Origin: Stegostoma tigrinum
Taxonomy: Eukaryota
Reading direction: 5' to 3'
Length of the DNA stretch: 64,000 nucleotides
NCBI RefSeq assembly: GCF_030684315.1
Contig: NC_081374.1
Span: 8,792,837-8,856,836 of the forward strand
Part shown: piece by piece, positions 1 to 64,000 of the stretch
How positions within the stretch are numbered: position 1 is the stretch's first letter
How the letters are laid out: the number at the start of each line of letters is the position of its first letter
Program-made: the position numbers and the translations under genes
The notes under the pieces: generated by a model
Database searches by the model: none
What the model saw: only the letters and a program-made list of their open reading frames with translations
What the model was told of the DNA's origin: nothing

Positions 1-199
1 CAACAACAGTAATGATTATAGTCTGGAGTCAAGATGCAGGAAAGCCACATGAGAAGGAATTTTCAAAATTGTCCCCTAACTTCCTCAGCAATTGGATTTG
101 TATGGTTATAAAAGTTGTGCCTTTCAATCTTTTCCCAGGCAGCAGTTACAGGATGAAAGATGTTCGTTCCAGCGTTGACTTGAAGTCTCCTTTACTGAG

Positions 200-570
200 G
201 GAAAACTAGATTGAGGTATATAAGGTTGTAATGGGGTTTAGACAAAATAGTCAAAAAAAATGCTGCTCTATTCAGTCGATTGTGCAGGAGGGCTACAGGA
301 TAGATTTAAGACTTTGGGTAAGAGATGTCAGGAAAATACGGGGAAGAATTGTTTTACATATTGACTATTAATGACCAGGAACTCAGACAACAAGGGATAG
401 TGTCAATGAATTCAAAAAGAAATGGGATGGACACTTGAGGGAAATTATTTCCACAGCTCTGCAAGGTAGGACAGGGAAATGGGATGGACCAGATTGGTCT
501 ACAGAGAGCCAGCATTGAGTTGATGGTCAGATTGGACTTCTTCCAAGTTGCAACAACTCCATAAATCTCT
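200..570 (+). mobile_element. Old CR1 LINE 3' fragment
   Basis: Degenerate CR1 ORF2 C-terminus (gattgaggtatataaggttgtaatggggttagacaaaatag) followed by 3' UTR-like sequence. Confidence 0.6.
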
Positions 571-814
571 GAGAACCACTCTCAGAATTTCAGGGCATTA
601 GGCAAAAGCATGATAATGCTGGAAGCTACTAGTTACTCAATAATTCAACGTTTGTATGCTGTGAAGAGGGGTAGCTATTGAATCAAAAATAGGTGAGAGT
701 CAGGAACATTCAAGACAACTATACTTTTCACTTGTTTTAGGTATTGTACAAAATGATAAGGAGGAACATCAAAATCATTCTTGTAGTCTGTTTACACAGA
801 TGCTCATTTTGTAC

Positions 815-916
815 CTGTAATTGGACTGTTGTTGTCATCACCAGGAATCCATGTCAATCTTACACTTCGATCTGCTGGATCCGTTAGTTCCAGATCTCGG
901 GGAGGATCAGGACGAT
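815..916 (-). CDS. NFASC: Neurofascin exon, FNIII-1 N-part ([34 protein letters not shown])
   Basis: ttattctag acceptor, GTACAA donor; 102 nt, phase 1->1; gene continues beyond position 1. Confidence 0.96.
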
Positions 917-2044
917 CTAGAATAAGTCATGTCAAAAAGCTTAACCAAAGCAAAGTATTTCAACCAAATCTCTGAAGTTAATTTCCCAAACGAATCAAAC
1001 AGCATCAACCCTGGTGAATTAGCCCAACATTTAAAAAAAACAAACCAAATCAAGCCATGTCAAGTCAACACGAGTGTCCAAGAGTCAAAACAGGTCAGCC
1101 AAGCTTCCTGCATGAAACCAAAACTCAATCTCTTCAATGGAAAGTTATATCAAACTTTTAAAACCAAAGCTAAATATTACCATCCAATGCAAACTAACAA
1201 TAGAAAATTCTGGAAACATTCAGTGTGTCAGCAAACTCCAATGAAGCCACAAACAGCTATTAGATGCAGGCACTTTTATAAAACTCAATGGGAGTGAAAT
1301 TCCTCTTGCTGGGTACCATATGCTAGACAGAGAAATGGCAGCTTTTTGTACACTCCCATTTCCTGTTTGATGGAAAATAAATTTATGTAGAGTGAGCTGG
1401 CCTGCCAATATGTCTCTCACTATCCACTGCCAGTCCCAAGCCAAATTTTGTTCCATTTTTAAAAAAATGAATTAAGCCCAACCTTGTATAACCAAATGAA
1501 TTGAAGCATCCTTCAGCCTTCACAAGCCCAAACTAACTTGTGCTAAAGGAAGTGATCCCACCCTAATATCTTTGCTTTCCCATTTCCTCCCAATCTATTG
1601 TCCCATGGGGATACAGATGGATATTTGTTTCTGCACAATCTGTAGACACAGTATACATGTTGCTTTAATCTGAGGGCAAGTTTACTTTCAAAAAATACGT
1701 AAAAATGACATACCCTTGGAATTTCAGGACTAAAGTGCAAGAAAACCAACTTTAGAATGGAAGGATCAATGCAATGGCATCAAAACAGAATGCTGATTGC
1801 TTGGATTAAGGCTAACATGAAAATCCAGCAGGAACTGTTAACTCTTTTAGTTACCTGATAAAATTCAGATGTGGCTCAAACATTGCTCTTTCCTTGCTAA
1901 AGTTGTTTTTCTTGCACATCAATTCTGATGTGTGTAAGATGAAAAGTTTTGACTTCACGCCTGTTTTCACTAATATTTAGGTTCAGTGCTACCAAGCATT
2001 TATGTCTGCTTTACCATTTACCTGGAGGAAAGCTTATATAAAGT

Positions 2045-5000
2045 TATAGAATCACACAATCACAAAGTCATACAGCATGGTAACAGACCCATTGGTCCAA
2101 CTCGTCCATGTCGACCAGATATCCTATATAAATCTAATCCCATTTGTTAGCATTTGGCCCATATCACTCTAAATCCTTCCTAGTCAAATACCTTTTAAAT
2201 GTTGTAATTGTACCATTTACCCTGGCAGATCATTCCATACATGAATCCACCTCTGCACGAAAACGTTGCCCTTTAGGTCCCTTTTAAATCTTTCCCCTCT
2301 CACCTTAAACCTATGTCCTCTAGTTTTGGACTCCCCCACCCCGGGGAAGAGACCTTGTCTATTTACTCTATCCATACCCCTCATGATTTTGTAAACCTCC
2401 ATAGGGTAAACCCTTCACCCTCCGACGCTCCAGGTTAATAGCGCCAGCCTACTCAGCCGCTCCCTGTAGCTCAAACCCTCCAACCCTGGCAACATCCTTG
2501 TAAATCTTTTCCGAACCCTTTCAAGTTTGACAACAACATCCCTATAGCAGGGAGACCAGAAGTGCACATGGTATTCCCAGAGTAGCCTAACCAATGTACA
2601 GTCACAACATGACCTCCCAATTCCTATACTCAATACACTGACCAATAAAGGAAAGCATATCAAATGCCTTCTTCATTATCCTATCTACTTGCAACTCCAC
2701 TTTCAAGGAACTATATACCTGCACTCCACAGTCTCTTTGTTCTTCAACAATCCCCAGGACCTCACCATTAAGTGTATAAGTCATGCCCTGTCTTGCCTTT
2801 CCAAAATGCAGCATCTCATATTTATCTGAATTAAACTCCATCTGCTACTCCTTGGGCCAGTGGCCCATCTGATCAAGATCCTATTGCACTGAGAGGTAAC
2901 CTTCTTCGCTGTCCACTACACCTTCAATTTGGTGTCATCTATAAACTTGCTAACCGTACCTTCTATGTTCACATCTAAATCATTTACATAAGTGATATAA
3001 AGTAGTGGACCTAGCATCTGTCCTTGTGGCACACCAGTGGTCACAGGCCTCCAGTCTGACAAGCCATTCTTCACCGCCACACTTTGCCTTCTACCATCAA
3101 GCCAGTTTTTTTATTCAGATGGTGAGTTCTCCCTGTATTCCATGTGATCTAACCTTGCTAACCAGTCCATCAAAAGGAACCCTGTTGAATGCTTTACTGA
3201 AGTCTATGTAGATCACGTTCACCACTCTGCCCTCATCAATCCTCTTAAAAAACACAATCAAGTTAGTGAGACAAGATTTCCCACGCACAAAGCCACGTTG
3301 ACTATTCCTAATCAGTTCTTGTCTTTCCAAATACACGTAAATCCTGTTTGTCAGGACTCCCTCCAACAACTTGCCCACCACTGATGTCAGGCTCACCGGC
3401 CTACAGTTCTTTGGCTTTCCCTTACCACCTTTTGTAAGTAGTGGCACTACGTTAGCCAACCTCCAGCTTCTAGCACCTCGATGGTGGCTATTGATGATAC
3501 AAATGCCTTAGCAAGATGCCTAGCAATCACTTCCCTGCTAAGGTCTGGGGAACACCTGATCAGATCCCAGGGATTTATCCACCTTTATGCATTTTAAGGC
3601 ATCTAGCTCCTCCTTCTCTGTAATATGGACATTGTTCAAGATGCCACTATTTATTTTCATATCCTTCCATATCCTTCTCCATAGTAAACAATGATGCAAA
3701 ATACTCATTTCGTATCTCCCTCATCTCCTGCAGTTCAACACATAGGCGGCCTTGCTGATCTTTAAGGGGCCCTGCTTTCTTCCTAGTTACCTTTTGTCCT
3801 TAATTTATTTATAAATTCCCTTTGGATTATCCTTAACTCTATTTGCTAAAGCTATTTCATGTCCCCTTTTTGTCCTCCTGATTTCCCTCTGAAGTATACT
3901 CCAACTGCCTTTATACTCTTCTAAGGATTCACTTGATCCCTGACATCGATATCTGATATATGCTTCATTCTTTTTCTTGACCAAACCTCAGTTTCTCTCC
4001 TCATCCAGCGTTCCCTACACCTACCAGCCTTGCCCTTCACCTTAATAGGAACATACTGTCTCTGGACTCTCGTTACCTCAATTTTGAAGGACTCCCATTT
4101 TCTAGCCATCCCTTTATCTGAAAACATCCATCCCTCCAACCCCTTCTACTTTTGCAAGTTCTTGCCTGATGCCATTAAAAGTGGTTTTCCTCCAATTTAG
4201 AACTTTAACTTTTTGACCCTGTCTATCCTTTTCCATCACTATTTAAAAACTAATAGAATTATGGTTGCTGGTCCCGAAGTGAATTCCCATCGACACAGGC
4301 ACCTGCCCTGCCTTATTTCCCGAGTGTAGGCCAGGTTTTGAACCTTCTCTAGTAGGTACATCCACAAACTGAATCAGAAAAATTTCTTGTACACATTTAA
4401 ATTCCTCTCCATCCAAGCCTTTACACTATGCCAGTACCAGTATATGTTCGGAAAGTTAAAATCCTTTACCATAATCACCCTATTATTCTTACAGATAATT
4501 GACACCTCCTTAAAATTTCTTTCTTAATTTCCCATTGGCTACTGGGGTTCTATAGTACAATCCCAATAAGCTGATCATCCCTTTCTTATTCTCAGTTCAA
4601 ACTCAAATAACTTCCCTGGACGTATTCCTAGGAATATCTTCCTTAAGTACAGATGTAATTTTATCTCTAATCAAAGATGCCATTCCCCGTCCTCTCTTGC
4701 TTCCCTTTCCATCTTCCTTTGACATCTATACCCTGGAACATTAAGCTGCTAGTCCTGTCCATCCATGAGCCACATCTCTGCAATTGCTATGATATCCCAG
4801 TCCCATGTTCCCAACCATTCCCTGAGTTCATCTGCCTTACCTTTAGGCCTCTTACATTGAAATAAACGTAGTTTAATTTCTCAGTCCTACCTCATTCTTT
4901 GCTTTGTTCCTGCCTGCCCTGACTGTTTGGCTTGCTCCTTTTCCCAGTGTCAGACTAATCTCTTTCTTCACTATCTCCCTGGGTCCCACTCCAGCCCCCA

Positions 5001-6700
5001 TCCCCTTACTAGTTTAAATCCTCCCAAGCAGCTTTAGCAAATCTCCCCATTAGTATAGTGGTCCCTTTCCAATTCAGGTGCAATCTGTAATTCTTATGCA
5101 GGCCACTTCTACCTCAGAAGAGATACCAATGATCCAAAAATGTGAATCCTTCTCCCCTGCGCCAGCTCCTCAGCCATACATTTATCTGCTTTAGCCTCTT
5201 ATTCCTACCCTCACTAGATCATGGCATTGGCAGTAATCCAGATATTACTACCCTTGAGGACCTCCTTTTTCATTTCCTGCCTAAATTCCTATATTGTCTC
5301 CTCAAAGTCTCATCTTTTTCTCTTCCTATGTGTTAGTTCCAAATAACAACATTCTGTTGGTCTCTCTCCCCTTTAAGAATATTCTGCACCCTCTCTGAGA
5401 TATCTTTGGTCCTGGTACCAGGCAGGCAACACACCATTCTGATGTCTCGCTGTCAGCAGCAGAAACATATCTCTGTGCCTCTGATGAGAGTCCCCTATCA
5501 CAATTGATCACTTGGGACCTGGCGCATTCCTCAGCACAATAGAGCTATTGTTGGTACCAGAAACCTGGCTGTCTGTGCTACATTTGCCTAAGAGTCCTTC
5601 ACCCCCTTCATTTTCCAAATCAGCATACTTATTTGAGATGGGGACAGTCACAGGAGACTTCTGCATGACCTGCCTCCCTCTCTTTTTTTTAGAATCCCTA
5701 CAGTGTGGAAACAGGCCCTTCGGCCCAACCAGTCCACACCGAAACTCAAAGCACCCCTAGCCAGATCCATCCTGCTATAATCCACCTAATCTACACATCT
5801 CTGAACAGTACGGGCAATTTAGCATGGCCAATCCAACCAGCATGCACATCTTTGGACTGTGGGAGGAAACCAGAGCACCTGGAGGAAACCCACGCAGACA
5901 CAGGGAGAATGTGCAAACTCCACACAGACAGTCGTCCAAGGGTGGAATCAAACCCGGGTCCCTGGGGCTGTGAGGCTGCAGTGCTAACCACTGAGCCACC
6001 GTGCCACCCCTCTCCTACCTTTCCTGGTGGTAACCCATCTATCTGCAGGTCTTCTCTTTTCCTACAACCACCATCCATCATAACCCTTAGCTCCTGTAAA
6101 TTCCTCATTGCCTCGAACGGCCGCTCCAACTGATTCATGCGACCCAATAGGATTTGCAACCAAACACACTTCCTGCAGACATAATTATCACAAACATGGA
6201 AACTCTCCCTAATCTCCCACATCCAGCAGGAAGGGCACATCACTCTACTAAAGGCCATCTTTGCACCTTAACAATCTACAGATCCAGAAAACTGCACAGT
6301 CTCACTGCTCTGAAAAACACCGCTCCAGGCTACTTAGTACTTAGGTTTTATGTTTTTAAAATTTAATCAAGAGACAGATCTCAGTAAAACATACAATCAA
6401 AAAACAACCCACTATACTCATGTGGTAGATTTACAAAAGAAAAAAATAGTAAGGTTACACTTAGAATCTATCCACTTAGCTGCACCCCATGCTGTGAGGT
6501 CTCCCACATAGATTTCTCCAAGGTCAGCTGTCAATTTTGCTGTTTATTTATTTGTCTGAGATGAGCTGCAGTGGCCAGAGATACTTTAAACCAGACAGCA
6601 AAGGGAATAGCTGCAAAGGTTCATTACTGGGTCAGACAATGTGCAGGTTCTTTTCTCTGTGGGTTCACTTCTCACCATGTGGTCACTGCCTTTGTTTCAC
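2045..6700 (-). mobile_element. Near-full-length decayed CR1 LINE (ORF1 zinc finger/esterase, ORF2 endonuclease-RT)
   Basis: ORF1 start MAFSRVMCPSCWMWE..CRKC (6258); esterase-like CCLPG region near 5430; RT fragments NCRPVSLTSVVGKLLE and YIDFSKAF; C-terminal EVYKIMRGMDRV..TRGHRFKV; many frameshifts. Confidence 0.9.
5691..6008 (-). mobile_element. HE1-type tRNA-derived SINE nested in CR1 ORF1
   Basis: Head ggcacggtggctcagtggttagcactgcagcctcacag with A/B boxes; CR1-like tail ccacactgtagggattct. Confidence 0.88.
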
Positions 6701-6714
6701 TTCCTCCTTTTCTA

Positions 6715-8020
6715 ACATAGAACATAGAACATTACAGCACAGTACAGGCCCTTTGGCCCTCGATGTTGTGCCGACCTGTCATACCGATCTCAAGTCCATC
6801 TAACCTACACTATTCCATGTACGGCCATATGCTTATCCAATGGCGACTTAAATATACCTAAAGTTGGTGAATCTACTATCGTTGCAGGTAGTTCCATTCC
6901 CTTACTACTCTCTGAGTAAAGAAACTACCTCTGACATCTGTCCTATATCCTTCACCCCTCAATTTAAAGCTATGCCCCCTCGTGCTGCCGTCACCATGCA
7001 AGGAAAAAGGCTCTCCCCATCCACCCTATCTAACCCTCTGATTATTTTACATGTTTCAATTAAGTCACCTCTCAACCTTCTTCTCTCTAATGAAAACAGC
7101 TTCAAGTCCCTCAGCCTTTCCTCGTAAGACCTTCCCTCCATACCAGGCAACATCCTAGTAAAGGGGTAATGGGAGCTGCAGATGCTGGAGAATTCTAAGA
7201 TAATAAAATGTGAGGCTGGATGAACACAGCAGGCCAAGCAGCATCTCAGGAGCACAAAAGCTGACGTTTCGGGCCTAGACCCTTCATCAGAGAGGATCTG
7301 ATGAAGGGTCTAGGCCCAAAACGTCAGCTTTTGTGCTCCTGAGATGCTGCTTGGCCTGCTGTGTTCATCCAGCCTCACATTTTATTATCAACATCCTAGT
7401 AAATCTCCTCTGCACCCTTTCCAAAGCTTCCACATCCTTCTTATAATGCGGTGACCAGAACTGTACACAATACTCCAAGTGCAGCCGCACCAGAGTTTTG
7501 TACAGCTTCACCATAACCTCTTGGTTCCGGAACTCGATCCCTCTATTAATAAAAGCTAAAACACTGTATGCCTTCTTAACAGCCCTGTCAACCTGGGTGG
7601 CAACTTTCAAGGATCTGTGTACATGGACACCGAGATCTCTCTGCTCATCTACACTACTAAAAATCTTACCACTAGCCCTGTACTTTGCCTTCCAGTTACT
7701 CCTACCAAAGTGCATCACCTCACACTTGTCTGCATTAAACTCCATTTGCCACCTCTCAGCCCAGCTCTGCAGCTTATCTATGTCTCTCTGCAACCTACAG
7801 CATCCTTCGTCACTATCCACAACTCCACCGACCTTAGTGTCGTCTGCAAATTTACTAACCCATCCTTCTACGCCCTCATCCAGGTCATTTATAAAAATGA
7901 CAAACAGCAGTGGACCCAACACCGACCCTTGCGGTACACCACTAGTAACTGGTCTCCAGGATGAACATTTCCCATCAACTACCACCCTCTGTGATCTTTC
8001 AGCAAGCCAATTTCCGATGC
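6715..8020 (-). mobile_element. Young 5'-truncated CR1 LINE (RT C-half plus 3' UTR)
   Basis: Open 238-aa ORF with [28 protein letters not shown]; (gttctat)n tail; interrupted at 7163-7388. Confidence 0.93.
7163..7388. mobile_element. Palindromic Penelope-derived element with hammerhead cores, 15-bp TSD
   Basis: ~92-bp inverted arms (7199-7290 / 7298-7389); CTGATGA-AGGGTCTAGGCCC-GAAAC-GTC core; caacatcctagtaaa duplicated at 7148-7162 and 7389-7403. Confidence 0.85.
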
Positions 8021-8449
8021 AATCCAATTCTAAAGTGATGTTGTTTTGATTTTTTTTTCCCAAAGTTCCCAAAGAGTGCAATGGCTTATAAAACAGTAAT
8101 TCTTGCTACTAGAATTCAAGCAAATTAGCTCCAACACTGAAAGCACCTCAAAAAAGGAGCAACACTTACAGCCATGATTTTTTTTCCTGTCTTCCATCTG
8201 GGATTACCCAGAATCCTTCACAGATTTGCTAAATAAATAAACTTGTCATCCAAGGAATTTTTAGATAGCGTTCAGAGGCACCTTATACAATGCAATGAGA
8301 CCATCATATCAAAGAAGTTAATGAGTTATTATTGGGTTTTCCTTCACAGAACACACCTACGTCAATGTGTAAGTTAAACCACGGGTAAATGCCAGAAATT
8401 TGGTCATGTTCTTTCAACAAGTTAACTTGCAAGATGAACATGTAAGAGG

Positions 8450-8935
8450 AGAGACAAAAATTGCTGGAAAAAACTTAGTAGGTCTGGCAGCATCTGTGGA
8501 AAGAAATCAGAGTCTAGTGACCCTTCTTCAGAACTGATGGCACCTAGGAAAATGTTTTTATGCAGGAGACAGATTTGGGGGGGCTGCTGGACTACGTAAG
8601 TAATAACTGATAGATGGGGATAATGCCCAAATAGAGAGCAAAACAGTTGGACAGACAAAAGAATGGATAACGATTTGGCTGGGATAATGAATGGCTGCTA
8701 ATGGGGACTATTAGTGGCTGACAATGGGTTGTGCGCAATAGCAGATCATGAGATAACAAGGCCTGATAATGTAGGGTTGGAGGAATGTGTGGGGAAGGTG
8801 CATAAGCTTTAATTGTTGAACCCGATATTGAGTACAGAAGACTGTAGAGTTCCCAAACTGAAAATGAGGTGCTGTTCTTCCAGTTTGTGCTGAGCTTCAC
8901 TGGAGCACTGCAGGAAGCCTGAAATGGTGTCAGGC
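8450..8935 (-). mobile_element. Penelope-like element 3' end: GIY-YIG endonuclease C-terminus, 3' UTR and degenerate hammerhead
   Basis: Minus strand reads GFLQCSSEAQHKLEEQHLIFSLGTLQSSVLNIGFNN*, typical of vertebrate Penelope ORF ends; downstream ctgaagaagggtcactagac core. Confidence 0.8.
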
Positions 8936-9084
8936 TTTGTCAGATGCTCTCTTTGATCTCAAGCTCTGAACTCACAACTGGACTGCCAAGGCTGAACATA
9001 CTGGACATTCTTGGCAGTCTCTCAGATGCTGTCATCCAGAGGAAGCGTCTGTGTTTCCTATGCCATAGAGTTGGCAATAATCTT

Positions 9085-9400
9085 AGAGAGAACCCTAGGC
9101 TGATATTCAGGAAACTTGGGTTTGAATCCCACCATAGTAAATGATGAAATTTAATTCAACTAAAAAATCCTGGATTTAAAATTAAGCCTATTGCTGACCA
9201 TATAAACTGTACTGATTGAGATAAAACCCATTAGGTTCATTAATTTTCTTTAGGTTCTTACCTGGTCTAGTCTATACGGGACAAAAACAATGTGACTAAC
9301 TCCTAACTGCCCTCTGAAATGGCTTGGCAAACTACTTAATTCAAGGGCAGATAAAGAGGGGTAACAGTGCCTTGCAGTGATGCCAATATCCTATGAATGC
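9085..9400 (+). mobile_element. Old tRNA-derived SINE (same family as 22570-22915)
   Basis: B-box gggtttgaatcccacc; shared core aaacccattaggttcattaat...taactgccctctg. Confidence 0.6.
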
Positions 9401-9575
9401 AAGTGTAGAAAGGGAGCCCTACAGGATGTGTGTTACACCACAGACCTCAATGTATCAGGGATTGATATTATGGTTAGTGAATATGCTAGGTTGTTAGGTA
9501 GAGACATTGATGAGTTCTCAATATGAAGCTGTTAATCAGGCAGCTGCAGAGAGGCTAAGCACGTTCCATAATGAC

Positions 9576-9864
9576 TAGATTCCCTACAGTGTGGAAACAT
9601 ACCCTTCGGCCCAACAAGTCTACACCACCCCTTGCAGCATCCCACCCAGACCCATCCTCCTATAACCCACACACCCCTGAACACTACGGGCAATTTAGCA
9701 TGGCCGATCCACCTAGCCTGCACATCTTTGGACTGTGGGAGGAAACCGACGCAGACACGGGGAGTACGTGCAAACTCCGCACAGACAGTCGCCCGAGGCT
9801 GGAACCGAACCCGCATTCCTGGTGCCGTGAGGCTGCAGTGCTAACCACTGAGCCACCGTGCTGC
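9576..9864 (-). mobile_element. HE1-type SINE
   Basis: Same head and tail as 5691-6008. Confidence 0.88.
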
Positions 9865-10496
9865 CAGTGATGGCATCACTGTCTACATCAGACAACCAAT
9901 GTGACATTACTCTACCTCTTTAGTTGTCATGTTAGCTGAGAATGAAGGGTGCTGATACTTTGCATCATGGGCCAGATGGGTTTGGGTTAGATCTGGCTAT
10001 CTTGACATAATATTTTCAAGTAAGGATAAATTCCCCATTTTTTATGCATGCATGGAGAACAAAAAATTCCAACAAACTTTATTTAATGTTACATTTTAAA
10101 GGCTAAGAGAGTCTCTCAACTATTTCAGATGGTGATCTTGATGTTTAAGGTAGCTAGCAGACAGCTTACAGCATAGGTCCTTGTGGTACTGGCTTACTGC
10201 ACCTTCTTTATCCCTCCAATTACCCTGAAATAATTCATTCCTGATCCAGCTTTGTCGCTGTACGGAAGTGAACTCAGTTCCAAGCCTGTTATTTGCATGA
10301 CCAAATTGGAAGAGAATCCATTCTCTTAACCCTCAGTTTATGCGTACTGTTTGTGGATAAGGAAGAAATGAAGTGCAAATGTGTGTTCAGTTTGGTGATA
10401 GTAATTTTAAAAAAAATCATTATTCTTTCTCAGTCCAATATTAATGCCAAGTTATCCCGAAATGGGGCTCTTCAAAACTTGTGTCAGTAATGTCAG

Positions 10497-10634
10497 AGAT
10501 AGTAGGAACCACAGATACTGGAGAGTCTGAGATAGCAACATGTAGAGCTGGATAACACAGCAGGCCAAGCAGCCTCCCTGCTCCTCTGATGCTGCTTGGT
10601 CTGCTGCGTTCATCCAGCTCTACACCTTGTTATC
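10497..10634. mobile_element. Palindromic Penelope-derived element, centre deleted, 13-bp TSD
   Basis: tcagtaatgtcag at 10484-10496 and 10635-10647; inverted arms. Confidence 0.8.
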
Positions 10635-10859
10635 TCAGTAATGTCAGTGTTGAGAAAAGGTTCACTTGGCAAAATTTGCACTTGGTGTTAATTTTAGCTG
10701 CATCCCTGGTTAAGGGTAACAATGGCTCGGAACAGAGTAACATTGTTTTTACCTTCACGTTGACCCCACAACCTGTCTTAGTTCCAATCTCAGAAAAGTA
10801 TAACCTGTTTTAAAAAGCTGACATCTCCATGCTCAACACCAATGAATCTTTGTGGCCTG

Positions 10860-11050
10860 AAATAGACTCATTGGTTTGTACAGCACAGAAACAGACTTTA
10901 TGGTCCAACTTGTCCATGCTGACCAGCTATCCTAAATTTAATCCTGTCCTATTTGTCAGCATTTGGCCAATATCCCTCTAAACTGTTCCTGTTCATGTAC
11001 CCATCCAGATGCCTTTTAAATATTATAATTATACCCACCTCCTCTGCCAG
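10860..11050 (-). mobile_element. CR1 3' tail fragment
   Basis: Similar to 2060-2220. Confidence 0.65.
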
Positions 11051-11823
11051 CTCATTTTATAATTATGACGGAGACTGGCAAGTTTCACCTTTCCCCATTG
11101 GAGTCAAAATACATTCAGATTGCAGAACTTAAAGAAACTTGGTCTCAAAGCATTTTAAAACCAGACAGCACAGAAGGAGGCCATTCAGCCTGTTGTGTCC
11201 ATGCTGGCTCTTTGATTAAATGAATGCATTTTTGCACCAGTTACCTGCTCTTTCTTCATAGCCTGTATTTTCTTTTATTCTCCCTTCAAGTATTTAACCA
11301 GTTCTCAAATGTTGCTGTTGAACCTGCTTTAGTCACTGTTTTCAGCCAATTTTGGACCACAATTTGTTGTATAAAAACCTTTCCAGACTGCGTGGTTGGC
11401 CCTTGAGTCGCTGAGCAAAGCAATTCAGTTCTACAAACAAGACAGTCCAACTCCTATCCCTTCAGGGTAACTAGAGATGGATAATAAATGCTAGCATCAC
11501 CCACATCCCTGGAACAAACAAAATGAGTTTTCTCCACCTCTGCTGCCCCATCCTTACCCCAGAACGATGTTAAGAATAACATCTGTAAATAGTGAGAGTT
11601 GTCCGTGCTACTTCTGATCTGATTTCAATAATGCATAGGCTAAAACTTGCCCTCAAAATACCAAGGGTGCTGTTGAGAATGTAGGCCCTGTCTTGGTTAA
11701 GATGTTAGGTTATGGTTCACATCCAGGTTTGCTCTCTGACCTCTGGACCACTGATGTTGCTTGCGGTGCTTGACTTCCAGGGCAGAATGTTAATAGATGT
11801 GAAGGAGTTAGTAAGCGGATTAC

Positions 11824-11868
11824 CTTTCAGCACAGCAGCAAGCGGGGTAATTTGGGTGGAGGGGACAA
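11824..11868 (-). CDS. NFASC: Alternative Ig6-FNIII-1 linker exon, 45 nt (VVPSTQITPLAAVLK)
   Basis: cttttacctccacag acceptor, GTAATC donor; symmetric phase 1; resembles the mammalian NFASC 15-aa linker (ADQATPTNRLAALPK, recalled from memory). Confidence 0.88.
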
Positions 11869-12436
11869 CTGTGGAGGTAAAAGGAAAGTTGAGAGAGTTT
11901 AGTTTCACATTAAACCCTAAAAACAAAACAGTTAAAATTGACACTCCCAATGGAATTGAACAAGAACAATCAAAAGATGCAGTGGGTTACGGCAGGAACA
12001 AAATGCAAAGTGACTGATAAACTAGACCCTTGTTCAATGAACAGAACACTTATCCCTTCGATATTCATTCAGAGTTTCTGCTCAGTCTAGGATCTTTCTA
12101 ATTATTTGTGGTACAGGATAGAGCACTGGTGGCTTGCATGATAGCAACAGGTTCATTTTTCATTAATGTGCTTGGTATAATTGTTAAGAATTGTCAGGAT
12201 CAGTACAGATTCCAACTGCTCCCTTTGGCTTCATGTCAGAACTCAATTGCCTCTGGCTGAAGACCTGTGACACGAGCAAATTGGCAACACTCAATGTAAC
12301 TTAAACATTAACTCACTCAGAACAATTACGTATTGCAACATTCTCCCACCAAGCTATTTAACTAATTAATGTATCTGACACTGTTACATTTACCACTATG
12401 CATTTCCTTCACCTCCAAGTCTCTGACTTCAAACAT

Positions 12437-12758
12437 AATAGAATCATAGACCACAGAATCCCTACAGTGTGGAAGCAGGCCCTTAAGCCCAACAAGTCCA
12501 CACCAACACTTGAAGCATCCCACGCAGACCCATCCCGCTAATCTACGCAACCCTAAACAGGACAGGCAATTTAGCATGGCCAATCCTCCTAGCCTGCACA
12601 TCTTTGGACTGTGGGAGGAAACTGGAGCACCCGGAGGAAACCCACACAGACACGGGGAGAATGTGCAAACTCCACACAGACAATTGACCGAGGGTGGAAT
12701 CAAACCTGGGTCCCTGGTGCTGTGAGGCTGCAGTGCTAACCACTGAGCCACCGTGCCA
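12437..12758 (-). mobile_element. HE1-type SINE
   Basis: Family head and tail. Confidence 0.88.
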
Positions 12759-12769
12759 CTGAGGCAGCC

Positions 12770-14750
12770 TAGGCTTTTCACAATGTTCCCACAACACACT
12801 CTCCTCAGACTTGAAAGAATGGTAGGGCTTAAGCTTGAGGTCTGTTGGCCTTGATTCTGGTTTGTGGATCAGATCTCCACTGGAGGATGTTTCATCCCTT
12901 GGATATCCTCCGTGGATAATGTTGTTTCCTGGTAGCCCCAGTCTTTGATCCATTACTTTATCTGAAAGATCTTTAAACTGCTGCACTTTTTTCTGAAGAG
13001 AAATTCTTCCTTGCTGACTCAGGTAGCCACTGTATAACAGTATGAGGGGGCATTTAATCTCAAGCATATCTGCAATTGAAAACTATCGCCCTTGTTGAAT
13101 GAAGTTATTTCTTCATTGCTGTAGCCTGAATTTCTGAAAGAGGCAGTTGTTATTTTGATTTGAATAGGTATTCTTTCTTTGGCAGTTGCCTCGATTTTAA
13201 GATCAGGCAATTTATTCTTTTTGAAGATGTCCTGAATCTATGAATATTTATCTGTTTTCCATAGAGACTGACAACACTACGTAATTGTAGATTTCACAAC
13301 AAGTAGGTTTAAGACTTTTCACCTCCATCGAAATCTTTGGCTACTACTTGGCTGACTGAGCTCTGGTAGCACTCCTCGCAATTCCTGAGGGTTCTCTTTC
13401 CAAGAAAACTTCCCACAGGTAAGCTGGAATAACTAGCTTTCCGGCAAGATTTAGAAAGCCATCTATAATTGTGAAATGCTCAAAGTATGTATTCTTAGTC
13501 AACTTTCTGGATTGTTGGCGTGTCCAGTGAAGTTTCACTAGTTTGGTACTGGGTATAGAGAGAGAGTGCAAATTATGTAGGCATCTTCAGCTCTCTCACT
13601 TTCCTTGTGTTGTGACATAATGTGTACCTTATCTGTGATTTTGACAGTTTTTTTCAGCTGCACCACCGTCTGATCTTTGTACGCTGTAACTTCCGATTCT
13701 TCGGTGATGGGATCTGGTCTGACAGGTTAGTCACATTCGTAGATGTATCATCTTAAAACATAACAGGATGTCCAGTGACATCTGTGAAACCTGAGTTGTG
13801 GGATCTCAGATTCCTCCTCCTGGTTATCTGATTCAAAGGGGATACCCTTGATCATATTGACCTGTTCATGTGCGTAGCCTTTCCCTTCACTGGAGCTTTG
13901 TGAACAAGCACAATCTCTCTTGCTAGTTCTTCGCATGATATTTATTTATTATTTTATCCGTAAAGTTGTTTTAAATCAATGGCATTTCAATACCATTTGC
14001 AATCTGTTGTTTTCTCAGCATGTCTTCCTGCATTCATCAATGCTGATTTCGGTTTTGTTTGCTGAAGCTTGTTAGACTCTCGTCACAGCAACATGTCAGT
14101 AACTTCTTTGCTAATTCTTTTTAAAAATCTGTGTTACCATAATAATGTATGAAATTCTTCAATAAAGATTTAAACAATATTAACTTGTTGTTCTGCAGTG
14201 ATTTGCTCCTTTCAAACTTATAAATTCTGTTTCACAGCAATTCTGTCTGTCCATGGTTTTCCATCTTATTAAAGGTTTTCTTGTTACTTTACAGGGAAGC
14301 TGGATAGTTTACTGCTTTTAACAGTCCAGAATACAGCATACTTCCTCCTGCATTTCTGAAGAAGGGTCCCAAACCTAAGCGTCAGCTTTCCTGCTCCTCT
14401 GATGCTGTCTGGCCTTCTGTGTTCATCCAGCTCCATGCTGTGTTATCTCTACAATTCCTCCTGCATACTGCATTTAAAATTAAGTTCTTTTGGTAGTGCT
14501 TTTTTTAAATAAATTTTTGTAATAAAATTGTGGCTTAATTATTGAATAAATCTTTTTTAAGTCTTAAGTTTCTTCGGTATTGTCTTCTTGAGACTGTTTT
14601 GGCTAAATTCTGAGGTTTTCCCGATTCTGCATCTCCAGCACTGATTACTTTCCCAGCGTTTTCACTGTCCTTTGAAGTTGTGTCTTGTGGACACTATTCA
14701 CAGTAGCAGGATGGCTTGTATTTTTACCAAGGGGCTGTGTTATTATGGTT
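12770..14750 (-). mobile_element. Possible highly decayed Gypsy-like LTR retrotransposon gag-pro-RT relic
   Basis: Weak motifs in the expected order: CHN..KV knuckle-like (~13610), KLVK/LDT protease-like (~13530), KGDSFQLQICLRLN resembling the RT start KxDGSLRLCxDxRxLN (~13070). Confidence 0.4.
14354..14454 (+). mobile_element. Single-arm Penelope-derived element with degenerate hammerhead, 12-bp TSD
   Basis: ctgaagaagggtcccaaacctaagcgtc; ttcctcctgcat at 14342-14353 and 14455-14466. Confidence 0.75.
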
Positions 14751-15612
14751 CAAAACATTCTGACACCCTTCATTGACATTAAAGCAATGAGATTTGATGG
14801 ACCAAAGTATCTTTTTCATACTCATAACATTTTCTCCCACTCTGTTTGTATTTCTTCATTTGTGAGATTGTGTCTTCAGGCACAGTTGGTAGCATCCTTG
14901 TTTCTCAACTAGAGGTTCAAAGAATGAGTCTCACACCTAGACGTGATAGGCATGGAAAGTGTAGATTGACTGGCAACTTGCAAGCCCTTCCAATGACCTA
15001 ATGGAGGCAATAACAGAGGGACTCCAAGACTTGATGAGTAGTGACACCTCTCTAACCTCTCCTCTGGTATCGGGCTACCAACCTATTCCGCAAGAGCTAA
15101 TATGTAAACGCATGCTTCATCAAACACCTTTAGTTGCAGGAAGGCTAAGAGGACGAATGTGAGCATTCTGGCTTTATAGTACTTGCCTGACATGAATAAC
15201 GTGAAAACATGTCATTTATGGCAGACACTCTGTTGATAACATGGCTGCCACAACCAACCCTGCATCAATAAGAGTGAACATGTACCATGTAGGGGCTGCA
15301 CAAGTTGGAGACCACCAAGGTAAAACATTTTAAAAGCACATTCACCAGGTGATCCCTCTGTCCAAGCACACGGTTGTTAGTTTTGAGGTTCTAGGATTAA
15401 ATAAAAGTAGCCATATCGCACAGGAAATTGTGCTACCGTCTCAGAGGGAAACATGTTGGGAAGGATACTCATTCCACCACAATTTTCCTCCATGGGGCAA
15501 ACAAAACAGTAAAAGAAAGGGCAAGAGAGATACATCTGATTTCTGTGTCAAAAGCAATGCCATTATTTTCTCAATCTATGGCTTGGAGAAGCAATAAGAA
15601 CATGAAAGTTAC

Positions 15613-15737
15613 CTAGAACAGTGAGGCGTGCCTTGGCTGAGTCACTGTCCAGTTCTGTGCTGGCTACGCATGTGTAGATGCCTTCATCTCGTTCAGACAC
15701 GTTAATGATTGTTAAAGAGTCCTCATCCTTCTTCATC
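15613..15737 (-). CDS. NFASC: Neurofascin exon, Ig6 C-half ([42 protein letters not shown])
   Basis: gatttcag acceptor, GTAACT donor; 125 nt, phase 2->1; [10 protein letters not shown] motif. Confidence 0.96.
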
Positions 15738-15884
15738 CTGAAATCAAAGGTAGTTTTAAATAACTCTTCGCTTTTCTTTGCCTTTCCTCCCATTTTACCC
15801 CCTCTCTCCATTTGGGAGCTACTGATCAATGCTGGTGAGGTACTGCCCTTCATTAATGAGACACTGGAATATCCTGATGAACAA

Positions 15885-16455
15885 CTAGCCCATGTTGGTG
15901 AGTGACTGGCCCACTGTTATTAAGGGAATGGCCCATGTTAGTGAGGGACTGATCCATTGTTAGTGACGGACTGGCCCATGTTAGTGAGGGACTGGCCCAT
16001 GTTAGTGAGGGACTGGCCCACTGTTAGTGAGGGACTGGCCCAGTGTTAGTGAGGGAATGGCCCGTGTTAGTGAGGGACTGACCTATTGTTAATGAGGGAA
16101 TGGCCCATGTTATTGAGGGGCTGGCCTATTGTTAATGAGGGAATGGCCCATGTTAGTGAGGGACTGGCCTACTGTTAATGAGGGAATGGCCCATGTTAGT
16201 GAGGGACTGGCCTATTGTTGATGAGGGAATGGCCCATGTTAGTGAGGGACTGGCCTATTATTAATGAGGGAACGGCCCATGTTAGTGAGGGACTGGCTTA
16301 TTGTTAGTGAGGGACTGGCCTATTGTTAGTAAGGGACTGGGCCATTGTCAGTGAAGGAATGGCCCATATTAGTGCGGGACTGGCCTATTGTTAATGAGGG
16401 AATGGCCCATGTTAATCAGGAATTGGTTCATGTTAATGAGGGAGTGGTCTATGCT
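15885..16455. repeat. Minisatellite, about 26 units of 21/22 bp (ggcccatgttagtgagggact), partly a 43-bp higher-order dimer
   Basis: Directly visible tandem array; alternating ggcccatgttagtgagggact and ggcctattgttaatgagggaat units. Confidence 0.95.
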
Positions 16456-16865
16456 ATCAACATTTGAAAGTATGACTGCTCTCTAATAATTCATCATATT
16501 TTCTTGAGTCTATTGAAATTGCACTTGATTTTCTAAACTTACATCAATGGATGAAGATTTGCCATCAGCACACGGTCAACATTTACTCCCTTGAGCATTG
16601 ATTCATGCTAATACATTGCAATAACCTACTTAGGCTCCTTAAATAGAACCTTTTAAACCTTCACCACCTTGAGGCAAGTAGAAGGTGGTTCACAGTAACA
16701 CTGCAAATGCAAATTTGCCTCTAAGCCACATACCGTATTGACATGGAACTAAACTGCCATTCCTTCATTGTGGCTTGGTCAAAACTCTGCTATCTCCTTC
16801 TCAACAACACGGTGGGTCTACATACAGCATGCGGACTGCAGCAGTTCAAGAAGGCAGCTCACCAC

Positions 16866-17085
16866 AGAAATAACTCCACAGATGCTGGTATCTCACCACC
16901 ATTTATTCACATACAAGCAATCCATGACTATAGTACTGCCTCGTACAGAATCAGGCACCAGAGTGTCAGTGTCCTTGACACTCACTCTTTTTATACGTCA
17001 ACCAGAGCTCCCTGATTGGACAAGATTACCAGCCCCAATCGGGGAACTCATAATCTATGGGGTCCACTTGGATGACCTCGTTACA
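16866..17085 (-). mobile_element. Short solo-LTR-like insertion inside a LINE 3' UTR fragment
   Basis: Starts TGTAAC on minus, has AATAAA, 5-bp accac duplication (16861-16865 / 17086-17090); splits gcagctcaccac|taccttctcaagggc. Confidence 0.55.
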
Positions 17086-17215
17086 ACCACTACCTTCTCA
17101 AGGGCAACTAGGGATGAATGAAAATGAAACAGAACTTCCAGAGAAAGTAACTTTAGCAAGAATAGGGGAAACACACTGAGGAGATGATGAAGCAGTAAAC
17201 AGAAGGAACACTCAC

Positions 17216-17363
17216 CTCCATGGCAAATACAGAACTTTGTCATCTTTGAGCCAGGTCACCGTCACTCTTAATGTTGGGTCGTGCCTCACTTTACATTCAA
17301 ACTTTGCAGCAAGTGACCTCTTCACTGTGATAGATTCTGGAGCCCTGATGATCCTTGTAGGGT
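17216..17363 (-). CDS. NFASC: Neurofascin exon, Ig6 N-half (DPTRIIRAPESITVKRSLAAKFECKVRHDPTLRVTVTWLKDDKVLYLPW)
   Basis: aatgcag acceptor, GTGAGT donor; 148 nt, phase 1->2. Confidence 0.95.
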
Positions 17364-17944
17364 CTGCATTAATGGCATGGGAAATTGTAAAAGGGTGAGA
17401 ATTGTTATCATTTGAGCAGCTCAAGTAACTGTATGTCAATTAGAGTCTCATCGCCTAGCTGTCAGCCTCCATGATTCCTATGGTAAAACTCAGAAGGCAA
17501 TGTGAAAACATCAGAATTCTATCCCAAGGTGGTCTGCTGTCTCATATTTTAAAGGATTGTGCCACAGCCCCACAGCAATCCATTTCGCTCTTAAACTGGC
17601 CCCTGAAAGTGCCCTCGGAAGTCACTCGGTTCAAGAACAAATAGGAGTGAAGTGCTGGTCATGCCAGAGATGTTTAAATCCCATGAGGAAGTAAAATAAA
17701 TATGCCCTTCGAGCACTTTCTCATGCTATTCCAAACTTCCAGCATCTGCAAAGTTTACTTTGGTCGAGAAAAGCTGAAATGGTTTTCCCGTTCAAAACTA
17801 AAAATTGAGGGAGCAGTTGTCTCCAGCAACGAATGGCAGCTTTCACTTTGGACATGAATCCAAATCCCAGTTTTCCGGGCTCTACAAATCACGTCCAGCC
17901 CATAAAGTGTTGTAAATCTCATTTCTTGGCATAAAGAAAGTTAC

Positions 17945-18111
17945 CTTTGACCTCCAGTCGCACCCTGTTCTCAGCCTTGCCCAGTATGTTGGTTGCTACA
18001 CAGGTATAGGTTCCCTCATCAACCTTCCGTGCTCGTCGCAATTCCAAAGTCCCGTTGTCATGGATAATATAGTTTCCTCCATAAAGGTTATTGCCCTGCC
18101 CATCCTTAAAC
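17945..18111 (-). CDS. NFASC: Neurofascin exon, Ig5 C-half ([14 protein letters not shown]...[25 protein letters not shown])
   Basis: tgtcttgag acceptor, GTAACT donor; 167 nt, phase 2->1. Confidence 0.96.
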
Positions 18112-18372
18112 CTCAAGACACAAAAGAACAGAATCAGAGAAAGGATGGGACGTCAGTTCCAATAAATGATAAGCAGTGATACCCTCATCCCCTGAATGTA
18201 TAGTAAAAACACTGAATGAATTTATGGTACGTTAAGACGGGAACTATTTTCTACTTTGTGACACGATCCCATTTTATTCAAACTTCAAGCTCCATATTGT
18301 ATTAGTGCTTCCCTACATTTATCTGCTAGGATGTGCTCACACAATATAATGCCTCAGAAACTTGCCACTTAC

Positions 18373-18484
18373 CATCGCAGGGTAGGGATTGGTGAACCGA
18401 AGAACTGACAATTGAGCCTTGTTCGGTTATTTTCTATCACTTTGACTATTTGGTTTCGTCGGGACAATATTCGAGGCTGAACAT
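18373..18484 (-). CDS. NFASC: Neurofascin exon, Ig5 N-half ([38 protein letters not shown])
   Basis: ttcacag acceptor, GTAAGT donor; 112 nt, phase 1->2; [11 protein letters not shown] motif. Confidence 0.96.
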
Positions 18485-18959
18485 CTGTGAACAAAGAAGA
18501 TTCTATCAGTTGCAAAGAGGTACTAAAATACTAAAGTCACCATGGTCCCACTGGACTGCTCTATCATTAGACAGTCATCAAACCTCAAGGTCAGTGCAGA
18601 GGTCGAGAAGAAGAGTCCCTCGTGTTAATATCAGCTGGTATAGAAATTGGATCCACACTGTTGGGGTTATGCTGCAATGCAAACCATCAGGCGAACTAAC
18701 TTTCTTCTCAAAATGCTAATAAATAGCAGAGTCTTTTTGCCAGAGGCAATACAGACATCATTCACTGGTACCAATGGCCTTCACAACCCCTGAACTGTAT
18801 CTCAAGTGTAATTACTGATAGCTTGCAGGCAACATGCACACAGCTAAGTCCTTTAAGTGATCATGAGTGAAATATAAATTAAAATGGTTTGGATTTCATT
18901 GTAAACAGGACAATTGCCTATGCTTCTTTGGAAAACAAAGCTACCTTAGGAATCTTCTA

Positions 18960-19164
18960 AAGATGGTAAGAACTGCAGATGCTGGAGTCAGAGGTAACAC
19001 AGTGTGGAGCTGGAGGAACACAGCAGGCCAGGCAGTATCAGAGCAGCAGGAAAGTTGACATTTCGGATCGGGGCCCTTCTTCCGAAATGACCCAAAATGT
19101 CAACTTTCCTGCTCTTCTGATGCTGCCTAGCCTGCTGTGTCCGTCCAGATCCACACCGTGTTAT
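18960..19164. mobile_element. Palindromic Penelope-derived element, ~15-bp diverged TSD
   Basis: cttaggaatcttcta (18945-18959) vs cttagaaaccttcta (19165-19179); degenerate hammerhead at centre. Confidence 0.78.
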
Positions 19165-19364
19165 CTTAGAAACCTTCTATATATCCCACTTTAACATTTC
19201 ACCTGATTGACAGCATCTCCGCTTGTGAAGCACTGACAAAAGATTTAGCCAAGTTTATATGCTCAAAGTTATGCAGTGGGAGAAGACTGAGAGGCATCCA
19301 CGGAGACAAGGCTGACATGAGGACCTGGTAGACAGGTGATAAAATTATCATAACCATGTTCCTT

Positions 19365-19645
19365 TTGTGGTTAGCTCAGTTGGCTGAATGGCTAGTTTAC
19401 AATATAGAGTGACGCCAACAGTGTGTGTTCCATTCCTGCACTTGATGAGGTAAACATGAAGGATTCTCCTTCTCAACCTCTCCCCTCGCCTGAGGGACCC
19501 TCAGGTTAAACCTCTCTGATGAGACATCAGCCCTATGGCCTGGGTGAACTTTTCCTTTACTTAGGATCAATGGTCAGTACAACACTGTGGGCTGAAGGGC
19601 CTGTTCTGTGCTGTACTGTTCTATGTTCTATGTTCTATGTTCTAT
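19365..19645 (+). mobile_element. tRNA-derived SINE followed by a CR1 3' tip with (gttctat)n tail
   Basis: ggttagctcagttggc A-box; related copy at 41415-41580; tail matches 61740-61818. Confidence 0.65.
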
Positions 19646-20277
19646 TATCATGTAACTTGACAAGGTGTAAGCACTCTAACAGAAGATTTGGAAGAAGAAT
19701 AGTTTTTGTTCCTGTTAAACACTGATCCCTCAGTGGCTGGCTCAGATGTTTTGCTGGTGCTTTTCTTTGGGAGAACTAAACTGATAGACAGTGCAAAGGC
19801 CAAACTGCTAATATCGTTTCACGAGTCTCTGACTGAACCGCTTTAATGGCACCTCAATCTTGTTTTGAATACAAGGCAGAGAATTGGGAAAAGACAATTC
19901 TGTCGAACTCATCCTCACAGTCATCCTCTGACTTTTGCCCTACCTGTTCCTCATGCACCACCCATCCTGACCTCTGATGTCTTTAACTTCTGGCGGAGAA
20001 AAAAAAAAGTAACTTTTGGAAAAAAAAATCCTTAACTCCCTAAATCCAAAAAAAAAATTCAAAAGACCATATTTACCTGCACATCATACTCTATTTAACG
20101 GATTCCCTCCTGTAGTATTTAGAGTATTTGCTAAAATTTATTGCATATTTTTAAAAAAAGTCATGAGGTACAATTTCAAGCGAATCAATGTGAAATCTAA
20201 ATAATTGCCATTATCATTTTGAATTTAATGAGGAAACATTGGGTAATTATCAAAGTCATACTCTCATTTACAGTGGA

Positions 20278-20379
20278 AGTGTTCTGAGGAAGTGTCACCG
20301 GACCCAAAATGTTAACTCTTTTTTCTCCTCCACAGATGCTGCCAGACCTGCTGAGCTTTTCCAGAAACTTTGTTTTTGT
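20278..20379 (+). mobile_element. Penelope-derived short element (second subfamily), probable 11-bp TSD
   Basis: ctgaggaagtgtcaccggacccaaaatgtt degenerate core; ctctcatttac at 20261-20271 and 20380-20390. Confidence 0.7.
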
Positions 20380-20814
20380 CTCTCATTTACGGAATGGTTC
20401 CCACAATGGACACCAGACAGTCCAGTTATGATAAAATATACCTATGCACGTCACATTAGTGATGAGTGGACAAGGTCTTAATGCAGCATTTCAGATTAAT
20501 GTGCTACAAGAGTTTTCATTCAATGTGCCCAGATTTGGCAGAATAGTCTCATAAATTCCTGAATCGAAAGAGCAGCATTTCATTCATTCAGTCAGCGACA
20601 GCACAGTGAACTTATCATCGACATACAGATTTAAAGGAGGAAGTTGAAGACTTCCTCTCACTTAATCTCTCTTAGTCTCTCACCCTCAGATGTTCAGGCT
20701 ACCTGTTCCTGATTTGCTTTAAAATTTATCAATGAGATCAGCTCAAAGTTTTGTCCAAGCACCAGCATCCCAGGCACCATCACTATTTTCAAACATCAGG
20801 CGTGCAAACTCAAT

Positions 20815-21230
20815 TAAGACCACAAGACCATAAAACATAGAGCAGAATTAGGCCATTTAGCCCATTCAATCTGCTCTGCATTTAATGAGGTCATGGCTGA
20901 TCTAATACTCCTCAACTCCACTTTTGTGCCTTTTCTGCATAACCCTTCATTCCCTGATTGATTATAAAATCTACCTCAGCCTTGAATATACATAATGAGC
21001 CAGTTAAAAAACCATTTTCCCTGTCAAATCCCCAAAGAATCTCATATATTCTAATAAGGTTGCCTCTCATTTCTAAATTCCAATAAGTACAGGCCCAATC
21101 TATTCCACATTTCCTAAGGGGCCAATTTCTCTATACCTGGATCAGCCTAGTGAACCTTCTGTGGATTCCCTCCAATTCCAGTATACCTTTCCTTAGGTAA
21201 GGGGCACAAAACTTTTCACAGTCTTCCATT
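20815..21230 (-). mobile_element. CR1 3' fragment
   Basis: (agaccata)n-type tail and ORF2 C-terminal remnants. Confidence 0.65.
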
Positions 21231-21372
21231 ATCTACCCCCACTTTGGATATCATTGAGATTGAAACTCAAGGTTGTATCTCAATGAGTTAAGATATCGTG
21301 GACTCATGGACAAGTTAACACTTCCAGTTCAACATTAACCATCAAGGAGAAGGAGGCTGTATCTAAACTTAC

Positions 21373-21516
21373 CAAGGATACTGACAAACGCATTGGCGAG
21401 TAAGTACCCGTGCTCATTCGAGGCATTGCATTGATACACGGCACTGCTTCCTATCTGTGCCTCTCGGAAGATAATTGTATCACCATCAATTTCACGGCTT
21501 GGACTCTGACGGACCT
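21373..21516 (-). CDS. NFASC: Neurofascin exon, Ig4 C-half ([48 protein letters not shown])
   Basis: ttctctgaag acceptor, GTAAGT donor; 144 nt; [20 protein letters not shown] motif. Confidence 0.95.
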
Positions 21517-21620
21517 CTTCAGAGAAAGAAGGAGACAGTCAACTAATCATTGTTTGATTAACAGTATTCTTGAATGTTGTCCTGTTAGATATTAATAGAC
21601 AGGTGCGCGCGCGCGCACAC

Positions 21621-21872
21621 NNNNNNNNNNNNNNNNNNNNNNNNNNNNNNNNNNNNNNNNNNNNNNNNNNNNNNNNNNNNNNNNNNNNNNNNNNNNNNNN
21701 NNNNNNNNNNNNNNNNNNNNNNNNNNNNNNNNNNNNNNNNNNNNNNNNNNNNNNNNNNNNNNNNNNNNNNNNNNNNNNNNNNNNNNNNNNNNNNNNNNNN
21801 NNNNNNNNNNNNNNNNNNNNNNNNNNNNNNNNNNNNNNNNNNNNNNNNNNNNNNNNNNNNNNNNNNNNNNNN
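21621..21872. other. Assembly gap (252 N) beginning in a (GC)n(AC)n microsatellite
   Basis: N run preceded by gcgcgcgcgcgcacac. Confidence 0.99.
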
Positions 21873-22569
21873 TTGAATAATAGTGTAAAGTCTATGACAT
21901 CAAATTGATAATCTATTGCAGCAGTGGTCAGCAACCTGCAGCTTTGGAGCCACCTGAGATTCTTCAATATCTTACTCCCACATCAAAGCCCTTTCCAACT
22001 GGATTGCGTGATGATGAAAGAAGCCAAAGAAAATAAAGCAAGTAAGATTTTGCATATGGGGTGAAAACTGAATAATTATTGTAACAACCATATCCTTTTA
22101 TTTTTGTGCTTTTGAAAATTATGGACTGAAATAAGAAAGAATGTTTTTAAAAATTGCGTTTCTCAGAGTTTCTGCATGTATAGAAAAACAAGTCATCTGG
22201 CACTCGTGGCAAGCATTGTTTAAACAGCTGTTTGAACAAATACTAATTGAAAATTAGTTGCAGGCCAACTGTAACTGAGGGTTTCTGTAATCAGATGGAG
22301 GTTTGTCTGGTAATAAGGTGCTGATTAGTCAATGGGCTAGTGACAAATTGTCAAAGACCAAAGCCTTTTTCCTGCAAGCAACCATGTGTCTGAATCTCAG
22401 GTAGGCGAACAGTTCTGAGCTAGGAACAAGATGTAGAGAAGTGTTCAGAGCTTCACCAGGTTAGGGGTTGTCTCTCAGTCTACTGCAGTTAAAACCAATT
22501 TTAAACCTGAAGAAAACTGGATTAACTTCTCTTCAACAGTTGCTGTAAGTTGAAAATTTTGTATTGAAT

Positions 22570-22915
22570 AGGGAGAGGTGATGGCTGAGTGGTATTATTA
22601 CTGGGCTGTTAATCCAGAGACCCACGTAATGTTATGGGAATCTGGGTTTGAGTCCTGCCACAGCAGATGGTGGAATTTGAATCAAATAAAGATCTGGAAT
22701 TACGAGTCTTACAATGACCATGTCGGAAAAGCCCATCTGGTTTGCTAATGTCCTTTAGGGAAGGAAACCTCCATCCTTACCTGATCTGGCCGACATGTGA
22801 CTCCAGACCCACAGCAATGTAGTGGGCTCTTAACTGCCCTCTGGGCAATTATGGATGGGCGTTAATGCTGCCCTAGCCAGTGATGTACACGTCCCATGAA
22901 CAAATAAAAAATAAA
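22570..22915 (+). mobile_element. tRNA-derived SINE with conserved core and LINE-like tail (family name uncertain)
   Basis: A/B boxes; core cccatctggtttgctaatgtcctttagggaagg; further copies at 36935-37275 (-) and 59290-59645 (-). Confidence 0.75.
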
Positions 22916-24253
22916 ATCGATAAATCAGGGAGCTTTTATAAGTGAACCAGTCACTGTGTGCATTGTGGAAGTATTGTGAAAAGGCTTCCTTTTCTCAGTA
23001 GAGAGGAGCAAGAACTAACATTACAGATTTTGTCAACAAACATCACTGAGCTGATTTTCTCATTTTTCCTCCCTCCATGTAATTCATTTCCTCCATGTTC
23101 ATGTCCTGTATCAAGAGTCTAATTACTTGTAGCACAATGTGATTCTAGTGATTAAATACTGAAATCTGGTCTGTGCTTGCTATGTCTGAAAAAATAACAC
23201 AGATAAATTAGGAATCTTGTGCAATTATTTTAAAGTCTTTCACTTTTCTGATGACTCTGGGTATACAGAGGCTTGATTTCCATTGTGTGCCTCAGTGAGT
23301 CTTGAACATTACGCTGTTCCACATGAATTCAAGTGGCATTTTAAACCATTATTATGCTTTAAGTAAATGAGTAGTACAGCTACACCATGATTTTAGTTAA
23401 TGGACATCTGTCTTGATCTTACTGAATGTAGAGCAGACTCCATTGACCAAATGGCCTACTTCTGATCCTTAAGTTCAAATAATATCTAATGCTTGAAGAA
23501 CTGGTTTCCTGGTTGGGACCATTACTGTTACTACAGTTCAGTTGATAAATTATTGTGAATGCATTATTAGAAGCAATTTCTTGTCAAGAAAATCATTGGC
23601 TAGAAACTGGTTTTGTAGAAACACATCTTAAGCTAATATTTGTTTCAAAGATGACTTTGCTGATTATTGTTGAAACAGACTCAACTTACTGCAAGTCCTG
23701 TTATAAAAACACAAAGATATGTATGATTATTTTCAATATTATATGTGAATTTCTTATTACTTTTCCATTCTTAACTACGGACATACTGTTTTTCCAGAAA
23801 ATTAATATGGTTGACCACTCTTACATTTTCATTTGAATGTGATTGTCCGTAATTCATGCAAATTTATGTGTAAAATCTGAGCATGCATATACTAGAGAAG
23901 CAAAAAAAAAGAAATTAAAAAGACACAGCAAATGTTATGACATTTAATAACTCAGAGTTAGTTTTGTCTTAATTTGATTTTTCCTTCCAGGTGATAGACC
24001 ATTTTATTATACAGATTATAATTATCATGGCACAGATCGATAGACTTTAGAATTGCCAAGTTTTCTTCTTATGGCTCCCAAAAGCTTTTATTTTCATTTA
24101 TTTTTTTCAAAAGCTCTTCAAGACTCAACAGGTTACTAAAGCTTGCGTTAGATATTACACCCACTCGCAATTCAGTCAGCTTTAGTAGGGAAATTACAAT
24201 AATGAAATCCAACAAGACACACAGAAGTAATGTCACGGTCATTGTTTACTCAC

Positions 24254-24385
24254 TTTCTATGGGTTCCCCGTTCACCAGCCACTGGATGTCAGGTTTGGGA
24301 TTTCCATTAGCTTGACACACCAATCTGCCATATTCCCCAGGAGCCAGCACTAAATTTTGCGGCTCATTCAGCCAATATGGAGCAG
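24254..24385 (-). CDS. NFASC: Neurofascin exon, Ig4 N-half ([44 protein letters not shown])
   Basis: ttctcaaag acceptor, GTGAGT donor; 132 nt, phase 1->1; translated by hand. Confidence 0.96.
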
Positions 24386-25309
24386 CTTTGAGAATGAAAA
24401 TTAAACACAAAATAATTGTCAACTTAACACAACATGGAATGCAGAAGTTTCATTTCACACAGGTACAGCATGTTTGGATTACTCTAATGTATTATTTGGG
24501 CTAAATCTCAATCGGTGCTATCTGGTGGGTCAGGCTGCAGCCAAACATATTAAAGATCATATCAAAGACTTCTACTTCACTACATGCTGAAAACAGCATT
24601 CAATCCAAGAATGAAATTTCCCCTCAGGATGTGACATTGATGGGACTCCAGCGATCTCACTTAGTAAAGAACAGACAAGAAAGTTTAGGATTTTTGATGA
24701 TCCATCTCCCTCAGTTCTTGATAAGCATTTGTTTAACATGGATATGATGTTACACTGCTACTGTTCCCTCTGAACACTCACTTAACAACTCTATTCTTGG
24801 TTGTCCCAACTGCCCCTGTCTATCCCCTGTGAGTAATGCTCATGAACACTTGCATTTGTCAAATGAAGGTTCTCAGCCTGTTTTAAACGGGGGTGGAAAT
24901 CATCTTTTACCTGGTAACATCAACCTCATGTTAATTGGATCACATAACAGGGGCGATGTGCATCCGAGAGGAAGTTTCTAAATTTCTGTCTCCGAAACAC
25001 CCAACCCTCCAAAGTGGCCTGGGATCATATCTCATTTTTCATTTCACTCAGTAGATTACATCACTCCCAAGTGTGACAGTAAGTATTTATATTATATATG
25101 CGTGTGCATACACATATATTAGTCATTGCCATTATATGGGTTAAGTTAGATGAACCAGCAAATTTTCTTCTGTTTTTCATAGGTGAGAAGGCAGTGTCTG
25201 AAAAAAGTAAGTACTTAAAACTCCTCAAACTTCCCAGTTCTTCAGAAATTCTGAAGTTATTGCTAAGACATTGAATACAGCTGACAGAAATGTGCTCAAG
25301 GTCCAAAAG

Positions 25310-25978
25310 CATCCACTCCCTCCATCACTAATGCTCAGTAACAGCAGTGCATGCTATCTACAAGATGCACTGAGGAAATTCACCAAGGATCCTCAGATAG
25401 TACCTTCCAAACCCAGGACTACTTCAATTTAGTAGGACAAAGGCAACAAAAGTATGGGCAGACCACCACCTGCAAGTTCCCCTCCAAGCCATTCACCATC
25501 CTGGCTTGGAAATATATTGCTGATCCTTCACTATCACAGGTTCAAAATCTGAAATTCCTTCTCTTAAGGGCATCCCAGACAGACTACAGCAGTTCAAGAA
25601 GGCAGCTTACCTCCATTTTCTCAAGAGCAGCTAGGGATAGGCAATAAATGCTAGCATAGTGGCTCAGTGGGTGGAATCAAGGACCTGGATTCAATTCCAA
25701 CCTCAGGCGACTGTCTGTGTGGAGTTTGTACATTCTCCCCGTGTCTGTGTGGGTTTCCTCTGGGTGCTCAGGTTTCTTCCCACAGTCCAAAGATGTGCAG
25801 TTGAGGTGGACTGGCCATGATAAATTGCCCGTAGTGTTCAGGGATGCGCAGGCTAGGCAGATTAGCCATGGAAAATGCAGAGTTACAGGAACGGAGTAGG
25901 TTTGGGTGAGATACTGTTCGGAGGGTCATTGTGGGCCAAATGGCTTGTCTCCACACTGTAGAGATCCTATACTTCTAT
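25310..25978 (+). mobile_element. LINE 3' UTR fragment followed by an HE1-type SINE (from ~25655)
   Basis: aagaaggcagcttacc..ttctcaag..gggataggcaataaatgct tail, then HE1 body. Confidence 0.78.
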
Positions 25979-26519
25979 CCAATGTATTTCAAATAAGTAA
26001 ACTCCTACTTCTGTGTGAAAAGGCGTTGCCTGATCTTATGATTATTGCCCCGGTTCGCGGATTCCCCAAAATTTAGCAATTGAATCACCCTCGATCAAGT
26101 TACCTGTCAGATCTAAAGTCTCACTGAAATGTATAAAACTCACTGATGTAAATTGGGATAAACGGTTAAAGGTACTAACACCTCTCTTTAGGGGTGACAC
26201 TCTCAGAATAAAGGATTGATATTTTAGGACCAATTTGAGGAAAACTTTCTTCACTGAGTTGTTGTATATGTCGGATCCTGAAGGGATTAACTGTCATCAC
26301 AGGATAAGTTCCACCCACCCAGATACAAAAAGCTGTTCATCAATTCCTAAGCTGTTGCCCTTTGTTTTCATGGCACATCCCTGAATAGTCATGTCCACGT
26401 GGTCTTAAGTTGAATATGAGTCTTGCAAACACAATCCTGCGTCATATGTAATTGAACAATATTTAATACGCCTGTTTGCAGTTCATTAAGATTGTGCCTA
26501 TCTTCTTCTGGCTGTTCAA

Positions 26520-26910
26520 CTTTAGAAGAATGAGAGGTGACTGCATTGAAACATACAAGATTCTAAGGGGCTTACACAGCAGAAGCAGAAAGGTTGTATC
26601 CCCTTAAGGGTGGGTCCAGGACTACAGGCCATAACCTCACAGTAAAAGGGTCTCACACTTAAATCAGAGTTGAGGAGGATTTTTTTTCTCTCTGAGGGTA
26701 GTGAATTTATAGAATTCCTTACCACAAGGGCTGGGTCATTGAGTATATTCAAGGCTGAGGTAGATGGATTTTTAACCAGTAAGGAAATCAAGGGTTATGG
26801 GAAAACGGTTGAAAAGTGGGCTTGAGGATTGTATCCATGATCTTATAGAATAAAAGAGCAGACATAAGAGGTTAAATGGCCTTACTCTGCTCCGTTATCT
26901 TATGACCTAC
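26520..26910 (+). mobile_element. CR1 3' fragment
   Basis: tttagaagaatgagaggtgac..gaaacatacaagattcta ORF2 end and 3' UTR. Confidence 0.75.
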
Positions 26911-27306
26911 TGTTTAAGATTCTTTTGAGTGCAGCATCAGGAGCCTAGACGAATACCAGCGAGAAGGATCAGTGGGTGTGACTCCACAACATATTATAAC
27001 TTGGCGACAGCTGTGAGGATTTCACCAATTACAAACTCAGTGGATTAAAAAAAATTTAGAATTCTCTACATCAGATAGTAGTGGGTTCTGTAATTGACTG
27101 TATTCAAAGTAGTAAATGTTTAGATATCTCGAACATGGGGATAAAATGGGAAAGTGAAATTCAGAGAGAATTTCAACTGTTTAATGAAACGACAGAGTAG
27201 GATTGAGTGGCCATTTGGCTATTTTGACAGATGAAAATATTCAATGCGACAAAAGGCAGTGAGCAGGTGAACTGGAGAATGTAAGGATCTGAATAGATTA
27301 TTTTAC

Positions 27307-27491
27307 CTTTTACTCTCACTGCGATCGTGTGCCGTATGCTTCCCATTTTATTGGATGCCAAGCAAAAATACTCGCCGGAGTTCTCTTCAGAAACATCAGT
27401 GATTCTCAATGTTTTGTTGTAGTTTTCAATTCGCACCTTTGGCCACGGCAGTTCACCACCTTTCTTGTACCAAATTATATCTGGTGTGGGT
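27307..27491 (-). CDS. NFASC: Neurofascin exon, Ig3 C-half ([15 protein letters not shown]...[24 protein letters not shown])
   Basis: ttttcag acceptor, GTAAAA donor; 185 nt, phase 2->1; [18 protein letters not shown] matches NFASC. Confidence 0.97.
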
Positions 27492-28380
27492 CTGAAAATC
27501 AAAGGAATTATTTCAATGACGTAGATTTAAGTACAATGGATGCACTGTGAAGAAATATGCAGTTCAAAGATGGTTCGGTCACAGCTCTCTTGTCCCTGAG
27601 TTGGAAGATTGTGGCTTGAAGTCAAGTAGCATTATAAAAATACATTAAAGCATGGAAATCTAGCGTGATACACCAATGTAGAGCTCCGAAACTGCTACAC
27701 TGTCCCCAAAAGAAACCTCAACCCATACATGAATTTTCACAGCAATACTGAGATTAAATGAATATTCTTGTAAATTTTTTGGTAAGTATCTGAATTGAGT
27801 TTACTGAGGGTGAAAGTCCAAAGTGTGTAAAGCAATGCAATTTAAAGAACTTGATCCAAGTTATAAATATCTGAGTTAATGACACTTTTATCATCTTTTA
27901 AATAATTGATTGTTTAAGATAGGTGTATTTATTAGTATTTGTGTTCTTTGATTTCTGAGTTGCAAAATTTAAAATGTGAACATCGTGTCTTAATCCTTTT
28001 AATAAATATCGGGATTTTCAAGCTCTAAAAATGTTTCAAAGCATCACTGGTCTGTGGCAACAATGAGTTGCTACCAAGAGGTCTTTTGGCACAATGGGTC
28101 ATGTTCCTACCTGTGAGTCAGAAGCTCCCAGTTCAAGTCTCACCTCAGGATTGATAGTTTTGGAATGTGTATCATAATATGGTCAGAAAGGTTACTTTCC
28201 AGCCTGTCCATCCCATGCACCTATGGCAGGCAGCAGGAGTGGAATAGCCTTGTGATTGCTCAAACACAATAGCCTCCCCGGCAACAGGCATCTAAAGACA
28301 TCGCGCACATTTTTTTTGCCATGAGCAAGTGTTATCCTTATTCCGAGACACTACTCTACCCAGGCACAACACCTACCCAG

Positions 28381-28523
28381 AGATAACAAGGCATGATGAA
28401 GGGTCTAGGCACGAAACATCAGCCTTCCTGCTCCTATGATGCTGCTTGGCCTGCTGTGTTCATCCAGCTCTACACCTTGTTATCTTACATTCTCCAGCAT
28501 CTGCAGTTCCTACTATCTCTGAA
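28381..28523 (+). mobile_element. Penelope-derived hammerhead element with short inverted 5' arm, 15-bp TSD
   Basis: acaacacctacccag at 28366-28380 and 28524-28538; tgatgaagggtctaggcacgaaacatc. Confidence 0.82.
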
Positions 28524-28629
28524 ACAACACCTACCCAGCTCGATCTCTGCCGCAGTGTGAAATGTTCATCCAAAATTCCAACTTATCCCAAAGCTCCCCA
28601 GGGGAAAGGTTGTGATACACCACAATGAA

Positions 28630-30160
28630 TGTGTACATGAACATGAATGTATGATTACTGAGAATACCCAGAACACTGAGAGAGGGAAGGGAGGGAGTTG
28701 CTGGGGTCTTGCGAGAAATCTTTGTATCTCTCCTGTAGCCAGTGGGGGTCCCAGAGGATTTGAGGATAAATAGTGTTGTTCCTTTGTTTAAGAAGAGTGG
28801 CAGGCACAATCCAGCTAATTACAGGCCAGTAAGCCTTATATCAGTGGTAGGGAATTTATTGGAGAGGATTTTTTGAGACAGGATTTATTCCAATGGGAAA
28901 TAAGTGGGCGTATTAGCGAGAGGCAATATGGTTTTGTGAAGGGGAAGATCGTGCCTCATTAACTTGGTTGAGTATTTGAGTAAGTGACAAAGATGATCAA
29001 TGAGGGTGGGGCAGTGAATATTGTCTACATGGACTTCAGTAAAGCCTTTGACAAGGTCCCTCGTGGCAGACTGATACAGAAGGTAAAGTCACATGGGATG
29101 AGAGGTGAGCTTGCAAGATGGAAAAAAACTGGCTCAGTCATAGAAGACAGAGGGTAGCAGTGGAAGGGTGCGTTTCTGAATGGAGGGCTGTGGCTAGTGG
29201 CATTCCTCAGGGATCAGTGTTGGGACCTTTGCTATTTCTAATATATATAAGTGATTTGAAGGAAAATGTAACTGGTCTGATTAGTAAGTTTGCTGATGAC
29301 ACAAAGTTTGGTGGAATTGCAGATAGGGATGAGGGCTGGTTAAATGATACTGCTGGATATAGACTGCCTAGTGATTTGGACAGAGAAGAGGCAGATGGAA
29401 TTTAAACCGGAAAATGAGAGAGAATGTATTTTGGAAGGTTTTATCCAGATGGAATATATACAGTAAATGGCAGAACCCTTAAGAGTATTGATAGGCAGAG
29501 GGATCTGGGTGTACAGATACACAGGTCACTGAAAGTGGCAACACAGGCAGAGAAGGTAGTCAAGAAGGCATATGGCATGCTTGCCTTCAGCTGCCGGGGT
29601 GCTGAGATTAAAATTTGGCGGGTAATGTTGCAGCTTTACAGAACCTTAGTTAGGCTGCATTTGGAATATTGTGATCAATTCTGGTTGCCACATTACCAGA
29701 AGGATGTGGTGGCTACGGAGAGGGTACAAAAAAGATTTACCAGGATGTTGCCCGGCATGGAGGGCATTAGCTATAAGGAGAGGTTGGAGAAACTTGAGTT
29801 GTTCTCAGTGGAATGACAAAGGTTGAGGGGTGACCTGATTGAGGTCTGCAAGATTACGAAGGGCACGGGCAGACTGGACAGTCAGAAGCTTTCTCCCGGG
29901 GTGGAACAGTTATGGGTTTAGGCAATGGGCAATGTTTAAAGGTGATGTATGAGGCAAGTTTTTTACACAGAGGGTGGTGGGTGCCTGGAACCCGCTGCCG
30001 GGGGAGGCAGTGGAAGCAGATACAATAGTGACGTTTAAAGGCAGTCTTGACAAATACATGATTCGGATGGGAATAGGGGGTTTTAGTTGTGATGGCCAGT
30101 GCAGGCTTGGAGGGCCGAAGGGCCTGTTCCTGTGCTGTAATTCTCTTTGTTCTACGTGCT
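28630..30160 (+). mobile_element. 5'-truncated CR1 LINE (RT to 3' end)
   Basis: [27 protein letters not shown]; LHLEYCDQFWLPHYQKD. Confidence 0.92.
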
Positions 30161-30250
30161 TCAGACACATGCACATACACAAGCCTGTTTCAGCAATCAT
30201 AGGCATGAAGTTCATGGGTTGGTACAAAAAACTAGTTTGCCAATATCTTA

Positions 30251-30466
30251 GATAATGGGACCTGCAGATGCTGGAGAATTCCAAGATAATAAAATGTGAG
30301 GCTGGATGAACACAGCAGGCCAAGCAGCATCTCAGGAGCACAAAAGCTGATGTTTCGGGCCTAGACCCTTCATCAGGATGAAGGGTCTAGGCCCGAAACG
30401 TCAGCTTTTGTGCTCCTGAGATGCTGCTTGGCCTGCTGTGTTCATCCAGCCTCACATTTTATTATC
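30251..30466. mobile_element. Palindromic Penelope-derived hammerhead element, 12-bp TSD
   Basis: gccaatatctta at 30239-30250 and 30467-30478; near-perfect ~90-bp inverted arms. Confidence 0.86.
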
Positions 30467-30699
30467 GCCAATATCTTATCCCGTTTGGTCCATCTCTGAC
30501 TCCAACTCTCAAAACAGTGTGGTTCTTTCCGAAGTGAGCTCTGAAGTGGCATTCAGTTGTAGCGAGCAAATAGCCAGAACTGTTTGTCCATCTGCTACCT
30601 CTGCCACCTTTTCAGGGCACCAACATCCTGCTCTTGCCCCCCCCAAGCCCACACCCCAATACTGACGGGAAGCACAGTTGGAACTCCAGTTTGACATAC

Positions 30700-30811
30700 A
30701 TTCCTGAAGCGATGCATTCCAGTAACAGGTCTTCCCCTCGCAGAATGATTCTGCTGCTGGAGGTCCCCGTTGGTGACATGAACTTCGGAATCTGCTCCAT
30801 GATTGGTCGAG
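30700..30811 (-). CDS. NFASC: Neurofascin exon, Ig3 N-half (ARPIMEQIPKFMSPTGTSSSRIILRGEDLLLECIASG)
   Basis: tttgcag acceptor, GTATGT donor; 112 nt, phase 1->2; LRG.DLLLECIASG favours NFASC over NrCAM/L1/CHL1. Confidence 0.96.
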
Positions 30812-31641
30812 CTGCAAACAAATACACACAGCTGTAAGTTAGAAGATGGCAAACAAAGGAAAAGAATAGCCGTGGAGAACAAAAACACAATGAACTATCT
30901 TAGATATAATCACTGGTAAATACAGTCATGGAAATATATTTCAAAACCTGAGGCCCAATGTTTGAAATTTCTGCTTGGTTGATAGTTTGTCAACAGATAG
31001 GGAGATAAACTCATCCTTGACTCATCTGTCAATTCTGAATGGGCTGAATGGTAGGCAACATAGTGAGTTTTCACATTAGTGAAGGTAGTGTGTTGGCTGA
31101 ATGAGCATCCCTTACTCAGAAATAGTATGGGATCATCCCACCCCTTATATTCTTAAAAGGTTAGGCGTGCAGGCCATCAGATCGAGGGGAGGCCAATGGA
31201 AGAACTGTTCAAGTCTTCCCCTCAGTTTTCACAGAGCGGATGGATATTGTAAATATCAATGGACTGAAGATGAGTGTGCAGCTGGCAGTCGGATTATTAT
31301 GGTAAGTTAGTAAATGGCATTACTCGAGTATAAGGTAGGCAGATTGCCAGAAAGCTGGCCATTCACATTGCAAAGTACCCAGGAAAGAGAATTTAAGAAG
31401 TCTATGGAAAAGGAAAACATAGTAAGAACCAGTGACCAGAGATGGGGGGTGGGGAAGTGTGGGTGTGTGGGTATCTATTGTCCATCAGGTGTTTCAAACT
31501 AGTGACAGGAATAAGCCTGGACATTGTGAGTTTCATAGCCTTGCAGAGTTTGTTACTGATTTCCTGGTGCTCAAGGTCTAGCCCTGCACGGGACAGAGAG
31601 CTGGCAACAGTCAACATTTGTGTTGGAACCTGCACCCAGTG

Positions 31642-31920
31642 GGTGGCACGGTGGCTCAGTGCTCAGCATTGCTGCCTCACAGTGCCACGGAGCCGGGTTC
31701 ATTTCCAGCCTCGGGTGATTGTTTGTGATCCCCCTGTGCCTGTGTGGGTTTCCTCCCACAGTGCAAAGACGTGTAGATTAGGAGGATTGGCTATGCTAAA
31801 TTGTCCGCAGGCTATGTCGATTAACTATGGTGAATGTAGGGTTACAAGGATAGGTTGGGAGCGTCAGTGCAGACTCAGTGGGCCAAATGGCATCTGTCTG
31901 CACTGTATGGATTCTATCTT
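31642..31920 (+). mobile_element. HE1-type SINE
   Basis: ggtggcacggtggctcagtg head; family body. Confidence 0.82.
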
Positions 31921-33004
31921 CCTGTTGATCAGCCAATTTCAAACTAGGTGAATGAGATTGACAAATCTCAACATTTTGTGAGATGGTACCATATTCACTT
32001 TGCTTGATCTTGAGATACATGGGTGTATAAGCTTACTCAAAAGTGGTTCGAGCAAGATGTGACTGATAAGTAAGCACAGAATGATTTTGATTTAGAACTG
32101 GGTAGCTTTTTCTAAAGAACAGTCATAGACAGCAATGGCCTGCCTGAAAACCCTGCTTTCTAAAACTGCTTCTCACTATGGTAAAGTTTGCTGTGTTGGC
32201 AGTTTTAGCAAGGCTGAGCACTGCAGAAAACCAGAAAAGGTTCAGCTTACATTCAGAAAATACTCTCTTGATAGAGTGAGAATGTGGTGTCACAGGATTA
32301 AGGTTAACAATCTACCTGTGCAATGGTAATACCTCTTTAGCAGGAAGATGTTTTAAATGCCCTTGGTTTAGCAGAAATAGCCCAAGTCGGCAGTCCTGTC
32401 ATTTTGAAGCCGAAGTGTCAGTGCTGTGGAAAACCAGCTGAATGCTAGAAAAATTGTAACTACCGGTGATTTCAGTGGGATTCCAGCAATATTTAATTTC
32501 TAATCACTACAGCTAATGTAACAAATGGGCACAGAAACCCACTCCATCATCCTTTCTTATTTTGTAGTGTTTGAAGCTCCAATGATGGTGGTGCAGATAG
32601 TTTAAGACCCCAAGAAAGTCTGGGTAATTAGATTTAGGGTTAAGCTTAAATGTGGAAACAGTACCTCACAGTTAATTCCACAGAGGATCTGCAGAGAGGC
32701 TGCAATGGTTACTGTGTTTAAAACCAGGAGACAACAAGCGACAATTTGCTCTTAGCAAGAAACAAATTGAGAAATCCGCCATGATTCAAAAGTTTCCGAG
32801 ACAAATATCTAGAGTAAATGTTTTTCTTACGAGGAAATTGGCATGGAATTCAGAGGGTTGGTGTGGACTTGATAGGCCAAATAGACCGCTTCGACACTGT
32901 AGGGATTCTATGATTCTATGAAAGGTTGGACACACTAGAGTTTAGAAGAGTAAGAGTGGACTAGATCAATAAGTACAAGATTCTGAGCGGCTAGTTATGG
33001 TTAG

Positions 33005-33870
33005 AGCAGCACAGTGGTATAGTGGTTAGCACTGCTGCCTCACAGCAAGAGGGAGCTGGGTTCAGTTTTATCCTCAGGTGACTGACTGTGTGGAATTTTC
33101 ACATTTTCCCTGTGTCTGCGTGGGTTTCCTTCAGGTGGTCTGGTTTCCTCCCACAGTTCAAAGATGTGCAGGTTCAGCAGATTGGCCATGCTAAGTTATC
33201 TATTTGCTCCACATCTGGAGTATTGTGTCCAGTTCTGGTCACCTCATTACAGGAAAGATGTGGAAGCATTAGAAAAGGTGCAGAGGAGATTTACCAGGAT
33301 GTTGCCTGGAATGGAGGGAAGGTCTTACAAGGAAAGGTTGAGAGAGCTAGCGCTTTTCTCTTTAGAATGACGATGCATGAGAGGTGGCTTGATAGAGGCG
33401 TACAAATTGATCAGCGGTATAGATAAGATAGATAGCCAGGGACTTTGTCCGAGAGTCAAGGTAGCTTTTACGAGGCGACATAGTTTTAAAGTGAAAGGAG
33501 GTAGATATTAGGGAGATGTCAGAGGTAGGTTCTTTACTCAGACGGAGGTAGTGAGTCGGCCTCATTCGGGGCATTTATGCAGCTATTAGATAGGCATATG
33601 GATGATAGCATAAGGTAGGGGTGGAGGTTAGATAAACCTTAGGTTCAGGGTAAAAGTTCGGCACAATATCGTGGGCTGAAGGGCCGGTACTGTCCTGTAC
33701 AGTTCTATGTTCTATCTATTTTATCCAGGGATGTGCACGTACGGTGGGATAGGCATTGGAACTGCAGGGATGGGGTAGATACTTGGGCCTGAGTGGGGTG
33801 CTCTTAGTGGGTCAGCATGGACTTGATGAGTCAATTGTCCTGCTCCCACAGCACAGGGGTTGTATGATTA
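33005..33870 (+). mobile_element. HE1-type SINE interrupted by a CR1 3' fragment (~33206-33715)
   Basis: SINE body resumes at ccagggatgtgc (33725); tatctattt flanks the CR1 piece (HLEYCVQFWSPHYRKD). Confidence 0.82.
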
Positions 33871-34639
33871 TAGAGAAGAGGTTTCCTCTGGAGAATCTAG
33901 AAGTAGGGGTCGCTGCATAAAAATCAGTGGTTGCCCACTTAAAACAGATGAGTCTGAGAATTTGTTTTTCTCTCAGAGGGTCACAAGTCTTTGGAAATAG
34001 TAAGAACTGCATATGCCAGAGTCAGAGAGAGCACAGTGTGGAGCTGCTGGAGGAACACAGCAGGCCAGGCAGCATCCTGCTCCTCTGAGAGCTGTGAAAA
34101 CTGATTAGGTCTGGATGCAGGGAGAAACAGAGTTAATGCCTTGACTTCAACAACTTTTTGTAAGTGCCTCAGTTTCTCCAGCATTTTCTTACACCATCCA
34201 TCCCACCCTCAACATATCCGGAAGAGCTTCAAAGCCAATTACCTGCTTTTGAATTGTCACGGCTATTGTAATTCATGCAAATTCTTTCAAAAGGGGTCAA
34301 ATAAGAGTGGTCCTGAGGGTGGAAACCATGGTGATACTTCATTCCGCCCAACCCACAACACCCCCCCACCCCCCCAATTACTCTGTAGCTACAGCCCACT
34401 TTCACTGCCTGACAGAAAAAGCAACATCATCACAGTCAGTGGTTGAAGAAACTATAAGGAAATTATGCGTGTCACAATGTTCCTGTAGCATTACTGAGAT
34501 ACTGCGTTACACAGGGAACAGTAACCAAGGAGCACTTGCACCGAGTTACAGTATTAGTATGTTAGTGAGTTATTGGGCTAACAGTGAGCAGATCCACATA
34601 AATTGTACAATTAAATAAAATCTTTAAACATTTAACTAG

Positions 34640-35260
34640 CACCATGATCAACATTCTGGGGGTTACCCTGACCAGAAACTGATCTAGACTCACTATATCA
34701 TTACAGGAGCTACAAGAGAAAGTCAGAGGCTAAGAATTGTGCCATGAGTGTCTGTCTCCTGGCTCGTCACAGCTGGTCTGTCATATACGAGGCACAAATC
34801 AGGATTGTGATGGAATTCATTTGCCAGGATGGGCCAGCTCCAACAAAACATGAAGCTTAAAACCATCCAGGGCAAAGCAGCCCACTTGACAGACACCTCA
34901 TGTACAAACGTCCACTTCCTTCACTGCAAACATTCATCGAAGATCCTTGCACAGCACCTTCCAAACTCACAACCAATTCCAAGTAGAAGGGCTAGAGCAG
35001 CAGGGATAATGGAACCCACCACCTTCAAGTTCCCCTCTACGTCACTCCCCATCCTGACTTGGAAATAGATCAGCATTGTTTCAGTGTCACTGTGTCAAAA
35101 TCCTGGAATTCCCTCCCTCAGGGAACAGTGGGTCTACCTACAACATTTGGATGGCAGCAATTTAAGAAGGGAGCTCACCATCGCCTTCTCAAGGGCAGTT
35201 AGCAATGGACAATAAACGCTGACCCAGCCAGCGACACCCATGTCCCACAAATAAACAAAA
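34640..35260 (+). mobile_element. CR1/L2-clade LINE 3' fragment (second family)
   Basis: ILGVT..D.KL-like remnant plus the shared 3' UTR tail. Confidence 0.7.
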
Positions 35261-35949
35261 GAAGTAGGATTTGAAAAGGCATAATAACTTGCGAGCAAAG
35301 GTGAAGACCATGGGAACAATAGTCATTAACAGAACCCAAGTCTGATGGTGAAATCCAAAATAAGACATGACTGTTTTCCTTCACAGTAGGTCTGTTCACA
35401 GGATGGAGACCTGACAGATCTCTGCCTGCTGTCTGTCAAACCAATGTCCCTGCTGTTTCATTACATACTCTTTTGTGCAAACAATAATCAAAGTAACTAA
35501 CTTACTGGTCTTTTGAAGGGCAAAAATGTCTTTTTATGCACTTACTTGAAAACCAAATAAAAATTAAATCAATTAAGCCAAATGAGAAGTTAACAACTCC
35601 TGAAAATTGCATTATAATTATGACAGGAGTTCAGTGAGCCTTCAAAGTTTTTATTAAAACTTTGTAGATTGAGATAAAGCACTCTAATGGCGCCCACTGC
35701 TGGTGAAGGTCACAAGTGAGCCAGTGGACACCGTGTAATCCCTCTCCAAGGCTGCCTGGGTACCAGACATCACCATGGAGCTGAAGCAGGCAGGTTCTTG
35801 GGCCTAACAGACCCCTCCACAACCCACAGTCTCAAAGTATTGTTGGCCACCTTGGCATAAGTCCTCCAATCTGCTCACTGCACCCCCACCCCTCTGCCTT
35901 CTTTTACACTTTGTATGTGATCCAACTTCTTAAATCAGACAATTCCCAT

Positions 35950-37860
35950 CACTTGACTATCTTTAACAACATGATCAAAAGAACCATTGACGAGGACAGT
36001 GAGTATGAGATCGTCTGAGTAGCAATAGATAGGCAGTAGTGATGCAAGGCAGATTTCTGGACTGGCAAGAAGTATGCTGTGAGGTTACCTAGGTAGGAAC
36101 AGGACCACAATTTTCTTAGCCTGTGTGATTGACATGGGCTCGGGTGCAGTGGGCGACATTTCATTATTTGCAGTGGAAACAAGACTTGGAAATGCTGTGA
36201 AATATGAGGGGGGCGTGGTGACAGATGTTGAGAGAATGTAGACAGGCTAGTGGAATAGGCAGACACATGGCAAATGAAAAATTGCTTCTGAAAGTGGTTA
36301 TAAAGGTTTACAGGATCTTGGGTTTTATAAAGACAGCATGACATTGTTGTGGCTTTAAGAGGTTATTTTGTCCTGGTTTCTTTGAAAGTGAGGTTTTGAG
36401 ACAGAGGTGCTGAGTTGTCTAGCTGGAAATCCAATAAACAACTTGTGAAGCCCTAGAACAAAAAATGCAGCCTGGGTGGCTGTGGTCAAGCTCCCACAGA
36501 ACCAGCATCTTCAGGTTTAACTTTTGGCAGAAACTGCCATGATTGTGAAAAACTGGTACATTTTTCTTAGAGATTGCTGGAATTCTCTCTCAGAATTGTC
36601 TTTTGATGTTCTTTCCTCGTGTAAGACAATCTGTGTTCTGAATTTGCTTTTTTTGCCAAGGGGTGTGTTTAGGGGATGTTACTATATTGGAACAGTTATG
36701 TTTAGTAGCAAGATAATCCATTACTCTGTTAAATTTTCCAACAGAGTTGTTATTCCAAGTTCCTCTTTCTTTTGTTGTAGTGTTACCTGTCGTGTTTAAA
36801 CAAAGTGTTTTGCTTAACATCGAGTAGTTTGACCAATTGAATTGCACCTAGAACCCAACACCTGACATTTATCTTTAAAATTAAAGTAAAAGTTAAGGTC
36901 TAAACGCCTAAAATATTTTGAGCAGGTCTGGTGTCCTTTATTCATTCATGGGATGACAGCACCACTGACTAGGCAGCATTCTTTGTCCAGAGGGCAGTTA
37001 TGAGTCAATCACATTGCTGTGGATCTGGAGTCACATGTAGGCCAGACCAGGTAAGGATGGCAGTTTCCTTCCCTAAAGGACATTAGTGAGCGAGATGGGT
37101 TTTTCCCAACAATTGGCAATGGATTCATAGTCATCATTAGATTCTTAATTCCAGATATTTATTGAATTCAAATTTCACCATTTGCTGTGGCAGGATTTGA
37201 ACCCAGGTCTCCAGAACACTGTCTGGGTCTCTGGATTAACAGTCCAGCGATAATACTATGAGACCATCACCTCCCAGGGTCATAACAAGAAATATAATAG
37301 ACAAAACGGAAGGAAGTTATCATAAGTTTTCATTGAGCACTATTTCAGCCTCGAATGGAACATTGAGCATAAACCTGAGTGTTGTATTTTCAGAAGGTGT
37401 GCTGACAGTAGAGAACATGCAGACAGCATGTTTCCAGAGATTTCAGTGACATGAGTGGATTGAACAAGCTGAGGTTGTTTTCTTTAGAATCGTTTCAGGG
37501 GAGCTTTAATTGAGCAGTTCCAAACACTCAGAAGTTTCTCAAGAGCAGATGGAGAGAAACCGTTCCTCATCGATGGAAAATCAGAAGCCACTGATTTAAG
37601 GTCAATGGCAAAAGAACTATTGCTTGTATGAAGAAAACCTTGTTATATGGTAAGTGGTTTGAATCTGGAATGCACTGTCTGTGAGGGTTAGGATTTACTC
37701 ATGGATTTCAAATGAATATTGGTTATGCAGCTGAAAGGAAAAGATTTGAGAGGTAATGGGGAAAGGGTTGGCAAGGGGACATGCTAAATTGCTGTTGTAA
37801 AGAATAGAATCTGATCTGATCAGCCTAATTACCTCTTTCTGTGCTATAGCTATTCTGTGA
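35950..37860 (+). mobile_element. Nested cluster: old CR1, interrupted by an LTR-like segment (~36345-37287), itself interrupted by a SINE (36935-37275, -)
   Basis: CR1 RT remnants on both sides; inner segment runs tgttgt...cataaca; SINE matches the 22570 family. Confidence 0.55.
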
Positions 37861-38439
37861 TTCAATAACCCCATGGTTAGGCCATGGCAGAAAGAAGATT
37901 CTCTCTTCATCCCAGACCTTGTGCACAGTTCTGTTGAGCACTGACATTGTCTGGGATAGTGGGTCTTATAATTACCCTGCAGACAATGAGCAACCCTACT
38001 GGGATTCTTGATTACAGGCAGATTCACCAGCTGATATGTTTCAATCTCAGAAATCGATGGGAAGTAAGGGCTGCAGAATTCCATCATTTCCTGATCAGTC
38101 ACCTCAATGCATGCCCATGCCATTGGCAGTGAACCTTGAAAATCTCACTTGATGCATTCAAATGCTGAAGTGATTTCAAGGTGATCAGCACAGGAAACCA
38201 TAGAGAGCAAGCTAAGAGGAGGGAGGATGCCATTCTGCTGTCTACCAAACAGTGAGGTCATGGCTGATTTATACTCAAACTGCATTGAATACCCCATCCA
38301 TATCCTTTTATATCTCCACCTGGCAAAGCCACTTCCTATTGGACACTTTTGATTAAAACAGTAACTAATGTTTTCTTCAGAAAATTGCAAACTTCCAATT
38401 AACTGCTCATGGAGAAGTATTTTGTGATAACGCGCCCTG

Positions 38440-39900
38440 TTCATTCACAAGACATGGCTATCACTGGCTGAGGCCGGAATTTGTGGTGAATCCTTGAGAA
38501 GGTGGTGGTGAGCTGCCTTCTTCAACTGCTGCAGTGCATTTGTCATAGGTACATGCACAATGCCATTGGAGAAAGAATTCCAGGATTCGCACCCAGCGAC
38601 ACTGAAGGAATGGCAGGACGGTGAGTGGCTTGCAATGGTTACTTGCAGGGACTGGTGTTCCCTGGTACCTGCTGACCTTGTCCTTCTAGATGAAAGTGGT
38701 CATGGTTCTACCTAACCAGTCTCAGTGAATTTTTGCAGAGCATCTTGTACATAGTCCACACTGTTGCCACTAAGCATCGGTGGTAGAAGGAGTGGATGTG
38801 GTGTTAATCAATGGGTTGCTTTGTCCTGAATGGTGTCACATTTCTTGCACTTTGTTGGAGCTGTGCTCATCCAGGCAAGTGGGTATAGTCAATGCCTGGT
38901 ATTTGTGTGACTTATTATTTTCTGCTTGTCAGTCCACATGTGGATATAGTGCAGGTTCTTGGTGCTTTTGAACATGGATTGCTTTACTATCTGAGAAGTT
39001 GCAAATGGTGTTGAGCATTGTGCAAATATGGCCAAACATCCCCACTTCTGACCTTATGATGAAGGTAAGGTCAATCTTGAAGCAGCTGAAAATGTTTGGG
39101 CCTAGGACACTACCCTGAGGAACTCCTGCAGAAATGTCCTGGAGCTGAGATGACTGACCTTCAACAACCTTAAGTATCTTCCTATCTGCCAGGTATGACT
39201 CCAATCAGTGGAGAGCTGTCCTCGATTCAAATTAACTGCAGTTTTGCTAGGGTTCTTTGATAACACACTCAGTCAAATGCTGCCTTAATGTCAAGAGCAG
39301 TCACTGTTCCCAACTTGCCTCTGAAATCCAATACTTTTGTCCATTTGTTAGTCACTAGACCATTTGGTTTGCTCATTGCTTTCCAGGAAAGGAAGCTGTT
39401 TTCTTTATATGTTCTAGTCTCCATGTTTCTGCAACCGACAGCAATGTGGCTGACTCTTAAATGCCTATGGGGGAATTTGTGGAGCCTCTTCTTTCAGTGA
39501 GTTGTGTAACTGTCCACTACCATTCACGAGTGGATGCGGCAGGACTGAAGAGCTTAGATCCGATCAGTTGGATGTGGAATTGCTTCACTCAATCACTTAC
39601 ATGCTGCTTATGCTGTTTGGCAGCAAGTACTGTGTTTCTTAGGTTCACCAGATTAACATCATAGGTAGGCCTGGTGTGGGTCTTGACTTGGCCTCCTGTA
39701 TTTCTCATTGAACTAGTGTTGATCCCCTGATAATGGTAGAGTGGGGGGTATGGTGGGCCGTAAAGTTGCAGACCGTGTTGGGATATGATTCTGCTGCCGC
39801 AGTGATCCATAATATCTCATAGACGCCCATGTTGCTATATCTGTTTGAAGTCTATTGTGGCGACAGTGCCGTACAACACCATGGAGGGTACTGTCAATGT
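38440..39900 (-). mobile_element. CR1/L2-clade LINE fragment with RT remnant
   Basis: [32 protein letters not shown]; 3' UTR shared with 16700, 25310, 35100, 52020 and 54940. Confidence 0.85.
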
Positions 39901-40264
39901 GAAAACAATGTGAATGATTAGGCTCTGATTCTCAGGTTATGTCTCGTCACAGACTCCTTCATCATATGGAAAACCTCTCCTTATCCACCCTATCAATTTC
40001 GCAAACACATGGAAGCTACTTCTTAATTGTTTGTATTCTAGAGTAGTCAGCTGAAAACCTGAGTATCATTGGGTTTCACTTATAAGGAAATAGGCATTGT
40101 AAATAACCATTTCAAAAATAAGTAACCCTTTCAGTAATGGCAAACTCTAAATGAATCCTCATCATTTTATTCACATGCATCATCTGTTTCCTCAGGGCTG
40201 TGAGTCCTATAGCCTTCAGCTGATGATAAGCCCCAAATAACCCGGGCAAATGAGATGGTTGTTT

Positions 40265-40760
40265 CATAGAAACAGAAAAGGCTGGAGAATCTCAGCAGGT
40301 CTGGTGCCATCTGTGGTGGGAGAAACAAAGTTAATGTTTTGGGTCCAATGGCTTTGCTTCAGGATTTCCAGACAAAGGACTGGAAGCATTAACTCTATCT
40401 CTCTCTGCAAATCACAGAATCCCTACAGTGTGGAAGCAGGCCATCTGGCCCATCAAGTCCTCACCAACCCCCAGACCCAACCCCCTACCTTATCCCTGCA
40501 TTTCCCATGGCCAATCCACCTAACCTGCACATCTTTGGACTGTGGGAGGAAACCGGAGCACCCGGAGGAAACCCGCGCAGACACAGGGAGAAAGTGCAAA
40601 CCCCATAGTCACCCGAGGCTGGAATTGAGCCGGGGTCCCTGATGCTGAGAGGCAGCAGGGCTAACCACTGAGCCACCATGTTGACAGACACTGCCAGACC
40701 TCCTGAGTTCCTCCAGCATTTTCAGGTTTTATGTCAGATTTTCATAATCAACAGAACTTT
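40265..40760. mobile_element. Palindromic Penelope-derived element (second subfamily) with a nested HE1 SINE (40411-40683, -)
   Basis: gctggagaatctcagcaggtctgg arm and inverse ccagacctcctgagttcctccagc arm on either side of the SINE. Confidence 0.75.
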
Positions 40761-41032
40761 TTCTTTAATTTAACGTATTTTTCTATCAACCTGTTCAGAG
40801 ATGTTATTACACACTTCTAGAGCAGATGGGGCTTGAACCTGAGCCTCCTGTTCCAGGAGTAGGGATAATACCACTTCACCATATTTTGCTTTTATTAAAA
40901 TAGTTGTTCTTTCCTATCTTATTTAAAAAAAACACTTGTGTTCCTAATAGCCCTTGAGATGAATTTTTTTTTATGAATCTTGTCAATTGTGCTCAAAGAT
41001 GTTAATTCCTGGAACGGCAGCAAAAACAGTTA

Positions 41033-41280
41033 CAGATAAAACAGTGTAGAGTTAAATGAACACAGCAGGCCACGCAGCATCAGAGGAGCAGGAAAGCTGA
41101 TGTTTCAGGTCGGAACCCTTCTTCGGAAATCATCTTAAAAAATCATTTCTGAGGATGGCTCCCGACCTGAAACATCAACTTTCCTGCTCCTCTGATGCTG
41201 CCTGGCCTGCTGTGTTCATCCAACTCCACACCGTGTTAGTGTTATCTCTGACTCCAGCAACTGCAGTGCTTGCTATCTCG
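41033..41280. mobile_element. Palindromic Penelope-derived hammerhead element, 10-bp TSD
   Basis: aaaacagtta at 41023-41032 and 41281-41290; two degenerate divergent cores. Confidence 0.8.
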
Positions 41281-43284
41281 AAAACAGTTATGGTGTGGCT
41301 TCATTGAAGATAGAGCCACTCTCTCTCTATTACACAGTCCCCAAAAAGGCATCTTATTCTCAATTGTATTGATTCGTCCTTACTGCACCTTTTGTTTTAA
41401 ACATATTAATTTACTTCTGTTGGCGGACGGCTGGTTTGCTATAGAGTCATGCCAACAGCATAGTTCAATTCCCGCACTAGCCGAGGTTACCATAAAAGCC
41501 CCACCTTCTCAATTTCTCCCCCTCAGGTTAAACCACCATCAGTCGTCCCTCTCCCTAATGAGACAGCAGCCCCTTATAATCTTTACTGTTGTTGTTACTG
41601 GGCAATTGGGACTATTCTGATGTTGGATGTTTGCTGCTGGGCTCAAGCGATCTCACGTCAGGTTAAAGTTGACTGTTGGAAGAGTGAAGCTCCCTTTATT
41701 TAGCCTCAAAAATGTGTTTTTGAAAAAGCATCCCTTACAATGTCCCTTTTCTCTATTCTTAAAACAGCAAGCATCAACAGTTCCAAAGGCGGCACTGCAA
41801 CAGAGTCAACAGAAGGTCAACAGAAGTTATCAAGTCAAAAATAACATTGTGTGGTGTGATGATGATGACGATGATGTACACCAACCCCAGTGGTGTCTAT
41901 CAGCATCTAAAGGCCTGAATTGTGCCAACAGACACTGCACACAACCTCTCTAAGGAGTGTGGACATGACTGCAGAAAAGAGGGAGGTAATCGGGCACAAT
42001 GAACCCCTTCACTCCCTCGACCTATCAATGGCTGCTGTGGCCGAGCCCTGGAGAATGCCCTCTGAATTGCCCACCCCTACCCATACAGGGTACCCATAGA
42101 TCAGGAGCATGTGCAGAAGTGTAACCGGAAGTTTAAGAGCAGCCCTTTCAAAGAAACTAAAGAGGGGAGTTGCAAACGAAAATATTCATGATTAAATGCG
42201 AGAATTTGCTTCCTTGCCTAGGTCACACTGTTTGTCCCCAGACATCTTTGACAATCAACTTATGGCAAAGTAGTGTCGATTTCAGGACCCATGCACAACA
42301 GGAGTTTGATTGAAGTAGTTCAATCTCATCTCACACAGGATTTACAGCTGACCACAGGATTGCCAACTCTGATTAGATATTTCCTTAAGTTTTAATCATA
42401 TGCCTCCCCCGCCTCTAACCTCCCCAACTAGTCAAACAGCCATTTCTCACAGCTCTGGTTTATTCATTGGTATTAAAAATGTTTCCAAAGAAAAGTGAAG
42501 TTTTTTTTAACCTTATCCCCCGATGCTTTTCTCTCCTGTTTGTTCCTGGAGACTCCAGCAGAGGCAGAATGGGATTTTCATTCCAAAAGTCAGAGTGTGG
42601 AATTTGAAAGGCAAAAACATCCCACGCCTAATCCACCATTTCTAGATTCACGTGGCTTCACAGAGTAGGATTGCTGGTCAGTGCTGACAGTGCAAATTTC
42701 TCTGGTGTAGATTTCCAACGATTAAGGATATCCAGCCCCAACTCAATCCAATTGGAATCACTTTGGCAAGAGGCAACAATATTCCATTAGATGGGATCAA
42801 ATTTCAGCCCAAACCCCAGTGAAAGGCCAGTAACTGGTTTCTGGCATATTGGGTGACAAAAACTGCACGCCATACTCCAAGCCAACCTTCAAAGACCATT
42901 TGCCTTAATCCGTCCACCTGAAAAGACAGCCAGAGTCTTTTCATGTGAAGGACAGAGCATCTTCAACAATGAAGCACTCCCTCTGCACCGGGTCCGTCCA
43001 GATTTTTATTTCTGGATTGCTACAGAAACCCCAAAGTTCCTTCAGAATCAAGAGCACTACCGACTGACACACAGCTGACAGCAACGCGGTAGAATATTCG
43101 AAAGTAATAATAAAATGATGTTCACTGCCAGAATCTATCATTCCATTTTAAGCAACATTGTGAAACTGTTTAATGTACAGGAGCATATGAACAGGTTTAA
43201 TTACTTGCCCAAATAACTTCAAGATGATTGAAAGAATTTCTACAAGCAAATTTTAGATAGCGACTGTATTACTCTTCAGAAGAA

Positions 43285-44210
43285 ACTAAGACTATAAGAA
43301 ATAGGGGCATAATTAAGCCATTTGGGCAGTTGAGTCTCCTCTGCCATGTGATCATGGCTGATATGTTCCTGAACCCTATTCTCCTATTTTCTCTCTGTAA
43401 CCACTGATCCCTTATCAATCAAGAATCTATTGATTTCTATCCTAAATACATATAATGACTTTGCCTCCACAGCCCTCTACAGCAATGAATTCCATAGATT
43501 AACTTTCCTTCCATCTCATTGCAGTCCTTCCATCTCATCGTAGTTCTCAAGGATCTTTCTTCAGTCTGAGACTGCTCCATCAGGTCCTAGTCTCTGCTAC
43601 TAGTGGAAACATATTCTCCGTATTCACTCCATACAGGCCTTTCAGTATACCGTAAGTTTCAATCTGACTCACCCTCAATATTCTAAACTCCATCGAGTAC
43701 AGACTCAGAGTTCACAACCACTCCTCATATGACAAGCTCTTCATCATTGGGATCATTCTTGTAAACCTCCACAGTATCCATTCCAACACCAGCAGTGATC
43801 CTTAGATACATGACTTAAAACTGCTCACACTATTCCAAATGCTATAGTCTTATACATCCCTGCTCTTGTATTCTAGTCCTCTTGGAATGAATGCTGACAT
43901 AGCATTTTCCTTCCTACGCGCCACTTGAACCTGCATATTAACCTTAAGAGGATCCAGAACTAGGACCCTGAGCCCCTTTATGCTTCAGAGCCTTTCTCCA
44001 CTTAGAAAATCGTCTACAGCTCTATTCTCCCTACCACCGTGCATAACGTCACATTTTCCAACATTGTATTCCATCTGCCACTTTACTGCCCACTTTTCTA
44101 GCCTGTCCAACTACTTCTGCAGCAACCCCCCCGCAGCCCACAACCCCACTTCTTTAACAGTACCTGTACCTCCACCTATCTTTCCGTCATCTTCAAACTT
44201 AGCAATCATT
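43285..44210 (-). mobile_element. Older CR1 3' fragment
   Basis: KFEDDGKIGG and WQMEYNVGKCDVMH remnants on minus; 3' UTR tail. Confidence 0.8.
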
Positions 44211-44404
44211 TTGAGTTCAGCTCAAGGTTGTTAATAAGACCATGTGAAACATCGGTCCGCTTGGCCATTTATTCCTATCCCACCATTCAAAGAGATCACA
44301 GTGGATCATCTATTTTGCGGCATTCCAGCTTCCTGTCCTATGCCCATATCTGCAATTCTCTGAGTAGCAGCATTCTCTCTAAGCTGTGCTGGCATGATTT
44401 CATT

Positions 44405-45000
44405 TAGAATTTAGAACATTACAGCACAGTGCAGGCCCTTCGGCCCTCGATGTTGTGCCGACCTGTCATACTGATCTGAAGCCCATCTAACCTACACTAT
44501 TCCATGTATGTCATTATGCTTATCCAATGACGACTTAAATGTACCTAAAGTTGGCGAAGCGTTCCATTCCCTTACTACTCTCTGAGTAAAGAAACTACCT
44601 CTGACATCTGTCCTATATCTTTCACCCCTCAATTTAAAGCTATGCCCCCTCGTGCTCGCTGGCACCATCCAAGGAAAAAGGCTCTCCCTATCCACCCTAT
44701 CTAACCCTCTGATTATTTTATATGTTTCAATTAAGTCACCTCTCAACCTTCTTCTCTCTAATGAAAACCGCCTCAAGTCCCTCAGCCTTTCCTCATAAGA
44801 CCTTCCCTCCATACCAGGCAACATCCTAGTAAATCTCCTCTGTACCCTTTCCAAAGCTTCCACATCCTTCTTATAATGCGGTTACCAGAACTGTACTCAA
44901 TGCTCCAAGTGCGGCCACACCAGAGTTTTGTACAGTTTCACCATAACGTCTTGGTTCCGGAGCTCGATCCCTCCATTAATAAAAGCTACAACACTGTATG
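44405..45000 (-). mobile_element. Young CR1 3' fragment (same subfamily as 6715-8020)
   Basis: Near-identical to 6720-7570; ORF EALERVQRRFTRMLPGMEGRSYEERL. Confidence 0.92.
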
Positions 45001-46744
45001 TAACAGTTCTGAGGTTTTGTGCACGCTCCTCGGTTTCGGAAGATACTGCCACACACTGACCTAGGAGGTCCGTGCATTGAAATAATAATGAGTGTATTAA
45101 TTAATATCTGACAAGCTCTGCCTGAATATATTCTAGAATTGAACATCTACAGATCCTTGGGGGAGAGAAAAATCAAGAAATGACTTCAGAGCCTTACAAC
45201 CAGTGAAGCACTGTCGAAACGTAGTCACTAGTGTCATGCAGGAAACTCACAACAACTTTGTGCACAGCAAGCAGCCAAAAATGGCTATACTGTAATAGTC
45301 CATCCTTTTGATGTTGATTTTTAAATAAATGCCATGTTCCAAAGATTCACAATCAAGCTGCCACTATAATGAAACAAAACAGAAGCTGGAGAAACAAGGA
45401 GGAATCTGGGCTGGCTCAGAATCTCAAAGTTCCGTGCAGTTCCGATGTCACATGCCTTTAATGTTTCCAAAGCCACCTTAAATAAATCCTGAATGTACAA
45501 TCCAAACCCTTTCTACTCAATATCCTCTTGTTCAATGTTAATTTTTGATTGGCTTTAGTTTCTTTTCCCATGCTAGATCCTCTCCTATGGATGGCAAGAG
45601 AGACAAATGACCAACTCTTCAGGATTGGCTGGAATCTCTGGGATCTAAAAATTAAACACTTAGCCATCATTTCAAGTAAATCACATGAAGGAAAATCATT
45701 TTGGAAAAGTATGTTTTCTTTCTATTTGCTTTGAACATTTTTCTTTCTTTTAATTCTCTCACAGGCTGTGAGGTTCGCTGAAGACAAATTAACACCTTAC
45801 TGAGATGTGGAGAAATATTTTCGCTCAGAGAATGGGGAGCCTGTGTGATTCTCTGCCACAGAAAGCGGTTGAGGTCAAAACATTGAATGTTTTCAAAATG
45901 GAGTTAGATTTAGTTCTTCAGGCTAAAGAGATCAAAGGGCATAAGGAGAAAACGGGAACAGTCATAATCACATTGAATGATAGAACAGGTTTGAATGGCT
46001 GGATGGCCTACTCCTGCTCCTATTTCCTCTGCTTTCCCCAGTAGCTTCTCAAATGACATCAAATCAGCTGGTGTAAACAAGATTTTTCTCATCTCTTTGA
46101 CAGTACTAGTCACTACCAGGTCCATAACACCATAAGAAACAGGAAGAGGATTAGGTGTTCAGGGCCTCAAGCTTTCTCTGTCATTATTAGGACAATGGCT
46201 GATTGGCAGTCCTCATGTCCACTTTCCTGCCCTTTTCCCGTACCCCTTGAATTCCTGATGGATTACGGTTCTATCTATCTCACTGCTAAATATACACAAG
46301 TACTCTGCTCCCTCAAGGTGTCTATGACAAGGTGCTCCAAAGTCGCTCAACTCTCTGAGAGAAGAAATTCCTCCTCAGCTCGGTCTTAAATTGGCCACTT
46401 AATTCTGAGACTTTGCCCTCTGGTCCCAGACCATCCCATGAAGCAACATTTACCCTGTCAAGCCCCTTCAGAATTCTGTATGTTTCAATGAAGTGACTAC
46501 TCCCTCACTCATCCTGACCATCCAGGGCTGACTGGCTTGCATTTTTGACCAATCCTTTTGGGGATCGACAAATTAATAAAATCCAAACTTGGGGGTTGTC
46601 CTACATGCTGCTCTTACATTCACACATCTGTAGCAGTGGCGTCCCAAGAGTTCAAATCCCACCAAGAGAATCTGTAAAAATGATTTATAGTAATTTCAAG
46701 GGCTGGCAGCAAAAAAAAACATGATTAATGAAATAAGCTGTTTC

Positions 46745-46937
46745 AGAGATAGTAGGAACTGCAGATGCTGGAGAATGTGAGATAACAAGGTGCAGAGCTG
46801 GATGAACACAGCAGGCCAAGCAGCATCAGCTTGGCTGAGCTTTCCTGCTCCTATGATGCTACTTGGCCTGCTGTGTTCATCCAGCTCTACACCTTGTTAT
46901 CTCAGGTTCTCCAGCATCTGCAGTTCCTACTATCTCT
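46745..46937. mobile_element. Fully symmetric Penelope-derived palindrome lacking the hammerhead centre, ~17-bp TSD
   Basis: attaatgaaataagctg (46724-46740) vs attaatgtaataagctg (46939-46955); ~85-bp inverted arms. Confidence 0.82.
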
Positions 46938-47364
46938 AATTAATGTAATAAGCTGCTTGGTTTACTGATGCCTTTCAGAGAAAGTTCCTAGCCTTCTAGT
47001 TAGTGAGCATAATATGTAACTCAGTAATCTGACCTGGTACTTTTGTTATTCATCCATAGGATGTGGGTGTCAATAACAAAGCCTGGAATATTGGCCATCC
47101 TCACTATCATGAAGACAATGAAGATGAGTTACTTCCTTGAACCGCTGCAGTCCATGTCATTTATTGAAAGCACTCTCAACACAGTTTGGACTGGGCTGTA
47201 AATATTGCATTGTCCACATTCAAAACATAGAGATATACAACCCCATTACTTCAAAGGTTTGAGACCAATAGCCCTGTTCTGCTCCACAACACTGTTTGTC
47301 TCCTTATGCCTCTCAAATGCCACTGACTACACAGGCTACATGCATCCTCTGAATTATCAGAATA

Positions 47365-47465
47365 TACACAGAGAATGTTGGAGAAACTCAGCAGATCTGG
47401 CAGCATCCGCGGAGCGAGAAACAGGGTTAACATTTTGGGCCTGTATGACTCTTCTTCAGAACTAA
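47365..47465 (-). mobile_element. Penelope-derived short element (second subfamily)
   Basis: Minus strand ttctgaagaagagtcatacaggcccaaaatgttaac..gatgctgccagatctgctgag. Confidence 0.7.
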
Positions 47466-48087
47466 AAGGGGTTGGGAAATGATTTTTGTTATAATTCTGA
47501 CAGACACAGAGGAGCAGCAAGGGAACAGATTATCTGCAGACCCAGATTGATGTGCTGAAGAGAAGCTGTAAACTCAACAAGCGTTTCAGCAGTATCCTCC
47601 AATAACTGCAATGTTTCATTTTTACTCTGAATTCCTGACAATTTCTTATCTTCCAAGCATTCATCCTGATACTCAGAGGGTCTTTAAATCCACCTGGTCA
47701 GTCACTTCTTTAACATGCTTTGTAACTTTGCTCCGACACCAGAATATTTTTGCTTCCTCCCTCAATCCCTGCTGCACTTGTGTCCTCTCCCCAGGGAATA
47801 CATTACACAGTGGAATAAAAATCGAAACCGGAATAATTTCGGTTAGATCTCAGATTGGTTCAAGGCTATTGCATGAGATAGAAGCATTTGTGGACCATTT
47901 CCATTCATGAGCTGGAAGACACGACACAAATGCACCATATTCCCAAAAGTTCTCCTGCGCATTTTCCATCAGATACACCTCTCAGAGTTTCACTGCAGTC
48001 TGGGACGTTAGGTTAAAACACAGTTCGGTTGAGTAAGGGATTAGAAGGTTAAAACACATGAAGTTCTCCAGAAGACGCATAACTCAC

Positions 48088-48144
48088 CACCAGACAATTC
48101 AGTTTCATTCAGAATAGTTGGCACTGATTCATAACTGGTATCCA
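48088..48144 (-). CDS. NFASC: Probable alternative Ig2-Ig3 linker exon, 57 nt (MDTSYESVPTILNETELSG)
   Basis: ttttatttgttacag acceptor, GTGAGT donor; symmetric phase 1, no stop; same position as the linker cassette exons of NFASC/NrCAM. Confidence 0.8.
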
Positions 48145-51100
48145 CTGTAACAAATAAAACAACATGAGCGTGCAAAACTAGGCAGGAGAACTGTGGGATC
48201 AGGGAAAGGGGAGAGGGGACTAAATGGAAAAGAGAGGGCCCAGGCAAGTGTCTGCAAGCAAGTTATGGGGATGAGGGTCATGCAGCGTGAAAGGGCTGTA
48301 TGGTAGAGTAGATGGTAGGTAAGACAGACAGAATGATAGCAAGAATGGGCACAAAGGGGAAGGGGAAGAGGGAGGAGAGGGAAATAGTGAGAAGCATTTC
48401 AAGTACAGAAAAATATTCAAGGAGAGTTGAGGAGAGGAGGTTGTGTCCGGTAAAGGTGGGCAAGATGTGTAAAGAAGCAAATAGAAATGCATCGGAAAAA
48501 GCAACTGCTCAGTTATACATTACTGCTCGGTGAGCTGAATATCAAATACCAAACACAGGTCACATTGAAACGGAACAGGTTAGCGGCAATATTTCAGGAT
48601 GTGTGATTAAAAACTGTATTAAAAAAACTCAAAACAGCAGCGTGACTAAGCAAAGCTAGCTCCTTGACAAAGAATTCAGATTAAATGATGAGGAACGCAT
48701 CCCAAATCTTTCAGGGAAAGTTGGCAGAGGTGAATGTGGAATGAGTCTTCTGTCTCTAAAAGATTTGAAGGGAAACCAACTCAGAGAATTGCGGGAGGGA
48801 GTTCGAAGAAGGCATCTCCTCAACAACACCCCATCACCAGCCCACCCTCCATGACGGTGAACCCTTCCCTAATGTGACAAGTAATGTTTCATTTGATCCA
48901 GCCTTCTACCTATTCTAGATAAGAGGAAGCTTCAATCAAAACTCCATGGAAAAAATCTGAAGATACATAATAGAACATAGACCTTCCAGTTACGCAGTTG
49001 CCTGTCAATGAAGTTGGGTAGTGGATAATGTTCAGCATCTTGAGGATCACCAACGGGCTACTAGAAAACTGGACTAAAGGTTGAGAGTTTCAAACACTAT
49101 CCCTTGCACATTTCAGTTCTTCTGATTGGTGCAAACTTTCTCTACATGTTTTATTTTTCCAGTGTTCCTGGCGATCTTCTTCCTAAGTCACTGAGGGAAA
49201 ATTCCTGAGGAAATTCCTGACAGTTAGGTTTCAGTTCAGGAGCAAGAAGGAGCCAGGAATTGTTATACCTTATTGCAATTCACAACAACAAAGTACATGG
49301 ATGGGGTAACTTCTGCTGGAATTCCACACAATAGCAGAAAGAGGCTCAAAGTATTCAAAATCTAAAGAACTGCAATGAGGTCACTCCACTGAAAGCCTCC
49401 TGTAAGGCTAATGGATTTCATTGTTCGAAGTTCATATCATGAAGTCAATGGAAAATGACCTGGAGAGTTTGTATTCTTTTTCAATGGGGAATGAACAGAA
49501 AATGGTTTAACCATTGAAACTTAATAAAATGAAAATGAATACACTCTGGGTACAAGGTTCCCGCTAGTGTTAAGAAATATTGTTTAGATAACTCATTATG
49601 TTACTTGTACGAGTTACATTTACATAGCGCCTTTACTGGGGTAAAACATCCAAGGCACCCTGGAAAAGGAATTAAAAATAAGGATACTGAACCAGAAAAG
49701 ACAAGATTAGGGTCACATGACCAAAAGTTTGCTAAAAGAAGTTACTGCAAGGAGTAACTTAAAGGAGAAGAGTGAGAGAGTGAGAGAAACAGAGAGCTGT
49801 TGTGAGGGTATGGTGGGGCTTGGCAAACCATCAATGGCGGATCGATTAAAATTGGGGATGCTCAGGAGGGTAGAACAGGCGGAGGTAAGTTATTTCAGAA
49901 GGTTATGAAGCTGGAGAGATTACAGAGATAGGCAGAGGTGAAGCCATGGAGGGACTTGATGATATGTACAAGGAGATTTATGTAGCCGATGGCCCTGAAA
50001 GTGCGCGAGTGTTGATAGTAGTTGTGGGGAGAGGGTGGAATTAGGCGAATAGGGCTTGCTGCAAGCTAAGGAATGGGCTGCAACATTTTGGAATAAACTT
50101 GAGTTTACGAAGGATAGAGTTGTGGGGGTCTGCAGATAAGAGTGTGTTGAACTTCAGCAGCAGATGAACTGTGTCATGGGGCTGAAGCTGAACGGGAATA
50201 AGGAATTGGAAATGGTCATTCTTAGCCACGAAGCAAATGTGGGGTCAGAGTTTACCTGAGGATCAAATGTAGTGGCTGTAGCACACTAGATTACTAACTG
50301 CTGGCTAATGTCCCACACCAATAACACAAAATTAAACACCACTGTTTTATGTTCAAGCTTTTAATCTTAAAAGAAAAGTCAAGCATTCTGATTGCAAGTT
50401 CTAGGCTGAAAGGGACAGTGCGTCATATGCAAACAGACCAAATGAGCCCAACAATTGGAAATTTATTATTTTGGAATTACTTACTGTGATCAAGAGATTT
50501 AAAGTTTTTCAGTTTACCTCCTCAAAATAAGTAGGAAGTGTGATCCTGTTGAAGTTCTGACCCAGATCTACTCAAAACAAACATTCACTGACCACTGGGT
50601 TACTGCATTCATTGCTGTGGGGGATTAAGGCCTACGGAGCTCTCCCCTTGACAACACAAATTGGAAAAATGTTGCCCAGAATCTCAGGTGATCCCTTAGC
50701 CACGCTGTGTCAACAAACTGTGCCACATCAGCAAAGACAGAGCTGGCATTTTCTGGTAAGTTCAGCAACTAATGAGTTTGGCAGAAATGAAGGTAGTGGG
50801 GCAAATTCAGGTTGGTTCCCTCGGTTGACAATGCAACTGCATTGTATGTCAGGGAAGTACCAGCTACAGGTGAACAATATGGGAACAGCAGGATGCTTTG
50901 TGCTGTTACTGTGTGAATCTATTTATGTTGGAATCAACCCCAAAAGGAAAGGGGGTATGTGGACATTTGTGCCTTTTTACCTGAAATTTAAAATAATTCT
51001 GCCACCTACTCCTGAAACATCTGCATCACACTAGTTCCAAGGGTTCAATCTAAAACCTCTGGTCAAATAAATCATTCTCTCGTCACTTACCTGGATAGCT

Positions 51101-52759
51101 CGAATAAGCATACAGTTCAATAACTGTGCTTGAATAAAGCTGATCCTGTCCTCACAAATCCTTCCCACAGCAGGTCACTGAATTGGTGAACATGAGTGGG
51201 AATCGTAGGAGGCAGAATTTTATTTCTCTCTCATCTAGCCTGAGATTCACTAATTCCCACAACTAATGCCTTGAGAAGAGATCAGTCTGGTGATTTAGAA
51301 TGGTGATTCAGTCACTAAGCTGTGTTCTGTCCTTGAGCAGTGAAGCATTCATCGAACAGTTCCAGTGACACAAGCCTTTTGGATTCCCTGTTTTAAAGCC
51401 TGGGATGCGTTGTTGAGATTTTACAGATAAATGGTGTATGCAATCATGAATTAATGCAGGACAGATGGAGGTTAGAGCTTTGTTCCCAAGCCAGCTCTTT
51501 GAAAGAACTATCAATTAGCCACACTCCCCTGACACTTCTAGGGGGCCCTGCAAATCTCTCCCACTTCTGGTGTTTATTCCATTCCCTTATAAGTATTATC
51601 ATTGAATTTGTTTCTGCTGTCTTTTCAAGCAGTGGATTCCAAACAGTGCACATTCATTGCATTAACATGTCTCTCCTCATCAACCTCTCTGGTTCTTGTC
51701 CAAAAATTGTCCTTAAGTCTGAGTCCTTTACTCACTGAACATTCTGCTTATCAAAAGATTCCACATGGGAACATAGCAATGGGAGTGCGCCGTTCAGCCT
51801 ATTGAACCTGCTCCACCATTCAGATAGATCATGATCGATCATTTGCCTCCACATGCTTCCCTACACTATCTCCTGTCCCTTAATATCATTAGGCTCCATT
51901 CTCTATTGCTGTTTCTCTTAAATATGCTTGATGATCGAACTTCTGCAGCCCTCAAGTATTCACCAAATTCTGAATGAAAAAATGCCTCCTCATCTCAGAC
52001 TTAGTTTTGTTTTCAAATATTCCGTCATGGGATGTGGGTTCCTCTGGCTGGGGTGCCATTTATTGTCTATTCCCCTTTTTACCCCAGAGAAGGTGGTGGT
52101 GAACTATCTTCTTGAACCACTGCGGTCCATGTACTGTAGTGAAACAATGTTGCTCGGGAGAGACTTCCAAGATTTTGATCCAGTGACACTGAAGGAACAA
52201 TAATACATTTCCAAGTCAGGATGGCATGTGGTTTGGAGGGGAACTTGCAGATGGTCACATATCTACTGCCTTCCTCTCTCAAGACGGAAGTGACCTAAAG
52301 TGATCCTGAGATTATATCCTTTTATGTAATTTAACAAAACCTTCAACGATTTTGAACACATCCCAACTCTCCCCATAACCTTCTCAAACTGTAACTGGAC
52401 AGCGTAGCTAGGGTGAAACTGTACCCTCTCATAAAACAAAAGGGCAGATTTAAAGTGATTTGCGAAAGTGGAAAACACGAAAGGAAAATAAACTTTTAAC
52501 CTAAGTGGTTAAGGTTTGGAATGCACTTTGGAAGTGAGGTGGAGGGATTCATGAGGGAGTAAGGTATTATCTGAACAGAAACAATTTGCAACGGGAAAAA
52601 CCAAGAGAGGGACAGAATGCTCATTTGGAGAGCCAGTGGTGACAGGATGAGCTGAATGGCCTCCTTGTATGCTGTAACATGTCTGTGACTCTATGAATCT
52701 CCCTGGTGTCCCAATATAATTGATGACCCTCATCCCTGGTATCAGTCCAGTAGATCTCT

Positions 52760-53025
52760 AGTGTGGCACATTGGTCAGCACTACTGCCTTACACAGCCAG
52801 GAATCAGCATTCAATTCCACCCTTGGGAGACTGTGTAGGTTTGCTCCAGTTTCCTCCTGTAGTCCAAAGATATACAGGTCAGGAGCATTGCCCACATTGA
52901 GCAGGAGTATGCAACTTAGGTGGATTAGCCATGGTTCACATAGGGATAGGGTAGGTCTGGATGGGATCATCTTTGGAGGGTCAGTATGGGCCAAATGGAC
53001 TGCTTCCACACTGTAGGGCTCCAAT
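52760..53025 (+). mobile_element. Degenerate HE1-type SINE
   Basis: Family head and tail. Confidence 0.7.
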
Positions 53026-53423
53026 GAAATCCTCTGCACTTTCTCTGATGAAAATATCAACCCCCTGAAACTGCACATTTGTGCACCATTGAAAATAACT
53101 TTATCTGCAATCTCTATCAGAAATGTTTAGGCTGTGATTGTGAGCAGTATGCTCAGTGTTGAGAAACTAGAGAACAGTTCAAATTTGCTGCTGAAAACAC
53201 CCCTTCACTGTGCCTGAAATCCCTGTGGCCCAGTGTCACACTGAGCTGCTGGGCTAGGGATTCCTTGGCATCATATTCTTCAAGTTCAACTCATACTCAG
53301 CAAGTGAGAAAGTTACATCATTAAACGTTGATCTACAACTGCCTACCTTTTGGTGCCCAATGAACATTATTGTGAGTGAAAGCTGTTAGAGGAAGAGTTA
53401 GAGGGTGGTCCCTTGATACTTAC

Positions 53424-53594
53424 TGGTCATCACCTTGATGGTGATGGGATTTTTCTGTTGAATGGTGTGTGTGAAGAGGAACCGGGCATTACAGATGTAA
53501 TCAAAGCGAGCATCGCTACGCACCACATTGGAGAAGTACAGGTCTCCATTCAGGCCCTGAGACACACGTTTATTCTGAGGGATCGAATCCATCA
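53424..53594 (-). CDS. NFASC: Neurofascin exon, Ig2 C-half ([24 protein letters not shown]...[17 protein letters not shown])
   Basis: tttttag acceptor, GTAAGT donor; 171 nt; GDLYFSNV and HTIQQKNP are NFASC-like. Confidence 0.96.
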
Positions 53595-53704
53595 CTAAAA
53601 AGAGACAAGAGATCTTAAGTTCAGGAAAGGTACTTCATGTCCTCACACATTTTATATACCAATACAATTTTATTTTTGCCACCTAGCCATTTCTAAATAA
53701 TTAT

Positions 53705-54060
53705 TAAAGTCATACAATCATATAGTGCTGAAACAGGCCCTTCGGCCCAACCAGTCCATGCTGACCGTAATCCCAAACTAAACTAGTCCCACCTGCCTGC
53801 GCTTGGCCCATATCCTTCCAAACCTTTCCTGTTCATGTACTTATCCAAATGTTTTTTACATGTTGTAATTGTACCCACATCCACCACTTCCTCAGGAAGT
53901 TCATTCTACACACGGAGCACTCTCTGTGTAAAAAAAAAATTGTCCCTCATTTTTAAAAAAAAAATCTTTCACCTCTCACCATAAAAATATTGTCCCTAAT
54001 TTTGAAATCCCCCATCCCAGGGAAAACCTGCTATTCACCTTATCTATACCCCTCATTTCT
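53705..54060 (-). mobile_element. CR1 3' fragment
   Basis: Matches the 2060-2390 tail. Confidence 0.78.
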
Positions 54061-54939
54061 GCAATATAGTTATCTCCCCAGGAACTCCATGAGTACAGTG
54101 TGACCCCACTCTCTTCTGCCCACTCCAAGTCCCACACAATACTGTTGGATGGAGTTGCCTGAGTGACTAAAACAAGTAACATTTTTTGATATGTTTCTCA
54201 TTATTCACTGTATATTCCTGCTGCTGATCTTTGCTAAAAGGTTCAACCTATGTCCCTCCTGCAGTTCAGCATTTTCCATTGCAGGTTAGTACAGGTCCCT
54301 CACCTCAGCTCCTTCCTTCTGGTGCACGCACTAGAGTTCCACACCTTGTGATGCATGGCTACTTTCATGCCTCTCTAAAATGGACGTAATACCACAGACG
54401 TTGGAGATTGTAGATGCTTTTTTTAAGAGGTGGCATTAACTGGACAAAGGATGGATGCAGGTTATCAGTTCCCCCATCCTGGCCAGGTGAAAATCCAGGC
54501 CACAGTGTTCAATTGAGCTGTGTTTGATTATGCAAGTCTGATAGCTGATCTATACTCACCGTACTTGAACGATTAAGTCTGGGTATAGACTTGGAGCTGA
54601 AGCAAGTGAAGAAGCTACTAGAGGTTAGAGCTGGCATTAACATGAGTACAGAGATTTAGCGAGTGCAGAGATTTATGGCACATAAGCAGCTGTGCAATTA
54701 GAAATGAGTATCTCCTCGAGATTGAAAAATATAAACTATACAGCAGAAATGGCAGTCAAAGCAACAGGAAGCCAGTGAAATAATCTTGGCCACTAGCATT
54801 GAACACAATTATGGTGAACTGCATGTTTTGCATTGATATTAAATGTGCTGTAGGTTCAATATAGTGTTGCACAAGCATTTATTATAGACAATTAATATCT
54901 TTTACATCATTGATGAAGACCAACTTGACTAATTTGTTT

Positions 54940-55325
54940 TATTAATTTGTTGGTCATGGGCATTGCTGGCTGGGCTAGCATTTATTGCCGTCCCTAGTTG
55001 CCCTTTGAGAAGGTGGTGGTGAGCTGCCTTCTTGAACCACTGCAATCCATATGTTGTAGGTAGACCCATAACGCCCTTAAGGAGGGAATCCCAGTGACAG
55101 TGATGGAACAGTGATATATTTCCCAGTCAGGGTGGTGAGTGGCTCAGAGGGGAACCTGAAGGAGGTGGTGTGCCCATGTATCTGCTGTCCTTGTCCTTCT
55201 AGGTGGAAATGGTCATGGGTTTGTTCTGAGATCTTCAGTGAATTTCTGCAGTGCATCTTGTAGATAGTACACACTGCTGCTACTGAGCGTTGGTGGTGGA
55301 CGGAGTGGATGCTTGTGGATGTGAA
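54940..55325 (-). mobile_element. LINE 3' UTR fragment (second family)
   Basis: ttgagaaggtggtggtgagctgccttcttgaacc motif. Confidence 0.78.
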
Positions 55326-55629
55326 TATTGTCTTAAAGAGACAAGAGAGGAAACGGGAAGGAGGCAGAGAGCTGAAGAAAGGTAGTCTGACATACCAAGC
55401 CATGAAAACACAAGATAACTAATGAACTAAACAAATGGCTATGTGATGCTCATGTTTATGCAGGGAAGTGGAGTTGAAATGCCCATCAACCATGATTAAA
55501 TGGCAGAGTGGACTCGATGGGCCGAACGGCCTTACTTCCACTCCTATGTGTTATGGTCTTATGGTCTTATTGTTAGTTGATCTACAATTGATTGTGTTGG
55601 CCTGTTGTTCATTGATTACAATATTTCTA

Positions 55630-56560
55630 AACAACTTGTTTAGAGATGTTATTACACACATCTGCAGCAGCGAGGATTTAAAGCTGGGCCTACTGGCTCA
55701 GAGATAAGGACACTAGCTCTGCACCAGACAGTCCCTCCTGTTCATTAACTTTTATTTTACATATCCAGGTGTACTCTTGCACACAACTCCGTATGTTTTA
55801 TTTCTCCATGACCAAATCACCTGTGGTTTTATTTTCATCTATTACCCACCACTACCTTCGGTCTGCCTCCCCCTCTCTCCCTATTTATTCCAGAACCCTC
55901 TCCCCATCCCCCTCTCTGATGAAGGGTCCATGCCCGAAACATCAGCTTTTGTGCTCCTGAGATGCTGCTTGGCCTGCTGTGTTCATCCAGCTTCACACTT
56001 TATTAACTAGTAAAACACTTATGTTTTTCAATTTATTAAGTTACACACAAATCCCATTAAGGGCAGTGCAGACCCCGCAAAAGTGAGGAAGAGGGAGGGA
56101 GTTCAAACAAAATGGAATTGGAAGGGGAAAGACCTGCATTGTTATAGCACCTTTCTGTTCGACATAGTTTCTCAATCAACCTGTTCCGACATACCTCTGG
56201 AGTAGGTAGGACTTGAAACTAGGCCTCCTGGTTCAGAGGTAGGAACACCGCCATTGTGTCGCAAAAGCCCTCCTGCTTTCACTTGTTTATTTTCTTAAAA
56301 CCATTGGCCCTCCTTCTACAAAGACACCTTCTGTCCCGCAAGATTCAACATCTCCTGCAACCCTCTCCCACCATCCCCAACTGCTGGCTGAGCCCCGGCG
56401 AACTGCTCAGATTCCTTTGCTCTTTTTCTGCCAGTGCTTTTTGAGACATTTTCTAACTAATCCATTCAGAGAAATCATTAAACACCTCTACAGCAGGCGG
56501 GACTTGAACTCAGGGCTCCTAGCTCAAAGGCAGGGACACTACACAGTTCCACAAGAGGCC
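55630..56560 (-). repeat. Three short (~100 bp) tRNA-derived SINE copies (55630-55735, 56170-56270, 56450-56560)
   Basis: Shared aacctgttcagagatgttattacacac..cttgaac..ggcctcctgg..agagg.agggacact motif; also at 40785-40880. Confidence 0.65.
55840..56004 (+). mobile_element. Penelope 3' end, single arm with intact-looking hammerhead core and upstream pyrimidine-rich UTR
   Basis: ctctCTGATGAagggtccatgcccGAAAcatc at 55912-55943. Confidence 0.8.
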
Positions 56561-56926
56561 CCACTCATTGCACTGTGTAATTGTCCTCAATCACTTAAAA
56601 TTGTGGGTGGAGCTAAAGGGTCAACTGATTGACTCCACATAAAGAGTAAATTGAAGGCAGAAGATTCCAGAAAAGACCATAGTATTTCCTGAAACAACTG
56701 CAAGTTTGAAGATGTTAAAAGTTCTGCAAATAAACATAGAAGAACTAAATTCATCTTCACATTTCTCCAAGAAAAATTAGAAAAACGATAGATATAGCAA
56801 CCTAGTTGGAAGTTGGTGACAAGTCAACACCACAAGTGGTAACGAGGATACACAATGTCGTTAATCCTAAGGAATTAAGTATTTACAGCATTTAAAAGCC
56901 TCAAGCAGAAACTTGGCCAAACTTAC

Positions 56927-57049
56927 TGCTGTCCATCCAGAAGATGACAGGAGGAGGAAGTCCAGCAGGGGGCTGGCATGGAAGAATCAACGATGCTCCT
57001 TCCTGAACCTGGAAAGGGTCCAAGACCTCCTTACGCCACAGCGGTGCTT
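56927..57049 (-). CDS. NFASC: Neurofascin exon, Ig2 N-half ([41 protein letters not shown])
   Basis: cctgtag acceptor, GTAAGT donor; 123 nt, phase 1->1; translated by hand, not in ORF track. Confidence 0.95.
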
Positions 57050-57961
57050 CTACAGGTTACGCAGAACACAGAGAGGCAGAGAGAGGGACTGTCAGTGATA
57101 GTGGATCACAACAAGTTCAGATGCATCCAGGAACAAACAGCAGCGGCTACAAACAAACTGCGAACCGTTTGCTCGGAATCAAACATCTCCAGAGAGACAA
57201 TCGTGGGGGACGACAGCAGTAAGGGAGAAAGCAGCATAATGGAAAAGGAGATAAAGTTGAAACACCGTTAACAGGAACATTTACGAACATTCACTACCTG
57301 AGGCAGGAGGGAGGGGCATTGGTAGTAAAGATAAATCACAAAATTCTGGAAATACTGCAGGACTGACAGCATCCGTGGGGATCAAAACAATGGGCTGGAT
57401 TCACGGAGGCAATGCAGTTCTCCAGTTTTAGAGCCTCACATTGCCTCTTTAAGGGACATTTTACTGTGTTATGTGTCATTGGACACACTGGACAGTGCCG
57501 AGTCTCTCCTAGGACGAAGGACCTGCAGGGGTGTGAAGCAGACCCCCTGAGAGCTGCTGGCCAATCAAAGGCCTTACTGCACAGTACACCCACTGGCAAG
57601 TATTGTTACTGGATTCCCACGCCATTGGATCAATGAGGGATTTGGAGAGGATTCAACCGCAAAGGTAATCATTTGATTCCCAGCGAGACTCCTCGGGTCA
57701 AGCGCAGAATGCCTTCGTACACGTGGAATACCCATCTGTGATCCAACAGGGAGCCCACGTGGCATGGTACGGATGTCTGCCTGTCCTGCTGCCCTCATGG
57801 CGGGTCGCTGGCCAACTGCTGCGTAACTTTCAGCAGCGACGGCATGAAATCCAAATGAAGGACTTCAGATAATGGGCCAATGAGAGCAGGAAGCTGTCAC
57901 TCTGAGTCTCCTGCTCATGATTTACTCCTGGTGGAGGCAAACTCTCCACTAACCACCCTTA

Positions 57962-58276
57962 AAGTGTGGAAGCAGGAGTTTCAGCCCTCTGAAGAGCATT
58001 CCACCCAGACCCACCCTATTCCTGCAACCTTGTATTTCCCATGGCTACTCCACCCAGCCTGCACATCCCTGGACACCATGGCTCATTTTGCATGGCCAAT
58101 CCGCCTAACCTGCACACCTATGAACAGTGGGAAGAAACCAAAGCAGCTGGCAGAAACCCACACGACATGGGGAGAATGTGCAAACTCCACATAGACGATC
58201 GCCCGAGGCTGGAATCAAGCCCAGGTCGGTGGTGCTCTGAGGCAGCAGTGCTAAGCACTGCATTATGGTACCGCCC
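57962..58276 (-). mobile_element. HE1-type SINE
   Basis: Family body. Confidence 0.8.
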
Positions 58277-59828
58277 CCAGCCTGATTAAATGCTCCTCAC
58301 CACAAAATCCAGCAAAGTGAAGGGCGTTAGATGACATCTCTTCTTTCGGACCAATGTATCAGAACTGGGAAAGATTTGAAAAAGCAAGGGAAATGTAATC
58401 TTGCATTTTCCCTCCTCATTTCAGATTTCCAGCCTCTGTGGAAACTCAGGGCTCGTTGTCTTTTCTCTCTGTTGAGTCGGCAACTCAGAACAACCCCTGG
58501 CCAAACCAGTGAACCAGATGTGGATCTTGGAAAGGTCTTTAAAAGAGATTAAAAAAAAACTTCCCTTCCCAGACTGTCATTCATGCCTCAGGATTCCTAA
58601 AGAGCTTTATAGCTGATGTAACACTTCCAAAGTATAGTCAGTGTTATATTGTAGGAAATGTGGCAATTGACTTCTGCAAAGCAAGTTCCCACAAATATCA
58701 GTGTGAAAATGGCCAGATCATCTGTTTTAATGAGGTCGACTGAGCAAAAAGTATTAACCTGGATATTGGGATAGTGCTAGCGATGACTCACCTACATTCC
58801 TTTGAAATAAAGATGTGGATCTTTACATTTCGTGGAAACAGGGAAAGTGGGAGAGATTTAAGGAGAGAACTCCAGAGGAGTTGTGGATGGTTAGAAAAGA
58901 ACAATTAATTCAAGAGGGCCCAGTTAGCTTAAGGAAAAAGACAGACGAGAGGACTTATGCCAAGGCAGGGTCAGAGAGTTCAGGGATGTGTTGGCAAGGT
59001 GAAAGATTTCATGTTCAGGGAGACAATGAAGGATTGGGCAACATTTACAGCATATCCTTGATATAGTTTAATGTTATTAAGTCTCACTTAGAGAATGTGG
59101 ACAACACAGCATGGTATCATTTGATCATGCAAGCCCATGCAAAAGCCACCATTGCCAAGGACAACATCTGCTGCTAGTTTCCTAGAATGGAGTGTGTTGA
59201 CAGGCCAATTCAGAGATCAATTTGGACGGAGAGTGGAGTGCCATATGGATGCGAATGGGCAAAGTTGCCAGATTTCTTTAATGAAAAGTGTATTCACAGG
59301 ATGCAGGTAGTCGCTGGAAAGTTCATCATTTATTGCCCAACCCTAATTGCCCTTAAACTAATTGGCTTGCTAGCCCATTTCAGAGGGCAGTCAAGAGTCA
59401 AACACATTGCTGTTCGTCTGGAGTCAAACGTAGGTCAGACCAGGTAAGGATGGAAGATTTCTTTCCATACGGTGAGCCAGGGGAAATTTACAATAACAAA
59501 TGACAGTTTAATGGTCATCATTTACTGTGACTAGCTTCTTAGTTCCAGATTTATTCACAAAATGTATTATTTTCTTTTTAAATTCCAGCAGTTCCTGTGA
59601 TGGAATTTGAGCCCCTCCCTTATCCATAACATTAAACCTGGGATTTTGGATTGTTGGACAGGTAGCTTCACAATGACACTGCGATCTTGCCCGTTTAGTC
59701 TTACTGCTGTTGGCTCCTTTTTCTAAACTGAATTCAAATTGTCAAACATCCAAAGTGAGATTGAAGTTCACCTTCTCTGGATTATCAATCCAGAAACATC
59801 ATCAAAACAAAAGTCCCACCCTGATACA

Positions 59829-60046
59829 AGATAATAAAGTGTGAAGCTGGATGAACACAGCAGGCCAAGCAGCATCTTAGGAGCACAAAAGCGGACGTTT
59901 CGGGCTTAGACCCTTCTTTGATGAAGGGTCTAGGCCCGAAACATCAGCTTTTGTGCTCCTGAGATGCTGCTTGGCCTGCTGTGTTCATCCAGCCCCACAC
60001 TTGGTTATCTTGGATTCTCCAGCATCTGCAGTTCCCATTATCTCTC
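59829..60046. mobile_element. Palindromic Penelope-derived hammerhead element, ~15-bp diverged TSD
   Basis: tcccaccctgataca (59814-59828) vs tcccatcctaataca (60047-60061). Confidence 0.83.
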
Positions 60047-60111
60047 TCCCATCCTAATACAGTCTGTACCAAAGAGAGTCACTATTTCAAACTGTAACAG
60101 GTTCATCTTAC

Positions 60112-60308
60112 TGGAGACTCGAAGGAATATTTTGTGGGAGAGTGCGGTTCCATAGTCATTTCTGGCTGAGCACTGGTATTCCCCCTCATAGTCCTCTGCG
60201 CGGCCACTGTAACGAAAATCCATCGTGAGGGTCCCTGACCGCGATCGCATCGAAACTCTGGAATCTTTTGCGACGTTGAAAAACTTTCCATTTCGAGTCC
60301 ACGAGAAG
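60112..60308 (-). CDS. NFASC: Neurofascin exon, Ig1 C-half ([27 protein letters not shown]...[26 protein letters not shown])
   Basis: ctgcag acceptor, GTAAGA donor; 197 nt, phase 2->1; YEGEYQC Ig motif. Confidence 0.96.
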
Positions 60309-61029
60309 CTGCAGAAACATCGTCAGCCAATTGGGGCACCATTAACCTGTCTTAACCAAGTCATCCAGGACAAACATTACACTTCCCATCCTTTTGAGAA
60401 ATTTGCAGGTGTTAATCCCATTTGCCTGGGCTGATTAGGTCTTGTGGGCCTTACTCTAAACACGGAGCTTTCTCCGAATGCAGGTGCTGATACATTTCTG
60501 AAGGCCTGGCTGCAGAAACATGAACTTTCCCCGGGGGCCCTTTACAAACACACATATGGAGATATGAAACAGCGTCAGGCGTAGGGACCCTCAAGCCTGC
60601 TCTACCATTCAAAACACAAGCAGATCAGTCATTATCTTTTGAATTCCACATCCCAATTTAAATCTGATGACCTTTGGTATATTTTCCAGTGTGTGGACCG
60701 CCAAAGATCCATGCGCGACAGTGTCTTCCAGAATTAGAATTCCAATCAGCATGCACAAAACCGAGTAGCCAAGCAGTTTGGAGAGATGCTGGCTGGAGGG
60801 TTAATTATTTTAAGCATGTCTTTGGGCTCACTTCATTTCTTAATGGGGAATAGCTGGGGAATAACTGGGAGGTCATGGGATGATTCCTGGGTCAGCCTAA
60901 CAAAGTGCATTGTGAACTCGGCTTCTCAGAACAAGGGGTTCTGGTAAGGACTTGAATCTGGAGCTCCTGGCCCAGAGGTAGGGATGCTACCCACTGCACC
61001 ATAAGACACGCTGGGACCGCAACTATTCG

Positions 61030-61818
61030 AAATGTATGGGAATGATTTGGAGGAAGGAAGTGTAGTGTACTGTACTGTAGCCAAATTTGCAGATGACATA
61101 AAAATAGGTGGAAAGGCAAGTTGCCAGAGGAACAGAGGGATCTTGGTGTGCAGATACATAGATCCCTTAAAATGGCCACCCAAGTGGACAGGGTTGTTAA
61201 GAAAGCATATGGTGTTTTGGCTTTCATTAACAGGGGGATTGAGTTTAAGAGTCGTGAGATCTTGTTGCAGCTCTATAAAACTTTGGTTAGACCGCACTTG
61301 GAATACTGCGTCCAGTTCTGGTCACCCTATTATAGGAAAGATGTGGATGCTTTGGAGACGGTTCAGAGGAGGTTTACCAGGATGCTGCCTGGACTGGAGG
61401 GCTTATCTTATGAAGAGAGGTTGACTGAGCTCGGTCTCTTTTCATTGGAGAAAAGGAGGAGGAGAGGGGACCTAATTGAGGTATACAAGATAATGAGAGG
61501 CATAGATAGAGTTGATAGCCAGAGACTATTTCCCAGGGCAGAAATGGCTAACATGAGGGGTTATAGTTTTAAGCTGGTTGGAGGAAAGTATAGAGGGGAT
61601 GTCAGAGGCGGGTTCTTCACACAGAGAGTTGTGAGAGCATGGAATGCGTTGCCAGCAGCAGTTGTGGAAGCAAGGTCATTGGGGTCATTTAAGACACTGC
61701 TGGACATGCATATGGTCACAGAAATTTGAGGGTGCATACATGAGGATCAATGGTCGGCACAACATTGTGGGCTGAAGGGCCTGTTCTGTGCTGTACTGTT
61801 CTATGTTCTATGTTCTAT
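61030..61818 (+). mobile_element. CR1 3' fragment with open ORF2 C-terminus (202 aa) and (gttctat)n tail
   Basis: QRDLGVQIHRSLK..RPHLEYCVQFWSPYYRKD..WNALP. Confidence 0.93.
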
Positions 61819-61989
61819 GAATGCAAACAGTTTTCAGAGAGATCCGAAACAACTGCTGATGCTGTAGATCAGAAACAAAACCAGAAATTTCTGGAAAAGC
61901 TCAGCAGGCCTGGCAGCATCTGTGGAGAGGAATCACAGAGTTCATGTTTCACATTGAGTCATTCTTTCTTAGGTTCTGGAGGTCACAGT

Positions 61990-62785
61990 GAATATTGACA
62001 GGTTAAGGAACAGGGCAAGAAGTTGGCAAATGAAGTAGAATATAAATTTATTCATTTTGGAAGGGAGAACAAAAATCACAGAGCCTTATTTAGATGGAGA
62101 AAACCTGCAGAAAGCTGCAACGCAAAGGGACTTGGGGGGGGATTTGTGCATGAAAAGGCAATCAGGAAGGAAATTGGAATATTGGCCTTTATTTCAAGAG
62201 GGTTAGAGTTTCAGAGTAGGAAAGACTTATTGGAACTTGAAAAGATGCTGGTGAGACTACATCTAGAGCACTGTGCACAGTTTTAGTCCTAAGAAAAGGT
62301 ATTATTTCATTGGAGGAGTTCAGAGAAAGTTCACTTGGATGATTCTTGGTATGGAAGCTGGTACTCTACTCTCTGGAGTTTAAAAGAATGAGAGGTGATC
62401 TCATTGAAATGTACAGGATTCTTAAAGGGCTTTATGGGGTAAATGCTGACAGGGTGTTTCCCCTCCAGGGAGAGTCTGGGACCACAGGGCACAGTCTCAG
62501 AATAAAGTTGCACCATTTTATGACTGAGATGAGGAGGTATTTCTTCTCTCAGACAGTTCAGAGTCTTTCGAACACTTTGCCACAGAGAACTCTGGGGCAG
62601 AGTCCTTGCGTACATTTAGGGCTGAGGAAGATAGATTCTCAATGATTCGGGGAATCAAGGGTGACAGGGAAAAGCAGGGAAGTGGGCATGAGGAATGTCG
62701 GTCAGCTACGTTTTTATTGAATGGTGGAGCAGGCTCTAGGGGGTGAATGGCCTACTCCTTTTCCTATTTCTGATGGTCTTATGGA
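61990..62785 (+). mobile_element. Older CR1 3' fragment
   Basis: RLHLEHCAQF and FKRMRGDLIEMYRILKG remnants. Confidence 0.82.
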
Positions 62786-63029
62786 AGGTCAGTAACTAAA
62801 GGACTCAGATTTAAGGTGGAAAATGAGTGAGAAAGGTGCAATGAGGTGCTTTTTTTAGCGCAGTGAATTTTCCATCTGGAACTAACACCCTAAAAAGGTG
62901 GTGGAAGAGGATTATATAACAACACACAAACAGGAACTGGATGAGCACTTGAAAAGGAAATAATTTTCCAGTGTACAGCGAAAGACAAGGGGAGTGGCAC
63001 TGATCAGTAGCAGGTTCAAAAGGTCAGCA

Positions 63030-63113
63030 GTGGGGCTGGATGAACACAGCAGGCCAAGCAGCATCTTAGGAGCACAAAAACTGACGTTTCGAGCCTAGAC
63101 CCTTCATCAGAGA
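63030..63113 (-). mobile_element. Single-arm Penelope-derived hammerhead element
   Basis: Minus strand ctCTGATGAagggtctaggctcGAAAcgtc. Confidence 0.8.
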
Positions 63114-63298
63114 AAAAGGAAGTGCTAATTCCACATTGCTCAGAGGTGGCCATCAGTGGATGACAGTGTTCATTGCAGTACACAGGACATGTCCCCAAAT
63201 TCTGTGCCCCCATTCCCCTCCATCCACCCCCTTCATCTCCTCATCCCAGGGTGATATGGCATTCCCCTCATGGTAAATGTAAAGAAAGGATTACATAC

Positions 63299-63404
63299 GC
63301 AGGAGTTGGGTTACCCTTCCCTTCACAGTAAATAATAACGTTATCTCGTGGATCTACGATGTAATCCTTTGGACTCTGCTTGGTGATGGTTGGAGGCTGG
63401 GCCA
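63299..63404 (-). CDS. NFASC: Neurofascin exon, Ig1 N-half ([34 protein letters not shown])
   Basis: ttgcag acceptor, GTATGT donor; 106 nt, phase 1->2; peptide matches [25 protein letters not shown]. Confidence 0.96.
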
Positions 63405-64000
63405 CTGCAAGAAACAAATAAAGACAAGAAATAATGATAATGATCAACATGTCAGTGCTTACAGACAGAACAGCAGTGTAACCTCCTCTCTCTTCCCTCA
63501 ACACCAAGTTGCTCTGTCAAGTTGCTACCCAAGTTGGAAATTAAGACTCATCTCACTCTGCCCAGCTTGAGCATTTTTTTTGTCTTCAGGTTAAGCTGTG
63601 GAATTCATCTGTATTTCCTCCTGCTTCACAAAATTGAAAAAAGTTACCTAGTTGCTTTGTTTAGTTGGGTGGAAGACAATGAATGCGGTGCACGATGGCA
63701 CTAATGGTGTGAGTTCAATCCTGTACAGTTCACGTACTTCAAGGAGGACTGTCTCCTTGTCTTGCCCTGTATTTGATATTAAGAAGTGCCCACCAAGCTA
63801 TTCAATTACATGTCTGTCTCCTTCTCAGAGAAAGATGTCTATGGACCCTCATGAACAATGGTTAATTAACAGCATTTTACCTCATAAATGCCTCTACTTT
63901 CCCAAACCCTCTCAGCCCATGGACTCATGGAAACATAGAAAATAGGAGTGTCAGTCAACCATTCGGCTCTTTGAGCATACTCTGCCATTCAGTATGATCA

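What the first reader, a model, noticed from the sequence alone, without database searches (positions are those of the whole stretch)
7163..63113. Dispersed family of short, TSD-flanked palindromic elements built around a minimal hammerhead ribozyme
Seen: at least 11 related 85-250 bp insertions (7163, 10497, 14354, 18960, 28381, 30251, 41033, 46745, 55840, 59829, 63030). Most are flanked by 10-17 bp direct repeats, and many consist of two inverted arms. The fold-back centre repeatedly falls just 5' of CTGATGA-AGGGTCTAGGCCC-GAAAC-GTC. Established: CUGANGA / stem II / GAAA / NUH is the hammerhead catalytic core, and Penelope-like elements carry minimal type I hammerheads with almost no stem III. 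Inference: these are non-autonomous Penelope-mobilised units that look like MITEs but have variable-length retrotransposon-type TSDs, with a ribozyme core on each strand. Different centres in each copy suggest the inversion forms anew at each insertion.
Basis: partly seen in the sequence, partly recalled or inferred. Interest (0 to 1): 0.8.

Follow-up and report, generated by a model that had tools for sequence, protein, structure and literature searches.

The report
Mirror-image stumps of Penelope retrotransposon
These short palindromes are cut-short, head-to-head insertions of a Penelope-like retrotransposon's ribozyme-bearing end, a layout already known, but the places where their two halves stop may record where the element's RNA began and where its ribozyme cut it.

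Summary
The elements are 5'-truncated ends (pLTR, minimal hammerhead, 35-nt 'tail') of a Neptune/Nematis-type Penelope-like element. A full-length copy in this genome has the same layout. They are not a self-propagating non-autonomous family: 58 of 58 sampled palindromes have different junctions, and arms run from under 50 bp to over 1 kb. The hairpin abolishes the predicted ribozyme fold on both strands. Inverted copy, tail and variable TSD are published, and the scan noted such families in two other genomes. Added here: 54 of 58 palindromes pair one arm ending near +100 with one near +64 (0 = hammerhead cut). Either arm may reach further 5' (21 vs 22), which favours priming from both target strands over simple fold-back. 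5' ends pile up at -35..-18 (peak -32, initiator-like) and at the cut site in two of three subfamilies. A cap-G signal did not replicate, and much of the cut-site peak rides on a self-complementary 4-mer. New member of a known kind, with a testable mechanistic lead.

The parts
7148..7162 (+). Left TSD of the 7163 insertion (15 bp), inside a CR1 LINE fragment
   Evidence: the paralog at 44658-45000 has the target once
7163..7295 (-). Long (tailed) arm, element positions -33 to about +99; intact hammerhead core on the - strand at 7263-7290
7297..7388 (+). Short arm, -29 to +63; core from 7298 with G12>A; predicted cut 7325/7326
7389..7403 (+). Right TSD (15 bp)
10494..10638 (.). Palindrome: long arm +17..+100 (-), short arm about 0..+64 (+); no core; 13-bp TSD 10484/10635
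14354..14449 (+). Single short-ended arm, older subfamily; 12-bp TSD 14342/14455
18958..19171 (.). Palindrome, old subfamily: long arm -33..+100 (-), short arm -14..+64 (+); weak 9-bp TSD
28381..28523 (.). 11-nt inverted stub of the short end (28381-28391) plus long arm -27..+100 (28394-28521, +); 15-bp TSD 28366/28524
30250..30466 (.). Palindrome: long arm -28..+98 (-), short arm -26..+63 (+); 12-bp TSD 30239/30467
33994..34076 (-).
41034..41280 (.). Palindrome, old subfamily: short arm -33..+64 (-), 12 extra bases, long arm -34..+100 (+); 10-bp TSD
46744..46938 (.). Palindrome with two long ends: +17..+100 (-), 10 extra bases, right arm starting exactly at the predicted cut (0..+100, +); 17-20-bp TSD
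55856..56008 (+). Single read-through arm -88..+64 with the pyrimidine-rich 3' UTR; core from 55916; candidate RNA start (-32) at 55912
59824..60045 (.). Palindrome: short arm -23..+64 (-), long arm (+) joined through a 6-nt overlap; arms differ at 4 of 5 subfamily-diagnostic sites
63030..63113 (-). Single arm -31..+52; core 63087-63110; no TSD found

Best explanation
Each element is a dead-on-arrival insertion of an autonomous Neptune/Nematis-type Penelope-like element (PLE). Shown: the parent is pLTR - one ORF (RT, CxxxxCxxC linker, GIY-YIG with CCHH) - 3' UTR - minimal hammerhead - tail; arms end 3' at two fixed sites 35 nt apart; palindromes carry one of each; TSD about 15 bp; each junction differs. 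Inferred (about 0.7): the endonuclease makes a staggered cut, both target ends prime reverse transcription inside the pLTR RNA, one at each start site, and the two cDNA 3' ends are joined head to head by microhomology or a few added bases. Inferred (about 0.55): most short arms stop because the RT runs off the RNA's 5' end, a start site at about -32, 4 nt before the hammerhead core. Inferred (about 0.5): some stop at the hammerhead cut, so some template RNA was self-cleaved in vivo. The ribozyme belongs to the parent RNA and is inert inside the palindromes.
For: Parent at G000:C2:142468350-142472912: inverted arm ending near +64, pLTR, ORF read in two adjacent stretches (561 and 552 aa, overlapping), hammerhead and tail. 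Pfam GIY-YIG E about 5e-4 and RVT_1 E 3e-6 to 9e-4, all below curated cut-offs. 54 of 58 unbiased pairs are long+short, 1 long+long, 3 unclassifiable. TSD score >=8 in 55 of 76 pairs vs 7 of 300 mismatched flanks. Long arm reaches further 5' in 21, short arm in 22, about equal in 13 (holds at 5 and 10 nt thresholds). Arms are both long or both short (7/2/49, p 1e-7). Arms usually share a haplotype (33 of 37 vs 14.8 by chance), yet 3 of 55 young pairs differ at 4 of 5 diagnostic sites. 50 of 88 arms reaching -18 stop by -35, vs 13 of 38 over the next 165 nt. Genome counts of apparent starts: -31 4991, -32 8457, -33 3870, -34 2662. Cut site: 2753 at 0 vs 663, 557 and 477 at -1, +1 and +2; 185 vs 56 in a subfamily lacking the self-complementary 4-mer. 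Frangieh 2024 (PMC11167929): two internal RT start sites bound the tail, and both target strands are nicked and extended in vitro.
Against: No RNA data for this element. The extra G before -32 (69 of the first 100 listed, vs 31 and 37 at neighbours; hand tallies) did not replicate in the old subfamily (G 28, A 46, T 26), where the excess base instead fits a palindromic junction, so a cap is not shown. 63 of the first 100 matches at position 0 fit joins through the self-complementary AGCT; if the 18 GA/GG-preceded ones are also such joins, the rest is no higher than neighbours (hand tally). The oldest subfamily shows no cut-site peak (159 vs 158). About 42 of the first 100 matches look like 1-nt indels in read-through copies (about 2.6-fold excess remains, one control position only). 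Helix I is only 2 bp (third pair 0 of 66). Frangieh found cleavage unnecessary in vitro and no RNA-seq ends at the cut site. High arm concordance also fits copying of one arm from the other.
Confidence: 0.72

Rival explanations
1. Self-priming fold-back: one cDNA (or an antisense RNA, as proposed by Arkhipova 2013) snaps back and copies itself to make the second arm.
For: Arms share a haplotype in 33 of 37 young pairs; 50 rare alleles are shared by both arms; arm lengths correlate. Many junctions overlap by 1-7 nt. PMC3846280 interprets junction palindromes this way.
Against: A copy of a tail-less cDNA cannot gain the tail, so the tailed arm should be the template and reach further 5'. It does so in only 21 of 56 pairs; the other arm does in 22. 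Three pairs differ at 4 of 5 diagnostic sites. Many junctions hold extra bases. The antisense-RNA version does not explain 3' ends at two fixed sites, though this test does not exclude it.
Confidence: 0.17
2. A non-autonomous palindromic family (MITE-like or retrozyme-like) that is transcribed and re-mobilised as a unit.
For: Roughly 1.6-1.8 x 10^5 short palindromes by extrapolation (48 in 0.864 Mb). Some centres recur exactly genome-wide (595 centred on AGCT). Non-autonomous PLE derivatives exist (PMC8557442; tandem deletion units L087, L128, L133 here).
Against: 58 of 58 sampled junctions are distinct. Arm sizes form a continuum up to the full element. TSD length varies 8-18. Recurrent centres fall on self-complementary 4-mers.
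Confidence: 0.06
3. Same insertion route, but the stops at -35..-18 and 0 come from RT pausing at the protein-bound hammerhead or C-run and from repair preferring certain microhomologies, not from RNA ends.
For: The base before -32 tracks the palindromic junction in both subfamilies. AGCT joins dominate the position-0 peak. No peak in the oldest subfamily. 60,595 exact copies read through -37.
Against: Stops lie on the far side of stem II, not at its entry. Both arms stop or read through together. AGCT (595) exceeds the equally stable ACGT 5 nt further 5' (39), and GGCC (202) and CTAG (108), which lie nearer the -32 end. An excess remains in the AGCC subfamily.
Confidence: 0.35

Closest known systems
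Complex insertions of canonical EN+ PLEs: inverted 5'-truncated copy plus 30-40 bp tail (PMC3846280, PMC8557442, PMC2377424; passages read)
   Same: Head-to-head inverted copy, tail at one end, variable TSD, partial tandem pLTR.
   Different: Most insertions here are only 120-250 bp and number about 10^5. The one-long-one-short rule (54 of 58) and the junction hot spots are quantified here; I did not find them in the passages read.
Poseidon PAc of Anolis (Frangieh 2024, PMC11167929; parts 1-2 of 4 read)
   Same: Two internal RT start sites bounding the tail, just 3' of the hammerhead; both target strands nicked and extended.
   Different: Different clade (Zn-finger linker present). The ORF starts after the tail, not in stem II. 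Genomic 5' ends show an excess at the cut site, where that paper saw no RNA-seq ends.
Minimal PLE hammerheads (Cervera and de la Pena 2014, PMC4209133; parts 1-2 of 4 read)
   Same: Core, extra nucleotide between 9 and 10.1, G10.1-C11.1, palindromic 15.2-16.2 with no loop 3. That paper already notes pairs 100-700 bp apart on opposite strands.
   Different: Helix I is 2 bp (as in its D. virilis variant) and stem II 4-5 bp, against 4-5 and 7-8 bp in the schistosome families.
Non-LTR retrozymes (bioRxiv 10.64898/2026.07.22.740005; part 1 and passages read)
   Same: PLE pLTR origin, type I hammerhead, non-coding.
   Different: Retrozymes are head-to-tail tandems; the palindromes are head-to-head. 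Tandem derivatives of this element exist separately (L087, L128, L133).
L1 twin priming (recalled, not from a call)
   Same: Both target strands prime and the cDNAs are joined by microhomology.
   Different: In L1 the two cDNAs copy non-overlapping parts; here both copy the same stretch, giving a palindrome.

Membership tests
Canonical EN+ PLE, Neptune/Nematis type | One ORF with RT and C-terminal GIY-YIG endonuclease bearing CCHH | tested here: met
   (Pfam hits below curated cut-offs; motifs seen in the translation)
Canonical EN+ PLE, Neptune/Nematis type | CX2-5CxxC Zn-finger linker between RT and EN | tested here: met
   criterion from PMC8557442
Canonical EN+ PLE, Neptune/Nematis type | RT phylogeny placing it in Neptune rather than Nematis | not tested
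   no reference set fetched
Canonical EN+ PLE, Neptune/Nematis type | pLTR partial tandem, inverted 5' copy, 30-40 bp tail, variable TSD | tested here: met
Minimal type I hammerhead of PLEs | Core, extra nt 9/10.1, G10.1-C11.1, palindromic 15.2-16.2 | tested here: met
   48 descriptor matches in 864 kb vs 0 in reversed sequence; other PLE families keep the core with different stems; subfamily changes fall on N7, loop II or keep pairing (U-G/U-A 134 of 139; C-G/U-G 69 of 70)
Minimal type I hammerhead of PLEs | Helix I of 4-5 bp | tested here: not met
   2 bp only; third pair 0 of 66; a 2-bp variant is described for D. virilis
Minimal type I hammerhead of PLEs | Match to Rfam hammerhead models | tested here: not met
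Minimal type I hammerhead of PLEs | Self-cleavage | not testable with these tools
   indirect only: excess of 5' ends at the cut site in 2 of 3 subfamilies
MITE | Fixed-length TSD, equal terminal arms, uniform copies | tested here: not met
Non-LTR retrozyme | Head-to-tail units, each with a complete hammerhead | tested here: not met
   window copies are inverted pairs or single arms; met only by separate loci such as L087
Self-propagating non-autonomous PLE family | Many copies of one unit sharing a junction | tested here: not met
   58 of 58 distinct in the sample; a minor such lineage is not excluded genome-wide

The most novel reading that the evidence does not exclude
The roughly 10^5 palindromes are a fossil read-out of the PLE integration intermediate. 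A protein dimer primes both target strands at two different RNA start sites, both cDNAs run off the RNA's 5' end, and the junctions map two RNA ends: a start site 4 nt before the hammerhead core, and the hammerhead cut itself. That would be genomic evidence that a minimal PLE hammerhead cleaves in vivo on RNA used for integration, and would explain inverted repeats and the one-sided tail by one mechanism.
Probability: 0.38. Interest if true: 0.72.

Novelty: new member of a known kind. Interest (0 to 1): 0.45.

Why it matters
How PLEs make tandem and inverted insertions, and whether their minimal hammerheads cut in vivo, are named as open in PMC8557442 and PMC4209133. This family gives large, nucleotide-exact statistics and two sharp predictions (RNA 5' ends at -32 and 0; one start site per target strand) that 5'-end sequencing and the existing in vitro system can test. 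In practice these elements will be mis-annotated as MITEs or microRNA hairpins (top Rfam matches were miRNA models).

Tried and rejected
Cap-derived G carried into read-through copies by an LTR-like strand transfer: rejected; G is about 23 of the first 100 at -33 and about the same at -35 (514 and 574 matches, hand tallies). Cap-G at truncated ends: strong in the young subfamily, not replicated in the old one; unproven. Two unrelated RNA templates per palindrome as the rule: rejected; arms differ at 9.5% of diagnostic sites within pairs vs 42% between pairs. Splice junction at -32: no AG in the parent and no shared upstream exon in 50 loci. Rfam: no hammerhead hit. Two planned controls did not complete and were not rerun (GGCC palindromes near +25; position +1 in the oldest subfamily). 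Literature searches for shark+Penelope+Neptune, Penelope-like+palindromic+hairpin+shark and twin priming+Penelope+inversion (listings only) showed no paper on this family; Repbase and Dfam could not be searched, so it may already be catalogued. No supplements were read; Frangieh Fig. S2 may bear on the cut-site claim. Base tallies come from the first 100 listed matches of each count, by hand.
Full report
Coordinates. Element positions count from the predicted hammerhead cut (0 = first base after GTC; core C3 = -28). The genome is 3.2 Gb in 835 contigs. That it is a shark is my recall of these repeats and the wording of earlier scan notes, not a tool result.

Observation. All 11 sites are related. 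Seven are two-arm palindromes, one has an 11-nt inverted stub, three are single arms, and a twelfth stub lies at 33994. TSDs are clear in 7 of 11, weak in 2 and absent in 2. The 7163 copy interrupts a CR1 fragment whose paralog at 44658-45000 holds the 15-bp target once. The core motif exceeds chance (16 vs 6.1), but Rfam hammerhead models do not match.

Identity. Of 30 best genomic matches, 11 that continue upstream were translated; they run into a GIY-YIG endonuclease. Further loci gave RT. All Pfam scores are below curated cut-offs. A full-length element at G000:C2:142468350-142472912 shows an inverted arm ending near +64, a partial-tandem pLTR, an ORF with RT, CxxxxCxxC linker and CCHH-type endonuclease, then 3' UTR, hammerhead and tail to +99. 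By the criteria in PMC8557442 (passages) this is Neptune/Nematis type; no tree was built.

Unbiased sample. Eighty 10-kb stretches at round coordinates plus the window (864 kb) held 222 arms, forming 58 head-to-head pairs and 106 singles. Over all 110 sources there were 77 head-to-head pairs and only 3 tail-to-tail neighbours. 3' ends cluster near +64 and +99/100. Of 58 pairs, 54 have one of each, 1 has two long ends and 3 could not be classed. TSDs scored in 55 of 76 pairs (77 less one at a locus edge) vs 7 of 300 mismatched flanks, 8-18 bp, mode 15. All 58 junctions differ. Arms run from under 50 bp to over 1 kb. The 48 short palindromes extrapolate to about 1.6-1.8 x 10^5 in the genome (41 without the window).

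What is known. An inverted 5'-truncated copy with a 30-40 bp tail at one end is the described PLE layout (PMC8557442; PMC3846280; PMC2377424; passages). Frangieh 2024 showed that the tail lies between two internal RT start sites and that both target strands are nicked and extended. Cervera 2014 described the minimal hammerheads and opposite-strand pairs. Two earlier scan notes reached the same identification in other genomes; I had it before reading them.

Ribozyme. The core has the extra nucleotide after A9, G10.1-C11.1, a 4-5 bp stem II, a loop-less ACGU and a 2-bp helix I. Among 140 arms, subfamily changes fall on N7 and loop II or keep pairing. Other PLE families in the sample keep the core with different stems (48 descriptor matches vs 0 in reversed sequence). 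Positions 3' of the core are about as conserved, so conservation alone does not single out the core. In four whole palindromes folded on both strands, stem II pairing is 0.0, and no window copy is intact on both strands. The motif is inherited from the parent, not a feature of the palindromes.

How the mirror forms. A simple fold-back needs the tailed arm to be the template and so to reach further 5'. It does in 21 pairs, the short arm in 22, and 13 are about equal (16/18 and 14/15 at wider thresholds). Among 55 young pairs (from 105 palindromes, including 28 of 50 loci picked for a -32 start), haplotypes agree in 33 of 37 classifiable pairs (14.8 by chance). Three pairs differ at 4 of 5 diagnostic sites, and diagnostic sites differ more than other sites (12% vs 2.4%). 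Junctions show overlaps or extra bases. The best fit is priming from both target strands, usually on the same RNA or RNAs from one source. This is inference; the antisense self-priming model of PMC3846280 is not excluded.

Where the arms stop. Of 88 well-matched arms reaching -18, 50 stop by -35; of 38 passing -36, only 13 stop in the next 165 nt. Both arms stop or read through together (p 1e-7). Exact genome counts peak at -32 (8457) over -31 (4991), -33 (3870) and -34 (2662), against 60,595 read-through copies; point mutants add roughly 500-600 per position. Position -32 matches a TCT-type initiator in the young subfamily and an Inr in the old one (motifs recalled). In D. virilis the start lies 46 nt before an intron that ends at helix I, so a hammerhead near the RNA's 5' end has precedent. 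The preceding base is G in 69 of the first 100 matches vs 31 and 37 at neighbours, as a copied cap would give. In the old subfamily it is G in only 28 and A in 46, which fits palindromic joining instead. The cap signal is therefore unproven, and the related strand-transfer idea failed its control.

Cut site. In the young subfamily 2753 arms start at 0 vs 663, 557 and 477 at -1, +1 and +2. Most are palindromes joined through AGCT, which number 595 against 39, 202 and 108 for three other self-complementary 4-mers nearby. A subfamily without AGCT shows 185 vs 56, about 2.6-fold after removing apparent 1-nt indels by hand. The oldest subfamily shows nothing (159 vs 158), with a background dominated by point mutants. 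This is suggestive of cleaved templates, not proof; PMC11167929 found no RNA-seq ends at its cut site.

Verdict. A real, very abundant family; a new member of a known kind. The value lies in the junction statistics as a test bed for the PLE mechanism. Interest 0.45.

Noticed in passing
L087:6756-8434 (G000:C13); also L128/L130, L133, L129: TSD-flanked inverted-plus-tandem arrays of internally deleted units (about 440-540 bp), each with a hammerhead, the tail and about 200 nt of the 5' region; each locus has a different deletion junction, four of them breaking in the same 15 nt. These are the retrozyme-like derivatives of this element.
   Followed up: partly
L134:1416-1913: Tandem in which the second unit starts exactly at the predicted cut site, joined to ORF sequence.
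   Followed up: no
window 20283-20370, 40684-40730, 47377-47421, 61872-61960: Fragments of a second, related PLE end family; a third (different stem II, same core) occurs in L047, L049, L086, L088, L104.
   Followed up: partly
window 15850-16452: Tandem array with a 21-22 bp unit, period 43.
   Followed up: no
window 6987-8105, 29418-29851, 33209-33508, 44492-45000, 61097-61729: CR1-like LINE RT fragments; SINE copies at about 5690-6005, 9577-9861, 12455-12759, 40416-40681, 58004-58271 (class names recalled).
   Followed up: no
G000, listing: About 34 of the first 100 matches have one extra base exactly at the predicted cut site in otherwise read-through copies; may be ordinary A duplication or RT crossing a nick.
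   Followed up: no
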